A program made the translations under genes and the position numbers. The notes under the pieces are model-generated. The model was given only the letters and a program-made list of their open reading frames with translations. It ran no database searches and was not told the origin of the DNA. This document shows positions 1 through 64,000 of a stretch of 64,000 bases of DNA, in pieces. Numbering within the stretch: position 1 is the stretch's first letter; the number at the start of each line of letters is the position of its first letter. This DNA comes from an uncultured cyanobacterium (GTDB lineage: Bacteria; Cyanobacteriota; Cyanobacteriia; Phormidesmidales; Phormidesmidaceae): assembly GCA_963793265.1 (NCBI GenBank), contig CAWBZI010000007.1, forward strand, positions 352,001-416,000, given 5' to 3'.

Positions 1-183
1 GTCGCTGCAAATGTGCCGCTGCTAGGCCAAATGGAGCCTGATAGTGGCACGGTTGAGGGCGGTACGATTGTTAAGCACGTTGGGTTTAATGAAGGTGGCA
101 GCATTTTGACGGCTTTTCCGAATGCTGACTTTACGCAGGCGACCTATCCGATTGCTCGCATTCGGGTGGTGCTGGCTGAGTAG
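1..183 (+). CDS. 3' end of a probable spondin-domain secreted protein (partial, runs off the window)
   Basis: Frame 1 is open to TAG at 181-183: ...LLGQMEPDSGTVEGGTIVKHVGFNEGGSILTAFPNADFTQATYPIARIRV, resembling the C-terminus of cyanobacterial spondin-like proteins. Confidence 0.5.
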   Translation, partial: VAANVPLLGQMEPDSGTVEGGTIVKHVGFNEGGSILTAFPNADFTQATYPIARIRVVLAE

Positions 184-324
184 TTAGGCTTCACAGCTTA
201 GCTTCTAGGGGCTATTTTCATCACGACCGCTCGCAGAACGTCTTGAGAGATCAAGGCGTTTTGTGTTATCGTCTGGCTGAAAATAGCGCTTATCAAATTA
301 GAAAATTATCAACAACGTGAGGAT

Positions 325-822
325 TTGAATAGCGTGCTTAAAAAGTACTGGATTGTTTCATTTTGCATGGTCGCCTGTCTATCTATCAACCTTCCAGCTC
401 ACGCGCAAACTGAGCCTGAACAAAAGCCCAGGCGTAGCTACATCGGTATTGGTGGAAATGTTGGCCTCAGCGGCGGCGATACTGCAATTGGTGACGAGGG
501 TTTTGCGATTGTTAATAGAACTCGAATTATCGAATATCTGTCTGTACGTGGCTCTGTGATTTTTGCAAGTGATATCTCTTCGACGACTGCGCTGACGGGT
601 GAGCTACCGATTACGAATCAAAATGGCGATGTGATGGTGACGCCGTTTTTGGGCGGTGGCTTTGCGATTGAAGATGGCGATTTTAATCCGCTTATTAGCG
701 CGGGCGCAGATGTTCCGCTGAGCCAGGATTTTACGTTGACTAACCGCATTAACGTGAGCTTTGGCGATGAAACAAACGTTGGTGCGCTAGTTGGCGTGGG
801 GTACAATTTTACGCTGTTTTAG
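325..822 (+). CDS. Exported outer-membrane beta-barrel-like hypothetical protein
   Basis: Signal peptide (AHA|Q), Gly/aromatic amphipathic strands, ends GVGYNFTLF with a terminal Phe. Confidence 0.65.
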   Translation: MNSVLKKYWIVSFCMVACLSINLPAHAQTEPEQKPRRSYIGIGGNVGLSGGDTAIGDEGFAIVNRTRIIEYLSVRGSVIFASDISSTTALTGELPITNQNGDVMVTPFLGGGFAIEDGDFNPLISAGADVPLSQDFTLTNRINVSFGDETNVGALVGVGYNFTLF

Positions 823-876
823 GAAGCCGTAAAAATGTTGAGAGTTGATGCTGGCCCAGCTCGCAGACTGCTTGCA

Positions 877-1989
877 CTAAGTTGTACCAGCACCTTTACC
901 GGAGATGAACGTAGGGTTTTGATAGCCTGTGGGTTTATCTCCGACAGAAGCGCCGCCATGAACCATGCCCTGCAAGCTCGGCTCAAAGAAGGTGTAAGGA
1001 AAGCGAGTCTCTGGTTTGCTCACGTCGTCCAATCTTTGCTGAAGCTCAGGGGGTAGCTCAAAGTCTAAAGCACCTAGATTGTTTTCTAGCTGGTGTAGCT
1101 TGGTGGCCCCGATTAGAACGCTTGCTACGCCAGGGCGATTGACCACCCAGTTCACTGCCACTTGTGCCATTGAACGGTCTAGATCTTTGGCTACTTTCTC
1201 TAGCTCAGCAACAATCTCCCAGTTTTTCTCTGTGAACTTGTTGAAGGCAGGATTATCGCCTCCTGCTAATGTGGCGAGTCGGCCCGATCCTTCTCCCCCG
1301 GTTTCCGAAGGTTTGTACTTGCCCGAGAGCAGTCCGCTCGCAAGTGGTGACCACACCATGATCCCAGCGCCCAGCGCTTTTACCATCGGCACATACTCAA
1401 ACTCAATATTGCGCTCTACTAAGGAGTACTCAAGCTGAACGGTGCTAATCGGCTCTAAATGTCGTTCTTTTGCCAGCGTTTGCGCCTGCGCGACATACCA
1501 GGCGGGCGTGTCTGAAAGCGCGACGTAGCGAACTTTGCCAGAAGTGACTAAATCGTCCATGGTGCGCATCACCTCTTCAGCAGGCGTGACGCTATCCCAG
1601 GTATGCAGAATGTACAGATCGATGTAGTCGGTATTGAGCCGATCTAAAGAGCCTTCGACTGCTCGCATGATATTTTTACGACCGTTGCCGCCTGCGTTGG
1701 GGTTGCCAGGTTCGCTGTTGTAGCTGAATTTGGTCGAGATGACGACGCGATCGCGCCACCCCCCATCTTTTACAAACTGACCCAGCATCTTCTCGCTATT
1801 GCCGTCTGTATACATATCGGCGGTATCGATAAAGTTGCCGCCTGCCTCTAGATAGGTATCGAAAATTCGTCGTGCCGTATCTTCTTTCGCACCCCAGCCC
1901 CAGTCTTCACCGAAGGTCATTGTGCCCAGTGCTAAACGGCTTACCCTCAACCCCGTGTTGCCGAGTGTGTAGTAGTCCATAGCAGTCAT
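877..1989 (-). CDS. Aldo/keto reductase
   Basis: LGNTGLRVSRLALGTMTFG, FIDTADMY, SLDRLNTDYIDLY, WSPLASGLLSGKY motifs. Confidence 0.95.
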   Translation of the reverse strand: MTAMDYYTLGNTGLRVSRLALGTMTFGEDWGWGAKEDTARRIFDTYLEAGGNFIDTADMYTDGNSEKMLGQFVKDGGWRDRVVISTKFSYNSEPGNPNAGGNGRKNIMRAVEGSLDRLNTDYIDLYILHTWDSVTPAEEVMRTMDDLVTSGKVRYVALSDTPAWYVAQAQTLAKERHLEPISTVQLEYSLVERNIEFEYVPMVKALGAGIMVWSPLASGLLSGKYKPSETGGEGSGRLATLAGGDNPAFNKFTEKNWEIVAELEKVAKDLDRSMAQVAVNWVVNRPGVASVLIGATKLHQLENNLGALDFELPPELQQRLDDVSKPETRFPYTFFEPSLQGMVHGGASVGDKPTGYQNPTFISGKGAGTT

Positions 1990-2046
1990 CCTTTGGTCTT
2001 AAAAAAGTTATTATGAACCGGCAGCACCTTCAAAATCTTGTACATA

Positions 2047-2074
2047 GTTGCTAGTTGTCAGCGTTTTATTGCTA
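2047..2074 (-). promoter_or_regulatory. Putative AraC-family operator: TAGCAA direct repeat with 21-bp period upstream of the AKR gene
   Basis: Minus strand reads TAGCAAT-N14-TAGCAAC; the same motif and period occur at 3171-3197. Confidence 0.5.
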
Positions 2075-2151
2075 GCCGCGCGGTTCGATAGTGATTCTCC
2101 TGAAGAGATCTTCGGTAAGATTCAAAGTGACGTAGCCATTTGGCAGTTCTT

Positions 2152-3123
2152 ATGGACAAGAAAGCGATCGCAGGCAGCTCATTTGAGAATGAAAGTGATG
2201 GTCATGCTGGCCCTAGCGATCGCCAAATTCGCTTCGTTGATAGCCAAACATTAGAACCCAGGCCAGATGTAGATGCCGGACAAATTTTACTCTCTAGCAA
2301 GCCCCTAAACTGGGATGGCATCTACCTGGAGACAGGCGAAAATAAGTCATTTAATCCAGACGATGCTACGCTTGTTCAGCACTATTTTGCGATGAACATT
2401 GGCCCAGCCTATGAATGGGAGTGGAAGGACGGCAGACAATTTAAATCTCATCGGTATGAGACGGGTGATATCTGGGTCAATCCTGCGCATGTGCCTTTTA
2501 CGCATAGAGTGAATACCTACAATAGGTTTGCACTATTGGCGCTTGAGCCTAAAAAGCTAGTAGAGTCGCTGCCTGATTTTCCTTTGATAGAGCGCCAGCA
2601 GTTCAGACGAGAGCACAAAGCTCAAGACCTTCATTTGCAGACTTTGATGCGCTCATTGTTAGTGGAGGCCCAAACGGGTGGCCCAAACGGCAGGCTCTAT
2701 ACGGATTCACTGGCTACCGCGTTAGCCGTTCACTTTGTAAACCACTACAGCATCGGGAATCAACCAAATTTTCAAAAGCACTTTCAACAGGCTAGTATTG
2801 CTGACCGTCAGCGTCTACGGCGAGTTGTTGATTACATAGAAGCCTCTTTAAAAGAAGACATTGGCCTTAGTGACTTAGCGTTAGTGGCAGGGCTCAGTAA
2901 GTTTCATTTCTCTCGCTTATTCAAGACAGCGTTCGGTTTTACGCCGTATCAGTACCTAATGAAGCGCAAGATAGAAAGAGCAGCTTACGAGCTATCGAAA
3001 AGAGCTACGTCGGTAGCTCAAGTTGCCGCAGAATATGGCTTTACAGACCAGGCTCAATTCACTCGAAACTTTAAGAAGGTGAAGGGACTAGCGCCGAAAG
3101 CGTTCGTCAACCAGACTCGTTAA
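2152..3123 (+). CDS. AraC-family transcriptional regulator
   Basis: C-terminal double HTH (LSKFHFSRLFK...YGFTDQAQFTRNFKK); divergent from AKR; ATG 2152 preferred to TTG 2140. Confidence 0.93.
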   Translation: MDKKAIAGSSFENESDGHAGPSDRQIRFVDSQTLEPRPDVDAGQILLSSKPLNWDGIYLETGENKSFNPDDATLVQHYFAMNIGPAYEWEWKDGRQFKSHRYETGDIWVNPAHVPFTHRVNTYNRFALLALEPKKLVESLPDFPLIERQQFRREHKAQDLHLQTLMRSLLVEAQTGGPNGRLYTDSLATALAVHFVNHYSIGNQPNFQKHFQQASIADRQRLRRVVDYIEASLKEDIGLSDLALVAGLSKFHFSRLFKTAFGFTPYQYLMKRKIERAAYELSKRATSVAQVAAEYGFTDQAQFTRNFKKVKGLAPKAFVNQTR

Positions 3124-3170
3124 GTTCTACGTGGGTGGGTTGTGTACAGCCGGTCGATACAATCTCGCGC

Positions 3171-3197
3171 AGCAATATATTTATCAAGAACAGCAAT
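3171..3197 (+). promoter_or_regulatory. Putative AraC-family operator: AGCAAT direct repeat, 21-bp period
   Basis: AGCAAT at 3171 and 3192, upstream of the SDR. Confidence 0.45.
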
Positions 3198-3199
3198 AA

Positions 3200-3922
3200 T
3201 TGCCTAGATTAGCAGCCGTAGATTTTGTACGATGGCTCATCGCCTTTGCACAAGAAGGGGCAACTGTTGTTTTCAATGGTCGTCGCGCTGATTTGGGTCA
3301 GCAAGTAGAGCAGTCGATCGCGGCGATGGGCGGTAGCGCACTGTATGTACAAACTGACGTGCGAGAAGCGGCTCAAGTAGAGCAGTTCGTCAGTACGGCT
3401 GTTGAGCGCTATGGCCGATTAGATATTGCCTTTAATAATGCTGGCATCTTTATGACGCCGGAGACAGTTCCAGAGATGGATCTTGATAACTATCACAATA
3501 TGATTTCTACAAATCTCAACGGCATTTTCTATGCCATGAAATATGAGATTCCTCAGATGAAAGAACAGGGTGGCGCAATCGTTAATATGGCTTCTGTTTC
3601 AGCGCATAGAGGCTACGCTAACACACCTCATTACAGCGCTAGTAAGCATGGTGTTGTTGGTTTGACGAAGGCGGCAGCGACGGGGTTTTCGGAGCATGGC
3701 ATCCGAATCAATTCTATATCGCCGCTAGCGGTTGATACGCCTATGCTGCGCCGTTCGTTTGAACACCAGGGATTAACGTACGAAGGCATGGCTCCTAACT
3801 TTGTTACCCCTCGCGTTATGACGGCTGACGAGATTGCTCAGTCAGTGCTGTTTTTGTCGTCGGATGCGGCTTCTTCTATTAACGGTATGGATCTTGATGT
3901 CACGGGTGGTCAGCTCGCTTAG
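3200..3922 (+). pseudogene. Short-chain dehydrogenase/reductase, apparently 5'-truncated
   Basis: NNAG and YSASK motifs present, but the N-terminal TGxxxGIG NAD-binding motif is absent and there is no ATG upstream of the conserved part. Confidence 0.7.
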
Positions 3923-4119
3923 AGAGATTTGTTCTGTGCGCTTGACCTGGCTCTAGTAAAAATGTAAGCGGCTTGTCGTTGCTAAACATGCCCTAGTTAA
4001 ATCATCGTTCCATCACAGCGATCGCCCGATTCAAGATATGAGTGTAAGCTGAGATTAGCATTTTTCAACTACGCTGATCTTGGCTAGCATTTTTGCGATG
4101 CCGCACTCTATGAGTAATC

Positions 4120-7100
4120 TTGATGGTGACTTCGTTTCAACGGAATAGACACATAGACGCTCATGCCCAAGCAAGCACGACTGGGGCGGAGGGTCTGCTG
4201 CGTAGCGTGGCGGAGGCGGCGCAGTGTTTGGTGGCGACTGAGAATTTGGCGGCGGCGATTCCGGCGGCGCTGAGGATTTTGGGGCTGGGGACGCGGCAGG
4301 ATCGGGTTTATGTGTTTGAGAATGTGTTTCCGAACGGGCCGGATGAGCTGTTTCTAGATTTGTTGTGTGAGTGGAATTCTTCTCATGGAATGCCTATCGC
4401 AGATATTGCAGAACAGTTTCCGTTTCCGGCAAATGCGTTTCCAAATGATTCAATCTCATTGCCTTTGAAAAGAGGTGAAGCTGTTCAATCTCTGACTCGG
4501 GATTTAGAAGGGCTTGCCGCAGAGATGAATAGAGACATACTCACAAAGTCTATGATTGTTGTTCCTATCTCAGTCGGCGGTTTGTACTGGGGATCGATTG
4601 GCTTTGATGACTGCACGACTGAGCGGGTGTGGAGTGCGGCGGAAGTGGCGGTGTTGGAGACGGCGGCGGCTTGTATTGGCAGTGCGATTGAAAGGGATCG
4701 CACGGCAAAGGCCCGCATGGCTGAGATGGAAGCGCATAATCAGGCGTTGGCGGAAAGGGATCGCATTTTAGAAGCCACGGCGGCGGCGGCGAATGTGATG
4801 CTGGTGAATGACGACTTTGAGAGCGCGGTGACTGAGGCGCTGCGAATTGTGGGCGAAGGCTTGGCGGTGGATCGGGTTGGTATCGGCAGCTACTTTGCGC
4901 AGACTTCTGAAGAAGATGGCTATCACGAGTTTTTGTATGAGTGGGATTCTGAAGGAACGAATGTACAGATAGAACATCCTGAACTATCAAAAATTAGTGA
5001 TCGTGGCATTGGGGATTTTATAAATGCGCTAAAAACAGGTCATGTCTTTGGCGGTGTCGTTGAAGAGATGGGAGAGCCTTTTCGCAGTAGCCAAATAGAG
5101 ATGGGTGTAAAGTCGGCATACGCTATTGCGATCATTGTTGCTGGTAAGTATTGGGGAGCAATAGCGCTTGATGATTGCCACAAGCAAACGCGCCGAAGCG
5201 AATCGGAGCTTGAGGCGCTCAAAACGCTGGCAAACTGTATCGGCAGTGCCATTGAGCGCGATCAAATTCGGGCGGCTCGGGAAGCGGCTGAGCGTACGGC
5301 CATTATTGAGCGAGAGCGGGCGGCGCGGGCGGATGAATTGGAAGCGGCCAATAAGGTGCTTTTGGTGCGCGATCGCTGGCTACAAACCACGGCTGCTGCC
5401 GCGAATGAGCTGCTTTCTACCACAGATGTGCCCGCGAGCGTGAATGCGGCGCTGGCAACGATTGGAGAAAACTTGGAGTGCGATCGCCTTTCTGTTCTTC
5501 GTTACATTGCAGATCACAAAAGCCATCCGTTAGGCGCAATGAAAGGGCTCTACGAGTGGGACGCTGAAGGTATTAAGCCTCAAATCGAAGACTCAGCGCT
5601 GAGCGTTATTACCGCTGAAGGTTTTGAGGACTGGTTCAAAACGCTACTTGCAGGTGATTGGATCGGCAGCAACGTCTCTGATTTGCCTGAACCTGCGCGC
5701 AGCGGTCAAGAATCGCTAGGCGTTTTATCTACCTACGCGGTGCCTATTTTTATAGATAACGCGCTTTGGGGCATTGTGGCGATGGACTACTGCCACGAAG
5801 AGAAGCGATTAGAAGGATCGGAGCTAGCGGTATTTCAGACGGCAGCGACCTGTGTGGGGAGTGCGATTCATCAGGCACAGGTGCGGCGAGATAAGGCAGC
5901 ACGGGAGCGATCGCGTTTACTCGGCAGCGTTGCTCAGGCGGCAAATTTGCTGTTGGAATCGTCAGACTATCAGAGTGTGCTTTCGGAGGTTGTGCGGTTG
6001 TTGGGTGAGGCGACTGGGAGCGATCGCTGTAGCATTTTGCAAGAGGTCATTATGTCTTCTTCTCAAGAACTCGGAGACACTGTAGTGACAGAATGGTGCA
6101 ATGCCGAAACGCAGCATTCAAAAGTGCATACCCCTGAGCTCTCAGATGCACTTTCCTGTCGGGTTATTCCTGAACTGCATGAGTCATTTTTATCAGGTGG
6201 AATTTCTAATGTTCTCGTGTCAGACTTGCAGGAGCCTGCGCGAACTATTCTCTCAGAGCAGGGAAATACTGCGATGATTTATGTCACTATCGTAGTTAAT
6301 GGCAAACCTTGGGGCGTTATTAGCTTTGATAACTGTGGTGAGCCTCGACTTTACGATGAGGCTGAGATTTCAATTTTGCAGATTGCAGCGGAGAGTATTG
6401 CCAGTGCGATTTCTCGTCAGGCTCAAGATAAAGCGCTGCGAGATGCTGAAAAATTCATCCTACAAGAACAAGAAAAGGCAGCTCGCGATCGCGCTACCAA
6501 ACTCGCCAAAACCAACGAAGCCATCAGCACCACCCTCACCACTCTCGCCACCCGCCCCGAACTAGACCAGTTCTTAGGCACTATCCTCAGCGAAATGGTA
6601 CGCCCTCTCGGAGCCTGCAAAGCTCATCTGTTCCTTTACGACCAGCCCACTCACACGCTAAGCCAGCGTGTAGTTATTCAAGACGATCAGCTCTATATGG
6701 GCGCAGGCCCAAATGATCCTGACATGTTCAAGCATCCTGTTTCAGCCGACATAACGGCTGCATGGGACGCAATCATCAATAGCAACAGACCGATCACCTA
6801 CGATGAAACTCTACCTTCTGACGAAAACATTTGGTGGCCCGAATCGCATCGACTTGGCATAAAGCACAAGGACACAAAGCCGTCACCTGTATCCCTCTGA
6901 AAGCAGGCGAACAGCCCATCGGCTACATCGGCTTTTGCTTTTACAATCACACCTTCCTCACCGACGAACAGCTCGAATTTATGCAGGCGCTCGCCAACCA
7001 AGCCATCATCGCCATCCAACTCACCCGCCTTGCCGACGACAGCAAAACCGCCGCGCTCTCGGTTGCCCTCACCGAAGAGCGCAACCGCCTCGCCCGCGAA

Positions 7101-7676
7101 ATTCACGACACCCTCGCCCAAGCCTTCACCGGCATCTCTCTCCAGCTCGAAGCCGCCAAAGGCAGCTTTGACGAAAGCACCGAAGACACCCTCTACCACA
7201 TGAACCGAGCCGGTAACCTCGCCCGCCGAGGACTCTCTGAAGCGCGTCGTTCAGTCAGAGCCCTGCGCTCAGCCGCCCTCACCACCAACACCCTCCCCGA
7301 AGCCCTCACCATCGCTCTCACCGAAATGACCCAAGACAGCCCCACCACCCCCCACCTACACATCGTCGGTACCCCCTACACCCTCCCCGAAGACATCCAA
7401 ACCAACCTCCTGCGCATCGGCCAAGAAGCCACCACCAACACCCTCCGACACGCCCAGGCCGACACCCTAAATATTACCCTCACCTACAAACCCACCCAAA
7501 TCCGCATGACCATCAGCGACGACGGCAAAGGCTGCGATATTTCTCTAGACAACGTAGAAGGCTTTGGCCTGCTAGGAATGCGAGAGCGCGTTCTGCGATT
7601 CGACGGTCAGTTTGCCTTATTTGGAACCCCCGGTAGAGGTACTGTAATAGAGATTGCCATTCCCCTCGACCTATGA
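4120..7676 (+). CDS. Multi-GAF sensor histidine kinase (HisKA_3/NarX type), split by a frameshift near 6847-6854
   Basis: Four repeated GAF units ending in variants of E..L.TAA.CIGSAI, a fifth GAF across the break, then ERNRLAREIHDTLAQ H-box and an HATPase (DDGKG, GFGLLGMRER). Confidence 0.88.
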
Positions 7677-8308
7677 ACACCCAGCCCGCTATCAAAGTCT
7701 TAGTCGTTGAAGATCACAACGTTGTCCGCGAAGGCATCGTGTCGATCATCAACCGGCAAAAAGACATGACAGTCGTCGCTGAGGCTCGTAACGGTCAGCA
7801 GGCTATTGATCTCCATCAGGCGCACGAGCCAGATGTCACCCTGATGGACTTGCGAATGCCCAAAATGGAAGGACTAGAGGCCATTATCCAAATTCGCCAG
7901 AGCCATCCCAAAGCCAACATCATCATCCTCACCACCTACGACACCGACGAAGACATCTACCAGGGATTGCAGGCCGGAGCGCGTGGCTACCTGCTAAAAG
8001 ACGCCACCACCGCCGAACTCATTGAGGCCATTCAGCAAGTGAGCAAAGGCAAGCGATCTTTACCCGCCAAAGTAGCCGATAAGCTGGTTGAGCGCATGGA
8101 AGCCGACGAGCTAACGCCCAGAGAAAAAGAAGTTTTAGCGCTGATGGTAAAAGGATCTAGCACCGCTAAACTGGCCGCAACCCTACATCTCTCCGAAGGC
8201 ACCGTCAAATTTCATATCAACAACATCTTTCAAAAGCTCGGCGTCAGCGATCGCGCCCAGGCCATCGTCGTCGCCCTCCGCAGAGGCATCATCCGCCTAG
8301 ATCCGTAA
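7673..8308 (+). CDS. NarL/FixJ-family response regulator
   Basis: VVEDH, LMDLRMP receiver, LTPRE...TVKFH LuxR HTH; ATGA overlap with the kinase. Confidence 0.95.
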   Translation: MNTQPAIKVLVVEDHNVVREGIVSIINRQKDMTVVAEARNGQQAIDLHQAHEPDVTLMDLRMPKMEGLEAIIQIRQSHPKANIIILTTYDTDEDIYQGLQAGARGYLLKDATTAELIEAIQQVSKGKRSLPAKVADKLVERMEADELTPREKEVLALMVKGSSTAKLAATLHLSEGTVKFHINNIFQKLGVSDRAQAIVVALRRGIIRLDP

Positions 8309-8345
8309 CTTCTTCTGCCGATTGAGCCTACCCTACCCCCGCAAA

Positions 8346-8365
8346 ACCTATCCGATCAGCTAGGT
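8346..8365. promoter_or_regulatory. Putative NarL-type operator ACCTA-N10-TAGGT
   Basis: Inverted repeat between the regulator and the DsbA-like gene. Confidence 0.4.
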
Positions 8366-8453
8366 CATCACCCGGTTATAGTCCAGTCGCTTGTACTTCC
8401 GTAAGTGCCTACGCTAGAAGGCATTACGTGAAAACCAAACCTGCTCCTGCCTA

Positions 8454-8981
8454 ATGGATACGATGCCTACGCTTAGAGACGTTGACCATATCCAAGGCTC
8501 ATCTTCTGCGGCGCTGCTGCTGCTGGCCTACGGCAACTATCAATGCCCCCAATCAGGCAAAGCACGCCACACCATCAATAGGCTACAAGACTCACTGGGC
8601 GAAAACCTATGCTTTGTGTTTCGCCACTTCTCAGTCGCTCACTACCCCCGCTCCCAAAAAGCCGCCGAATCTGCCGAGGCTGCCGGTAGCCAGCAAAAAT
8701 TTTGGGAAATGCACAACAAACTGTTCGCCAATCAAACAGCGCTCGACGATGCGTCCTTAGTAGAGTATGCCATTGAGCTTGGCCTGGATCTGCCGCAGTT
8801 TCTCTATGAGATAACGCACGGGGTTCATACCGAGCGCATCCGGTCTGACGATGAGATTGGTCGGCAGTGTGGTGTAGAAGAGACACCCACGTTTTTTGTT
8901 GGCGTGCGCCATCAGGGCAGCGACAACTTAGAGGCGCTAGTAAAGCGGCTGTTGAACGTGGCGCTCAAAGATGACAACTAG
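8454..8981 (+). CDS. DsbA/thioredoxin-like protein with CxxS
   Basis: DHIQG...YGNYQCPQS, FVFRHF, KFWEMH, GVEETPTFF. Confidence 0.85.
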   Translation: MDTMPTLRDVDHIQGSSSAALLLLAYGNYQCPQSGKARHTINRLQDSLGENLCFVFRHFSVAHYPRSQKAAESAEAAGSQQKFWEMHNKLFANQTALDDASLVEYAIELGLDLPQFLYEITHGVHTERIRSDDEIGRQCGVEETPTFFVGVRHQGSDNLEALVKRLLNVALKDDN

Positions 8982-9307
8982 CCTGGGCAAACGGGATCTC
9001 TCAAGATGTAGCCGATGCCGCAAACCGTATGAATCACATTATCTGTTGAAGTAGCCCCAAGCTTCCTGCCTAAATAGCGAATATAAACCTCAACAATATG
9101 GGAGCCCTCTTCAGAGTCGTATCCCCAAACGGCTTCTAAAATCTGGCTGCGCGTGACGACTTTGAAGCGATACTTCATCAGATACTCTAATAGCTCGAAC
9201 TCCTTTTCAGTTAGTTGAATGAGGCGATCGCCTCGAAACACCTCTTGAGTATCGCGGTTGAGCGAAATATCCGAACAGCGTAGAACTGAAAGCGTATAGC
9301 CATCCAT
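8978..9307 (-). CDS. Stand-alone OmpR-type winged-helix DNA-binding protein (no receiver domain)
   Basis: From ATG 9307: LTEKEFELLEYL...VWGYD...IVEVYIRYL...TVCGIGY; the extension to 9508 has no receiver features. Confidence 0.75.
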   Translation of the reverse strand: MDGYTLSVLRCSDISLNRDTQEVFRGDRLIQLTEKEFELLEYLMKYRFKVVTRSQILEAVWGYDSEEGSHIVEVYIRYLGRKLGATSTDNVIHTVCGIGYILRDPVCPG

Positions 9308-9514
9308 GAATCTTTCTTTATCTGTAGAAAAACTTTGTGTGTTTATTCTACGAGAATACAGAACCGTGAGCGCCCGGTGACAAGACTGGCTTCCGCTCGA
9401 ACGATGAGAGAGGGTGTGGTTATACAGCGAAATGTAGGTGGTGCCTATGAAAATGGTAGGGGGATGGACTGGCTGATGGGGTGGTACTTGTTTTGGGTGG
9501 GTTCGCAACCCACG

Positions 9515-10054
9515 CTACATCAAATACACCTTCCCCGTAGACTCCACCATCAGGCTCCCTACCTCTATCTCTGGATTGTCTGTTGGCGTCACAATCAAAT
9601 CCAACATATCGGCCAGCGCATTAGCTCGCAAATCAGCCTTAATAAATCCGATGCCTGTGGGTCTATTCTCTCTGACATCCCGGTACGTAAACGTCACAGT
9701 CGTAGGCACCTGAAGATCGGGCAGCATAATATCCTCGTTCGGATCTAGGCTGCGCGGCTCTGTATCGCCTAGCGCCTGGTAGGTAATAGAATTAGGCGTG
9801 TTATTCACCAAATGAACAGAAACGCTGCCTGATGTGAGTGGCATGATCATGGCGTGTTCTCTGGCGGGCGCTCTGGGGTTTGCAGGTGCGATCGCCTCAG
9901 CTTCTATCGGCTCTACAACTAACTCCTGTGCGCCTAGCTGCGGCAGTTGGGCCAGCGACGTGCCCTGCGCTACAATCGGCGCTTGATAAACAGTTGCAAT
10001 CAGCAGCGCCGATATCACGCCACTGACAAAAAGAACGCACTGACTAAATTTCAT
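9515..10054 (-). CDS. Secreted hypothetical protein
   Basis: N-terminal signal peptide, beta-rich mature region. Confidence 0.7.
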   Translation of the reverse strand: MKFSQCVLFVSGVISALLIATVYQAPIVAQGTSLAQLPQLGAQELVVEPIEAEAIAPANPRAPAREHAMIMPLTSGSVSVHLVNNTPNSITYQALGDTEPRSLDPNEDIMLPDLQVPTTVTFTYRDVRENRPTGIGFIKADLRANALADMLDLIVTPTDNPEIEVGSLMVESTGKVYLM

Positions 10055-10302
10055 AATGTCTCACCTTGTTTAGTCAAACAATAAGACGGGTAGCTTATGC
10101 AACTATGAGAATTTTACGAGTAAATCGACAAACATTTGTGTTTAAATCCCGCGGCTATTCAACTGTGATAGCAACTGAAAGACATAGCACGCTGAATTTT
10201 CACCCATCTCTCATCTACTAGCATAGCTGCGTTGTCATCATAAGCAGTACTTATAACAATTCTGCCACGTGACGCTTTGCCGACAACACAAAATTTTCAG
10301 CT

Positions 10303-11949
10303 ATGGAACCCTCTTTCTTCAAGCCTCGCAAACGCTTTAATACGCTAGCCAAAGTCTTAGTCGGGATGCTGACTGGGGCTGTTGTAAGCGCGATCGCCTC
10401 CCTTCCCGCCCAAAGCGCCGAGAGAATCCAGTTCTTCGTAGGCCCTTTTGAGCCCACAATATATGTTGACGATCTAGAAACTTTCGCCACCACAGGAGAG
10501 ATTGTTGATCGATTGAAACCTTTTGCCAACCGACTTAATAGCGAACAGAGGCAAGCCTTGAGAGGAATGCTTATGGCTCAATATGACCTGAGCCCTATTC
10601 CAGTCGCGCAGTTCACCTACTCAACGTTTGGCGAAGATCTGCTCAGCAAGCTAGGGCAGGTAGTTCAAACCGATAGCTTTTTAAACGGCATGAAAGGCAT
10701 TCGAGCCTCGCTAATTTTAGCTGCCGCAGACGAAGCGCAAGGCGGCTTCACGCCGATTAATATCCTGCGTCACTTCCCCTCCAACACCATTCAAATCGAC
10801 TTTTCTCTTGCTCAGCGGCTCATCACCGAAAACAACGAGATCTTTAGACGCCGCGATCAGGTCGTTGCCGGTATTAAGCAGCTCGCTCAAGCCCAAGCAT
10901 TAGACAATATCGACCTTTCAAGCACGGGCGATCCACGCTCAGCCGGTCGCTACACCTGGGATGTAAACACGCTCACCTTTCAAAATCCCAATCGAGATCA
11001 AAGCTCTATAGCCGATATATATTTACCTCAAAAGGAGGCCGCAGGCAGCACGCCAGTTGTTATCATCTCTCACGGCGTCGCCTCAGACCGCAAAACGTTC
11101 GCCTACCTATCAGAACACCTCGCCTCTCATGGCTATGCCGTTGCCGCCCTAGAGCACACCGAAACCAGCGCCGAGCGGTTTATGCGCTTTTTGTGGGGGC
11201 AAGAAGGCCCGCCTAGCTCCAGAGACTTACTGCTGCGTCCTCAAGATATTACAGCGCTGCTCGATACGCTTAGCGACCAGCAGGCCACTGACCCTGCCCT
11301 GAAAGATTTGAACCTCAATTCAGTTGGCTTGCTGGGCCAGTCACTCGGCGGCTACACCGTACTGGCCGCGAGCGGCGCGGTCATCGACTCAGACTTTTTG
11401 TTTGACGAATGCGAGTCAGATTTAGGATCGCGGCCTACACTCAATCTCTCTTTGTTTCTACAGTGCACGCTGCTAGATTTGCCTGTCGGCACAGACTTAA
11501 CGGTAGCTGATCCGCGAGTGGCGGCGGTAATTGCGCTCAACCCGGTCACCAGCAGTATATTTGGCCGCTCGGGCCTGAAAGCAGTGCAGGTGCCCGTAAT
11601 GATGATGGCCGGGACAAACGATTTTGTCGCCCCTGCCCTACCAGAGCAGATAGAACCTTTTGACTGGCTAGACACAGAGCATAAGGCGCTTGTCGTTATG
11701 GAAAGAGGCACGCATTTCTCTTTTTTAGATCGAGAAAGCCAGAGCGTTTTACCCTTTTCTCAGAGCTTCACTGGCCCTGATCCCCTAGCGGCCAGAGAGC
11801 CCACGCAAGCGCTTAGCCTGGCTTTTTTCAACAGACATCTACAGCAAAAAAACGACTTTGAACAGTTTTTGAACCAGGCGTATCTCAACGAATTTCCAAC
11901 GGAGCCGTTTCAATTTAGCGTGGTCGATAGCCTGCCGCTAGCAGAGTAA
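10303..11949 (+). CDS. Alpha/beta hydrolase with N-terminal DUF1400-like domain
   Basis: AQSAERI N-terminus, VIISHG, GQSLGG nucleophile elbow, GTHFS. Confidence 0.9.
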   Translation: MEPSFFKPRKRFNTLAKVLVGMLTGAVVSAIASLPAQSAERIQFFVGPFEPTIYVDDLETFATTGEIVDRLKPFANRLNSEQRQALRGMLMAQYDLSPIPVAQFTYSTFGEDLLSKLGQVVQTDSFLNGMKGIRASLILAAADEAQGGFTPINILRHFPSNTIQIDFSLAQRLITENNEIFRRRDQVVAGIKQLAQAQALDNIDLSSTGDPRSAGRYTWDVNTLTFQNPNRDQSSIADIYLPQKEAAGSTPVVIISHGVASDRKTFAYLSEHLASHGYAVAALEHTETSAERFMRFLWGQEGPPSSRDLLLRPQDITALLDTLSDQQATDPALKDLNLNSVGLLGQSLGGYTVLAASGAVIDSDFLFDECESDLGSRPTLNLSLFLQCTLLDLPVGTDLTVADPRVAAVIALNPVTSSIFGRSGLKAVQVPVMMMAGTNDFVAPALPEQIEPFDWLDTEHKALVVMERGTHFSFLDRESQSVLPFSQSFTGPDPLAAREPTQALSLAFFNRHLQQKNDFEQFLNQAYLNEFPTEPFQFSVVDSLPLAE

Positions 11950-11971
11950 CCCTTCTAAACACATAGCCAAC

Positions 11972-12005
11972 AAAAAAGGCGGACATTTACTGAATGTCCG
12001 CCTTT
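11972..12005. terminator. Intrinsic terminator between convergent genes
   Basis: AAAGGCGGACATT-tactg-AATGTCCGCCTTT stem; A-run gives a U-tract on the minus strand. Confidence 0.8.
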
Positions 12006-12064
12006 CCTAATGGCCCTGCTCAAGGCTTTAGTGTGATGAAGTAAAAGGATGAGTCCTCGAAAGC

Positions 12065-12277
12065 CTAGTGATGATGACCGTGACCGTGGCCGCCGTGACC
12101 GTGGCCAAACTTCTTCTTCTTTTTGAACTTAAAGAAGCCTTTCTCCCCGGCCTCATCACCTGCACCGTCTTTAGCCGTTTCATCGACTGAAGCTTCGTGA
12201 TGGCCTCCTGAAACCTCCTCTAGTACGTCATCAGAAACCTGATCAACTGCCTTTGTATCTTTTTTGATGTCTGTCAT
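12065..12277 (-). CDS. Small peptide with a double-glycine leader and Lys/His-rich core
   Basis: MTDIKKDTKAVDQVSDDVLEEVSGG|HHEAS...GFFKFKKKKKFGHGHGGHGHGHHH; followed by a terminator. Confidence 0.75.
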   Translation of the reverse strand: MTDIKKDTKAVDQVSDDVLEEVSGGHHEASVDETAKDGAGDEAGEKGFFKFKKKKKFGHGHGGHGHGHHH

Positions 12278-12432
12278 GTTCTTGCCTATGAGTGTAAACA
12301 ATGGCGCTAAAGAGATAGCTGTTTTCTTGTGTCAGCAACTTCAAGATATGGCAATAACCAGCGAGTATACTGAGGGAACCGTGAGAGAGTCGTAAGAAAA
12401 AAGAGAACTTATTATGAGATAAAAATAGGGCT

Positions 12433-13434
12433 TTATGGAATAGAAGCAACATTTTCAGTATCTTTCATCATTATTTCTGCTTTGGGATCTACATTTTTCG
12501 CGCTGCCAAGACTCGCGATCGCGACCCCCATAATAATCACCACCAAAGTCCCTAGCTGAGTAGCAGAAGGATATTCTCGATTGATTAAAAAAGCGTAGAC
12601 CACGCCAAACACCGGAGAGAGCACCGTCAGTCGGCCCACGATGCGAGAATCTAGATTGTTAATAGAGGCATACCAAAGGAACTGCGCAAAGACAATCACC
12701 ACCAGCGCATAAATAGACATCAGCGCCCAAAGCTGACCGCTGAAAGCATCGGCAAAATGATGAGGGCCAAAGAGCCTGAGCGCAATGAAGAAGAAAATAA
12801 CAGACGATAAAAAATTACGAGAGAACACCACCACCTGCAAACTTGCCGCATTTGCAATCATGAGCCGATTAATCAGTGCTGAGAGCGCAAATACCAGCGT
12901 AGAGAGCAGGATGAGAATATCGCCTTTATTGGTTTGAAACTGGCTGGTTTTGAGTGCGATCGCCACCACCCCCACCGTAATCAAAGAAAACCCAGCCCAC
13001 TCCAGCGGCCTGATCCGCTTGCCCAACACCATCGCCCCCACCAGTGCAAAAATCACCGGGCCGAGTCTTCCGAGCAGCACCGCATTGGTCACCGTCGTCT
13101 CTTGCAAGCCCAAAAAAATAAGCGCCGAGAGCAGCGTTGCCAGCGCTCCATTTAGCAGCAGGCCCAGCTTTACCTTTGGCCTGAGCGCTCTCATATCTGC
13201 CAGCAAAGCCCCAAAGCCAAACCAAAACCCCACCAGCAGCGCGGCAGAGAAATTGCCTACAAACAAAACATTGCAAAATGAAATAGGATGCTGAACGCCT
13301 CCGCTCAGCTCAGCCCCGCTGGTAATCAGCAGCGAAATCAACGCAGGACGCGCTGCCGACAGTGCCCGAGAGGCTACTAGCATCACCTGAGAATTCAGGG
13401 GCTTAGCGGAACGGTCGGCAGAAAAATCACTCAT
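12433..13434 (-). CDS. DMT/EamA-family transporter
   Basis: About 10 hydrophobic segments in two EamA-like repeats. Confidence 0.85.
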   Translation of the reverse strand: MSDFSADRSAKPLNSQVMLVASRALSAARPALISLLITSGAELSGGVQHPISFCNVLFVGNFSAALLVGFWFGFGALLADMRALRPKVKLGLLLNGALATLLSALIFLGLQETTVTNAVLLGRLGPVIFALVGAMVLGKRIRPLEWAGFSLITVGVVAIALKTSQFQTNKGDILILLSTLVFALSALINRLMIANAASLQVVVFSRNFLSSVIFFFIALRLFGPHHFADAFSGQLWALMSIYALVVIVFAQFLWYASINNLDSRIVGRLTVLSPVFGVVYAFLINREYPSATQLGTLVVIIMGVAIASLGSAKNVDPKAEIMMKDTENVASIP

Positions 13435-13567
13435 GGTAGCTCAAACGCAAAGACAAACACTCAACCAAAAAGTGTATGGAGCGAATAAAAGCAGAAGATG
13501 AGAATTGTCTTACAGAGCGCTAAGAAAAGTATAAAAGATAGCAAGGAAATCTTAGGGAGCTGCGCTC

Positions 13568-13703
13568 AAATAAAGTACCGGCAAACCGACAAATATTGCC
13601 CTGGGCATAGCGTGCTATGCCCCTACGTCATCGTCAATTTCTGTAGGGGCTTAGCACTGCTATGCCCGAGGCAATGAACAGCGCTATCAGCGGTACTTTA
13701 TTT
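13568..13703. repeat. Large nested imperfect palindrome containing REP-like GCCCCTAC/GTAGGGGC units
   Basis: Outer AAATAAAGTACCG...CGGTACTTTATTT; inner ATTGCCCTGGGCATAGCGTGCTATGCCCCTAC...GTAGGGGCTTAGCACTGCTATGCCCGAGGCAAT. Confidence 0.75.
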
Positions 13704-13716
13704 AGACGCATGTCCC

Positions 13717-14493
13717 TTATTCCACTTCTCTCAAGATGTATCCCACGCCGCGAACCGTCTGAATCAGACGATTTTCTTCAGTCTCTTGCAGCTTGTTGCG
13801 CAAATAGCGAATATACACTTCTATAATGTTCGAGTTTCCTGTGTAGTCGTAGCCCCACACATTCTCTATAATCTGAGCCCGCGTTAGTACCTGAAAATAA
13901 TGAACCATCAAGTACTCTAATAGGTCAAACTCTTTAGCCGTGAGCCGCACAGGATTCCCGCCTCTAAAAACCTCTCGGGTATTGCGATTTAGCAAAATAT
14001 CTGCGCAGCTTATTGTCGCATCTGATTCCTGTTGCAAATAGCGCTCCGCTAGCTTTGCATTCACCCTTGCCACAAACTCTTCTTTTACAAACGGCAGCGA
14101 AATGCAGTCATCAGCGCCCGCCTTGAACCCGGAGATTCTATCAGCAGCGTCATTGCCATGCGTGAGTAGAATAACGGGTTCTTCACCTTGCCCTGAACGA
14201 ATGCGATCGCATATTTCCAGCCCCGACAGCCTGGGCGGCGACCAGTCCACAACAATCAAATCAGGCGAAAAGCGCTTAACCGCGAGCAGTCCTCTTAAGC
14301 CATCGTGAATAACGCTAACCTGATAGCCCTCAAGACACAGCGCAGTCTGAAGCTCCTCAGCTAGCTCTACAGCACCCGAAACCACCATGATCCGTTTAAT
14401 ATTTCTACGGCGCTGTAAATTTCTAGGTAGCGTATTAGGTGAAACTTTATGCAAGGCTTGAGCGGTCGGCGCTGACTGCAAGGAAGTTACCAT
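13717..14493 (-). CDS. OmpR-family response regulator, NblR-like, atypical receiver
   Basis: Receiver (VVDWSPP) plus winged helix (LTAKEFDLL, IEVYIRYLR, TVRGVGY); acidic pocket and Lys are substituted. Confidence 0.85.
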   Translation of the reverse strand: MVTSLQSAPTAQALHKVSPNTLPRNLQRRRNIKRIMVVSGAVELAEELQTALCLEGYQVSVIHDGLRGLLAVKRFSPDLIVVDWSPPRLSGLEICDRIRSGQGEEPVILLTHGNDAADRISGFKAGADDCISLPFVKEEFVARVNAKLAERYLQQESDATISCADILLNRNTREVFRGGNPVRLTAKEFDLLEYLMVHYFQVLTRAQIIENVWGYDYTGNSNIIEVYIRYLRNKLQETEENRLIQTVRGVGYILREVE

Positions 14494-14708
14494 TAGGTGT
14501 CCTATAGGTTAGATTCCGCAAATATACTAATGTCCCGGCCTCAAGTCACCGCTTCACCCGGAAACGGCCTTTCCAAAATCGGAAAAATGAATGAAATAAA
14601 TCGTCAAAGCACTGATGTCTAAAGCGTTTCCCGTAGATGATTAAAAGAATCAATAGTTCTTCGTTAAAACGGCCTTAAATGCATCATAAACAGGCTGCTG
14701 ATGTGAGA

Positions 14709-15110
14709 TTACCCCATCAAAATCACCGTATCAATCGCATGGATCATGCCATTGTCAGCCTCTATATCTGCGGCTACGACTGTCGCATTCTTCACCTCAA
14801 AATCAGGTTCAATACGTATAGGAATTGGAGAAGTTTCTAGCGAAGGCCAGCTCTCTTTCTCGGCTAGATCAGACTTTCGCAAGCTTCCAGCAACTACGTG
14901 ATACTTTAATATTCGAGCTAATTGAGGCGGATTATCCACCAGCGTTTGCACTGTACCCGGCGGCAGCTTCGCAAAAGCATCATCAGTGGGTGCAAACACC
15001 GTGAAAGGCCCGCCTGTTGCCAGCACCTCGACGAGCCCGGCAGCCTGCACGGCGGCGACTAGCGTAGAAAATCCTTCGGCATTTACGGCAATATCAACAA
15101 TACTTGGCAT
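14709..15110 (-). CDS. cupS: Fasciclin-domain NDH-1MS subunit CupS
   Basis: [11 protein letters not shown] and [10 protein letters not shown] fasciclin motifs; directly downstream of cupA. Confidence 0.88.
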
Positions 15111-15152
15111 GGTTTTCCTGTTTAATAGTTCTCTTAGGTGCCTCTCTCTAAC

Positions 15153-16445
15153 CTAACGATAATCCTGTGTTTGAATATCCATCAGTCTTGCTTCTGGTCT
15201 CTTAAATCGATCAAGCTGTTGCTCTAGAAACTGACGATTCGCCTTCAAATGCTCTACATTCTCATCATCTAGCGGATAAAGCAGCGCCATTCTTAATGCC
15301 TGAATTACTGCTGAGGTCACGTTGTACATAGAGCGCTGAAACGTAATTCCAAGCTGAATCAGCGCGTCGTCCTCCCCTCGCCCGTGCTGCTGATACATCT
15401 CTACTAGGTAATCTGGCAGAAAGTGCAGCATATCCTGCATGAGCAGCGTCGGCGGAATGCCCGCGCTGCCTACCGGAAAAACGTCTGCATAGAGAATGCC
15501 GTAGTGAAAGTCTTTTTGCTCGGCTGGAACCTGCCCGGCCTGGGCGTTGTAAGACTTTGTGCCTCTAAAGGGGGCAGTGCGATAGAAGACTGCTTCTACA
15601 TAGGGCAAAGCTGCCTCGTATAGCCAGGTAAAGCCCTGAGACTTAGGGATAATCTCAAAGCACTCATTACCAATATAAACGTGGTGGTAGATGGGACGAC
15701 CGGCTACTGCAAAAATGCCGTTTGAAATAAAGTCCATTGCCTCCGGGACAGTGGTCATTTTGCCTTCGTCGTAAAGGTCGCTCATCTCGAAGAATACGGG
15801 GGCCATCACCTCCCAAAACAGTCCTAAATTGGCGTAGTAGGAGAGTCTTTTGACCTGCTCTAAAAACATGTCAGGGAACAGCTTATAGAGGCCGAGCATC
15901 ACCGGATTGTTTTTGAAATAGGCGCGAATGGCGCGATCGCTATTCTCCCTATACTCCTCACTATCTAAATACTCATTAAACTTGGGATTGATATCCTCAT
16001 GCCAGAGCATTGCCTGCATACAGGCTTCAGCAAACTCCATATTCACCCGGTCGTGCCACAGGTGATGAAACAGCTTCGGCAGCTTGCGCTTAACTTCGCC
16101 CTCTTTCATAAAGGCTCGCAGTTCAGGATGCGCATCGCCTACACCGCGCCATATGCGCAAGTCGGCCTCATCTCCCGCATAGGCATTTTGACGATCTAAG
16201 TACTCGTCAGAAATGAAGTATTTGAAGGCGGGTAGAGGATTAAGGAAAACGCGCTCGGCGATATAGAGCAAGTCTCGCCAATAGAAGTCCATCGGCACCG
16301 CGTAGGCTTTGTATATACCGATAATTTGCTTGAGGTTTTCAGGCGTATCGGGCAGCATTGAGCCGCCTGCTTCGAGCCGATGAATAATATCGGCAAATTC
16401 GTGGCTAGAAGGTGGCAGCGTTTTTTTGAGGGTGGCAGTTTCCAT
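15153..16445 (-). CDS. cupA: CO2 hydration protein CupA (ChpY)
   Basis: HRLEAGGSMLPDTPENL, HDRVNMEFAEAC, PFRGTKSYNAQA; ATG 16445. Confidence 0.95.
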   Translation of the reverse strand: METATLKKTLPPSSHEFADIIHRLEAGGSMLPDTPENLKQIIGIYKAYAVPMDFYWRDLLYIAERVFLNPLPAFKYFISDEYLDRQNAYAGDEADLRIWRGVGDAHPELRAFMKEGEVKRKLPKLFHHLWHDRVNMEFAEACMQAMLWHEDINPKFNEYLDSEEYRENSDRAIRAYFKNNPVMLGLYKLFPDMFLEQVKRLSYYANLGLFWEVMAPVFFEMSDLYDEGKMTTVPEAMDFISNGIFAVAGRPIYHHVYIGNECFEIIPKSQGFTWLYEAALPYVEAVFYRTAPFRGTKSYNAQAGQVPAEQKDFHYGILYADVFPVGSAGIPPTLLMQDMLHFLPDYLVEMYQQHGRGEDDALIQLGITFQRSMYNVTSAVIQALRMALLYPLDDENVEHLKANRQFLEQQLDRFKRPEARLMDIQTQDYR

Positions 16446-16500
16446 GGGGGGTTTAGAGAGAGTAGGGAGTGGGGGGTTGGAGGTTAGAGAGCTTAAAAGG

Positions 16501-18015
16501 CTAAAGCGCGTTGGGAGCGCGAGCAGATGAAACGGTTGTTTTGTGTAGTGAAGCTTCAATTGCTGGCTGTATCAGCTTTACAGAGGTTGCCTCGCTCCAG
16601 TGCACTAGCCAGTTAGGCTGAAGTCCTAAGACAACAACCAAAGCCGCTAGTATCAACGCGGGCGTACGCTCGCTGACGGTGACTTTGTTGTAGTTCGCCG
16701 TTTGATTGTTCAACCGACCAAAACAGGTGCGATTGATCAAAATCACGAAATACACAGCCGTTAAGCCGGTACCTACCACACATAAGAGGGTCGCCACTGG
16801 AAACACGCTATAGCTGCCCTGAAAGACCAGAAATTCGGTGATAAAGCCAACCAGTCCCGGAATCCCAGCGCTCGCCATACCGCTTAGTACCAGCAGCGCG
16901 CTCACCATCGGCAGCCCTCGTAGCGGGTTCATTAATCCATTGAGCTGATCGAGCTGCCGGGTGCCGACTTTAGCTTCCACCACGCCAACTAGGTGAAACA
17001 ACAGCGCCAAAATCAAACCGTGAGACACCATCTGAGAAATCGCCCCGACCAGGCTCAGCTCTGTGAACGCTGCGCCGCCGAGCATCACGTAGCCCATGTG
17101 CCCAATCGAGCTGTAGGCCACCATGCGCTTGATGTCTTTTTGGGCGATCGCGGTTACCGCACCATACAAAACGCTCGCCGCCGCCCATACCGCTAACAAT
17201 GGAGAAAGCGCCGCCCAGGCATCGGGAAACAGCCCCAGGCCAAATCGAAAAATCCCATACGTGCCCAGCTTAGCCAATACGCCGCCTAGCATAATCGCCA
17301 CGGGTGGAGACGCACTCACATAGGTATCGGGTAGCCAGGTATGAAAAGGAATCAGCGGAATCTTGATGCCAAAGCCGACTAGCAGTATGGTCAGCAGCGT
17401 GATTTGAGCCGGTAGCGGTAGCTGATTTTGGAGCGCCTGCTCGTAGGAAAAGTCTAGGGTGCCGCCAAGGAGAACCGTGCCGATAAAGCCAGCGAAAATA
17501 AAAGCGCCTGCGATCGCGGTATACAACAAAAACTTCGTCGCCGCATACTCTCGCTTCTCCCCACCCCAAATCGAAACCAAAAAGTAGAGCGGCACCAGCT
17601 CGATTTCAAACAGCAGGAAGAACAACAGCAGGTTTTGTGCCAAGAACGCACCGGCTACACCGCCACTCACCAGCAGCATCAGCGCATAGAAAAACCGAGG
17701 GCGCTCCTGCGTTTTTGAACTGCTGCAAATGGCAATCCAGGTCAGCAAGCTGTTGAGCGCAATCATCATCAGCGAGAGCCCATCAACTGCCAAGTCGTAG
17801 TTTAGCCCCAGCGAGGGTAGCCACGACATAAACTCTCGCATTTGAAAGTCCGCGCTACCCATATCAAACTGCGTGAACAGTCTCATTGTCCAAAGCAGTG
17901 CGGTGCCTGAAAATGCCAGCGCCACGCCTCGAACCTGAGCGGCGTTGAGCTTTAGTGGGAGAAAGGCAATCAGCAGTGCGCCTAATGTCGGCAACCAGAT
18001 TAAGGGGCTCAGCAT
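16501..18015 (-). CDS. ndhD3: NAD(P)H-quinone oxidoreductase subunit 4 (NdhD3)
   Basis: NuoM motifs (IKIPLIPFHTWLP, KRMVAYSSIGHMG); operon context; ATG 18015. Confidence 0.93.
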   Translation of the reverse strand: MLSPLIWLPTLGALLIAFLPLKLNAAQVRGVALAFSGTALLWTMRLFTQFDMGSADFQMREFMSWLPSLGLNYDLAVDGLSLMMIALNSLLTWIAICSSSKTQERPRFFYALMLLVSGGVAGAFLAQNLLLFFLLFEIELVPLYFLVSIWGGEKREYAATKFLLYTAIAGAFIFAGFIGTVLLGGTLDFSYEQALQNQLPLPAQITLLTILLVGFGIKIPLIPFHTWLPDTYVSASPPVAIMLGGVLAKLGTYGIFRFGLGLFPDAWAALSPLLAVWAAASVLYGAVTAIAQKDIKRMVAYSSIGHMGYVMLGGAAFTELSLVGAISQMVSHGLILALLFHLVGVVEAKVGTRQLDQLNGLMNPLRGLPMVSALLVLSGMASAGIPGLVGFITEFLVFQGSYSVFPVATLLCVVGTGLTAVYFVILINRTCFGRLNNQTANYNKVTVSERTPALILAALVVVLGLQPNWLVHWSEATSVKLIQPAIEASLHKTTVSSARAPNAL

Positions 18016-18083
18016 AGTTTTATAGACAAGTTCTAAATTATATTGGCGTTGTTGAAAGATCCTGTGGGGCGCGAGGCGCAAGA

Positions 18084-18107
18084 GGGCGTAAGGTCTTACG
18101 CCCCTAC
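18084..18107. repeat. REP-like hairpin ending GCCCCTAC
   Basis: GGGCGTAAGGTCTTACGCCCCTAC in the ndhF3-ndhD3 spacer; same family as 13568-13703. Confidence 0.55.
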
Positions 18108-18121
18108 CGTTGGGGGGCAGG

Positions 18122-19984
18122 CTAGTGGAGGAGGCCCCAGCTTAGATATAGGCAGATTGCGGCTACAAAAGAGGCAATTGTTAGCGCATAGACCTGCGTT
18201 TTACCGCTGTTGGAATACTTCAGCGCCTCACCACTTAAAAGAGAAGACAGCCCGATGAAATTCACTAGCCCGTCTACTACATAGCGATCTAGCCAGTCGG
18301 TGAACTGAGAGAGTTTATCGACCGCGAAAATGGCGGTTAAGTCATAGATTTTGGGCGTGTAGAAGTCGTAGGCAAGCAGGCGATTAAGGACGGGAGAAAG
18401 CAGCTTTTCTGGTTTCTCTACGCGTCGCAAAATGTAGAAATTAGCCGCGATCGCAATTCCCACCACGCTCGACAAAAACAAAGGCCATCCCAACGCCCAG
18501 CTCAGCGTCACATCCGCCGGGAACAGCGAAAAGTTTCGGATGATAAACGGCATATGCAGCGTCAGTCCGGCCATAGTAGCCATCGGTAAAACAACGAGCC
18601 ACAGCGGCTCGGGCGCGCGGTTTGTCATGGGGGTGCGATCGCCTGCAAACATCAGGCCAAACATCCGCACCAGCGCAAACGCCGCCACCCCGTTAGCTGC
18701 AATCACAACGCCAATAACACCCCACTGACCCTGCGCCTGTAACCCTTCTAAAATCACCATCAGCGACCAAAAACCACCAAAAGGCGGCAGCGCCACCAGC
18801 CCCACAATTCCCACCAAAAAAGAGAATCCTGTCACCGGCCTGGGACGCCAGAGCCCGCCCATCTGAGTCAAATCCTGAGTCACCACATTGAAAAGCACAG
18901 ACCCCGTACTCATCAGCAGCAGCGCTGTTGCCACCGCATGAGTCAGCACCAACAGCAGCGCTGCCGTGGCCTGCCCCGTGCCCACCGCGATAAAAATCAG
19001 CCCCATATAGGCGCTCGCCAGGTAAGAGAGCACCCGCTTCGCATCAATTTGAGCGGCTGCAATCAACGTACCGCCCAGCGCACTGATCGCCCCAATCGCC
19101 ACCGCCACACCAGAGGCCCAGGGCGAAAGCGAAATCACTGGTTCTAGCTTCACCAGCACCCAGGCTCCAGTGGCCACCACCACCGAGTTTCTTAGAATAG
19201 TCGTCGGCAATGGCCCTTCCATTGCCTCGTCAAGCCATAGATGCAGCGGAAACTGAGCGCATTTACTCACCGGCCCAGCTACCAGCGCAATCCCAATCAG
19301 CGCCAGCGTTAGTGACTGCGGCCCGACCTCCATCAAAGGCACCTGCTGCGCCCATTCAGCCAGCTCGCTAAACCGCCAGGTTCCCGTCAGCGGATACAGT
19401 GCCAGCACCCCCATCAACAGAATCAAGTCACCAATCCGCTTTGTCAAAAAAGCATCTCGTGCACCGCTCACCACCAGCGACTGATTAAACCAGAAGCCCA
19501 CAATCAGGTAGGTTCCTAGCGTCAAAATCTCCAACAGAATGTAGCTAAAGAACAGCGAATCGCACAGCACCAGCGCCGTCAGCCCCGCCTCAAACAAAGC
19601 CAGCAGCGAATACATCCGCCCCCAGCCCCAATCCATCTCCAAATAGCCCACCGCATAAACCTGCACCAGCAGATTCAGCACCGTAATCACCACGCTCGCC
19701 CCCAGCGTCAGCGCCGACAGCTCTAGCGGCAAAACCAGGTTCAAGTCAGCGACATGAAGCCAGGAAAGCGTTAAAAACTGCTCGGGCTGATGCCACACCG
19801 CTGCCAGCGCTACGCTGCTATGAACCAGCGCCACCACCGTCAGCAGCAGGTTGATATATCCCACCGGACGGGGGCCAGTGCGGCGAATGAGCGCTGGCGA
19901 CCAAAAAACAGAGAGCGCAGCGCCCAATAGGGGATAGCAGGGAATCAACCAGCTTGTTTGGGCGAAAACGTCAGCATTTATCAT
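18122..19984 (-). CDS. ndhF3: NAD(P)H-quinone oxidoreductase subunit F (NdhF3)
   Basis: RRTGPRPVGY, KCAQFPLHLWLDEAMEGP, YDFYTPKIY; first gene of the cupA operon. Confidence 0.95.
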   Translation of the reverse strand: MINADVFAQTSWLIPCYPLLGAALSVFWSPALIRRTGPRPVGYINLLLTVVALVHSSVALAAVWHQPEQFLTLSWLHVADLNLVLPLELSALTLGASVVITVLNLLVQVYAVGYLEMDWGWGRMYSLLALFEAGLTALVLCDSLFFSYILLEILTLGTYLIVGFWFNQSLVVSGARDAFLTKRIGDLILLMGVLALYPLTGTWRFSELAEWAQQVPLMEVGPQSLTLALIGIALVAGPVSKCAQFPLHLWLDEAMEGPLPTTILRNSVVVATGAWVLVKLEPVISLSPWASGVAVAIGAISALGGTLIAAAQIDAKRVLSYLASAYMGLIFIAVGTGQATAALLLVLTHAVATALLLMSTGSVLFNVVTQDLTQMGGLWRPRPVTGFSFLVGIVGLVALPPFGGFWSLMVILEGLQAQGQWGVIGVVIAANGVAAFALVRMFGLMFAGDRTPMTNRAPEPLWLVVLPMATMAGLTLHMPFIIRNFSLFPADVTLSWALGWPLFLSSVVGIAIAANFYILRRVEKPEKLLSPVLNRLLAYDFYTPKIYDLTAIFAVDKLSQFTDWLDRYVVDGLVNFIGLSSLLSGEALKYSNSGKTQVYALTIASFVAAICLYLSWGLLH

Positions 19985-20072
19985 AGATAGGACTCTATGC
20001 GAGTATAGAAAATTGTGGCGACAATCAATACATAAAATATACCATCGCCAATATCTATTCAGATCAAAAATA

Positions 20073-20104
20073 CTATTGAATAATCTTAATAGTGGTTTAG
20101 GTAT
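20073..20104. promoter_or_regulatory. Putative CcmR (NdhR) LysR-type operator
   Basis: ATAG-N8-GTAT at 20089-20104 (one mismatch to ATAG-N8-CTAT), overlapping a CTATT-N10-AATAG palindrome upstream of ndhF3. Confidence 0.5.
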
Positions 20105-20219
20105 TGCTTATAGACTCGCTTAAAAATGTGTGCTGTAAATCAAGTCCGTAACAATTATTGTTACGAGCTAAGCCACGGTATGTAGGGATGTATGGACTAT
20201 TTTGAGAGGCAGGCGCTAT

Positions 20220-23200
20220 CTAGGTAAGCGGCGACAAAACGGTCACATCTCTCGCTTCAATAAAATCACCTGTGCGCTTTTTCCGTCGTCTCCTATGCAG
20301 AATCAGATAAGCCGCGGGTGTAAAATACAGTGCTAAAAAAGGTGAGCCGCCAATGCCACCCGCGATCGCAATCGCCAAAGGCTGCCAAAACGCCCCACCC
20401 GACATCAGCAAAGGAATAAACCCCACCATCGTGGTAATCGTCGTTGTGAGCACGTGACGGGTTGAACGGATAACAACATTCTGCACAGCCACGCGATCGC
20501 CCTGCATCGCCAGCTCATCTTCATTAATCGCCGAGAGCACAATAATCCCACCGTTGATCGCAATCCCAATCAGGCCCATCGTGCCAACCACCGCCATAAA
20601 GCCCATCAGCGAACCAAACGCTCGCAGCGAAAACAGCGCCATCCCCACCGAGCCAATCCCAATCGCCGCCACAATTCCCGCCGACCGAAAGCTTCTCAGC
20701 GACAGTACCAAAGTTGTGCCCATCAGCAGCAACAACAGTCCCACGTAAGCCAGCAACGCGCCGACCGCACTACCGCTCTCCGCCTGCTCTCCTCCCACTT
20801 CTGTGTAGTAGCCCGGCGGCGTCTCAAACCCTCTAGCCGCTAGCGCCGCCTGAAAATTCGCCAGCACCTCCGAAGGCAGCGTGCCTGCCGTAATAAATCC
20901 CTGCACCGTATTCACCCGCTGCTCATTACGGCGAGAGATTTGCGCGAGCTGAGGCACCAGCTCAAACTCGCCTAGTGCAGAAAGGGGACGAAGATCTGAA
21001 GCGCCCGGCTGATTGTTCTGTAAATTCAAAGCCGCAATCTGCGAGAGATCGCCCCGGTCACCGTTCCCAATTTGTACCCGTATCGGCAGGCTTTCCGTAG
21101 ATTCTAGAACAGAGCCACCGACCGCCCCTTCCAAAGTGGCTTCTAGCTGCCTAGCAATCTCTGCGTTCGTCAGCCCGGCAAGCTGCGCCTGTTCTTCATC
21201 CACCTGCAAAGCCAGCTTTGGCACTGTTGCCGTCAAATTATCTCTTACATGAGTAACTTCAGGCACCTCTGTTAAGATTTCTCGCGCTTCTGCGCCTAGC
21301 TCTCTGAGCACAGCCAAATTAGGCCCATAGATACGCAGCTCTACAGGCGCTTCAAAAGGTGGCCCCTGCTCTAGCTGACGCACCAGCACCCGCGCACTCG
21401 GCAGCGTCATATCTAGCTCGTTTTGAATCTCACGGATGAGCGATCGCACCCCCTTATCCGTATTAAGCTGAACCATTGCCTGCGCGTAGTCAGGAGAGTT
21501 TTGTCGGTTGCCCGTAAAGTTGTAGAAAAACTTAGGCGCGCTCTCCCCTACAAACCAGTGAACTTGTTCAATTTCCTCATGCTGTAAGAGAACATCGCGG
21601 GCGCGTGAAACGTCTGCTTGGGTTGCTGCGATCGCCTGCTGACTGGCAAACTCCACCTCAATTTGAAACTGATCGCGATCGACAGATGGAAAAAACTGTT
21701 GATCGAGCCCGCCCGCGCCCGCAAATCCCATAACCGGCACGATAAAGGTAAGCGCAACGCCCAAAATAGGCCGCGCCGTTACCCGCTCCAACGTCCACCG
21801 ATAAAACCGCCCTAGCCGCCTAGAGCTGAAGCCCTCATTCCACCAGGCTCCCGGACTATTTAAAAAGTTAAGCACCTTCGCCTTTAGCCCTCGATGCTGC
21901 CGCATTCGATTCTGCCGTCCTAAAAACCGCCCGCTCAGTGCCGCAATCACCGTCAGCGAAATCACCAGCGACGCACAAAGAGAGAGAATCACCGTCAGCG
22001 CAATAGAGCCCACAAACTCACCCGCTGGCCCTGGCAAAAGCGCAATCGGTAAAAAGGTCAGAACCGTCGTCAGCGTCGAAGCAAGCAGCGGCGCTTTGAG
22101 ATAGTTCACTGTCTTCACCACGGCCTGCTCCGGCGGCGTCCCGTGCTTCAGCTCCGCCTGAATTTCATCGACGGCCACCACCGCATTATCAATCAGCAGC
22201 CCCAGCGCAATAATCAGCCCCGTCACCGACATCTGATGCACCGCAATGCCCATCACGCTCATCAGCCCCAGCACCGCCGCAATTGTCAGCGGCAGCGCCG
22301 TGCCCACCACCACCGACGCCCGCCAGCCCATCGCCACAAACGTCACCAGCACCACCAGCCCCGCCCCAAAAACAAGGTTAGACACCAGCGTCTCTAGCCT
22401 GCTTGCCACATACTCACTCTGATCAAAAATAACGTCTAAAGAGATTCCTCCCGGCACCTGCGCCCGAAAATCTTCTATCTGCGCACGTGCTGACGCTGCC
22501 CACTGATCGATTCGCTGCCCAGGCTGCATTAGAATGCCGAGTGCGATCGCTGGCTTTCCATTCACAATCGCCAAGTCCGTCACCGGCTCCCTCACGCCCC
22601 TGGTCACCTTTGCCACATCCGCCAGCCGCGCAAACTGCCCGCCCTCAGTCTGAATCGGAATCTGCCGAATCTGTTCTAACGCGCCCAGCTCGCTATCAAT
22701 TTCAATCGCCAAATTCTGTTCCGCATTTCGAAGCTGCCCCGCCGTCACCTTCGCATCGCTACTATCAATCTGCTGTGCCAACGCGCGTGCACTCAGGCCC
22801 ATCGCCGCCAGCCCAGGCGCATTCACCGCCACCTTAATCTCCTCAGTCGGCGCACCAAAGTCTTCTACTTCCTCAGTGCCCGCCACCCCGCGCATCTGCA
22901 CCGCTAGCTCTTCAGCAAAGCGCCGCAAAATCGCATAGTTCGGCTCGCCCCCCTGATCCCAAGTCAGCGCCGCAATCAGCGAATAGGCCCGCGTCTCAGC
23001 CGACTCCAGCTCCGGCTCAGACGCCCCCGCTGGAAACTGACTGCTCGCATCTTCCAGCTCATCCCGAATCCGCGACCAAACCGGATCGGCGTCCTTCACC
23101 GCATCTTGCAGCTCGATCGTCACCGTCGAAAATCCCACCCGCGAAGCCGACGTGAGCGTTTTAATCTCATCTATTGTCGCCACCTCCGACTCCACCACCT

Positions 23201-23387
23201 GAGTCACCAGCGCCTCCACCCGCTCAGCGCTCGCCCCGGCAAATCGTGTTTTTACTACCGCAATTCTCGGCACTAAAGTCGGATCTTCCTGTCTGGGCAG
23301 CGATTGAGAAGCGGCTAGCCCCCACACCACCACCATCACCATGGTTAAAATCAGCAGCCGAGTATTGCGAAAAAAAGCGCGAACCAT
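20220..23387 (-). CDS. RND efflux permease (AcrB/AcrD/AcrF family)
   Basis: 1055 aa, LPRQEDP, LGLLIDNAVV, two transmembrane clusters. Confidence 0.93.
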   Translation of the reverse strand: MVRAFFRNTRLLILTMVMVVVWGLAASQSLPRQEDPTLVPRIAVVKTRFAGASAERVEALVTQVVESEVATIDEIKTLTSASRVGFSTVTIELQDAVKDADPVWSRIRDELEDASSQFPAGASEPELESAETRAYSLIAALTWDQGGEPNYAILRRFAEELAVQMRGVAGTEEVEDFGAPTEEIKVAVNAPGLAAMGLSARALAQQIDSSDAKVTAGQLRNAEQNLAIEIDSELGALEQIRQIPIQTEGGQFARLADVAKVTRGVREPVTDLAIVNGKPAIALGILMQPGQRIDQWAASARAQIEDFRAQVPGGISLDVIFDQSEYVASRLETLVSNLVFGAGLVVLVTFVAMGWRASVVVGTALPLTIAAVLGLMSVMGIAVHQMSVTGLIIALGLLIDNAVVAVDEIQAELKHGTPPEQAVVKTVNYLKAPLLASTLTTVLTFLPIALLPGPAGEFVGSIALTVILSLCASLVISLTVIAALSGRFLGRQNRMRQHRGLKAKVLNFLNSPGAWWNEGFSSRRLGRFYRWTLERVTARPILGVALTFIVPVMGFAGAGGLDQQFFPSVDRDQFQIEVEFASQQAIAATQADVSRARDVLLQHEEIEQVHWFVGESAPKFFYNFTGNRQNSPDYAQAMVQLNTDKGVRSLIREIQNELDMTLPSARVLVRQLEQGPPFEAPVELRIYGPNLAVLRELGAEAREILTEVPEVTHVRDNLTATVPKLALQVDEEQAQLAGLTNAEIARQLEATLEGAVGGSVLESTESLPIRVQIGNGDRGDLSQIAALNLQNNQPGASDLRPLSALGEFELVPQLAQISRRNEQRVNTVQGFITAGTLPSEVLANFQAALAARGFETPPGYYTEVGGEQAESGSAVGALLAYVGLLLLLMGTTLVLSLRSFRSAGIVAAIGIGSVGMALFSLRAFGSLMGFMAVVGTMGLIGIAINGGIIVLSAINEDELAMQGDRVAVQNVVIRSTRHVLTTTITTMVGFIPLLMSGGAFWQPLAIAIAGGIGGSPFLALYFTPAAYLILHRRRRKKRTGDFIEARDVTVLSPLT

Positions 23388-23432
23388 AGGTCGTGTCTGT
23401 TTAAGTCCGTGTCTGTTGAGCTGTCTTTAAAA

Positions 23433-24920
23433 TTAGTTAGCAGCTTCTATCTGAAGATTAGAAAGCAGCTCCTTCACTGGCTGCACCTGCTGACCCGGCA
23501 CTAATCGGTGCACCCCATTTGCCACCACCGTATCGCCCGGCTTCAAAGTGCCTCTTACCAAAACTCGATTTTCTGACGGTAAAGCACCACCGCCTGATGA
23601 GCCCTGGCCAGTACTCTCCTGCTGAATAATCTCGAGCGATCGCGCCTCAATCTCAAACGCACCCGGCTCCCCTTCAGCAGGCACCAGCACATAGCAAGTC
23701 CAGAGCCCGCGAATCCCCTCAGTCAGCGCCGCCACCGGCAGCCAAAACCCTTCCGCTTGAATGCGATCGCTCAAAGCCCACTGCACCGTCTGCCCTGGCT
23801 CCACCGCTCCAAAAGCCGTCTGCGCAAGTCCCAACACCACCGTCTGCGTCCTGGTCGCCACATCCACCTCCGGCAGCACCGCCTTCACCTCAGCCGCAAA
23901 AGGCTGGTCATTCACCCGTACGCTTTGAGTGCTGCCCACCGCCAGCGTACTTGCCACCTCACTCGGCACCCCAATCCGCGCTTCTGGCGCAGCCGACTCT
24001 ATCAGCGCCACCACGGTTTGCCCCGCGCTCACCACCGTTCCCTCATCCACCGCCCGCTCTGCAATCACCCCAGAAAACGGAGCCGTCAGCGTACTTTTAT
24101 TTTGCGTTATCTCCAGCGCGTCTATCTGCGCCTGAAACTGATCGAGCGTCGCATCTTGAGCGGCCACCTGCTCCGATCTCGTGCCGTTCTCAAGCGCTGC
24201 TAAATTACTTCGGGCCTGGTCTAGTTTGGCCTGTAGCGATCGCGTCCCGAACGTATATTCATCTAGCTGCTCTCGTGTGATCGCCCCCTGGCTAAACAAA
24301 TACTCCCGCCGATTCTGCTGCGTCTGCTGCAAAGCAAGCTGCTGCTCCAAATCCGTCGCCGCCGCTGCCGCCACTGCAATATCTTCCGGCCTCGCCCCTG
24401 TTTGCAGCTCATTCAGCCGCGCCTGTGCCTGCGCCTTCTGCGCAATAAGCTGCCGCTTCTGAGCTTCCAAATCCTGAGTATCCAGCGCCGCCAAAGCCTG
24501 CCCAGCGCTCACCTGCTCGCCTTCACTCACCTGCATATTCACCACCTGGCCGCTGCGCTCAAACCCCAGGTCGCTGCTGCGAAGTGCTGCAATCTTCCCC
24601 GTATACAGCCGCGATACTGTGTATGACGAAACCCGCTCCACCTCAAATGTTTCTACCGGAATCGCTCGGCTGGCGGCAGGGGTTGCTACAGGGGCAGGCA
24701 CAGCCGTCTTTTTGAGTGTGCGTACGCCGACAACAGCACCTACGAGTGCAGCTAGGGCGAGTGCACCTATCAATGCATAGCGTTTAAAAATCGGCGGTGC
24801 GGTGGGCTGTTCTTCTCCTAAGCTAATAGGCAGCAGTCCGGCAGGCGTTAGCCAAGCGGCTTCAAACTCACTGGGCTCGGCAGATTTTACTGGCGGTGTG
24901 TGAAAAGGGTCGGGAGCCAT
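23433..24920 (-). CDS. RND efflux periplasmic adaptor (membrane fusion protein)
   Basis: TM anchor, SGQV..VSEGEQV lipoyl half, coiled coil, LTAPFSGVI. Confidence 0.92.
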   Translation of the reverse strand: MAPDPFHTPPVKSAEPSEFEAAWLTPAGLLPISLGEEQPTAPPIFKRYALIGALALAALVGAVVGVRTLKKTAVPAPVATPAASRAIPVETFEVERVSSYTVSRLYTGKIAALRSSDLGFERSGQVVNMQVSEGEQVSAGQALAALDTQDLEAQKRQLIAQKAQAQARLNELQTGARPEDIAVAAAAATDLEQQLALQQTQQNRREYLFSQGAITREQLDEYTFGTRSLQAKLDQARSNLAALENGTRSEQVAAQDATLDQFQAQIDALEITQNKSTLTAPFSGVIAERAVDEGTVVSAGQTVVALIESAAPEARIGVPSEVASTLAVGSTQSVRVNDQPFAAEVKAVLPEVDVATRTQTVVLGLAQTAFGAVEPGQTVQWALSDRIQAEGFWLPVAALTEGIRGLWTCYVLVPAEGEPGAFEIEARSLEIIQQESTGQGSSGGGALPSENRVLVRGTLKPGDTVVANGVHRLVPGQQVQPVKELLSNLQIEAAN

Positions 24921-25113
24921 GGCGATCGCACCTGCCGTTGCGCTACGTAAAGACGTTACAGCTCATCGTAAAGGCGCTCTCCCGGACAAATCTACCTTAC
25001 CTGCAAAAACCCTAAAATATGGTCAAAAGACAGCTCTTATTTTTCAAAAGCCATAAAAAAGAATCAACAAAACCATCTGTCTAAAATCGGTAAGCCCTTA
25101 TGAGATTCGCCAA

Positions 25114-25665
25114 ATGAGATTAGCCAAGAAAATAGAAATCGTTTTTGAAAAGACCATTTGGAACTTCCGATTTTTTGTGCTGCTGCCGGTCATTTTTAGC
25201 CTATTTAGCGCCGTCAAGTTTTTCGTTATTGGTACGCTCGACATCTGGGTGGGCCTCAACCTCAACTTTGATCTGACCGATCCAGAAGGCGAAGTCACTA
25301 ACCAAATTGTCTCTTACATCATCGGTGGGGTGGACTACTATCTCATCGGCATTGTTCTACTTATCTTCAGCTTCGGCATCTACGAACTGTTCATCTCTAA
25401 AATTGATATTCGATTTGAGCAAGAGGTGAGCATTCTTCAAAGTGAGTCTTTAGAAGAGCTGAAGAGTAAATTAGTGCAGGTGATTGTTGTCGCGCTGATT
25501 GTGAGCTTATTTAAACGAATGCTGGGCTTAGATGTGAGAGAAGCGAGCGATTTGGTTTATGTGGCGATTTCTATTCTGCTTATTTCTGTTAGCAGCTATC
25601 TGCTTCAGATTCAGTACAATGCGCATGGGAGTAAGGGCAGTGCAACGAAGGCTGAGGAGTCGTAG
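25114..25665 (+). CDS. YqhA/UPF0114-family membrane protein
   Basis: VDYYLIGIVLLIFSFGIYELFISKID, SLEELKSKL. Confidence 0.85.
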   Translation: MRLAKKIEIVFEKTIWNFRFFVLLPVIFSLFSAVKFFVIGTLDIWVGLNLNFDLTDPEGEVTNQIVSYIIGGVDYYLIGIVLLIFSFGIYELFISKIDIRFEQEVSILQSESLEELKSKLVQVIVVALIVSLFKRMLGLDVREASDLVYVAISILLISVSSYLLQIQYNAHGSKGSATKAEES

Positions 25666-25703
25666 TATGGGAGTATGTGTCGATACCCTTCAAGGCAACC
25701 CAA

Positions 25704-26171
25704 TCAAGGCAACCCAAAGCTAGCCACCCTAATCACCAAATCCCCTTGTCTTGGGTCGTGCTCAAACACAAACCCACCGCTCTTCTGTTCATTCCCCGAG
25801 AGAAAATCAAACTGTTGTTCTCCCGCTTCATCGACACCTTCGTCTACGCCTGCATTCACGTGCAGCTCAGCAATCACCTGCACCGTTCTAGCAATGCGTC
25901 CTCCGGTGTTCTTGATTGTAAACGGCACATAGTAATGACCCTCTGTCAGCCTGGGCGCTTCCATCATTTCCACCCGAAAAGTTGGCGGCAAATTTTTACT
26001 CACCTGCCAGTCGTACAGCACCAAAACAACCAGCAAACTCAGCACCAAAGCAGACACCGCCAGCGTGATCCATTCAGCGAGCGATCGCATCCCCTTCAGC
26101 CTGGCAATTCTCGATGGCAGCACGGCCTTAGATTTCTGCGTTACTTTCAACTCCGGGACATCTTCACTCAA
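25704..26171 (-). CDS. TIGR02588-family protein
   Basis: RSLAEWITL TM, YYVPFTIKNTGG, FLSGNEQKSGGFVF; paired with TIGR02587; TTG start. Confidence 0.8.
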   Translation of the reverse strand: MSEDVPELKVTQKSKAVLPSRIARLKGMRSLAEWITLAVSALVLSLLVVLVLYDWQVSKNLPPTFRVEMMEAPRLTEGHYYVPFTIKNTGGRIARTVQVIAELHVNAGVDEGVDEAGEQQFDFLSGNEQKSGGFVFEHDPRQGDLVIRVASFGLP

Positions 26172-26183
26172 AGCTACAAACCA

Positions 26184-27092
26184 TCACGCTAAAATTCTAC
26201 CGGCTGCGCCCCCCACCGAAGCAGGCAGGCCCAGCACAATTATATTGCCTAGCCACTCTTGCCACGGGTCGCTGCTGCTAAGCTGCTGAAAGAAAACCAG
26301 CATCAGCGTAGACGCACCCAGCACCACAATATACGTCACCAGCGTCTCAGTTAGCGGGCTCAGCAGCAACCCTCTTTGGGCCCGTTCGCTGCGATCGGTA
26401 AAGCCCGAGGCAAACACAATTACATAGGAAATTAGCAGAGAGGCCGCCATAATTAGCAGCAGCCACAGCGACGGCAGACCCGAGGCGATAATTGCAATTT
26501 CTTCAGTGGGGGCAATGCTAAAGGCGATCACAATCGCGCCAATAATCGTTGCATCGATGTCGGCTAGCGTATCGCCTAGCACACCGCGAAAGCTCACCGT
26601 CGTCGGCAAAAAGGTAGGGGCAGCCTCAATCGTACGGCGCGTGCTCGCCCGGCGACGCTCTAGGGTAGAGCGGGCTAAGGTGACGCCCAGTGAAAAGGGA
26701 ACGCCTTCAAAAATCAGCTTGCCCAGCGCCTCTGAAAGCGGCGTTTCTAGCGTGATGCGGCGGAGCAAGAGTAGGGCGATCGCAGCGCAAATAATGCCAA
26801 TCCCCAGCGCCTCAATGCTTTCTAATACCGTCTCAATGGGATTGATGGAGAGCGATCGCCTAAATCCCTCAATCTGAGTCAGCAGCAGCACCACTACAAA
26901 CGTCACCGCCTGCACCACCAGCAGCCGCAGCGAATCTGTCGAAGACCCAATTGCCCACACCTCGACCGTATACAGCAGCGGAATGCCAAACAAAAAGCTT
27001 CCCGCCGCCCCCCGCAAAATCGCCCGCAGCTCCTCTGTCCACATATTGCTAGGGGTCTTTAGTGGAAATGATTCTAAGGGCTCTTGAGGCAT
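26184..27092 (-). CDS. TIGR02587-family integral membrane protein
   Basis: GSFLFGIPLLYTVEVW, IAPTEEI, LGLPASVGGAAGR. Confidence 0.85.
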   Translation of the reverse strand: MPQEPLESFPLKTPSNMWTEELRAILRGAAGSFLFGIPLLYTVEVWAIGSSTDSLRLLVVQAVTFVVVLLLTQIEGFRRSLSINPIETVLESIEALGIGIICAAIALLLLRRITLETPLSEALGKLIFEGVPFSLGVTLARSTLERRRASTRRTIEAAPTFLPTTVSFRGVLGDTLADIDATIIGAIVIAFSIAPTEEIAIIASGLPSLWLLLIMAASLLISYVIVFASGFTDRSERAQRGLLLSPLTETLVTYIVVLGASTLMLVFFQQLSSSDPWQEWLGNIIVLGLPASVGGAAGRILA

Positions 27093-27374
27093 ACGAGAAA
27101 CTGTTGAGCAAGGGCATAAGCTATGAAAAGCTTAGCGAAGAGCATGTATCTTTATAACGAGGTGTCTAGTTTTGTAAGCGTTTGACGGTGACGCTCATCA
27201 CAGCGCCGAGCATAGGGAATAGTTTATTGACGCAAAGTTCATGATATAACCCCTAGAGGGTAGCTTATAGCCAACTAAGTTTGATACGTGCGCGGCTCTT
27301 TTGAGGCTAACTCGACTGACTGGCGTAATATGTCGGCAAGTGTCGTCAAACAGTCTGTAATGAGAATAAAGCGC

Positions 27375-28130
27375 ATGACAGTAGCATTTCGCACACAGCA
27401 ACATCCCTGCCCCTTTGCTCAAAAGATCTTTCGACCGATGGCTGCTGTTGTTCTTACGGGACTATCTAGCTTTTTGCTGGCAGGCTGCAACCCTTCTAAT
27501 TTGGTTGCCCAAGGCATTGAGCGAGAGCTACCCAAATATGTCGGCCCGGCTGATAATTACGATGTAGACATTGAAGGGCTAAGCGTACGAGAAGGCAGTG
27601 CTAAAAGCGTGGTAGCGGTAGGCGAGCGGGTGCGGCCCGAGGGAGCCCCGGTTATCGATCAGTTGTCCTTGGATTTGCAAGATGTGGTATATGACCGGGA
27701 GGCTGAGCGGCTGAGTGAGGTTGGCGCTGTGCGACTCACTGCTGTGATTAAGACAGATGACTTGGCCGATTTTTTGGAGGCTTATCGCAATGTGCGCGAG
27801 GCTGAGGTGATGTTGCGATCGCCCGACCAGGCCACTATTCGCTTGCGTCCTCAAGTCGGCAATCTTGCCGTCCCTCCTGGTATCACCGTTGATGTTGGGG
27901 GCCAAATTGTCGGCCAGGGCACTCAGCTCAGGTTTGAAGTAGACAAAGTAACCGCCGCTGGATTCGACCTGAGCAACCTTGCCGCGCGCCGCCTTTCGGA
28001 TGTGATTAATCCTTTAGCTGATTTGCAAGAGCTACCTGTAGATGTGAATATCACTTCTGTTGTTGTTGCGGGTGAAACAATTGGCTTGGAAGTGGTGGGC
28101 GATCCTAGCAGCTTTGAAATGGAGCTTTGA
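27375..28130 (+). CDS. Putative lipoprotein, DUF2993/LmeA-like
   Basis: Lipobox LLAGC followed by a beta-rich domain; start uncertain (27288, 27375 or 27438). Confidence 0.65.
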   Translation: MTVAFRTQQHPCPFAQKIFRPMAAVVLTGLSSFLLAGCNPSNLVAQGIERELPKYVGPADNYDVDIEGLSVREGSAKSVVAVGERVRPEGAPVIDQLSLDLQDVVYDREAERLSEVGAVRLTAVIKTDDLADFLEAYRNVREAEVMLRSPDQATIRLRPQVGNLAVPPGITVDVGGQIVGQGTQLRFEVDKVTAAGFDLSNLAARRLSDVINPLADLQELPVDVNITSVVVAGETIGLEVVGDPSSFEMEL

Positions 28131-28466
28131 GTAGCTACGGTTTGTTGTTTGCGATGTGTTTAGTGTTGGTCGGTTGGTGGTTTGGGTTGCTGACCCACCC
28201 CGTCGCTGCGCGCCACCCCTCCCAAAAGGGGATCTACTTCAGGAGAGGAAAATCAAAGGGGTCTCTTTCGATCTTTAACTTGCTCGTAGCCAGGACAGAT
28301 CTTATCTTGGGAGAACGCATTAACGATGTAGTTTCGTTCACTTTTCTTTTATAGCTCCTTTTTCTATCTAAGTGATCGCTATAAACGGTTGATAAAGTGA
28401 CCTGACAGAACTACTGAAGGGAGATGGTATAGATTATTGTAAGAGCTACTGCCAAGCTTTCATTAA

Positions 28467-28863
28467 ATGAGTATCAACTTCGGTCTTTATGCGCTGCTAA
28501 TTGTAATTCCATTAGTCCTGCATCTCATCACGCGAACTGCGATCATAAGCTTTCGCGACCGGCGACCCGCAAAGCTTTTAGCGGTCATATACAGACGCCA
28601 GCATCGAAAGATAATAGGATTGCTCTTGCTAATACTTGTTTTATCGCCGCCGTGGTGGACTCGGTTTGGGCCACAAACTGCGTGGCAACAGGAATCTTTT
28701 ATTCCTTGCGGAAGCCCATTGGCAATGGAAAACGATGTACTTCTAGTGGGTGGAACAGCAGGGCATCACGTATATATCCTGCGATATCAAAAAGGTCGCT
28801 GGATAGAGGAAGCTGCTTTTGTACGCGAGGTGAATAAATCCGAGAAAGTGAGGATTGTTGAGC
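28467..28863 (+). pseudogene. Membrane-anchored FG-GAP-like protein truncated at an IS remnant
   Basis: Two TM segments, then GSPLAMENDVLLVG...HVYILRY...WIEEA; the frame runs directly into transposase sequence. Confidence 0.4.
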
Positions 28864-29158
28864 CTTTATCACAGCAAATACAACCCCATAGAACGATGCT
28901 GGGGTGTGCTTGAACAACACTGGAATGGTACTCAACTTATCGACTTGCCCACTATGCTTATTTGGGCTAAGAGCATGCGGTGGAAAGGCACTTATCCCAC
29001 CATCAAATTGAATCCATTGATTTATAAAAAAGGGATCGCTTTGACAAAACAACAGATGAACACAATTGAAGCGCGATTAGAACGACATCCTGACCTGCCA
29101 AAATGGGACATTTTTATTCGACCCGCTTAAACGGTAGCTTTATTCTTGGAAACTACCT
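28864..29158 (+). mobile_element. 3' remnant of an ISAzo13-like transposase with probable right end
   Basis: YHSKYNPIERCWGVLEQHWNG...YKKGIALTK...LPKWDIFIRP to TAA 29130, then TTATTCTTGGAAACTACCT as candidate terminal repeat. Confidence 0.8.
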
Positions 29159-29600
29159 TATCAGTCATAGCTATCTCGATTGACTGCTTCGTAGTAAATC
29201 TACTGAAGTAAGCTGGCAATCTCTAAGGCTTAAACATTCTTTGCTACTTCATAAGTGCGTAAAGATACATAAAGGCTACCTATACCTACGTAGCCATTTC
29301 GGTAATATTTCAGATACGTTTGTGAACGAAGCCCCCAAGCAAAACAACGTTCCGCAAAACAGAGTTATTGCATAAGATTGAAAGAGGAAGCGGTAGATTC
29401 TGATAGCCCATTTGCTATATCTCTAAACGTTTGAAATTAAAGTTTTAGCATTAGACAAGCTATTTGAGCCGTTTCTAATGCACCTGTATTTGGCCTGCAT
29501 TAAGATTCAGAAACGTTATCTCTATGCCTTGAGACAAGCCAACAATAATACTGTTTTAGAGCTATCCCTATATCTCTATTATTAAAGGAATTGATAGTAT

Positions 29601-29972
29601 ATGATGCATGTAAGACGATGTAGTGTTGTTGCTGGTCGATTAGTGTTGATAGTTTTTCTTCTATTTTCTACTACATCATGCCGGTTATTGCGCACATTCA
29701 GACCTGAAAGCGAATGCTACAAATACGATAAAGCTGTTTTTAAGCCCTGCATAGAAGAGAGATTTCCTGTCGGGTCTAGCTACTCTGATTTAGAAGATTT
29801 TTTGCTAGAAGATGGTTTTAGAAGTTCCCAGAATCCTGACGATTTAGCCGAAAACAGATTCTACTTCAGATGGAATGCCAACAATCTGACTAATGGATTT
29901 ACTGACTACGCTGTAGTCGTTGCAGGAAATTACGACGAGGGTCTGAAAATAACGGACATTGAAGTCAACTAG
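29601..29972 (+). CDS. Small lipoprotein of unknown function
   Basis: Basic N-terminus, hydrophobic stretch, TTSC lipobox-like site; AAAGGA upstream; AT-rich. Confidence 0.7.
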   Translation: MMHVRRCSVVAGRLVLIVFLLFSTTSCRLLRTFRPESECYKYDKAVFKPCIEERFPVGSSYSDLEDFLLEDGFRSSQNPDDLAENRFYFRWNANNLTNGFTDYAVVVAGNYDEGLKITDIEVN

Positions 29973-30068
29973 GGAAGGTGCTGACACGAACAAAGGAAAA
30001 TGCTTTTCAATTCTGTGACGGTATTTACATCTCAATAGTAGATAACAGATACATACTAGGAAATAATT

Positions 30069-33000
30069 ATGAGTAAGATTTCAATTGAAGGATTGCCTGC
30101 CGCAGGATTCAGTGGTTCTCAAGCAGTTCCAGGATTTCCCGTAACCCCAAGTGGGCATCTATATTTAGTATATGAAGATGCTGCTGGCAACGAGTTTGTT
30201 ATTCGAGGTGGCCCGAGAAACGGAGAGGAAGACGACGGAGCCGGTCCTATACTGGTTGAGGTGGGCAAGCCGATCGAAAGATCATTAGATAAGAGAGAAG
30301 ATGCGTACGGAAGACCCGTCACACCAGAGGCTCGCGGAAGCAGAGTCCTAGATCTAGGAGGACGCAACCCAGAAAATGTTTGGAACGTTCTTCTCCAGTA
30401 CGCTCAAGGTATACAAAACAAGCAAATTCCTTATCATGCTCTCGGTGACAACAGTAATTCTGCAATCGGTAATCTTCTTCGACTTATAGGTATAGAACTA
30501 CCGACAATTTTTCCAGATCCGTATGGCATTTTCCGATTAGCAGGTATAGAGCTGCCGACAATTTTCCCAGATCCGTATGGCACAACTATTTTTCCTTTCT
30601 TAGGATGGGAAAGGCAGTTCTCATTTGATTATGAGATTGCAGGAACAGATGGCGACGATATTTTGATAGGTGGGGGAGGTGCACAGAGATTTTATGGAGG
30701 GGATGGCGATGATACGCTAGAGGGTGGCTCTGAAATTGATATCTTGATAGGTGGTTCTGACAAAGATATCTTGAAGGGTGGTTCTGGAGTTGATTTCTTA
30801 GACGGTGGGTCTGGTAATAATGACGAAGCTATCTATTCTGGAAGATACGCTGAATACGATTTCTCATACAACAGAAGAACGGCTGAATATGCAATCGAGC
30901 ATAAAAATGGAGGTGTTGATAGCATTGATTATGTTTCGAGAGTAGAAGTGGCTAGATTTACGGAATCCTCCGCCATGCTATTTGACGGACAGGTTATCAG
31001 ACTAGGAGGTCAGGTTCTATCCGCAAAAAACGGAGAAGATCCGATTCACCTATCAATAGAAGCTCCTGCACACATGATTGACGGAGATATCGAATATAAA
31101 CTTACTCTTTCGTCTAACAATAAGGGTGATGACAAGGATGGTTCAGAAGCAGCGAACGGCTTTTACAACTTTGCTTACATCATCGACAAGTCAGGTAGCA
31201 TGGGCGGCGGTCAGCTCGCGCAGGCAAAAGCAGCCTATATTCAGCTAACAAATGCGCTAGCAAGCTACGGTATCACAGAAGAAAATAGCACCTTCGCAGT
31301 CATTCCCTTCAACGATAGCGCCCAGCTACTATCAGGCCCATACACACCGGACAATGCAAAATCTCAGCTTTCATCCTTAAACTCAGGGGGCGGCACAGCG
31401 TTTGGCCCCGCACTAGACAAAGCAAAAGCTTTCTTCACCTCTAAAAATGCTACACCGAACGCAATAAACATAGCTTACTTCTTATCTGATGGATCGGGCA
31501 GCGGAGCCGACACGTCTCTCCAACAATACGCAGACGTACGAGCATATGGCATCGGCGGTGGAGCCAACCTTACTGCCCTAGACATCATCGATTCCAACGA
31601 CGCAGTTGTTCTAAGCGACGCTTCAGAACTAGCTGAGGCTTTTCTAAATGGCGATGCAGGTGGAGATGATAGCGACGCTGCCGAAGAAGTCTCAAAAGTC
31701 ATTCTCCTCCTCAACGGAGAAGCCGTTCGCACTATCTTGCCAGACGAATTCACTCAAGATCCACTCGGGCTAGAAGGACTACAGTTCGAAGGCACACTCG
31801 ACGGATTAGATACATCGCTAGACGCAGAAAACATACTCACCGCTCAAGTCATCTTCAAAGACGGCAGTCCTTCCAAATCTGTTGAGATCACAGTCAGAAG
31901 TGGTGCTGTTAGCTATGGCGCACCACCTATCAACGCCGACGGACAGCTCAACCCAGTCGTAACAGATTACGCAGCCCAAGAAAACGACGATAAAGTCATT
32001 GGCAACAGCCAAGACAACATCATCAAAGGCAGAGACGGAGACAACAAACTCAAAGGATCTTCAGGTAACGATACTTTAATTGCAGGCTCAGGCACCAACG
32101 ACTTAGATGGTGGCACAGGAACCGATATCGCAAGATACAGCAAAACCTCATCTACCATCGGCTCTATCAGCAAAGCCGGTACAACCACAGTCATCGGCAG
32201 CGGTGCTGAAGCAGATACCCTCAAGGGCATCGAATACATCGAACTTAACGATGTATGGGTAACCACAAAAACGCTTGCCCAAACCCCCACTATCGAACTA
32301 GACGGCATTACCGTTGGCACAAGCGGCGACTCTACCATCCAAGGCTCAGACGCCGACGACAACATCAACAGCCGCGACGGCAACGATATCGTCGATGGCG
32401 CAGCCGGTAACGACACCATAGAAGGCGGCAACGGCAACGATAGCCTAAGCGGCAGCGACGGCGACGACACTATCAACGGCGGTGCTGGTAACGATACAAT
32501 ACGCGGCGGCAACGGCCAAGACACCTTGACTGGCGATATCGGTAAAGACCGAATCTACGGCAGCGATGGCAACGACAACATCGATGGCGGCAGCGGCGAC
32601 GATAACCTCTATGGCGAAAACGGCAACGATAGCCTCTACGGCAACACCGGCAACGATAGCCTCGTAGGCGGCAACGGCGAAGACTACCTCAACGGCGACT
32701 CCGGCAACAATCGACTCTTTGGCCAAGGCGGCAACGACACCCTCGTAGGCGGCACCGACAACGACCTCATAAAAGGCGGCGTAGGCAACGACAAACTAAC
32801 CGGAGGACGCGGCGACGACAAACTCTACGGCGGCAGCGGCGACGACTATCTAACCGACTACTCCGGCACCAACCGACTCTACGGGCAAGCCGGTAACGAC
32901 ACGCTCATTGGCGGCACTGGCAACGACTTTCTAGATGGTGGCAGCGGCCACGATTCACTCTTCTCTGGCAACGGCAGAAACATCATCTACGGCAGACAAG

Positions 33001-34643
33001 GAACAGACATCGCCGTCTACAACCAGTACTACGATCAAATAGATGTGCTCAAGAAACTAGACGATGCCGTCAGAGTTGTTGTCAGAGGTCAAAAAACAGA
33101 CACCCTAAGAGGCGTAGAACACCTCGACCTTGTAGATACATGGGTCAGCACACAAACCTTAGAACGCTCTGCTACCGTAGAAATCAACGGCACCACCTAC
33201 GGCCTCAGACTCAAAGACACACTGATCGGCACCAACGAAGCAGACCGCATAGACGCTCGTGCAGGCAACGACGAACTATACGGGAAAGACGGCAATGATA
33301 CCCTCTTGGGTGGCGATGGCAACGACCGCATCGAAGGCGGACGCGGCAACGACACCATCTACGGCGGCGCAGGCGACGACGAAATAGAAGGGTCGGGCGA
33401 AGCAGGCGAAGGCAGCGACGTAATCTATGGCGGCGACGGTAACGACACCATAGAAGATAACCACGGCGATAGCAGAATGTATGGAGAAGCCGGGGATGAC
33501 AGCTTAGAAGGCGGTGACGGTGCTGATATTCTAGACGGTGGTGACGGCAACGACTACATCAGAGGCTTCAAACATGACGACATCATCTACGGCGGCGATG
33601 GCGATGACGAAATCGAAGGCTCAGGCGAGGCAGGCTACGGCAACGACACTATCTACGGCGGCAACGGCAATGACATAATAGAAGATAACTATGGCAACAA
33701 TCGCATCTACGGTGGCAACGGTAACGACACCATCGAAGCAGGAGGATACAACGACTATATCGAAGGCGGGGCAGGCAACGACTACATCAGAGCAGGCAGT
33801 GGCAGCGATGTGATTGAAGGCTCAGGCTCCGCTGGTGCAGGTGCTGACATTATCTATGGCGGCGATGGCGACGACATTATTGAAGACAACTTGGGCGATA
33901 ATCGTCTCTTCGGTGGTGACGGTGACGACAACATAGAAGGCGGTAGCGGCCAAGACTACATAGAAGGTGGTAGCGGTGATGACTATATTAGAGCAGGCAA
34001 CGAAGACGATCGAATAGAAGGAACTGGCGAAGCAGGCTTTGGTGACGACATTATTTACGGTGGCGCTGGCAACGATCAGATAGAAGACAATCACGGCAAC
34101 AATCGCATTTACGGAGAACAAGGCAACGACCATATAGAAGGCGGCAATGGTAAAGACTACATCAATGGTGGGGTGGGTGATGACCGCATTCGAGGCGGCA
34201 GCAATCAAGACAGACTTCTAGGCGGTGCTGGCAATGATTGGCTTTCAGGTGACGGCAACAACGACAATCTAAACGGCGGTGCTGGCAATGACGTCCTCTT
34301 AGGTGGTGATGGCGACGACTTCCTAACAGGTGGCGATGGCCGAGACGAACTCATCGGTGGTGGTGGCCGAGATACTTATTTAGTTGAAGCATCGGCGAGT
34401 GAAGACTTTATTGTAGGATTTGTTAACGACTACGATACGCTAAAGTTAGTAGAAGGAGTTAGCTACTCATCGTTGAACTTTGCGCAAGTAGGAGACAACG
34501 CTCAGATTAGGCTGGGTAGTTCAACGCTTATGGAGCTTCGTGACTTTAATGCCAGTAGTATAGGAAAGGTCACTTTTGGCATAGCGCCACCACTACCGCC
34601 CACCGTAATCAATCGATTTGTCGTTATAGATAAAACAAATTAG
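30069..34643 (+). CDS. RTX-type Ca-binding repeat protein with vWA domain and uncharacterised N-terminal domain
   Basis: Dozens of GGxGxDxL nonapeptides; vWA MIDAS IIDKSGSM, GGTAF, FLSDG; no signal peptide. Confidence 0.9.
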   Translation: MSKISIEGLPAAGFSGSQAVPGFPVTPSGHLYLVYEDAAGNEFVIRGGPRNGEEDDGAGPILVEVGKPIERSLDKREDAYGRPVTPEARGSRVLDLGGRNPENVWNVLLQYAQGIQNKQIPYHALGDNSNSAIGNLLRLIGIELPTIFPDPYGIFRLAGIELPTIFPDPYGTTIFPFLGWERQFSFDYEIAGTDGDDILIGGGGAQRFYGGDGDDTLEGGSEIDILIGGSDKDILKGGSGVDFLDGGSGNNDEAIYSGRYAEYDFSYNRRTAEYAIEHKNGGVDSIDYVSRVEVARFTESSAMLFDGQVIRLGGQVLSAKNGEDPIHLSIEAPAHMIDGDIEYKLTLSSNNKGDDKDGSEAANGFYNFAYIIDKSGSMGGGQLAQAKAAYIQLTNALASYGITEENSTFAVIPFNDSAQLLSGPYTPDNAKSQLSSLNSGGGTAFGPALDKAKAFFTSKNATPNAINIAYFLSDGSGSGADTSLQQYADVRAYGIGGGANLTALDIIDSNDAVVLSDASELAEAFLNGDAGGDDSDAAEEVSKVILLLNGEAVRTILPDEFTQDPLGLEGLQFEGTLDGLDTSLDAENILTAQVIFKDGSPSKSVEITVRSGAVSYGAPPINADGQLNPVVTDYAAQENDDKVIGNSQDNIIKGRDGDNKLKGSSGNDTLIAGSGTNDLDGGTGTDIARYSKTSSTIGSISKAGTTTVIGSGAEADTLKGIEYIELNDVWVTTKTLAQTPTIELDGITVGTSGDSTIQGSDADDNINSRDGNDIVDGAAGNDTIEGGNGNDSLSGSDGDDTINGGAGNDTIRGGNGQDTLTGDIGKDRIYGSDGNDNIDGGSGDDNLYGENGNDSLYGNTGNDSLVGGNGEDYLNGDSGNNRLFGQGGNDTLVGGTDNDLIKGGVGNDKLTGGRGDDKLYGGSGDDYLTDYSGTNRLYGQAGNDTLIGGTGNDFLDGGSGHDSLFSGNGRNIIYGRQGTDIAVYNQYYDQIDVLKKLDDAVRVVVRGQKTDTLRGVEHLDLVDTWVSTQTLERSATVEINGTTYGLRLKDTLIGTNEADRIDARAGNDELYGKDGNDTLLGGDGNDRIEGGRGNDTIYGGAGDDEIEGSGEAGEGSDVIYGGDGNDTIEDNHGDSRMYGEAGDDSLEGGDGADILDGGDGNDYIRGFKHDDIIYGGDGDDEIEGSGEAGYGNDTIYGGNGNDIIEDNYGNNRIYGGNGNDTIEAGGYNDYIEGGAGNDYIRAGSGSDVIEGSGSAGAGADIIYGGDGDDIIEDNLGDNRLFGGDGDDNIEGGSGQDYIEGGSGDDYIRAGNEDDRIEGTGEAGFGDDIIYGGAGNDQIEDNHGNNRIYGEQGNDHIEGGNGKDYINGGVGDDRIRGGSNQDRLLGGAGNDWLSGDGNNDNLNGGAGNDVLLGGDGDDFLTGGDGRDELIGGGGRDTYLVEASASEDFIVGFVNDYDTLKLVEGVSYSSLNFAQVGDNAQIRLGSSTLMELRDFNASSIGKVTFGIAPPLPPTVINRFVVIDKTN
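30489..30582 (+). repeat. In-frame 54-bp tandem duplication (GIELPTIFPDPYG twice)
   Basis: Copies start at 30489 and 30543 and differ at synonymous positions. Confidence 0.85.
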
Positions 34644-34675
34644 AGATAAGCGAAAATTTCTGAAGGTATGTTCGT

Positions 34676-34715
34676 AAAGTAGGCGATGGATAAAGATGTA
34701 TCTGTCGCCTACTTT
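34676..34715 (+). terminator. Hairpin terminator after the RTX gene
   Basis: AAAGTAGGCGATGGATA-aagatg-TATCTGTCGCCTACTTT. Confidence 0.7.
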
Positions 34716-35123
34716 CATAGGGAAATGCGATCGCTACCCATAAGCAAAAATTGCAACGTGACTAATGCTACAGGCCGCTAGCAGATAATGACAGTCGCGC
34801 GGTATGCTTGAGGCTTGAGCAAAAAAGTTGTGCCGAGCACGTCAATAGCTATCTGCTTCGAGACGGCTTGCTTCAAATTGTGAATCTTTAATATCTGTCC
34901 TTATATCGCCTTGTATCCACTCGCTATTCAACTGCCTTTCATCTTTGGTCTTACGCTGCTACTCCCCTGCATTCTCTACCCGTAGACCTTATTCGCACAT
35001 CACCGCTCCTTCTAGTCTCTTTGTAACTTAGTTCCTCCATTTGCTTGCCGGAATGTAGCTTTGGCCTGTAGTTTTGGCCCGCCGCTATACTCCGCCGCCA
35101 TTGCCCCTCCAGGTACCTCTCAC

Positions 35124-36884
35124 ATGTCTACGCCCGTCCAATCTTTCCAAGATCTCGCCCTCATCGATCCCGTGCTGCAAGCGCTCAACGATGCTGGCTA
35201 CGAAACCCCCACCCCCATTCAAGCCAAAACCATTCCCCCCCTCATCGAAGGGCGAGACATCATCGGCCAGGCCCAAACCGGCACCGGCAAAACCGCCGCC
35301 TTCGCCCTGCCCATCCTCTCCCACATCGACACCTCCAATAACCGCCCCCAAGCGCTCGTACTCGCCCCCACCCGCGAGCTAGCCCTTCAGGTCGCAGAAG
35401 CCTTTCAGGGCTACGGCAAGCACATCAACGGCTTTCACGTCCTGCCCATCTACGGCGGACAGAGCTACCAAATTCAGCTCAAGCAGCTTAGACGCGCGGC
35501 CCATGTCGTCGTCGGCACACCAGGGCGAGTCATCGACCACATCAAGCGTGGCACCCTCGATCTGTCGAACCTAAAGTATCTGGTGCTAGACGAAGCCGAC
35601 GAAATGCTGCGGATGGGCTTTATTGACGATGTGGAATGGGTGCTAGGCCAAACCCCACCGACTCGGCAAATCGCGCTGTTTTCAGCGACCATGCCGCAGG
35701 TAATTCGCAAAATCGCCCAAAAGCACCTCGATAATCCCATCGAGATTTCCATTCAAAACAAATCCAAAACAGCAGACACCATTCGTCAGCGCTTTTGGTC
35801 AGTCAGCGGCTACCACAAGCTCGATGCGCTCACCCGCATTTTAGAAGTCGAAGCCTTCGACGGCATGATCGTGTTCGTGCGGACTAAAGTCGCCACCGTA
35901 GAGCTATCTGAGAAGCTAGAGGCCAGAGGCTACAACACCGCGCCGCTGAGCGGAGACGTGCCGCAAAACCAGCGTGAGCGGACGGTGGACAGGCTGAAAA
36001 AAGGCAAGCTCGATATTTTAGTCGCTACCGATGTTGCCGCCCGTGGCCTCGACGTAGAGCGCATTAGCCACGTGATTAATTACGATATGCCCTACGACCC
36101 GGAGGCTTACGTGCACCGGATTGGGCGAACTGGGCGAGCTGGGCGTAAGGGTGAGGCCATTTTGTTTGTTACCCCTCGTGAAAAGCGCCTGCTCAATTCG
36201 TTAGAGCGCTCTACTAAGCAAAGGATTGAGCGGATGGAAATGCCGTCTACGGAGACAGTGAATAACCAGCGGATTGCCCGGTTTAAGCAGCGGATTACAG
36301 ATACGCTGGCTGAAGAAGATTCTGATTTCTTCAAGCGGATTGTGGAGCAATATGAGCAGGAGCACGATATCCCCGCTCTAGAGGTTGCCGCTGCGCTGGC
36401 GCATTTGCTACAGGGTGACGAGCCGTTGCTATTAGAAGAGCGGGCTACGCCTCAAAGAGGGCGAGATGGTGACTATAGAGATCGTAACGGGCGCGATCGC
36501 GGTGGCCCCGGCATGAACGGTCAAACTAGCGTCGGCATGGAGCGCTTTAGAGTGGAAGTAGGCCGCAGTCATAACGTAAAGCCAGGGCATATTGTGGGCG
36601 CGATCGCCAACGAAACCGGCCTCGCCAACCGCCACATCGGCAAAATCAGCATCGAAGACGACCACAGCACCGTTGATCTGCCAGTGGGCATTCCCAAAGA
36701 AACCTTTGAGCTGCTGCAAAAGGTATCGGTACTAGGCCATCCGATGAATATTTCTAGCCTGGGCGAAACCCGCGACGATGGGAACTGGCGCGAGGGTAGA
36801 CCCGCTAAGCGTAGGCGGAGAAGTGGGCCGACGAGTCCACCGAGAAAGAAGCATCGGCCTAGTAAAGAGAAACCTCAGACGTAA
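35124..36884 (+). CDS. deaD: DEAD-box RNA helicase DeaD/CsdA
   Basis: Q motif, AQTGTGKT, PTRELA, DEAD, SAT, HRIGRTGR, DbpA-type C-terminal RNA-binding domain; ATG 35124. Confidence 0.92.
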   Translation: MSTPVQSFQDLALIDPVLQALNDAGYETPTPIQAKTIPPLIEGRDIIGQAQTGTGKTAAFALPILSHIDTSNNRPQALVLAPTRELALQVAEAFQGYGKHINGFHVLPIYGGQSYQIQLKQLRRAAHVVVGTPGRVIDHIKRGTLDLSNLKYLVLDEADEMLRMGFIDDVEWVLGQTPPTRQIALFSATMPQVIRKIAQKHLDNPIEISIQNKSKTADTIRQRFWSVSGYHKLDALTRILEVEAFDGMIVFVRTKVATVELSEKLEARGYNTAPLSGDVPQNQRERTVDRLKKGKLDILVATDVAARGLDVERISHVINYDMPYDPEAYVHRIGRTGRAGRKGEAILFVTPREKRLLNSLERSTKQRIERMEMPSTETVNNQRIARFKQRITDTLAEEDSDFFKRIVEQYEQEHDIPALEVAAALAHLLQGDEPLLLEERATPQRGRDGDYRDRNGRDRGGPGMNGQTSVGMERFRVEVGRSHNVKPGHIVGAIANETGLANRHIGKISIEDDHSTVDLPVGIPKETFELLQKVSVLGHPMNISSLGETRDDGNWREGRPAKRRRRSGPTSPPRKKHRPSKEKPQT

Positions 36885-36904
36885 GCGATTTAAGGGCGGA
36901 TTTT

Positions 36905-38107
36905 CTATTCGTGAATCCGCCCGTTCGGCATAATCGTCCCGGTTAGTCTCGCTCCCAGCAGCTTCACCATAATCTTGTCGCCATACCCAACTTTGGCTCC
37001 GCTCAAGTCCGCTCCGCTTAAGTCTGCGCCACTCAAATCCGCGCCAATCAAGTCCGCCCCACTCAAGTCCGCGTGGCTCAAATCGGCCTGAAGCAGATTA
37101 GCTCGAAACAGCCGCGCCTTCCGCAAATTAGCCCGATTTAAATTCACCTTATGCATAAAGGTGTCGCTCAGATCTGCGCCCGCTAAATTAGCATTGCTCA
37201 AATTACGCCCTGAAAAGTCTTTTTCCTTTAGGTTCGCCCCCCGCATATCTACCCCACTCAGATCAGGGTCGCGTTTAGCCCTGGCCGACTGACTCTCAGA
37301 CGTTCTAGAAGGGTAGCCGCTTGCTTGGTAAGGATAAGGGCTCGACGGATAGCCTGACGACTGCGAAGCAGCCTGTGACGCAGGCGGAGCCGAAGCCTTA
37401 CGAATGCGATCTTGCGCCCGACTTACCGTGCGCTCTGAAGCCTTACGCTGAGCGTCGGCTGTCTTTTGTTCAGCGCTTTTTGAAGCGCTAGATGGGCTAG
37501 CGGCTTTAGCACTCGCGCTTGTAGTCCCATTCTGAGACTTGCTGTCGGTGGTGCTAGTGCGATCGCCTCCACTTGCCTTTTGATCCCGACGTGGCCACTG
37601 ACTGCTCGGATAGCTCCCTGCACCGTTCGTAGCAGAGTTTGACCCGTAAGTACTGGCATAGCTACTAGCCGCACGACGATAGGCTTCATAGGGCGGACGA
37701 TAGCTCCCAGCCCGAGTGCTACTGCCGTTGGTACTGCTGCTGCTAGCACTAGCCGACCGGCTACCCGTACGACTGTAAGGGCGATAGGTAGAGTCGTCGC
37801 CGGGGCGGTAGTAGGTAGAAGACCGTGCGTTGCGAGCATAGGCAGAAGCCGTTTTCGTCCTAGAAGCGCTAGTAGATGTGCTAGCTGATGAGCCCTTGCC
37901 GTTTTTAGCCTGTGATCGCAAAAAGCTACGCGCCTCATTCAGCGCCTTGAGCTTAGCTTCAGCTTTTTCCTTCAGGCGATGGCGATCGCTCGGAATCCGA
38001 TCGGGATGCCAAATAAACACCAGATCCTTATAGGACTGGTTTACCTGGAACATAGAAGCACCCGGCTCCAGCTCTAGAACTTGATAAGCTTGCTCAGTTT
38101 GATCCAT
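36905..38107 (-). CDS. J-domain protein with Ser-rich linker and pentapeptide repeats
   Basis: WHPDR J-domain; ADLSG repeats at the C-terminus. Confidence 0.9.
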   Translation of the reverse strand: MDQTEQAYQVLELEPGASMFQVNQSYKDLVFIWHPDRIPSDRHRLKEKAEAKLKALNEARSFLRSQAKNGKGSSASTSTSASRTKTASAYARNARSSTYYRPGDDSTYRPYSRTGSRSASASSSSTNGSSTRAGSYRPPYEAYRRAASSYASTYGSNSATNGAGSYPSSQWPRRDQKASGGDRTSTTDSKSQNGTTSASAKAASPSSASKSAEQKTADAQRKASERTVSRAQDRIRKASAPPASQAASQSSGYPSSPYPYQASGYPSRTSESQSARAKRDPDLSGVDMRGANLKEKDFSGRNLSNANLAGADLSDTFMHKVNLNRANLRKARLFRANLLQADLSHADLSGADLIGADLSGADLSGADLSGAKVGYGDKIMVKLLGARLTGTIMPNGRIHE

Positions 38108-38306
38108 ACGCGCTGTGTCAGCGGGGTTTTACAAATATCGTCGAAGTTTTTAGGCGGATATCTTTGGTATGACTGGGCTATGGCCAGCGATAGGGTGCTG
38201 TTATGAAAGTAATTAGATTAGATTATGACCCATCGACCTCACAACCTGCCGCAATCACAGCAAACCTTAAGAACCTGGCTCAACCTTCTGCAAGGGTCAC
38301 CTACGC

Positions 38307-40127
38307 CTAATACTCCTCAATACCAAGCTCATAGATGTTCCACAGCAGCCCACCGAGCGCTGTGTACTGTACATTTGTGATTTTATTACGCGCCGCACTC
38401 ATAGAGTACTGACCAACCAAATGAATGAAAGGCAGATTCTCCTGAACAAGCTTTTGCGTTTCCACGTAAAGCGCTTTACGTTTCGTTTCATCTAGCTCCT
38501 GAGCGGCTTTCACATACAGATCACCGATTCTTTGCTCCCAGTCGGCCACCTTACGGCCAGGCAAAGGCGGTTGCCCTTGAGGCTGCTGATTAAAGATATG
38601 TAGATTGCCATTAGGAAACCACAGGCTAGCGCTACCGTTGGGCTCTACACCAGCGCCAAAGCCCATAATCATGGCATCCCAAGCCAGCGTACTATCCATA
38701 TTTTCGATTAGCTTATTAAAGTCAATCGGCTGAAAATCTACCGTAATGCCAAGTTTGGCTAGGTTTTGTTTGATCTGTGCGCCCGCAGATTCTCGTATTT
38801 TGTTGCCAACGTTGGTTTGAAGCGTAAAGCGCACCCGGTTGCCGTCAGCGTCGACAAGCTGAGAGCCTTCGTACTTGAAGCCCGCAGACGTTAATAAAGC
38901 CTTTGCTTTCTCAATGTCGTAGTCGTAAATCGGGATGCCAGTCTCAGCAAAATATGGGCTTTGCGGCGCAATTTGTGAATTTTGCAGCTCGCCCAAACCC
39001 TTAAATATGTTGTTGAGCATGGTGTCACGATCGATGGCATAGGCGATCGCCTGCCTAAACTCTACCGTGTTAAACCAGGCTGATTTGACCGGATCAACCA
39101 CGGGCTTACCGTTGAGTGAGCCCGTGTTGAGGTTAAACATTAAAAACAGGCGTGTCGTCGTCGGCCCGCCGTTGTATACGGTGTAGTTGCCCTGTTCTTC
39201 GTCCTGCTTCATCAGGCTAAAGTTATCAGGCGTAACGGCCATCAAGTCAGAGTCACCTGAGCGAAAGCGGACGAATTCTGCATCTTGAGAACTAACCACT
39301 GGCCATACAATTTCCTCAATATATGGCTGAGGCTCGCCGTTAGGCCCTTCTCGCCAGTAGTAAGGGTTGCGTTCAAAAGCAATCCGCTCGCCGGGAAGGA
39401 AACTCTTAATCACATATGGGCCGTTGCCGACAATCTCAGTGGGGTTTGTGTCAGTGCCCCAGGTAGAGAGAAATACAGGCAGGCCGTTTTCATCCTCAGT
39501 TGTGGCGGCTTCTTCGAGAATATGCTTAGGCAAAATTCCCAGCCCCGTATTGCGCAAAAAGGGTGCAAACGTTTCTTCAATTTTGAACTGCACGCGACGG
39601 GAGTCTAGCTTGCTGACCTGCGGCAGCGTTCCGGCCTCGCCTACTCTCAGGAAATCGCGCTTGTTCGTCGTAATTTTCTCATTAAAAATCAGCGTGTTAT
39701 AGGTGAACACAACGTCATCTACCGTCAGCGGCTCACCGTCAGACCACTTCAGATCTTCTCTAAGCGTAAAGACAATGGTTTTCCCCTCATCGGCAACCGT
39801 CCAAGACTCTGCGATCGCCGGTACAATCTCATTGGTATTCGCATCAATAGTCGTCAGTCCTTCGTACAGCAGCGCCAGCACATCGCTACTAGCGCTCTCA
39901 TCCACCAGAATGTAGTTAAACGTCTTGGGTTCACCAATGACGGTGCTAATCAGCGTCGGTACGTCGCTATCATTAGTTCTGAAGTTTTCTAACCTCAGCT
40001 CGCTCAAGGGGCCGCGTTCAACGGTTTGACAGCTCGGCAGCGCGATCGCTACCGAGCACATCAACAGCCCCAACAGCACCAGCCGCCACAGACGATTGAT
40101 TCGATACCCCAATACTTGCCGACCCAT
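38307..40127 (-). CDS. ABC transporter substrate-binding lipoprotein, family 5 (peptide/nickel)
   Basis: LPSC lipobox, EPKTFN, LKWSDGEPLTVDDVVFT, FRQAIAYAIDR. Confidence 0.92.
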   Translation of the reverse strand: MGRQVLGYRINRLWRLVLLGLLMCSVAIALPSCQTVERGPLSELRLENFRTNDSDVPTLISTVIGEPKTFNYILVDESASSDVLALLYEGLTTIDANTNEIVPAIAESWTVADEGKTIVFTLREDLKWSDGEPLTVDDVVFTYNTLIFNEKITTNKRDFLRVGEAGTLPQVSKLDSRRVQFKIEETFAPFLRNTGLGILPKHILEEAATTEDENGLPVFLSTWGTDTNPTEIVGNGPYVIKSFLPGERIAFERNPYYWREGPNGEPQPYIEEIVWPVVSSQDAEFVRFRSGDSDLMAVTPDNFSLMKQDEEQGNYTVYNGGPTTTRLFLMFNLNTGSLNGKPVVDPVKSAWFNTVEFRQAIAYAIDRDTMLNNIFKGLGELQNSQIAPQSPYFAETGIPIYDYDIEKAKALLTSAGFKYEGSQLVDADGNRVRFTLQTNVGNKIRESAGAQIKQNLAKLGITVDFQPIDFNKLIENMDSTLAWDAMIMGFGAGVEPNGSASLWFPNGNLHIFNQQPQGQPPLPGRKVADWEQRIGDLYVKAAQELDETKRKALYVETQKLVQENLPFIHLVGQYSMSAARNKITNVQYTALGGLLWNIYELGIEEY

Positions 40128-40228
40128 AAGCTTAAGAAACTAGCGAACGTTTAGATCAATATAGATAAAAACACGTCGCTTGCGTAACAGCCTCCCAGTA
40201 ATTGAGCAGCAATTGATCAATAAACCCC

Positions 40229-42352
40229 CTACAAAGGGCTCTGAAGCACAACCAGACTGCGGGCTGCAACCGGAATTTGGTCATCTTTACGAAACGTCTT
40301 AGAGCGTTTGGCAAACCCTTCGGACTTGGTGTCGAGCAGTAGCCGCCAGCGGCGATCGCGCACATCTTTCGGCAGCGAAAACTCCAGCGTGTCGTAATGC
40401 GCATTAAACATCAGCAAAAAGCTATCGTCTAGCACCTGCTCACCCTTATGCGAAGGCGTGGCAATCTCCTCCCCATTCAAAAACACCGTCAGCGTTTTGA
40501 CAAAGCCCGCATCCCACTCATCCTGCATAGGGTTGCCTTCTACATTAAACCAGCCAATATCAACCACACCCGAGCCGTGCAGCTCTCTGCCATAAAACCA
40601 GCGACGTCGACGCAGCACCGGATGATCCCGCAGCATTTTGATCAGCCTTTGGGTGTAGCGCAGCAGCTCCTTATTCGCCTCAGTTAAGTCCCAATTAATC
40701 CAAGAAAGCTCGTCGTCATGGCAGTAGGTATTGTTGTTACCGTTTTGCGATCGCCCCATCTCATCGCCCGCCAATAACATCGGCACCCCCTGCGATAAAA
40801 TCAGCGTCGCCAGCATATTCCGCTGCTGCTGCGCCCTGAGTGCCAACACGTCCGGCTTATTGGTTTTACCCTCCACACCACAGTTCCAAGAGCGATTGTG
40901 CTCCTCCCCATCGCGATTGTCTTCGCCGTTCGCCTCATTGTGCTTGTGGTTATAGCTCACCAAATCACGCAGCGTAAAGCCATCGTGCGCCGTCACAAAA
41001 TTAATACTTGCGTGAGGCCGTCTACCCGTGTGCTCATACAGATCCGAGCTACCCGTAAAGCGCAGCGCAAACTCACCGAGCGTACTGTCTTCACCGCGCC
41101 AAAAGTCACGCACCGTATCGCGATACTGCCCGTTCCACTCCGACCACAGCAGCGGAAACTTACCTACCTGATAGCCGCCATCACCTACGTCCCAAGGCTC
41201 TGCAATCAGCTTCACCTTCGAGATCACCGGATCTTGGTGAATAATGTCAAAGAACGTCGCTAGCGTCCCCACCTCAAACAGCTCACGAGCTAGCGCCGAT
41301 GCCAAATCAAACCGAAAGCCATCTACGTGCATTTCCTGCACCCAGTAGCGCAGGCTGTCCATAATTAGCTTAAGCACCTGCGGATGGCTCATTCTCAGCG
41401 AATTACCACAGCCGGTATAGTCCATGTAATACCGCTCACTGCCCTCCACTAGGCGATAGTAAGCAGCATTATCTACCCCCCGAAAGCTCAGCGTCGGCCC
41501 CATGTGGTTGCCTTCGCCCGTGTGGTTGTACACCACATCTAAAATCACCTCCATCCCCTCGGCATGAAGCGACTTCACCATCTCCTTGAACTCACGTACC
41601 TGCTGCCCTTCTATGCCACTCGCGCTGTAGCCCGAATAGGGTGCAAAGTAGTTAAGCGAATCGTAGCCCCAATAGTTCTTCAATTCCTTACTTACTAAGT
41701 AGCCAGGCTTGGCGTGAAAGTGATGGATCGGCATCAGCTCTACAGCCGTGATTCCCAAGCTCTTAAGATGCTTAACGGCTGCCGGATGCGCTAAGCCTGC
41801 ATAGGTTCCCCGCAGCTTTTTTGGCACTTTAGGGTGCAGCTTAGTAAAGCCCTTAACGTGCGTCTCGTAGATGACGGTTTCATTCCACGGGATTTGTGGC
41901 AGGCGATCGCCCTCCCAGTCAAATGTTGTATCGACCACCACGCACTTAGGCATTGACTTAGCGCTGTCGTCTTCGTTGTAGCTCAGGTCATCGCCCTCAG
42001 TATTCCAGCAGTAGCCAAACGTTGGCTGCCCGGAAGTCACATCGCCTGCGATCGCCTGCGCGTAAGGATCAATCAGCAGCTTATTCGGATTAAACCGATG
42101 TCCGTTCTGCGGTTCATAAGGCCCGTGCACCCGAAAGCCGTATCGCTGACCGGGCTCTACGCCCAAAAAGTAACCGTGCCACACAAAGTTATACACCTCA
42201 TGAAGCGGGTAGCGAGTTTCTTTACCTCGCTTAGTAAATAAGCACAGCTCTACCTTGGTTGCATTCTCTGAAAAGAGCGCAAAGTTCGTGCCCCGACCGT
42301 CCCAAGTTGCGCCTAAATCGTTCGCTGTGCCAGGTAATTGCCGAATGTCCAT
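40229..42352 (-). CDS. glgX: Glycogen debranching enzyme (isoamylase)
   Basis: NYWGY, DVVYNH, GFRFDLA, IAEPWD, FVTAHDGF. Confidence 0.96.
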   Translation of the reverse strand: MDIRQLPGTANDLGATWDGRGTNFALFSENATKVELCLFTKRGKETRYPLHEVYNFVWHGYFLGVEPGQRYGFRVHGPYEPQNGHRFNPNKLLIDPYAQAIAGDVTSGQPTFGYCWNTEGDDLSYNEDDSAKSMPKCVVVDTTFDWEGDRLPQIPWNETVIYETHVKGFTKLHPKVPKKLRGTYAGLAHPAAVKHLKSLGITAVELMPIHHFHAKPGYLVSKELKNYWGYDSLNYFAPYSGYSASGIEGQQVREFKEMVKSLHAEGMEVILDVVYNHTGEGNHMGPTLSFRGVDNAAYYRLVEGSERYYMDYTGCGNSLRMSHPQVLKLIMDSLRYWVQEMHVDGFRFDLASALARELFEVGTLATFFDIIHQDPVISKVKLIAEPWDVGDGGYQVGKFPLLWSEWNGQYRDTVRDFWRGEDSTLGEFALRFTGSSDLYEHTGRRPHASINFVTAHDGFTLRDLVSYNHKHNEANGEDNRDGEEHNRSWNCGVEGKTNKPDVLALRAQQQRNMLATLILSQGVPMLLAGDEMGRSQNGNNNTYCHDDELSWINWDLTEANKELLRYTQRLIKMLRDHPVLRRRRWFYGRELHGSGVVDIGWFNVEGNPMQDEWDAGFVKTLTVFLNGEEIATPSHKGEQVLDDSFLLMFNAHYDTLEFSLPKDVRDRRWRLLLDTKSEGFAKRSKTFRKDDQIPVAARSLVVLQSPL

Positions 42353-42641
42353 ATGAAAATCAAACTTGTAGAAGAGGAGGCGATCGCGTCTAAGGTAATG
42401 TTCTTATATCAGAATTTATTGCTGAATACACTTAAGCTTAATAGATACAGCGTTTTAAGCCCACCGCGCATCCTCCACACGACAAAGAGGGTCTGTACCA
42501 AATTATGTCTATAGAGAGTTGATCGTTTTTACTTGCAGCGTCTTTCTACGTGCATCAATAATAAGCACGCACTAAATAGTGTGCTTCACCATCCTGTAGA
42601 GGTATCGAGTTGGGCCAAAAAGTATCAAACATGATACCTCT

Positions 42642-42746
42642 GTGGGTGTAGATAGTGAGTACAGCTTGCAACTGCGGATATTCGCAAAACTACGAATCGG
42701 ACAAATAGATTTGGCAAGGAAGCATATGAAGGAGATAGATAGATGA
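42642..42746 (+). pseudogene. Remnant of a RelE/HigB (Gp49-like) toxin gene
   Basis: Short frame ending IDLARKHMKEIDR* with ATGA overlap into the antitoxin; GTATCA-N4-TGATAC palindrome at 42622-42637. Confidence 0.5.
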
Positions 42747-43045
42747 CTCGTCCAATGTTCGAGAGCTTTAGAAAAAAAGCATTAGAAAATAGTGCGGTAA
42801 AAGAAGAATATGAGGCACTTTCCGCTGTTTATGAGCTTAGAAAAAAGCTTATCTCTTTGAGGCAAGAGGCTGGTTTAACTCAGGAAGAACTAGCTAGCGT
42901 TCTGCATACACAAAGAAGCAATATTTCTCGGTTAGAAAGTGCTAGTTCCACGTCATCACCGAAGCTTTCGACGATTGAAGAATATGCCCGAGCCGTAGGG
43001 TACACAGTAGAAATTAACTTTGTACCCATAAAATCTTCCTCATGA
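42743..43045 (+). CDS. XRE HTH protein, HigA-like antitoxin
   Basis: VKEEYEAL...LRQEAGLTQEELA...QRSNISRLE...PKLSTIEEYARA. Confidence 0.85.
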   Translation: MTRPMFESFRKKALENSAVKEEYEALSAVYELRKKLISLRQEAGLTQEELASVLHTQRSNISRLESASSTSSPKLSTIEEYARAVGYTVEINFVPIKSSS

Positions 43046-43080
43046 GTCAGCCAATTTCTCATTTCACGGTTGAGCTTAGG

Positions 43081-44112
43081 CTACACTTCTTCGGGGCCAG
43101 CGCCCATCAAATCAGCAATCAGCTCAGTCTGAGGGAAGGGTTCTAAGAGCAGCTTTTTGACCATGATAGTGAGCGGCAGCGCCAAGAATGCACCGATTGG
43201 GCCAAGAATCCAAGCCCAGATAATGACTGCTACAAAGGTCACTAAAACTGACAGATCCAACCCTTTGGCCAGATAGCGCGGGGCCACTACAATATCGAAA
43301 AAGTTATTAATAACAACATAGACCACGGCAAAGATAACCGCTTTCACCCATCCCAACTCGATAATAGCGATTAGCAAAGGTGGAATCAGCGCCAGATAGA
43401 AGCCGATATTAGGGACAAAGTTAAAAGCGAATGAGAGTACGCCCCACAGCACCGCAAAATCCAAGCCCAAAACCAACATCAACAGCATTTGCAACAAAGC
43501 CGTCAGCGCTCCCAGCCAGCCTTTAATCATTAAATAAGAGCTGGTGCTATGGGCAAATTCTTCTAGTCGATGAAGCATGGGAGAGCCACCCTTGAGCCCC
43601 TTTCGTAAGCGAGCTGAGAAGCTAGGCGCAGTTGCTAGCATGTAGCCGAATATCAATAGCGTTAGTCCGGTATTAGAGACTGCGCCTAGTAAAGTTGTTG
43701 TCAGTGAAAGGGAAACCTGAAGAATTCTCTCGGGCTGTAGCCAGCTCAGCGATTGAATATCGTCTAAGGTGACGCCTCGTTCGGTGAGTAGCTGCCACAA
43801 GCTATCAACCTGCGTTTCGATTTGGCTGCTATAAGTAGGCAGTAGAGCAATTAGCTCATTAATAGAGGTCACCAAAAAGAAAATACCAAATGCGCCGATT
43901 GCAATAACACTCAATAGCACCGCAATATAAGCAAGCCAGTTAGGCAATCCCTTCGCCCTCAGCCACGCCAGAATAGGGTAGGTAACCAGCACTAAGAATA
44001 AAGAGAGCAAAATCGGCGTTAGCAGCCCTGCCATTGCTCTTAATCCAGCGACAATCAGAACAACGCTAGCTAGGCCGACCAGCAGAGATACTATTTTAGG
44101 CTGCGTTTTCAT
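43081..44112 (-). CDS. AI-2E family transporter
   Basis: FAFNFVPNIG, LGPIGAFLALPL; multiple TM segments. Confidence 0.9.
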   Translation of the reverse strand: MKTQPKIVSLLVGLASVVLIVAGLRAMAGLLTPILLSLFLVLVTYPILAWLRAKGLPNWLAYIAVLLSVIAIGAFGIFFLVTSINELIALLPTYSSQIETQVDSLWQLLTERGVTLDDIQSLSWLQPERILQVSLSLTTTLLGAVSNTGLTLLIFGYMLATAPSFSARLRKGLKGGSPMLHRLEEFAHSTSSYLMIKGWLGALTALLQMLLMLVLGLDFAVLWGVLSFAFNFVPNIGFYLALIPPLLIAIIELGWVKAVIFAVVYVVINNFFDIVVAPRYLAKGLDLSVLVTFVAVIIWAWILGPIGAFLALPLTIMVKKLLLEPFPQTELIADLMGAGPEEV

Positions 44113-44405
44113 CTTTGATTATTTCCCGAGCTGGCAGAACCACGCGCATTTGAACGTTTACTATCTTGCGTTACATGGTAAGCGATCGCGCTACAGGCCA
44201 AATCAAGTAGATATCGCAAACAACTGTGTACACCTGAGATAGCGGATTTATACAGGCTTCATAATTCAAAGGTTCTGATAAATAAAGTCACTATCCTGAT
44301 TAAGTAGATGTACTATAGTTTCGCCGTCTGTGGTTACGGCTAGAAAGGTACAGTTAAAGGCGTAGGGGATATTACAATGCTGATTGCTCTGGCGGCGTTG
44401 CTGCT

Positions 44406-45179
44406 ATGAAAGTTGCAATACTTGCTGGCGGTTTGGGCACTAGGCTGGCCGAAGAAACAGAGGAAAAGCCTAAGCCGATGGTGGAGATTGGCGGGCTACC
44501 GATTCTTTGGCACATTATGATGCACTATTCGCACTATGGGTTTGACGACTTTGCCATCGCGCTGGGCTACAAAGCCAACGTCATCAAAAAGTACATGGTC
44601 GATTACTGCTCCCTCAACAGCGATCTGACCGTCAGCCTCAAAAACGGCGATATCAAAAGGCACAGCGGCGATGCCCCCGACTGGAAAGTAGACCTAATAG
44701 ATACCGGCCTCTATACCAATACGGGCGGACGCATCAAGCGATTGCAGCCCTACATAGGCAATGAAACCTTTATGCTTACCTGGGGCGATGGCGTTTCTGA
44801 TATTAACCTCAACGAGCTGCTGGCCTTCCACCGGGCCCACGGTAAGCTGGCCACGATGACCGCCGTCAGACCCCCGGCGCGGTTCGGCCATCTGGACTTG
44901 CAGGGCGATCAAATCGTTGATTTTTCGGAAAAGCCGCAGACCCGAGAAGGCTGGATTAACGGTGCGTTTTTTGTGTTAGAGCCTGGCGTTTTTGACTATA
45001 TCGCAGGTGATGATACGCCGTGGGAGAAAGCGCCTTTAGAAAAGCTTGCTAAAGATGGTGAGCTAATGGCCTATAAATATTCTGGGTTTTGGCAGTGCAT
45101 GGATACGCTGCGAGATAAGCGGCGGTTAGAGAGTCTTTGGGATGCAGGCAATGCGCCATGGAAAAGTTGGAGCGTTTAG
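44406..45179 (+). CDS. rfbF: Glucose-1-phosphate cytidylyltransferase
   Basis: ILAGGLGTRL, PKPMVEIG, TGGRIK, FWQCMDTLRDK. Confidence 0.95.
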   Translation: MKVAILAGGLGTRLAEETEEKPKPMVEIGGLPILWHIMMHYSHYGFDDFAIALGYKANVIKKYMVDYCSLNSDLTVSLKNGDIKRHSGDAPDWKVDLIDTGLYTNTGGRIKRLQPYIGNETFMLTWGDGVSDINLNELLAFHRAHGKLATMTAVRPPARFGHLDLQGDQIVDFSEKPQTREGWINGAFFVLEPGVFDYIAGDDTPWEKAPLEKLAKDGELMAYKYSGFWQCMDTLRDKRRLESLWDAGNAPWKSWSV

Positions 45180-45239
45180 CCCAGTTCAACACGTTCTGAA
45201 GAAAAACAATATGCAAGAGACTACAGAGGCTAATTAGAT

Positions 45240-46281
45240 ATGCGCGTATTAGTAACCGGACACAAAGGCTATATCGGCACCGTGCTGGTGCCGATGCTGT
45301 TAGCAGCAGGACATGACGTATCGGGGTTAGACAGTGACCTTTACCGGGGCAGCACGTTTGGCGATCACATTCCCTCTATCCCTGAAGTCGAAAAAGACAT
45401 TCGAGATTTAACTATCAAAGATGTCGAAGGCTTTGAAGCTGTTCTGCACCTAGCAGGGCTCTCCAACGATCCGCTCGGCAACTTGAATCCTGCGTTAACT
45501 GGGGAAATAAACCATCAGGCAACCGTTCGCTTAGGCGAGCTAGCCAAGCAGGCAGGCGCTAGCCGTTACATTTTCTCTTCTTCTTGTAGTAACTATGGCG
45601 CAGGCGGAGACGACTGGCTCAATGAAGAGTCTGCGTTTAACCCGGTCACCCCTTACGGCGTATCAAAAGTAAAGTCTGAGCAAGATTTGGCCAAGTTAGC
45701 CGACGACAGCTTTAGCCCAACTTTTCTACGCAATGCAACAGCTTTTGGCGTCTCGCCTCGGCTCCGGTTCGATTTAGTCCTCAACAATCTCACCGCTTGG
45801 GCCTTTCACCACCGGACGAGTCTTTATCAAGAGCGACGGCACGCCCTGGCGACCGATTGTGCATATCGAAGATATTTCGCGAGCGTTTTTAGCGGCTTTG
45901 CATGCCCCTAGAGAACTGGTGCACAACGAAGCCTTCAACGTAGGTCGTAACGAAGACAACTACCAGATTCGAGAGCTGGCCGACATGGTGCAAGAGATTG
46001 TGCCGAACTGTCGAGTTGAGTATGCCGAAGGGGCGGGGCCTGATAAGCGCTGCTACCGGGTAGATTGCAGTAAGATTTTGCGAGTGCTACCTGAATTTCA
46101 GCCGCAGTGGAGCGCCAAAAAAGGGGTGCAAGAGCTGTACGATGCCTATAAAGAAGTGGGGCTGACGTTAGATGAATTTGAGGGCGATCGCTATCAGCGC
46201 ATTGCGCATATTAAGTCTCTGTTGAAGTCTGGACGATTGGATAATGACCTGCGCTGGAAAGCGGCGGTTCCTAGTGTCTAA
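45240..46281 (+). CDS. NAD-dependent sugar epimerase/dehydratase with a +1 frameshift near 45805
   Basis: GHKGYIG and YGVSK motifs; removing one T in GCCTTTCACC restores [26 protein letters not shown] and joins ORFs 45240 and 45859. Confidence 0.88.
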
Positions 46282-46321
46282 AACATGCCTTAAAAAGAAT
46301 TACTATTTAACAGAATTCAGC

Positions 46322-47551
46322 ATGAAATCTCCTTCTCCCGCTTGTCGCGCCTGCGCTCACGAATCGCTACTGCCTATTATCTCATTTGGCGACACCACGC
46401 TAGCCGACGCGCTGTTGAGTAAAGATCAGCTCGATCAAGACGAATATACAGCACCACTTGAGCTGGTCTTTTGTCCCAACTGCGCCTTAGTTCAAATCAC
46501 GGTAAGCGTTCCTCCCGAAATTTTGTTTTGTCGGGACTACCCATACTTCTCATCCGTATCGCCTAGCCTGCTAAAGCACTTTGGCGATAGCGCCGAGTCC
46601 ATTATCCAAAGCCGGAAGCTAGACTCCGATAGTATGGTCATAGAAACCGCTAGCAATGACGGCTACATGCTCAAGACTTTCGCAAACAAAGGCATTCCTG
46701 TCTTAGGTATCGACCCGGCAGAAGGCCCCGTGAAGGCCGCACAGGCCGCAGGTATTCCTACAAAATGTACGTTTTTTAGTAAAGCGCTAGCGACTGAGCT
46801 GCGTGAATCGGGTACTCAGATCGATGTTTTTTTAGCCAACAATGTGCTGGCACATGTGCCCGATCTCAACGGCTTTGTTAAGGGCATTAGGCTATTGCTC
46901 AAAGAAACAGGTGTAGCTGTGATTGAAGCGCCTTATGTTGTCGATCTCGTTGAGCATGGCGAATTTGACACAATTTATCATCAACACCTTTGCTATTTTT
47001 CGGTTACAGCGTTAGATCGTTTGTTCCGTAGACATAATCTGTTTTTGAATAATATTGAACAAACTAAAATCCACGGCGGTTCGCTGCGGCTTTTTGTAGA
47101 ACCGCACGAGAATGTTCAGCCTACGGTTAAGGCGCTGCTCGCTCAGGAAAAAGAGAATGAAGTAGATTCGATTGAGTACTATCGCAATTTTGCAGGTCGC
47201 GTTGAGACGATTAAGACAGATCTGCTGACTATACTCTCTGAGCTAAAGGCTCAAGGCAAAAGGGTTGTAGGCTATGGTGCTGCGGCTAAGGCAGCAACAA
47301 TGATGGCCTATGTAGGGATTGATCGCAAGCAGCTTGACTATGTAGTAGACCTTAATGCATTCAAGCAGGGCCGGTATATGGGCGGCAATCATCTGCCGAT
47401 TTTTTCGCCAGATAGGCTGCTAGAAGATCAGCCGGACTATGTGCTGATTTTGGCTTGGAACTTTGCTGAAGAGATTATGCAGCAGCAGGCATCGTATCAA
47501 AAGAGCGGCGGGCGCTTTATCGTGCCAATTCCATCACCTAAAATTGTTTAA
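46322..47551 (+). CDS. NDP-hexose C-methyltransferase (class I SAM-dependent, Zn-binding N-terminus)
   Basis: CRAC...[40 protein letters not shown]. Confidence 0.9.
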
Positions 47552-47565
47552 GAGAAAGTAGCCCT

Positions 47566-48805
47566 ATGACCCAAGACGCTTCGACACTAAATCCTATCAT
47601 CTCTCCTAGACTCCGAAAATACTCGGTTCTTAGCTGATCAACAATGCCCAAACTGTGGTACTAAGGGTCTGTCTATTTTCTACGAGGTCAGCGATGTCCC
47701 GGTGCATAGCTGCCTCATGCTCTCTTCTAGCGCAGAGGCATTGAATTTTCCTTCGGGTGATGTCAGATTGGGGTTTTGCGATCGCTGCGGATTCATCACC
47801 AATACCGAGTTCGATTCAAAGTGGTCTGCCTACGCCCCAAACTACGAAGACCAGCAAAGCTTTTCACCCACCTTCAACCGATTTGCCAAAGAACTCGCTC
47901 AGCATCTCGTCGATAAATATGATTTGCATGACAAATCAATCGTCGAAATTGGCTGTAGTAAAGGAGACTTTCTGTATCTGCTGTGTGAGCTAGGCAACAA
48001 CAGCGGCATTGGCATCGATCCAAGCGCAGTACCCGGACGCGTACAAAGCACTGCTGCTGATCGCGTAACGCTCATTCAAGACTACTACTCGGAAAAGTAC
48101 GCTGATAAAGTAGGAGACTTTATTTGCTGTCGGCATACGCTAGAGCATATTCAGCCCACCGCTGAATTCGTCAGCACCGTGCGTCGTTCGATAGGCGATC
48201 GCGATGTCGCCGTCGTATTTGAAATCCCCGATACCGTACGCGTACTCGAAGACGCGGCCTTTGAAGACATTTACTACGAACACTGCTCTTACTTCACCCC
48301 TGGATCGCTCGCTCGCCTATTCCGTAACTGCGGCTTCGAGATTGTTGATTTATACAGAGCCTATGGCGACCAGTACTTACTCGTTGATGCTAAACCTGTC
48401 GCCATTCCATCTGAAACTATTCACGCCCTCGAAGACAGTCCGCAGCAAATCGCTCAATCTGTTCAGCACTACATTGACCAAATTCACGGCAAGCTAGACG
48501 ACTGGCGCAATCGATTGAGTCTCGCCCAGCATGAAGGCAAAAAGACAGTGGTATGGGGCTCAGGATCTAAGTGCGTGGCGTTTTTGACCACCCTTGACAC
48601 CATAGATAAAATTCAGTACGTGGTAGATATTAATCCACACCGCCACGGCAAGTTTATTCCAGGGGTAGGAAAAGAGATTATGTCACCAGCATTTTTAAAG
48701 ACGTATCAGCCCGATCAGGTAATTGTGATGAATGAAATCTATTGCGAAGAGATTCAGGCGATGCTAGACGAGATGGGCGTAGTCACTGAGCTGGTGACAA
48801 TTTAA
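47566..48805 (+). CDS. C-methyltransferase-like protein 2, frameshifted near the 5' end
   Basis: CPNC...CDRC, EIGCSKG, CRHTLEH, DIYYEH, WGSGSK; ATG 47566 is out of frame with the body, which is open from 47591. Confidence 0.8.
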
Positions 48806-48808
48806 CCT

Positions 48809-49990
48809 ATGGTGCATAATTCTCTCGACTGCCCTATCTGTAACGCTTTGGTTAGCGATGTCTTCATTGAACTGCTGAATTTACCTATTTACTGCAATCT
48901 TCTATGGTCAGACCAACAGGCTGCAAGGGACTGTCCTAAAGGAGATATCAAACTGGCCTTTTGCGATCAGTGTGGTGCCATATTTAACACTGCTTTTGAT
49001 CCGGCAAAGCTAGGCTATTCTCAGGACTACGAGAATTCCTTGCACTACTCTAGCCGCTTTCAAAGCTATATAGAAGACTTAGCGCAGCGACTGGTGAGTG
49101 AGCATCATTTGCAAAATAAAACCATCCTTGAAATTGGCTGCGGTAAAGGAGACTTTCTGGTGCTGCTGTGTGAGCTAGGCAATAATTCAGGCGTTGGTTT
49201 TGACAATAGCTATGTTGAGCGAGCTGAACATAAGGCGCTGAGCGGGCAGATTGAGTTTATTAAAGACTTTTACTCGGAGCGCTACGCAGACTACCCAGCC
49301 GATTTTGTATGCTGTCGGCAGGTGTTAGAGCATATTCAAAAGCCCGATGATTTGCTGAGGCCGCTGCGCCAGACGCTAAAAGATCGGCCAGCTACAGACG
49401 TCTTCTTTGAGGTACCCAACGCGCTCTACACCATTGGTAACCTAATGATCTGGGACATTATCTATGAGCACTGCACTTACTTTACGCCGGTTTCTTTGCG
49501 CTATGCGTTTGAAGCGGCAGGTTATGAAGTAGGCCCGATCAAAGAAGAGTTTGCTGGGCAGTTTTTGAGTATTGGTGCAAAGGCTGGGAAGGTGGGGCGA
49601 TCGCTTACGGTAGACAAGAACGCGATCGCCCAACTCACCGCAGACATCGCCCACTTTGAAGAACGCTTCCATGCACACACACAGCAGTGGAAAGCACGCT
49701 TAAGCAAGCTATCTCAACAAGGCAAAAAGGCAGTCGTCTGGGGATCTGGCTCAAAAGGCGTCACGTTTTTAAACCTATTAGCGTCCGACAGCAATATTGA
49801 ATACGCGGTAGATATCAACCCCCGTAAGCAAGGTAAGTTCATTCCCGGTACCGGGCAAGCGATTGTGCCGCCCGAGCGCATGGCCCACTATCAGCCAGAC
49901 GTGGTGATTGTAATGAATCCGTTGTACAAGCAAGAGATCGCAGACAGCTTGCAGGCGATGGGATTAACGCCAACTATTGTAGGGGTATAG
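48809..49990 (+). CDS. C-methyltransferase-like protein 3
   Basis: CPIC...CDQC, EIGCGKG, CRQVLEH, DIIYEH, WGSGSKG; clear paralogue of the previous gene. Confidence 0.88.
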   Translation: MVHNSLDCPICNALVSDVFIELLNLPIYCNLLWSDQQAARDCPKGDIKLAFCDQCGAIFNTAFDPAKLGYSQDYENSLHYSSRFQSYIEDLAQRLVSEHHLQNKTILEIGCGKGDFLVLLCELGNNSGVGFDNSYVERAEHKALSGQIEFIKDFYSERYADYPADFVCCRQVLEHIQKPDDLLRPLRQTLKDRPATDVFFEVPNALYTIGNLMIWDIIYEHCTYFTPVSLRYAFEAAGYEVGPIKEEFAGQFLSIGAKAGKVGRSLTVDKNAIAQLTADIAHFEERFHAHTQQWKARLSKLSQQGKKAVVWGSGSKGVTFLNLLASDSNIEYAVDINPRKQGKFIPGTGQAIVPPERMAHYQPDVVIVMNPLYKQEIADSLQAMGLTPTIVGV

Positions 49991-50118
49991 CGTTAGAAGC
50001 AACGATTCTATGCATATTGAGCCTCTATAACCATCGTATCGACAGTCTGTCTTTTGACCCAGCCGATTAGAGAGAGCTACCGTTAAGAGCGTCTGTTCTT
50101 AATAAGAGTACTTCACTA

Positions 50119-50466
50119 ATGAAAGTCTTGATAACGACACTGATTGCCACTATTTTCGGTGTTTTGCTACCGTTGACCTCACCTGCTGTCGCTGCTGATC
50201 TAGCGCAAGGTGAACAAGTATTTGGCGCAAACTGTGCCGCCTGTCATGTCGGAGGCGGTAACGCTGTGATGTCTAACAAAACGTTGAAGCGCGACGCCTT
50301 AGAGCAGTACCTGGACGGCTATGGCACAGAGCACGCTATCGAAGCTATTGTCAATCAGGTCACTAACGGCAAGAACGCAATGTCAGCCTTCAAAAATCGA
50401 CTCACCGCTGAGCAGATTGCCAACGTAGCGGCTTACGTTCAAGACCAGTCAGAGAAGGGCTGGTAG
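50119..50466 (+). CDS. petJ: Cytochrome c6
   Basis: Signal peptide, NCAACH heme motif, KTLK, GKNAM axial Met, C-terminal GW. Confidence 0.92.
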
Positions 50467-50585
50467 GATATTTTTCCATTATTTCTTAGCCACCTGATTA
50501 ACTGACCCTGTAGCGCTAATATCAGTAAAGTCTAGTGGGTATCTTATAGGCGTAACAACCTCTACGACCCACTGGGCTTTCACCT

Positions 50586-51419
50586 ATGTTCGGTTTGAAT
50601 CACGCTTCAAAAGCTGGACTTGTTCTCTTAAGTATTTTCTCCTTAAATCTACTGGCAACGAGTGCATTTGCTCAATCGCTCGATCCTGTTCAATCATCCG
50701 CCACTGCTGAAAGCGGGTTGACAGATGATCTGGCAGGCAGCTCTACAGCAGACGAGACTGCGATGCTAGAGCTGCTGGAGGCACTAAACACTGATGGGAT
50801 TAGTATAGAGGCGATCGCACCTATCGAAACAGACACTATCAAGACAGAAACTGCCGAGGTAAGTGCTACTGAAACAAATGTTATAGAAGAACCCCCGGTA
50901 GCAGACCCTACAGTGCAGCCCACCGCTTCAGCGTTGAGTGGGCTTGAATCCGCTAGCATGAACGACACAGCACTCGCTGAGCTAGCTACAAGAGATCTCT
51001 CTGCAGTCAATATTCATACCAACGTCGATCCTGATGCTGTGCCTGCGCTGAGAGCCTCACTCAATAGCGACAGTGCCCTCACTAGACTCTACGCCGCCGA
51101 TGCCCTATGGACGCTGACAGGCGATCGCGATTTAATACTACCAACGCTCATGACCGCTGCTGTCGATGGCGATACCCAGGCACAGGAGCTAGCCATTGCA
51201 GCGATCGCTCAGCTCGGCAAAGAAGCGCTTCCGGCAGTGCCTATTTTGAACGACCTGAGCAGCGATCGCAACTCCAGAACGCGGCAGATTGCCCAAGACG
51301 CGCTGGCCATTGTCAGAAGCGAACGGCGATCTTCAACAGTGCTAGGCATCATCGCCAGAGAGTCCCGGCAAAGGTTAGTTCCGGCTGCCTTTAGAGCTAT
51401 TACTAATCTTTTTAGATAG
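50586..51419 (+). CDS. Exported HEAT-repeat protein with acidic linker
   Basis: Signal peptide (AFA|Q), RLYAADALW and ALPAVPIL HEAT-like helices. Confidence 0.7.
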   Translation: MFGLNHASKAGLVLLSIFSLNLLATSAFAQSLDPVQSSATAESGLTDDLAGSSTADETAMLELLEALNTDGISIEAIAPIETDTIKTETAEVSATETNVIEEPPVADPTVQPTASALSGLESASMNDTALAELATRDLSAVNIHTNVDPDAVPALRASLNSDSALTRLYAADALWTLTGDRDLILPTLMTAAVDGDTQAQELAIAAIAQLGKEALPAVPILNDLSSDRNSRTRQIAQDALAIVRSERRSSTVLGIIARESRQRLVPAAFRAITNLFR

Positions 51420-51440
51420 AGAGATTGTTGGTAATAGGCG

Positions 51441-52127
51441 CTACAGCATCACCAATCCGTGACGAACGCCCATAGCGACGGCTGCTGTGCGGCTAGAAAC
51501 GGTTAGCTTTGAGAAAATAGCGCCTATGTGAAACTTCACCGTATGCTCCGAGATGTTCAGCGTTTTAGCAATCTCTCTGTTTGTCAGTCCGTTTGCTAGC
51601 TGATTTAATACCTGAATTTCTCGGGGCGTAAGCGGTTCTAGCAAGGCGTCAGCAGCATATTTTGAAGTAGCTGAGTATCTGTTGTTTTCGGCAAAGGACA
51701 CTGCTGAAATATCAGGATGAAAAACAACAAGGCCGTTGAGAATGGCAGCAATGGCATCACTAAACTGATCAGCCGATACCGTCATTGGCAAAAGGCTTAC
51801 GGGCGCAGATTCAGCGCTAAGAGAACAAACCGTTGCTAGATTAAGTTCGTCCCAATTATCTAGCATAATCAAGACCGGCACTGTTTCTTCCCCAAAGGGA
51901 TCGTCAGTGAGCTGTAGGAGATCGGTTAGTTCGGGGTCGCCTAACTCAGCGCACTCAACAACTATCAACTCAGCCCCATCAACACCGCTTTGCGACTGTA
52001 GCCAAAAGCTGAGCGACTGAAGAGAACTGAGCTGCGCGATCGCCCGATGAGAAGCCGCCGCTACCATCGCCGTCAGCCCAGCTCGTGCAATTGGATTTTC
52101 AGCACAAACAACCACATCCACCATCAA
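51441..52127 (-). CDS. LuxR/NarL-family regulator with degenerate receiver
   Basis: LTPREIQVL...ISEHTVKFH HTH; receiver lacks canonical Asp and Lys. Confidence 0.85.
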   Translation of the reverse strand: MMVDVVVCAENPIARAGLTAMVAAASHRAIAQLSSLQSLSFWLQSQSGVDGAELIVVECAELGDPELTDLLQLTDDPFGEETVPVLIMLDNWDELNLATVCSLSAESAPVSLLPMTVSADQFSDAIAAILNGLVVFHPDISAVSFAENNRYSATSKYAADALLEPLTPREIQVLNQLANGLTNREIAKTLNISEHTVKFHIGAIFSKLTVSSRTAAVAMGVRHGLVML

Positions 52128-53020
52128 CGCTCGCCAACCGTCACCGTCGCCGTTTTCACTTCTCCACCTCGTAAAAGCTTAACTTCTAAAACCTTGCCCA
52201 CGCTTTGAGGCCCTAACAAAGCCTGAATCTGTTGTAACGATTCGAGCGCAACATCATCAACGGCCACCATCACATCGCCTAGCAGCATCCCGGCGCTATC
52301 GGCAGCGCTATCAGCGTCTACGCTAACCACCATAATGCCAAACTGATTGGTTAGATCATGCTGCTGTTGAAGATTCTCACCTAGCGGAATTGCCTGCATT
52401 CCTAGCCCCAGGTAGCCACGAGAGAGTTTGCCGCGCTGCTGTAGCTGTTCGATAATCGGATTCACAGTAGCCGCTGGAATTGTAAGCACTTTGCGACGTG
52501 GCCCAAATGTATTAAAACCCACGACCTCACCACTCGCATTAATCAGCGGACACCCGGCGCTGCCTCTGCGCAAATTGAGGCTCACTTCAATGTATTGATC
52601 AATTTGACCACCGAGCTGCGATCGCCAAGCCGAACCCACCTGACTCACCATCCCCAAGCTAGTAAATTGGCCGCCCCGCATAGAGCGACCTACCGTAGAA
52701 ACAAGCTGCCCGAGCGCGAGCCCCTGAGCCTTACCAAGCGTCGCCGTTGGCATTTCGACCTCAGCGGGCAAAGCAAGCACCGCGATATCGGTTGTCGGAT
52801 CAGCGCCCAGAAGCTCGGTTTCGATCGTTTGCCCATCAGGTAGACCCAGCTTAAAGCTGTCGTTAGTGCGTAAAGCCTCGCAGGAAGTCACGATGAGCCC
52901 TTTGCGCCAGTGAATTCCGGTAGCCGCAGAGCGCCGCCCTGAGACAGAGACAATGGCTTTACTCGTTTGAGTCACAATTTCAGAAAGCGACTGCGAAAGC
53001 GATTCTAGCGATGTTGTCAT
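52124..53020 (-). CDS. HtrA/Deg-like trypsin-fold plus PDZ protein lacking catalytic His and Ser
   Basis: DPTTDIAVL, PLINASGEVVG, RGYLG PDZ; IVTSCEAL and RGSAGCP replace VTNxHV and GNSGGP; ATG 53020. Confidence 0.85.
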   Translation of the reverse strand: MTTSLESLSQSLSEIVTQTSKAIVSVSGRRSAATGIHWRKGLIVTSCEALRTNDSFKLGLPDGQTIETELLGADPTTDIAVLALPAEVEMPTATLGKAQGLALGQLVSTVGRSMRGGQFTSLGMVSQVGSAWRSQLGGQIDQYIEVSLNLRRGSAGCPLINASGEVVGFNTFGPRRKVLTIPAATVNPIIEQLQQRGKLSRGYLGLGMQAIPLGENLQQQHDLTNQFGIMVVSVDADSAADSAGMLLGDVMVAVDDVALESLQQIQALLGPQSVGKVLEVKLLRGGEVKTATVTVGER

Positions 53021-53119
53021 AAGAGTTGAGAAATATATGAACGCCCTCATTCTGCACAGAATAGATAGCGCATGACATCACCAACACGGCTAGGAACAAC
53101 CTGCCCGAATGGCTAGGGC

Positions 53120-54040
53120 CTAGCCTAGTTCAAATGTTGTGATGCCGAATATACGGCTTAGTGGCAAATTTAAGACCGCGGGCCGATACATTCTAGCTGT
53201 TTCAAACACAACGGACATTTGATACTTTTCGGCTATTGCGATCGCGGCTGCATTCACCTCTGGTACATCGAGATAAAAAGGACTGCCCGGTTCTACATGT
53301 ACTTTTAAAGCTAAAAAAATTGCCTCAGCCACTTCAGCCGTATCAGCAAATAGTGGGCCAATCTTATACCCTTGTTGGCAAGGACGAATCACGCCGTAGC
53401 CAATTAGTTTCTGTTGAATCACACAGCCGATAGCCGTATGGTTTGTCATACTTAGCCATTTTTGAAGAAAGTCAGATCGTTCTGCTGAAAATATAGCGCG
53501 ATCGTACTCAATTATTGCTTCCAAAGGCAGCGAAGATACCGGCACAAATCTTGCTTCTGGTTCAAACACTTCCGTGAGAAGATTGCTTTTTAGCCCAGGC
53601 TCCACCGCTAAAGCGTCTCCCTTTCCTTCGTATCTAATATTGCGATGGGCCAGCTCAAATCCAGATTTCGCATAGTTGTTCTGCTGTTGCAAAACGCCGT
53701 CTAACCCAATTGTGCGGCCTTGGAGATATGCGATCGCCCTCTCCCATATCTGTAACCCATACCCATGCCCTCTAAATTCCGGCTTCACAATATAGCAGCC
53801 AATAAACCCGAAGCTATTGCCGTATCTAACCGCTGAAATACTAGCTATCGGCTCACCGTTTAGCAGCCCTATCAAAAAACCATCCTGATCGGCAGCATAA
53901 AAGCATTCAGCATCGTGCAAGCCTGGATTCCAGCCTTCAGCAGCCGCCCATCCTAAAACTATCGCTAGCTCTTCGCGTGTCGCAGTTTTAATAACGTAGG
54001 CACTATCCGTATTCTGGTTGTTTTCGTGAGGTAAAGCCAT
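53120..54040 (-). CDS. GNAT N-acetyltransferase (YitH-like, tandem domain)
   Basis: AEGWNPG, PEFRGHGYG, KIGPLFAD, FETARMY. Confidence 0.9.
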   Translation of the reverse strand: MALPHENNQNTDSAYVIKTATREELAIVLGWAAAEGWNPGLHDAECFYAADQDGFLIGLLNGEPIASISAVRYGNSFGFIGCYIVKPEFRGHGYGLQIWERAIAYLQGRTIGLDGVLQQQNNYAKSGFELAHRNIRYEGKGDALAVEPGLKSNLLTEVFEPEARFVPVSSLPLEAIIEYDRAIFSAERSDFLQKWLSMTNHTAIGCVIQQKLIGYGVIRPCQQGYKIGPLFADTAEVAEAIFLALKVHVEPGSPFYLDVPEVNAAAIAIAEKYQMSVVFETARMYRPAVLNLPLSRIFGITTFELG

Positions 54041-54116
54041 GGCCTATCAAGAGAGTGCAGCAATTTTTCGATAACATGATTTACGAACAATACTAAAAAT
54101 TGAGGCAAAAGGTCTA

Positions 54117-55025
54117 ATGACTTCAGATTATCCTCGCGATTTGATTGGCTATGGGCAAAACCCCCCTCATCCACAGTGGCCCGACCAAGCTCGGCTCGCG
54201 CTTCAGTTTGTTATTAACTACGAGGAAGGCGGCGAAAACTGTATTCTGCACGGCGATGCAGCCTCAGAGTCTTTTCTATCTGAAATTATCGGCGCCGAGC
54301 CATTGCTAGGCGTGCGCAACTTAAACATGGAATCGATGTACGAATATGGCAGCAGAGCTGGATTTTGGCGGCTGCATCGGTTGTTTACTACGCGAAATTT
54401 GCCGCTGACCGTCTATGCGGTGGCGATGGCACTAGCGCGAAATCCAGATGCGGGTAAAGCGATGGTAGAGGCTGGGTGGGAGGTTGCCAGCCACGGCTAT
54501 CGCTGGATTGACTATCAGTATGTTGGAGAAGATGTGGAGCGATCGCACATTCAAACAGCCATCGACATCCACACCCAAGTCATCGGCACCCGCCCACTAG
54601 GTCTTTATCAGGGCCGCGTCAGCCCCAATACGCGCCGCTTGCTAGTAGAAGAAGGCGGCTTTCTGTACGACGCTGACAGCTACGCCGACGACCTACCCTA
54701 CTGGAATCACGACTACAACAAACCACATCTAATCATCCCCTACACCCTCGACAATAACGATATGCGCTTTGCCACCGCCCAAGGCTTTAACTCAGGCGAT
54801 CAGTTTTTCACCTACTTACGAGACGCCTTCGATACGCTCTATGCCGAAGGCGAGCAAGCGCCTAAAATGATGAGCGTGGGTCTGCACTGTCGGCTATCAG
54901 GCAGACCCGGAAGAGCCGCAGCGCTCGCAAAGTTTTTAGACTACGTGCAAAGCCATGAGAGCGTTTGGATTTGTCGGCGTGTAGACATTGCTCGGCACTG
55001 GCACGAGCATCACTCACCGGCATAG
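54117..55025 (+). CDS. puuE: Allantoinase PuuE (polysaccharide-deacetylase fold)
   Basis: YPRDLIGYG, INYEEGGE, YEYGSRAGFWR, SHGYRW, GLHCRLSGRPGR. Confidence 0.93.
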   Translation: MTSDYPRDLIGYGQNPPHPQWPDQARLALQFVINYEEGGENCILHGDAASESFLSEIIGAEPLLGVRNLNMESMYEYGSRAGFWRLHRLFTTRNLPLTVYAVAMALARNPDAGKAMVEAGWEVASHGYRWIDYQYVGEDVERSHIQTAIDIHTQVIGTRPLGLYQGRVSPNTRRLLVEEGGFLYDADSYADDLPYWNHDYNKPHLIIPYTLDNNDMRFATAQGFNSGDQFFTYLRDAFDTLYAEGEQAPKMMSVGLHCRLSGRPGRAAALAKFLDYVQSHESVWICRRVDIARHWHEHHSPA

Positions 55026-55969
55026 ATCGAGATAATATTTTTACCAATAGTGTGTTCTTTCTCTGCGTAGGTATGCGCCTCAGCAATCTGCTCTAACGGA
55101 AAAATCTTGTCAATCACAGAACGAACTTTTCCTGCTTCAATCTGCGCTGTCAGATAATCAAGGTCTGCTCCATTAGCTGAAAGCAAAATCACTCTATACT
55201 GCTGACCGTTCCACGGGAAAAGAGAAAGAATACTTTTGAGATAGTTACCAGGAAAGGGCTGAGTTGTTACGTAGACACCTCTAGGCTGCAAAATAGACTC
55301 GCACGCCGACAGTGAGCTATTGCCAACAACATCAAAAACGAGGTCGTACTTAACGGTGCCCTTCGTAAAATCTTGTTGCTTATAGTCAATCACCAAGTCA
55401 GCGCCTAAGCTCTTTACAAGCTCAGCATTCTTTCCACTACACACGCCCGCAACCGTAGAGGCTCCCATCATTTTTGCAAGCTGAACAGCATAAACGCCAA
55501 CGCCACCAGAAGCACCGTTAATCAGCACCTTTTGCCCCCGCTTCAGCGCTCCTTCGTCTCGAAGCGCTTGCAGCGCCGTCATTCCAGCTAGCGGAACCGC
55601 AGCGGCCTCCTCATGTGTCATATTCGTGGGCTTAAACGCGGCTACCTCATCATCTACAGCCGCATACTCGGCATAGGCTCCTCCTGTAAGCTGATCCATT
55701 CGAGCATAAATCAGATCACCCGGCTTGAACCGAGTCACCTGCGCGCCTGTCTCTACCACTTCACCCGACACATCAAACCCCAGCGTAATCGGAAAATCGC
55801 CCCCTGTAAGTATCGCGAGCATTCCCTTCCGCATTTTCCATTCAATTGGATTAATGCTGCTGGCATACACCTTCACCAATAGCTGATCGGGCTCGATGTG
55901 AGGGCGTTTTATCTCTTCGACTTGCAGAACGTCAGGCGCTCCATAGCGGTAAATAACAGCAGCTTTCAT
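55010..55969 (-). CDS. NAD(P)-dependent MDR-family oxidoreductase (quinone reductase-like)
   Basis: SINPIEWK, GFDVSG, LINGASGGVG. Confidence 0.9.
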   Translation of the reverse strand: MKAAVIYRYGAPDVLQVEEIKRPHIEPDQLLVKVYASSINPIEWKMRKGMLAILTGGDFPITLGFDVSGEVVETGAQVTRFKPGDLIYARMDQLTGGAYAEYAAVDDEVAAFKPTNMTHEEAAAVPLAGMTALQALRDEGALKRGQKVLINGASGGVGVYAVQLAKMMGASTVAGVCSGKNAELVKSLGADLVIDYKQQDFTKGTVKYDLVFDVVGNSSLSACESILQPRGVYVTTQPFPGNYLKSILSLFPWNGQQYRVILLSANGADLDYLTAQIEAGKVRSVIDKIFPLEQIAEAHTYAEKEHTIGKNIISIYAGE

Positions 55970-56221
55970 GGCTATGTTCCATTCGTTTACACATTAAACA
56001 TATCGTAGGCAACCCTCCTGCTAAAAAACTCGCCCTAAAGTCGAATTCGGCTATCCGAAAATTAGATAGTTGAGCAGCACACTAAGAGATTACAAGGCCA
56101 TTAGCTAAATTACGTCCGAGTTGACAGCTATACGGCCAAATTATGGTATAGAGATAAGCAAAGGTGTCAAAGCCTCACATTTTCCGTCTTCACTACGCTA
56201 TTTTTATTCGGAGACGATGCT

Positions 56222-57565
56222 GTGCGTTTTATACCCGAAGATCTCACTCCAAAAGCTTTAGCTCAAAGGCTGCTGCCAAGCCGCCTGCTGCTCTCTGATA
56301 TTGCTGTCGGCATCACGACAGGAACATTGGGCATTCTGTTTGATCTTTCTTTCGCCGCCCTTATCTTCTCTGATAGCCTATCAGGCTATATCTCAGCCGG
56401 TGTTGGCTTTGTCCTCTTTAGCGCTGCCGCCACCCGTATTATGGTCGGGCTGATGAGTTCGTTTCCTGGAATGGTTGCCGATTTGGCTGGAATTCCTACC
56501 GCCATTCTGGCTTGGAGTACAGGCATGGTCATCAGGCAGCTTCCGACAACGGCAACCTCAACAGAACTTTTAGTCACGGTTATTGTAACGATCGCCTTTA
56601 CTTCTACGCTTACTGGCGCGTTTTTATGGCTAATTGGCGCAATGAAGCTAGGCAATGTCAGCCGCCTGCTGCCAGTTCCCGTTGTGGGGGGCTTTATTGC
56701 AAGTAGCGGCTGGCTGCTGGTAAAAGGTGCCTTCGAGGTAATGGTGAACCAGCCCTTTACCCTTGCTGCTTTAATCAATGCTGCTCAGTCCGCTAGCCTA
56801 TGGCAATGGCTACCCGGCCTGCTGCTTGCTCTATATCTACTGTTCGTGACTCGCCACCGCACCCGCTCTCTGGTAATGGCGGGGAGTATCATCGGGGCGA
56901 TCGCACTATTCTACGGCTGTCTATCTCTTACAGGTACATCGCTCTCTCAGGCAAACGCTCAAGGTTTAACGCTGGGCATTCCTTCATTACAAACAACCTG
57001 GCAGCTCTTAAGTTGGAGCGATTTACTGCAAATTAACTGGCAGGCAATTGGCAGCCAGTGGATGTGTTCTGTAACAGTAAGCGCGATTACGGCAGTGCTT
57101 TTGCTGATGAATGTAAAAGGAATGGAGGTAGCGATCGCACGCGAGATTGATATGAATCACGAGCTTAAGGTTGCTGGCCGCGCAAATATCATCATGGGCC
57201 TCGTCGGTGGTATTCTCTCTTTCCATTCATTTGGCCGTTCGATCATGGCGCACAAAATGGGTGGTCATACTCGCCTGGTGACCTTTGTCGGTGCTGCAAC
57301 CTTTGTTGTTTTCCCGCTATTGTTCTCCCCTGTGCTCACGTATTTCCCGACGACTATCTTAGGCGGATTACTGTTCTATCTAGGGCTATCGGCTTTGCTT
57401 GAGTGGGTATATCACGCTCGCAAAAAGCTCTCTACCGCTGACTATGCTATGGTTCAACTGATTTGGTTAGTCAGTGCCATTGTTGGCTTTTTACAAGGCT
57501 TGGCATTGGGATGGGCGATCGCCCTAGCTATCATTCTCTACCGAGTCACCGCCCGCGTGCGATAA
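56222..57565 (+). CDS. SulP-family anion transporter membrane domain without STAS
   Basis: LLPVPVVGGFIA, DMNHELKVAG, ILGGLLFYLG; ends right after the last TM. Confidence 0.8.
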   Translation: MRFIPEDLTPKALAQRLLPSRLLLSDIAVGITTGTLGILFDLSFAALIFSDSLSGYISAGVGFVLFSAAATRIMVGLMSSFPGMVADLAGIPTAILAWSTGMVIRQLPTTATSTELLVTVIVTIAFTSTLTGAFLWLIGAMKLGNVSRLLPVPVVGGFIASSGWLLVKGAFEVMVNQPFTLAALINAAQSASLWQWLPGLLLALYLLFVTRHRTRSLVMAGSIIGAIALFYGCLSLTGTSLSQANAQGLTLGIPSLQTTWQLLSWSDLLQINWQAIGSQWMCSVTVSAITAVLLLMNVKGMEVAIAREIDMNHELKVAGRANIIMGLVGGILSFHSFGRSIMAHKMGGHTRLVTFVGAATFVVFPLLFSPVLTYFPTTILGGLLFYLGLSALLEWVYHARKKLSTADYAMVQLIWLVSAIVGFLQGLALGWAIALAIILYRVTARVR

Positions 57566-57580
57566 CTACTCTATTTGTTA

Positions 57581-58480
57581 TTACGGCGAAGCGATCGCAA
57601 GCATAAGACCCTCGTAAGCAATGGTGGCTTTGGCAAAGCGATCGCTAATATCTTTCTGCAAACGGTCTAACGCCTGGTCATCTTGCATAGGGCTATGGTG
57701 TAGCAGAACAAACTCTTTTACGTCTGCTTTTTCAGCAATTTCTATGCCGATTTCCCAAGGCTCAAGGCTATTAGAGGGGACTGAACCATAGCGCAAGTAG
57801 CCAAGGTCAGAGTAGGTGCCATCGTAAATCAGAATATCTGCCTGATGAGCAATTTTCAAGAAGTTCAAATCGATGCACTGAGTTGGGGTATCTGTGGCAT
57901 AGACTAAAACCCGATTCTGCCAGGTAAGGCGATAGCCGAAGGCTGCTGTGAGCGGATTGATTGCAAAGGCTTCGATAGTAATGTCGTCGATTTGAAAAGT
58001 GTCTCGCTCTAAGACGGTGTGAAAGTCTAAGCTAGCTCGCATGTTTTGCAGGGGCATGGAGAAGTGAGGCTTCAGCATTTGCTCAGTGAGACAGTGCTTA
58101 ATAGATGCGCCATTAGGCGCTATACCGCCGTAGATGGAAAAATGGTTGTGAGGATTGAAAGCAGGTTGAAAGAAGGGGAAGCCCTGAATGCGATCCCACT
58201 GGGTATGTGTAAAAAATAGGTGAGCGCAAGCTGACTCTTCGGTTTGTGAGAGCGCGCGGCCTAGCCCAACGAGCCCGGTACCGCCGTCGAAGATGATGCG
58301 GCAATCGCCTATGACCACCTCCACACAAACCGTATTGCCGCCATAGCGCTGATGATCGAGTGAAGGTGTTGGTACGCTGCCTCTGACGCCCCAAAACCTA
58401 ACAGAGAAGTCTGCTTCTTTAGTGGCTGATTCTACTGCCTGCGCGCGGGGGAGGGTAACGGGGCGAGCGGTGTTGACCAT
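57581..58480 (-). CDS. Metallo-beta-lactamase-fold protein with degenerate metal site
   Basis: FWGVRGSVPTP, YGGNT, DGGTG, THTQWDRIQG, YATDT, LLHHSP. Confidence 0.85.
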   Translation of the reverse strand: MVNTARPVTLPRAQAVESATKEADFSVRFWGVRGSVPTPSLDHQRYGGNTVCVEVVIGDCRIIFDGGTGLVGLGRALSQTEESACAHLFFTHTQWDRIQGFPFFQPAFNPHNHFSIYGGIAPNGASIKHCLTEQMLKPHFSMPLQNMRASLDFHTVLERDTFQIDDITIEAFAINPLTAAFGYRLTWQNRVLVYATDTPTQCIDLNFLKIAHQADILIYDGTYSDLGYLRYGSVPSNSLEPWEIGIEIAEKADVKEFVLLHHSPMQDDQALDRLQKDISDRFAKATIAYEGLMLAIASP

Positions 58481-58648
58481 GAGAAGCAAAGGTGCTTTAT
58501 GAAGAGTGTGTGATCTCTAGTGAGCCCATGGTAGATGAAGGGACATCTCAGTATTTCTGTCGATTTTATGGAGAGATATAGGCGCAAAGAAGCCCTGAAC
58601 ACCTATGCTCTAAAGCACGTCTTAGAGAGGCATTCAGGGTCTTTTACG

Positions 58649-59158
58649 CTACTTTGCAGCTTTGACGCACTCGTCAATGAGAGGCTGCACCTGATCGAGG
58701 TTTTTCCAACCGAGCACTTCACACTCTTTTTTCTCTAGGTTCTTGTAGGTTTTGAAGAACTCAGCAATTTCAGCAAGACGGTGCTGATCGAAGTCATCTA
58801 AGTTTTTGATATTGGCATAGCGGGGGTCGTCGGCAGGGACGCAGAGGATTTTTTCGTCTCTGTCGCCGCCGTCAATCATTTCCATCATCCCAATAGGGCG
58901 AGCGGGAATGACGCAGCCAGGGAAGGTGGGCTGATCCATAATAACCATGCCGTCGAGCGGGTCACCGTCGTCTGCCAGGGTGTTAGGGATGAAGCCGTAG
59001 TCGTAGGGATACTGTACGGACGAGAACAGTACGCGATCCAGCGCGAAGGCGTTCAGGTCTTTATCAAACTCATATTTATTTTTGCTACCAGCTGGAATCT
59101 CGATAAGCACGTTGACGATGCCAGGCTTGGGCTGAGCGGGAATGCGGGATAAGTCCAC
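58649..59158 (-). CDS. ppa: Inorganic pyrophosphatase
   Basis: [21 protein letters not shown] start at 59158 behind AGGAG. Confidence 0.96.
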
Positions 59159-59323
59159 GAGGTTCTCCTGTTTAATGGCTATTCGGTGAGGTACCGAATA
59201 GCATTCTACGGGAGAGCGGGCCTCTAGACACATACTCGCTTCTAGCTAGACTTTCAAGTATCGCTTTATGGGCCGCAGCCTTCTTATTGCCAGGCTTTGG
59301 TGAGTTTAAAGTTTTCGTCTGCT

Positions 59324-59503
59324 TTATTCTTTAGCTCGCATGGAATAGGTGGCTGGCTGCTGCTGAACGGTAATCTCGGCGCTAAAATTGGATATTGCGT
59401 ATAGCGGCAGAGCAAGCGTAGTGACGGTGATCGCAAAGCCGACTATGTTAGCAATATGGCCGGGAGGTGGTTCAGATTGACGTTCTAGACTCGCAGATTC
59501 CAT
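59324..59503 (-). CDS. 59-aa single-TM small protein (not in the ORF track)
   Basis: MESASLERQSEPPPGHIANIVGFAITVTTLALPLYAISNFSAEITVQQQPATYSMRAKE*, co-oriented upstream of ppa. Confidence 0.6.
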   Translation of the reverse strand: MESASLERQSEPPPGHIANIVGFAITVTTLALPLYAISNFSAEITVQQQPATYSMRAKE

Positions 59504-59952
59504 GAAGTAAAAGAGGTAGACGCTAAGAGGATATACAGCTAGCCGGTAGCATAGGCTACATGGTCGGCTGGCCTACTATTTAAGGCAGTAGGAGGGGCTA
59601 AATGCAACTGCCTACAGGGCAAATCTGCCAAGTAAAGCTCTACCTTACGAACCTTTGACTATATAGTAGCCAAGAGTCTATAGTTCGGCACATTTGATCT
59701 CACTTTTATGACATTGTGTTTACTTATCTAAGTAAGCTGACCTTTTACCTGTGTATTATAAGCCTACGTACAGGGCAGAAGATGAATAAATAGCTGAAAG
59801 TCCTGCTGCCGGGGCTGAGATAGATTCACGAAGATATGACGTAGATGATCAAAGCCATAATGACCGTCGTCAACATCCCACTGGGTATTTAGCCTTAGAG
59901 CGCTCAAGGATTTTTGAACTGTTAGTCCCACTGCAAGACTATGCCTGCAAGA

Positions 59953-60885
59953 CTATGCCTGAGAAATCGTGGTAGAACTTTTCTTCCTTGCCGAAGATAG
60001 GAGATCTGTTTCTGTTGGCATTTTCTGCTTGGAGGCTAGCCCTACAAATTGCAGACATTGAATGAAGAAAAAGGTGAAGTCGTGTAGGTATTTGACTTTG
60101 CCGTTTTCGATGGTAATGCCTTGGCGCGCAGACCACGGGAAGGCATGATGGCAGCTGTGCCAGCCCTCTCCTAGGGTAAGAACGGCGACGAGTGGGTTAT
60201 TGCGGGCACAGTCACCCGATTCAAAGGGTTGCGTTCCGAACTTATGGCAGAGAGAATTAACGGTTGCTACACCGTGGAACAAAAGGGTTGAGCTTATGAA
60301 GAAAGCTGCTAGATATCCGGTGCCGCCGATAGCGTAAGAGAGCGCAGCTAACGCAATTGGCGGTACAAAATGCAAACGATCAACTACTCTTAGAACGATA
60401 TCCTTTTCGATATCGGCAGGAAGCTTAGAAGGGAAAAAGTTGCCAGTGAGTAGCCACTGGTAGTGCGACCACCAAATACCGTTGGGAGAAGAATGTGGAT
60501 CGCGGGGTTCGTCTGAGTAGAGATGATGCTCGTCGTGATGACCTTTCCACCAGCTTGGCCCCATTTGTCCAGATGAAGAGGCAATAATACTGCCAATCCA
60601 TTTAACAGGTGCAGGGCTGCTGTATGCTTTGTGGGTGAGTAGACGATGGTAAACGCCGGTAATTGCCAACATCCTTATCCAGTAAAGGAATGCTATCCAC
60701 AGCCAAGCGCCTACACTGAGACCGGTAAAGAGCGCTAAGCCGCAGCCTAAATGGCATATGACGATTATGGTGGGGCCCATCAGATAGGCTGCTGTCACCA
60801 ATGGGGAGTAGACCTGCTTTTCGTGCTGATTTGAGAACTGCCTAAAAGCAGGCTGCCATTTATGGGATGGACTCGTTATTGACAT
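59953..60885 (-). CDS. Delta-9-type acyl-lipid/acyl-CoA desaturase (DesC-like)
   Basis: His boxes HRLLTH, HDEHH, GEGWHSCHH; VNSLCH. Confidence 0.9.
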   Translation of the reverse strand: MSITSPSHKWQPAFRQFSNQHEKQVYSPLVTAAYLMGPTIIVICHLGCGLALFTGLSVGAWLWIAFLYWIRMLAITGVYHRLLTHKAYSSPAPVKWIGSIIASSSGQMGPSWWKGHHDEHHLYSDEPRDPHSSPNGIWWSHYQWLLTGNFFPSKLPADIEKDIVLRVVDRLHFVPPIALAALSYAIGGTGYLAAFFISSTLLFHGVATVNSLCHKFGTQPFESGDCARNNPLVAVLTLGEGWHSCHHAFPWSARQGITIENGKVKYLHDFTFFFIQCLQFVGLASKQKMPTETDLLSSARKKSSTTISQA

Positions 60886-61176
60886 TAATTCTATTTTCCT
60901 TTTGTCGATATTATCGATGCATCGATAATCATATGCTTTAGGCCAAACATCACCATTACATATTTAAGCTACATACACCATGGGCCCATAGTTGCGAATC
61001 AGTTGCAAGTCCGCCGGTTATTTTGGCCCTATTGTGATACTAGATTTATTTGTGAGTCTCTCTTCCGCTTCGCTTAGTATCGTCATGAGACTCCGTAATG
61101 ATGTCGCTCAATGCGATCGCTGCCTAAAAACCTCTTTGAAAGCCCTTGTCAAATATTTCTTATTTTGTAAACCCGT

Positions 61177-61205
61177 TTGCAATATTTCGTTACATATGCT
61201 ATGAT
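61177..61205 (+). promoter_or_regulatory. Sigma70-type promoter of psbA
   Basis: TTGCAA-N17-TATGAT about 85 bp upstream of the ATG. Confidence 0.6.
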
Positions 61206-61289
61206 AGGTACATACCGACGAGCAAAAGCAATTATTTTTTCGCTTCTGCTGTGTCATATACATATTCACTTTCACCCCGCAATCATTCC

Positions 61290-62381
61290 ATGGTTTCTAC
61301 AACTAACACTCTTCAGCGGAGCCAAAGCGCTTCTCTGTGGGAGCAGTTTTGTCAGTGGGTCACAAGCACCGAAAACCGCCTCTATGTTGGCTGGTTCGGC
61401 GTCTTGATGATTCCTACACTACTCGCTGCTACCGCATGTTTCGTAATCGCGTTCATCGCTGCTCCTCCTGTGGACATCGATGGCATCCGTGAGCCTGTTG
61501 CAGGTTCATTGATGTACGGCAACAACATCATCTCTGGTGCGGTTGTACCTTCATCTAACGCCATTGGCCTCCACTTCTACCCCATCTGGGAAGCAGCTTC
61601 TCTTGATGAGTGGCTTTACAACGGCGGCCCTTACCAGCTGGTCATCTTCCACTTCCTCATCGGCGTCTTCTGCTACATGGGTCGTGAGTGGGAGCTATCC
61701 TACCGCCTCGGTATGCGTCCTTGGATCTGTGTTGCTTACTCTGCGCCAGTCGCAGCGGCAACGGCAGTGTTCTTGATCTACCCCTTGGGTCAAGGTTCGT
61801 TCTCTGACGGGATGCCTTTGGGTATCTCGGGTACATTCAACTTCATGTTGGTGTTCCAAGCAGAGCACAACATCTTGATGCACCCCTTCCACATGTTGGG
61901 AGTAGCTGGTGTATTCGGTGGTTCATTGTTCTCAGCAATGCACGGCTCACTCGTAACTTCTTCCTTGGTACGTGAGACGACAGAAACTGAGTCACAGAAC
62001 TACGGCTACAAGTTTGGTCAAGAAGAAGAGACATACAACATCGTTGCAGCGCACGGCTACTTCGGTCGTCTAATCTTCCAGTACGCCTCGTTCAACAACA
62101 GCCGTAGCCTCCACTTCTTGTTGGGTGCATGGCCAGTAGTTGGCATCTGGTTTACCGCTTTGGGTATCTCCACGATGGCGTTCAACCTGAACGGGTTCAA
62201 CTTCAACCAGTCGATCATCGACTCACAGGGTCGCGTGATTGGTAGCTGGGCAGATGTATTGAACCGTGCCAACTTGGGTATGGAAGTAATGCACGAGCGA
62301 AATGCTCACAACTTCCCGCTTGACTTGGCTGCTGGCGAAGCTGCCCCTGTAGCTTTGACTGCTCCTTCAATCGCCGCATAG
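61290..62381 (+). CDS. psbA: Photosystem II D1 protein, standard form with Gln130
   Basis: [48 protein letters not shown] 61290. Confidence 0.99.
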
Positions 62382-62420
62382 TCTGAACGATTACGCTTTG
62401 GTTGAGACAACTGAATAGAA

Positions 62421-62459
62421 AGAAAAGCCCTCCGTACAGCAATGTGCGGAGGGCTTTCT
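62421..62459 (+). terminator. Intrinsic terminator of psbA
   Basis: AAAGCCCTCCGTACA-gcaa-TGTGCGGAGGGCTTT. Confidence 0.8.
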
Positions 62460-63217
62460 ATTGCGAGAAACAACACAATAATGATCAGGGGAGTCATTAC
62501 TGTGTTGCCTGGCGTTCCAACCAAAACGCTGCGAATTCTCCGATAGAGAAGCAAAGTCAACTTCACCCACTTCATCAATACTGGCCTACGGTTGCCGCCA
62601 GTCTCTGGTAGGTGCTGTGAAAAGGCACATTCTCACAGCGCTCAGCGGTTTCAGGCTGAGGTGTGTAATTCCGTTCCGCCTGCATAGTTTCATTCTGATT
62701 GAAGTCCTACTTGCTTGAGTATGCGGTTGCCCTGCGCTACCGACAGCGGCAAGACACGGCGAGAGAGGCGGCGCTGCTAACCGCTGCCTCTCTCGCCATC
62801 CGAGTATGGGTACTTTTGCACATTCTCTACCCAGAATCAGGGCAACTATCGTTGCTACCTCAGCCATTTCGCTACGGCGATATTCGCGATCGCCTATTCG
62901 CAAACACCTATGCCTATAGCGTTGCACCAGCAGATGCAGGAAGAAGCTCAAGAGAAATGTAGCCACTACCAGATCGATTGGCTAAATGCGGCCAAAGTTT
63001 TCTACGCCCGACGGGCCTTTCTCAGGATGCTCAGACAGCGTTTTTATCATTGGCCCCATGGCTTGCGCGATCGCCGTTGCCCCCTCATAGCACTCAATCA
63101 CCCGCAAAGCCTCATCTACAGCCCGATGCATAAGTCAGGAGCTGGTCGTATGGCAAGATGGATTAGGCATGAAGCGAACGACAACTACTACGAAAAAGCT
63201 TACGCTGTGTCACCCCT

Positions 63218-63874
63218 TCAGCTAGCAGGTAACTCAATCCAAAAGCGACTTCCTTCGCCTAACTTAGAGTCAACGCCACACTGCCCCCCCAATCGACTAA
63301 CCCCGCGCTGCATGATGGCTAGTCCAAATCCTGAACCTTAATAGGATTCACAGCCATGCAGCCGCTCGAATGGCTTAAAGATTCGATCTTGATCTTCTAC
63401 TTTGATGCCGATGCCGTTATCTTGAAAAAACCAGCGAACGGTTGATCCCTCTGCCGACTGAAGCTTTAGCTGGCCTGTCTCAGCGCCAATGTATATTTGA
63501 GGTGAGACGCCTGGTTCCACGTACTTGAGCGCGTTGTTCAAGATATTGTTGGCAGCTCTGTCTAAAATAAGATAATGTCCAACAACTTTGGGTAGGTTTG
63601 GTTGGACTTCAATAGTTGCTTGACTACTTTCAATAGTTGCGTGTAGCGCTTGTAGAGCATCATCTACAACTGCTTGTAGCGAGACAGAACCCACCGTAAA
63701 TTCAGCACGAGTCATACGACTGTAGTCCAATAGCGTTTTAAGTAACACGTCCATTTCTATAGCAGTCGATCTGATGCGCTGCAAGTACTCCTTACCCAGG
63801 GTATCCAAGCGATCGCCATAGTCTTCTAGTAAACCAAGTACAAACGCATACGGTGAGCCAAGGCCCGTTGGCAA
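63218..63874 (-). pseudogene. Histidine kinase remnant (H-box missing, in-frame stop before the G2 box)
   Basis: LLEDYGDRLD...NILNNALKY...DNGIG...ERLHGCESY* then, in the same frame, GSGFGLAIMQRGVSRLGGQCGVDSKLGEGSRFWIELPAS* to 63218. Confidence 0.8.
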
Positions 63875-64000
63875 CTGTCATCCAGCACGACAACTGACTG
63901 TCATGTTACCGCTATGACTTTGACATCTAACATACCGCAAGCTGCTTGAGGAAAAGAACATTGATGTCATGGTGTACCTATACTGTTAAAGCTACAAGGG

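What the first reader, a model, noticed from the sequence alone, without database searches (positions are those of the whole stretch)
6400..54800. Base composition flips from G/T-rich to C/A-rich at HIP1 (GCGATCGC) sites
Seen by eye at 6485, 12956, 18635, 26852, 27815, 36600, 49597/49622 and 54539: sequence 5' of the octamer tends to be G/T-rich and sequence 3' of it C/A-rich (e.g. GTTGGAGAAGATGTGGA-GCGATCGC-ACATTCAAACAGCCATCGACATCCACACCC). It occurs in genes on both strands, seems carried largely by synonymous positions, and is symmetric under reverse complement. Established: HIP1 is over-represented and methylated in many cyanobacteria and its function is unresolved; a repair-related role has been proposed. 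Inference: a strand-polar mutational or repair process starts at HIP1 sites and leaves a local skew footprint. The examples were hand-picked.
Basis: partly seen in the sequence, partly recalled or inferred. Interest (0 to 1): 0.7.

Follow-up and report, generated by a model that had tools for sequence, protein, structure and literature searches.

The report
G-to-C strand flip at HIP1
In this cyanobacterium the silent codon positions are G-rich just before, and C-rich just after, most copies of the abundant but unexplained palindrome GCGATCGC (HIP1); many relatives lean the same way just beyond the word, which looks like the scar of a one-directional DNA repair process anchored on it and makes its function testable.

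Summary
Confirmed, with one correction: the flip is almost all G versus C; T versus A is weak. In the window 55 of 71 HIP1 sites flip. Genome-wide, z=78 over 6,888 sites, while 164 control palindromic octamers, gene midpoints and synonymous non-HIP1 codings are flat. Fourfold-site C-G skew is 0.6 beside the site, equal on both gene strands, and decays with ~56 bp and ~900 bp components set mainly by the nearest site. It follows the site: it persists at GTGATCGC decay products and is absent where only a distant relative has HIP1. Of 81 HIP1-rich genomes, 78 share the polarity. In a three-genome substitution analysis, a one-strand repair model beats added mutagenesis, but biased heteroduplex conversion is not excluded. 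Best reading (0.5): HIP1 is a polar entry site for mismatch repair, as Elhai hypothesised without this evidence; no nicking enzyme was identified. Six literature searches showed no description. This scan noted the same flip before: four times in this genome, twice in other cyanobacterial DNA, once at another palindrome in a Chloroflexota genome.

The parts
6400..54800 (.). The feature is genome-wide and not bounded by these coordinates.
6485..6492 (.). HIP1 in a GAF-domain gene; right flank strongly C/A-rich, left flank not G/T-rich
12956..12963 (.). HIP1 in a minus-strand EamA-family gene; clear flip (+14/-28 per 40 bp)
18635..18642 (.). HIP1 in a minus-strand NADH dehydrogenase/antiporter membrane subunit gene; clear flip (+10/-20)
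26852..26859 (.). HIP1 in a minus-strand DUF2391 gene; flip (+4/-16)
27815..27822 (.). HIP1 in a plus-strand LmeA-like gene; flip (+14/-6)
36600..36607 (.). HIP1 in a plus-strand DEAD-box helicase gene; right flank C/A-rich (0/-20)
49597..49629 (.). Pair of HIP1 sites (49597 and 49622) in a plus-strand methyltransferase gene; flip across the pair
54539..54546 (.).
54479..54606 (.). Example of the footprint zone: about 60 bp on each side of a site carry the steep component (G-rich 5', C-rich 3' on each strand); a weaker tail runs to about 1 kb. The extent comes from the genome-wide fit, not from this site alone.
24277..24284 (.). One of six GTGATCGC/GCGATCAC words in the window (24277, 26524, 28372, 37912, 45361, 59427). 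Genome-wide this class is 3.5-fold over-represented and keeps the footprint; read as HIP1 decayed by C-to-T at the methylated cytosine. Single copies were not tested.

Best explanation
HIP1 is a polar entry or strand-discrimination site for mismatch correction. After replication the new strand is opened at the nearest HIP1 and corrected in one direction along that strand, mostly within about 60 bp and with a weaker reach of about 1 kb. Errors made on the strand lying 3' of HIP1 are removed more often than errors on the strand lying 5' of it. Because mispairs are not symmetric, the two strands drift apart: C-rich and G-poor 3' of the site, the mirror image 5' of it. SHOWN: the footprint, its polarity, two length scales, nearest-site rule, independence from transcription direction and from the regional skew, dependence on the presence of the site, and asymmetric recent substitution rates in one related genus. 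INFERRED: that the agent is MutS/MutL-type repair or nick translation, that a nick is made at HIP1, that hemimethylation marks the strand, and that the tract runs 5' to 3'. That last step rests on my recall that G-containing mispairs are the commonest polymerase errors; a 3'-to-5' tract removing C-containing mispairs would leave the same sign.
For: Likelihood fit on 59,380 fourfold sites of G350/G319 with G291 as outgroup: lowering A>G, C>T, C>G, C>A, T>G and A>T on the 3' strand gives 2dlnL 33.1 for one parameter (about half the rate next to the site); raising the complementary changes gives 3.6, with the wrong sign; fitted together the 'up' term is -0.10+-0.14. Nearest-site model beats an additive one by 142 log-likelihood units on 448,455 sites, and a second HIP1 less than 60 bp behind adds 0.05+-0.05 log-odds, as expected of a mismatch-triggered search for the closest site. 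The long component (900+-59 bp) matches the ~1,000-nt reach that Elhai cites for methyl-directed repair (PMC4390886 section 3.4). All 14 neighbour contexts and both twofold classes shift, so it is not one lesion in one context. MutL found in 79 of 80 surveyed genomes (own genome not in that call), a Dam-type methylase in 5 of 5 including the own genome, and a C5 methylase whose presence goes with a 3.5-fold excess of GTGATCGC (1.5-fold in a genus without it).
Against: The drop in total substitution rate is weak once controlled: observed/expected 0.83 at 0-25 bp, but conserved control octamers also give 0.90+-0.085 and 22% of 300 control sets reach the value for shared HIP1 sites. Parsimony counts at 0-60 bp show the complementary changes raised (221 against 166 expected) as well as the first class lowered (201 against 240), and the free fit raises G>C (+0.97+-0.36); repair alone cannot raise a rate. 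A two-way bias plus a rate drop fits as well (2dlnL 36.5, three parameters). No leading/lagging interaction was seen (slope on the regional skew 0.85 near, 0.75-0.95 far), although a replication-coupled nick might be expected to matter more on the leading strand. Skew strength does not differ by methylase class (Kruskal p=0.28), and 13 of 80 genomes with neither methylase found still have a median ratio of 1.36. No nickase identified: Vsr 0 of 5, NucS 0 of 5 over cut-off; MutH is reported absent from cyanobacteria (PMC5101192 passage). The substitution data come from one genus, not from the window's genome.
Confidence: 0.5

Rival explanations
1. Biased heteroduplex conversion. HIP1 sets one end of recombination tracts (natural transformation, or conversion between chromosome copies of a polyploid cell). 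The strand 3' of HIP1 is the incoming one; mismatches containing G are corrected back while those containing C (C:C, A:C, C:T) escape, so C alleles win and G alleles lose on that strand, like a strand-polar version of GC-biased gene conversion.
For: Composition behaves like an antisymmetric potential (C/G 1, C/T 0.54, A/G 0.54, A/T 0.08). Both up and down moves appear in parsimony counts. Amino-acid usage is shifted too (Thr +0.32, Val, Glu and Met about -0.32 in log ratio). No dependence on the regional skew. [quoted passage not shown] Sites not shared with relatives already carry nearly the full footprint (0.44+-0.04 against 0.49+-0.03), which suggests fast equilibration. The mismatch ranking is recalled, not from a call.
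Against: The pure two-way model fits worse than one-way repair (2dlnL 14.5 for two parameters against 33.1 for one). A 56-bp scale is short for transformation tracts (recalled). Ordinary break-and-resect recombination with conversion toward the donor predicts the opposite sign (my inference). Competence genes were not searched.
Confidence: 0.3
2. Local mutagenesis: a nick or break at HIP1 exposes the strand 5' of the site as single-stranded DNA, which deaminates (C>T, A>G), or resynthesis is error-prone.
For: The sign of the transition skew is what deamination of that strand predicts (twofold shifts 0.42-0.68); parsimony shows T>C and G>A raised on the 3' strand (92/58 and 84/69).
Against: The 'raised rates' model is not supported (2dlnL 3.6, negative coefficient); divergence beside HIP1 is lower or unchanged, not higher; purines fall to about 0.37 of fourfold sites on the 3' strand, which transitions alone cannot do.
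Confidence: 0.08
3. Selection on the flanks, for example for a protein that binds or wraps HIP1 and prefers G-rich then C-rich DNA, or for an extended palindrome or hairpin.
For: HIP1 itself is conserved (136 of 154 coding sites kept between G350 and G319, against 62% of 32,941 control octamers); Elhai's Table 3 lists palindromic extensions such as GGCGATCGCC with the same polarity at the adjacent base. Selection would also lower divergence near the site.
Against: No mirror complementarity beyond composition at any distance (0.256 observed against 0.256 expected at 10-30 bp); smooth decay out to 1-1.5 kb in all contexts; decayed GTGATCGC sites keep the footprint.
Confidence: 0.07
4. Coding or placement artefact: HIP1 sits in particular amino-acid contexts, or arises where the composition already flips.
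For: First and second codon positions and amino acids do shift.
Against: Strongest at fourfold sites; equal in all three frames (0.35-0.39) and present around intergenic HIP1 (0.23); synonymous non-HIP1 codings flat; seven-of-eight precursors with an intact CGATCG core near zero (0.026, -0.002, -0.005); positions where only a relative has HIP1 give 0.08+-0.04 (n=51), and 0.007 where the own sequence differs at three or more bases (n=37).
Confidence: 0.01

Closest known systems
HIP1 and Elhai's hypothetical G-methylC-directed mismatch repair (PMC4390886; sections 2.4, 2.5.2 and part 1 of 2 of 3.4 read)
   Same: Same motif, same methylases; proposes a nick at methylated HIP1 and repair over about 1,000 nt, which matches the long component found here.
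   Different: A hypothesis to explain HIP1 abundance. It predicts no polarity and reports no flank skew ('skew' and 'asymmetr' occur 0 times in the main text). It predicts that seven-of-eight sites are active; here they carry no footprint.
Dam/MutH methyl-directed mismatch repair of Escherichia coli (recalled; summarised)
   Same: A methylated palindrome marks the strand; the nearest site is used; reach about 1 kb.
   Different: Bidirectional, uses any GATC and needs MutH. Here non-HIP1 GATC is flat (n=8,877), the effect is polar and has a steep 56-bp component, and MutH is reported absent.
Very-short-patch (Vsr/Dcm) repair (recalled)
   Same: Site-specific nick with a short one-directional patch; shapes oligomer frequencies.
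   Different: No Vsr found in 5 of 5 genomes; the 5-methylC-to-T product accumulates here; the tract is longer.
Chi sites and DNA uptake sequences; HIP1-enhanced transformation (10.1101/2024.09.10.611283)
   Same: Abundant short word tied to recombination.
   Different: Chi is polar because it is non-palindromic; HIP1 is a methylated palindrome with a mirror-image footprint. That paper found the HIP1 effect independent of addAB; the part and passages I read mention no flank composition.
Skew reversals at replication termini and at meiotic double-strand-break hotspots (recalled; the hotspot parallel also appears in note e1-6388260)
   Same: Sign change centred on a site; terminus-like polarity.
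   Different: Here about 6,900 flips per genome at a 60-bp to 1-kb scale, about three times the regional skew contrast in log-odds and with a different signature (A/T share 0.08 against 0.39).

Membership tests
HIP1 (cyanobacterial highly iterated palindrome) | GCGATCGC strongly over-represented | tested here: met
   About 6,900 copies, observed/expected 39 against a third-order Markov model
HIP1 (cyanobacterial highly iterated palindrome) | GATC and CGATCG methyltransferase genes present | tested here: inconclusive
   Dam-type hit; conserved C5 methylase L002 and N4/N6 methylase L207 with complementary distributions in 80 genomes (odds ratio 0.095), as Elhai describes for the m5C and m4C CGATCG enzymes. 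Their targets are inferred, not shown.
HIP1 (cyanobacterial highly iterated palindrome) | Sites are methylated in vivo | not testable with these tools
   Indirect only: GTGATCGC excess of 3.5-fold
Methyl-directed mismatch repair (Dam/MutH type) | MutS and MutL present | tested here: inconclusive
   MutL C-terminal domain in 79 of 80 other genomes; the own genome was not in that call and MutS was not searched
Methyl-directed mismatch repair (Dam/MutH type) | MutH nickase | not tested
   Not searched; PMC5101192 states it is absent from all cyanobacteria examined (passage)
Methyl-directed mismatch repair (Dam/MutH type) | Any GATC serves as signal | tested here: not met
   8,877 non-HIP1 GATC sites show no footprint
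Methyl-directed mismatch repair (Dam/MutH type) | Bidirectional excision from the nick | tested here: not met
   The footprint is antisymmetric about the site; symmetric repair would leave no skew (inference)
Methyl-directed mismatch repair (Dam/MutH type) | Lower mutation rate near the signal | tested here: inconclusive
   Observed/expected 0.83 at 0-25 bp, but conserved control octamers give 0.90+-0.085
Very-short-patch repair (Vsr) | Vsr endonuclease gene | tested here: not met
   PF03852 found in 0 of 5 genomes including the own
EndoMS/NucS mismatch repair | NucS gene | tested here: not met
   PF01939 over cut-off in 0 of 5; one sub-threshold hit in G029, which lacks the skew
Elhai G-methylC-directed repair (hypothetical) | Effect moves to the alternative iterated word where HIP1 is replaced | tested here: inconclusive
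   GGCGCC in G351 gives 1,806 against 1,955 (ratio 0.92), but its congener G332 also lacks the skew at HIP1 (0.83); GCWGC in 15 kb of G192 is flat
Chi-like recombination hotspot | Recombination tracts end at the site | not testable with these tools
   Needs marker co-transfer or population data

The most novel reading that the evidence does not exclude
Cyanobacteria, and possibly other phyla with their own iterated palindromes (note e1-5291281, not tested here), run an undescribed, MutH-independent, site-anchored and one-directional DNA correction or conversion system. An unknown protein opens DNA at HIP1 and drives allele fixation within about 60 bp strongly enough to reshape synonymous and amino-acid composition genome-wide. 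The footprint would be the first direct record of what HIP1 does, with its polarity and tract length.
Probability: 0.35. Interest if true: 0.92.

Novelty: new variant of a known kind. Interest (0 to 1): 0.8.

Why it matters
HIP1 has been known for about 30 years, occurs about once per kilobase in most cyanobacteria and still has no established function (abstracts of PMC5861425 and PMC13756078). The footprint shows that a directional DNA process acts at these sites, gives its polarity and two length scales, and turns competing ideas (repair, recombination, uptake, chromosome structure) into predictions that mutation-accumulation lines, heteroduplex assays or population data can separate. It also means that codon usage, amino-acid composition and GC-skew plots in these genomes carry a kilobase-scale sawtooth that evolutionary and origin-mapping analyses ignore. 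Its strength varies about four-fold in the count ratio between lineages (0.83-3.56), which offers a trait for finding the responsible genes.

Tried and rejected
Polarising substitutions in the window's own genome: no relative above about 80% identity among 45 congeners searched; the quartet G004/G009/G011/G429 was poorly syntenic (25 of 100 kb aligned for one pair); genera of G039 and G093 too divergent; a close six-genome group was too fragmented to use. Outgroup coverage of the trio stayed at 298 of 600 kb, which limits the power. Extended-palindrome or hairpin idea: no mirror complementarity. Transcription-coupled origin: equal on both gene strands. Leading/lagging dependence: none seen; the regional skew is only assumed to be replicative, as the assembly is in 7 contigs. 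Additive model of neighbouring sites: rejected for the short component; second and third sites still add 0.05-0.08 log-odds at 200-1,500 bp. Single-exponential decay: rejected (chi-square 1,203 on 16 df); the two-exponential fit is still imperfect (45.7). Methylase class as predictor of skew: not significant; genome size correlates (Spearman 0.44, n=80), but kin are not independent and the count ratio also depends on GC content. Alternative iterated words: GGCGCC inconclusive, GCWGC flat in 15 kb; CAGGCCTG and GGGATCCC not tested. Twenty-kilobase samples of 19 genomes were too small for per-genome profiles. MutS, MutH, competence genes, RadC and exonucleases were not searched. No sequencing reads were examined. 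Supplements of the papers were not read; Elhai's and Xu's supplementary tables could bear on novelty.
Full report
Observation. The window lies in a 5.68-Mb, 7-contig assembly with about 6,900 copies of GCGATCGC, 39 times the Markov expectation. All nine named sites exist. The left 40 bases are richer in G+T than the right 40 at 55 of 71 window sites, and at 46 of 62 after removing the hand-picked ones; the G-C part is far outside 5,000 random draws, the T-A part only marginal (p=0.03). Genome-wide, reading each strand 3' of the site, C-G skew is 0.36 at 0-5 bp, 0.18 at 10-20, 0.07 at 75-100 and 0.009 at 500-1,000; A-T skew is 0.04-0.07 near the site.

Controls. For +11..+60, HIP1 gives 0.145 (z=77.9; 81% of 6,888 sites positive). 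The 164 other palindromic octamers with at least 20 sites stay within |z| 2.9; 60 hexamers within 4.2; 16 tetramers are slightly negative (size at most 0.008), as expected for points lying between HIP1 sites. Gene midpoints (4,783) and non-HIP1 codings of Ala-Ile-Ala, Asp-Arg and Arg-Ser are flat. Non-HIP1 GATC (8,877) and non-HIP1 CGATCG (483) are flat. Bases at mirror positions are not more complementary than composition predicts.

Anatomy. With genes from my own caller (4,783 genes, 86% coding), fourfold sites 3' of HIP1 are 0.457 C and 0.113 G at 0-10 bp (skew 0.61), then 0.47, 0.38, 0.26 and 0.17 out to 150 bp, the same whether that strand is coding or template; A and T barely move. All three reading frames give 0.35-0.39 and intergenic HIP1 0.23. 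All 14 neighbour contexts with enough data shift (log C/G 0.67-1.32), twofold sites shift by 0.42-0.68, and amino-acid usage follows (Thr, His, Asn, Ile, Pro up; Met, Glu, Val, Gly down). The log-odds kernel fits 1.25 exp(-d/56) + 0.49 exp(-d/900); using only the nearest site on each side beats adding three per side by 142 log-likelihood units, though further sites add a little to the tail. The effect adds to the regional GC skew without interaction and has a different signature.

Direction of cause. Of 12 one-base variants, GTGATCGC stands out: 3.5-fold over-represented, skew 0.105, which is what 71% decayed HIP1 sites with a full footprint would give; three other variants are weakly positive (0.024-0.043) and eight are flat. 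In blocks aligned to relatives at 70% identity or more, own sites shared with relatives give 0.49 (n=75), unshared 0.44 (n=48), and positions where only a relative has HIP1 0.08 (n=51). The skew follows the site.

Breadth. A count of HIP1 followed at +11..+18 by eight non-G versus eight non-C bases reproduces my script exactly (2,066). I ran the first count on 400 genomes of the class and the second on 80 of them, picked by eye as HIP1-rich and about one per genus; the other 320, including all HIP1-poor ones, were not scored. With the own genome, the ratio exceeds 1 in 78 of 81, z>3 in 62, |z| at most 3 in 18 and z<-3 in one; 23 of 27 families have a significant member; median 1.40, range 0.83-3.56, own 2.74. 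This is one distance, without a per-genome control motif, and kin are not independent. The 11 genomes under 4 Mb are all at 1.23 or less.

Recent substitutions. G350 and G319 align over 466 kb at 93%, G291 over 298 kb at 84%. By parsimony at fourfold sites 0-30 bp 3' of HIP1, T>C runs at 0.071 and A>G at 0.018 (p=0.0004; both about 0.045 in the background); G>C/C>G and A>C/T>G lean the same way without significance; G>A/C>T does not at fourfold sites. Likelihood fits rank: one-strand reduction 33.1 (1 parameter), uniform slowdown 26.6 (1), two-way bias 14.5 (2), raised rates 3.6 (1), two-way bias plus slowdown 36.5 (3); on outgroup-covered sites only the same models give 15.2, 8.6, 11.6, 0.0 and 18.6. 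Against the one-strand reading: pooled parsimony counts show the complementary class raised (221/166), G>C is raised in the free fit, and the slowdown is partly matched by conserved control words. So added mutagenesis is disfavoured, while repair and conversion are not separated.

Machinery. The genome holds a Dam-type methylase, a conserved C5 methylase (L002) and a conserved N4/N6 methylase (L207). The last two were found in 26 and 47 of 80 genomes, mostly in different ones (G332 was missed but has a 40%-identical copy). That fits Elhai's account of m5C and m4C CGATCG enzymes, but their targets are inferred. Skew does not sort by them. G029, with no skew (1.04), has no hit to either family, but other genomes with neither found are skewed. 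MutL is near-universal; Vsr and NucS were not found. In G351, where GGCGCC replaces HIP1, the ratio is 0.92, uninformative because its congener lacks the HIP1 skew too.

Mechanism. The best reading is polar, nearest-site mismatch correction entering at HIP1 (0.5), then biased heteroduplex conversion (0.3), local mutagenesis (0.08), selection on flanks (0.07) and artefact (0.01). The mispair and mismatch-repair preferences, patch lengths, polyploidy and hotspot parallels used in this reasoning are recalled, not from calls.

Literature. Searches: (open-licence PubMed Central and bioRxiv only; most subscription papers, including the early HIP1 papers, are outside it). I saw listings for all hits; term passages of PMC5861425 ('skew' and 'asymmetr' 0 times), PMC13756078 and PMC5101192; three sections and passages of PMC4390886; part 1 of 4 and passages of 10.1101/2024.09.10.611283. 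No supplements were read. None of what I saw describes a flank skew at HIP1; the nearest are Elhai's one-to-three-base palindromic extensions and his repair hypothesis.

Earlier notes of this scan report the same flip four times in this genome, twice in other cyanobacterial DNA and once at another palindrome in a Chloroflexota genome. They are unchecked AI notes and I count them as agreement, not evidence; I read them after forming and testing my reading.

Verdict. A real, strong and widespread feature, not found described in the literature searched. It works like site-directed mismatch repair but fails two defining features of the Dam/MutH system (any GATC; bidirectional), so it is filed as a new variant, with a categorically new system not excluded. 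Interest 0.8.

Noticed in passing
window 27823-34726: A 6.9-kb stretch without HIP1 (only 5 of 6,883 gaps in the genome are this long; median 586 bp). It holds a 1,524-aa gene (30069-34643, +) with RTX calcium-binding repeats and a von Willebrand A domain; possibly a recent acquisition.
   Followed up: partly
window 14709-19948 (-): CO2-uptake gene cluster: a ChpXY (CO2 hydration) gene and two NADH dehydrogenase membrane subunits, conserved across the genomes searched.
   Followed up: partly
G000 whole genome: Near-total avoidance of GGCGCC (9 copies), GCCGGC (10), ACTAGT (22), AGGCCT (60) and GCATGC (84) in 5.68 Mb, with eight C5-methylase matches; probably several restriction systems.
   Followed up: no
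L002:1354-2778 and L207:1276-2310 (G000 C4 and C1): The genome carries both a C5 and an N4/N6 methylase whose distributions are otherwise largely exclusive (both in 6 of 80 genomes); the Dam-type gene lies on the 128-kb contig C3.
   Followed up: partly
L201 (G351): HIP1 replaced by GGCGCC, often CGGCGCCG (36 and 18 copies in 15 kb), in a genus whose other members have HIP1 or are rich in GGCC/CAGGCCTG (G138).
   Followed up: partly
L198, L173, L174 (G365, G404): Two genomes of a HIP1-rich genus have lost HIP1 and show no CGATCG in 28 kb sampled, with no clear replacement word. A natural test of how fast the footprint fades.
   Followed up: no
L199 (G192), L202 (G042): HIP1-poor genomes enriched for GCWGC (G192) and CAGGCCTG/GGCC (G042).
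   Followed up: partly
G332 and G228: Flank ratio below 1 (0.83; z -3.9 and -2.5): a possible weak reversed polarity in some lineages.
   Followed up: no
L179-L184: Six close genomes (87-95% identical) with many CGATCG outside HIP1 (9-15 CGATCG against 2-3 HIP1 per 4 kb); suited to testing whether the hexamer alone leaves a footprint.
   Followed up: no
G000 C1, C4, C6: Regional fourfold GC skew swings between -0.29 and +0.31 per 100 kb away from HIP1.
   Followed up: partly
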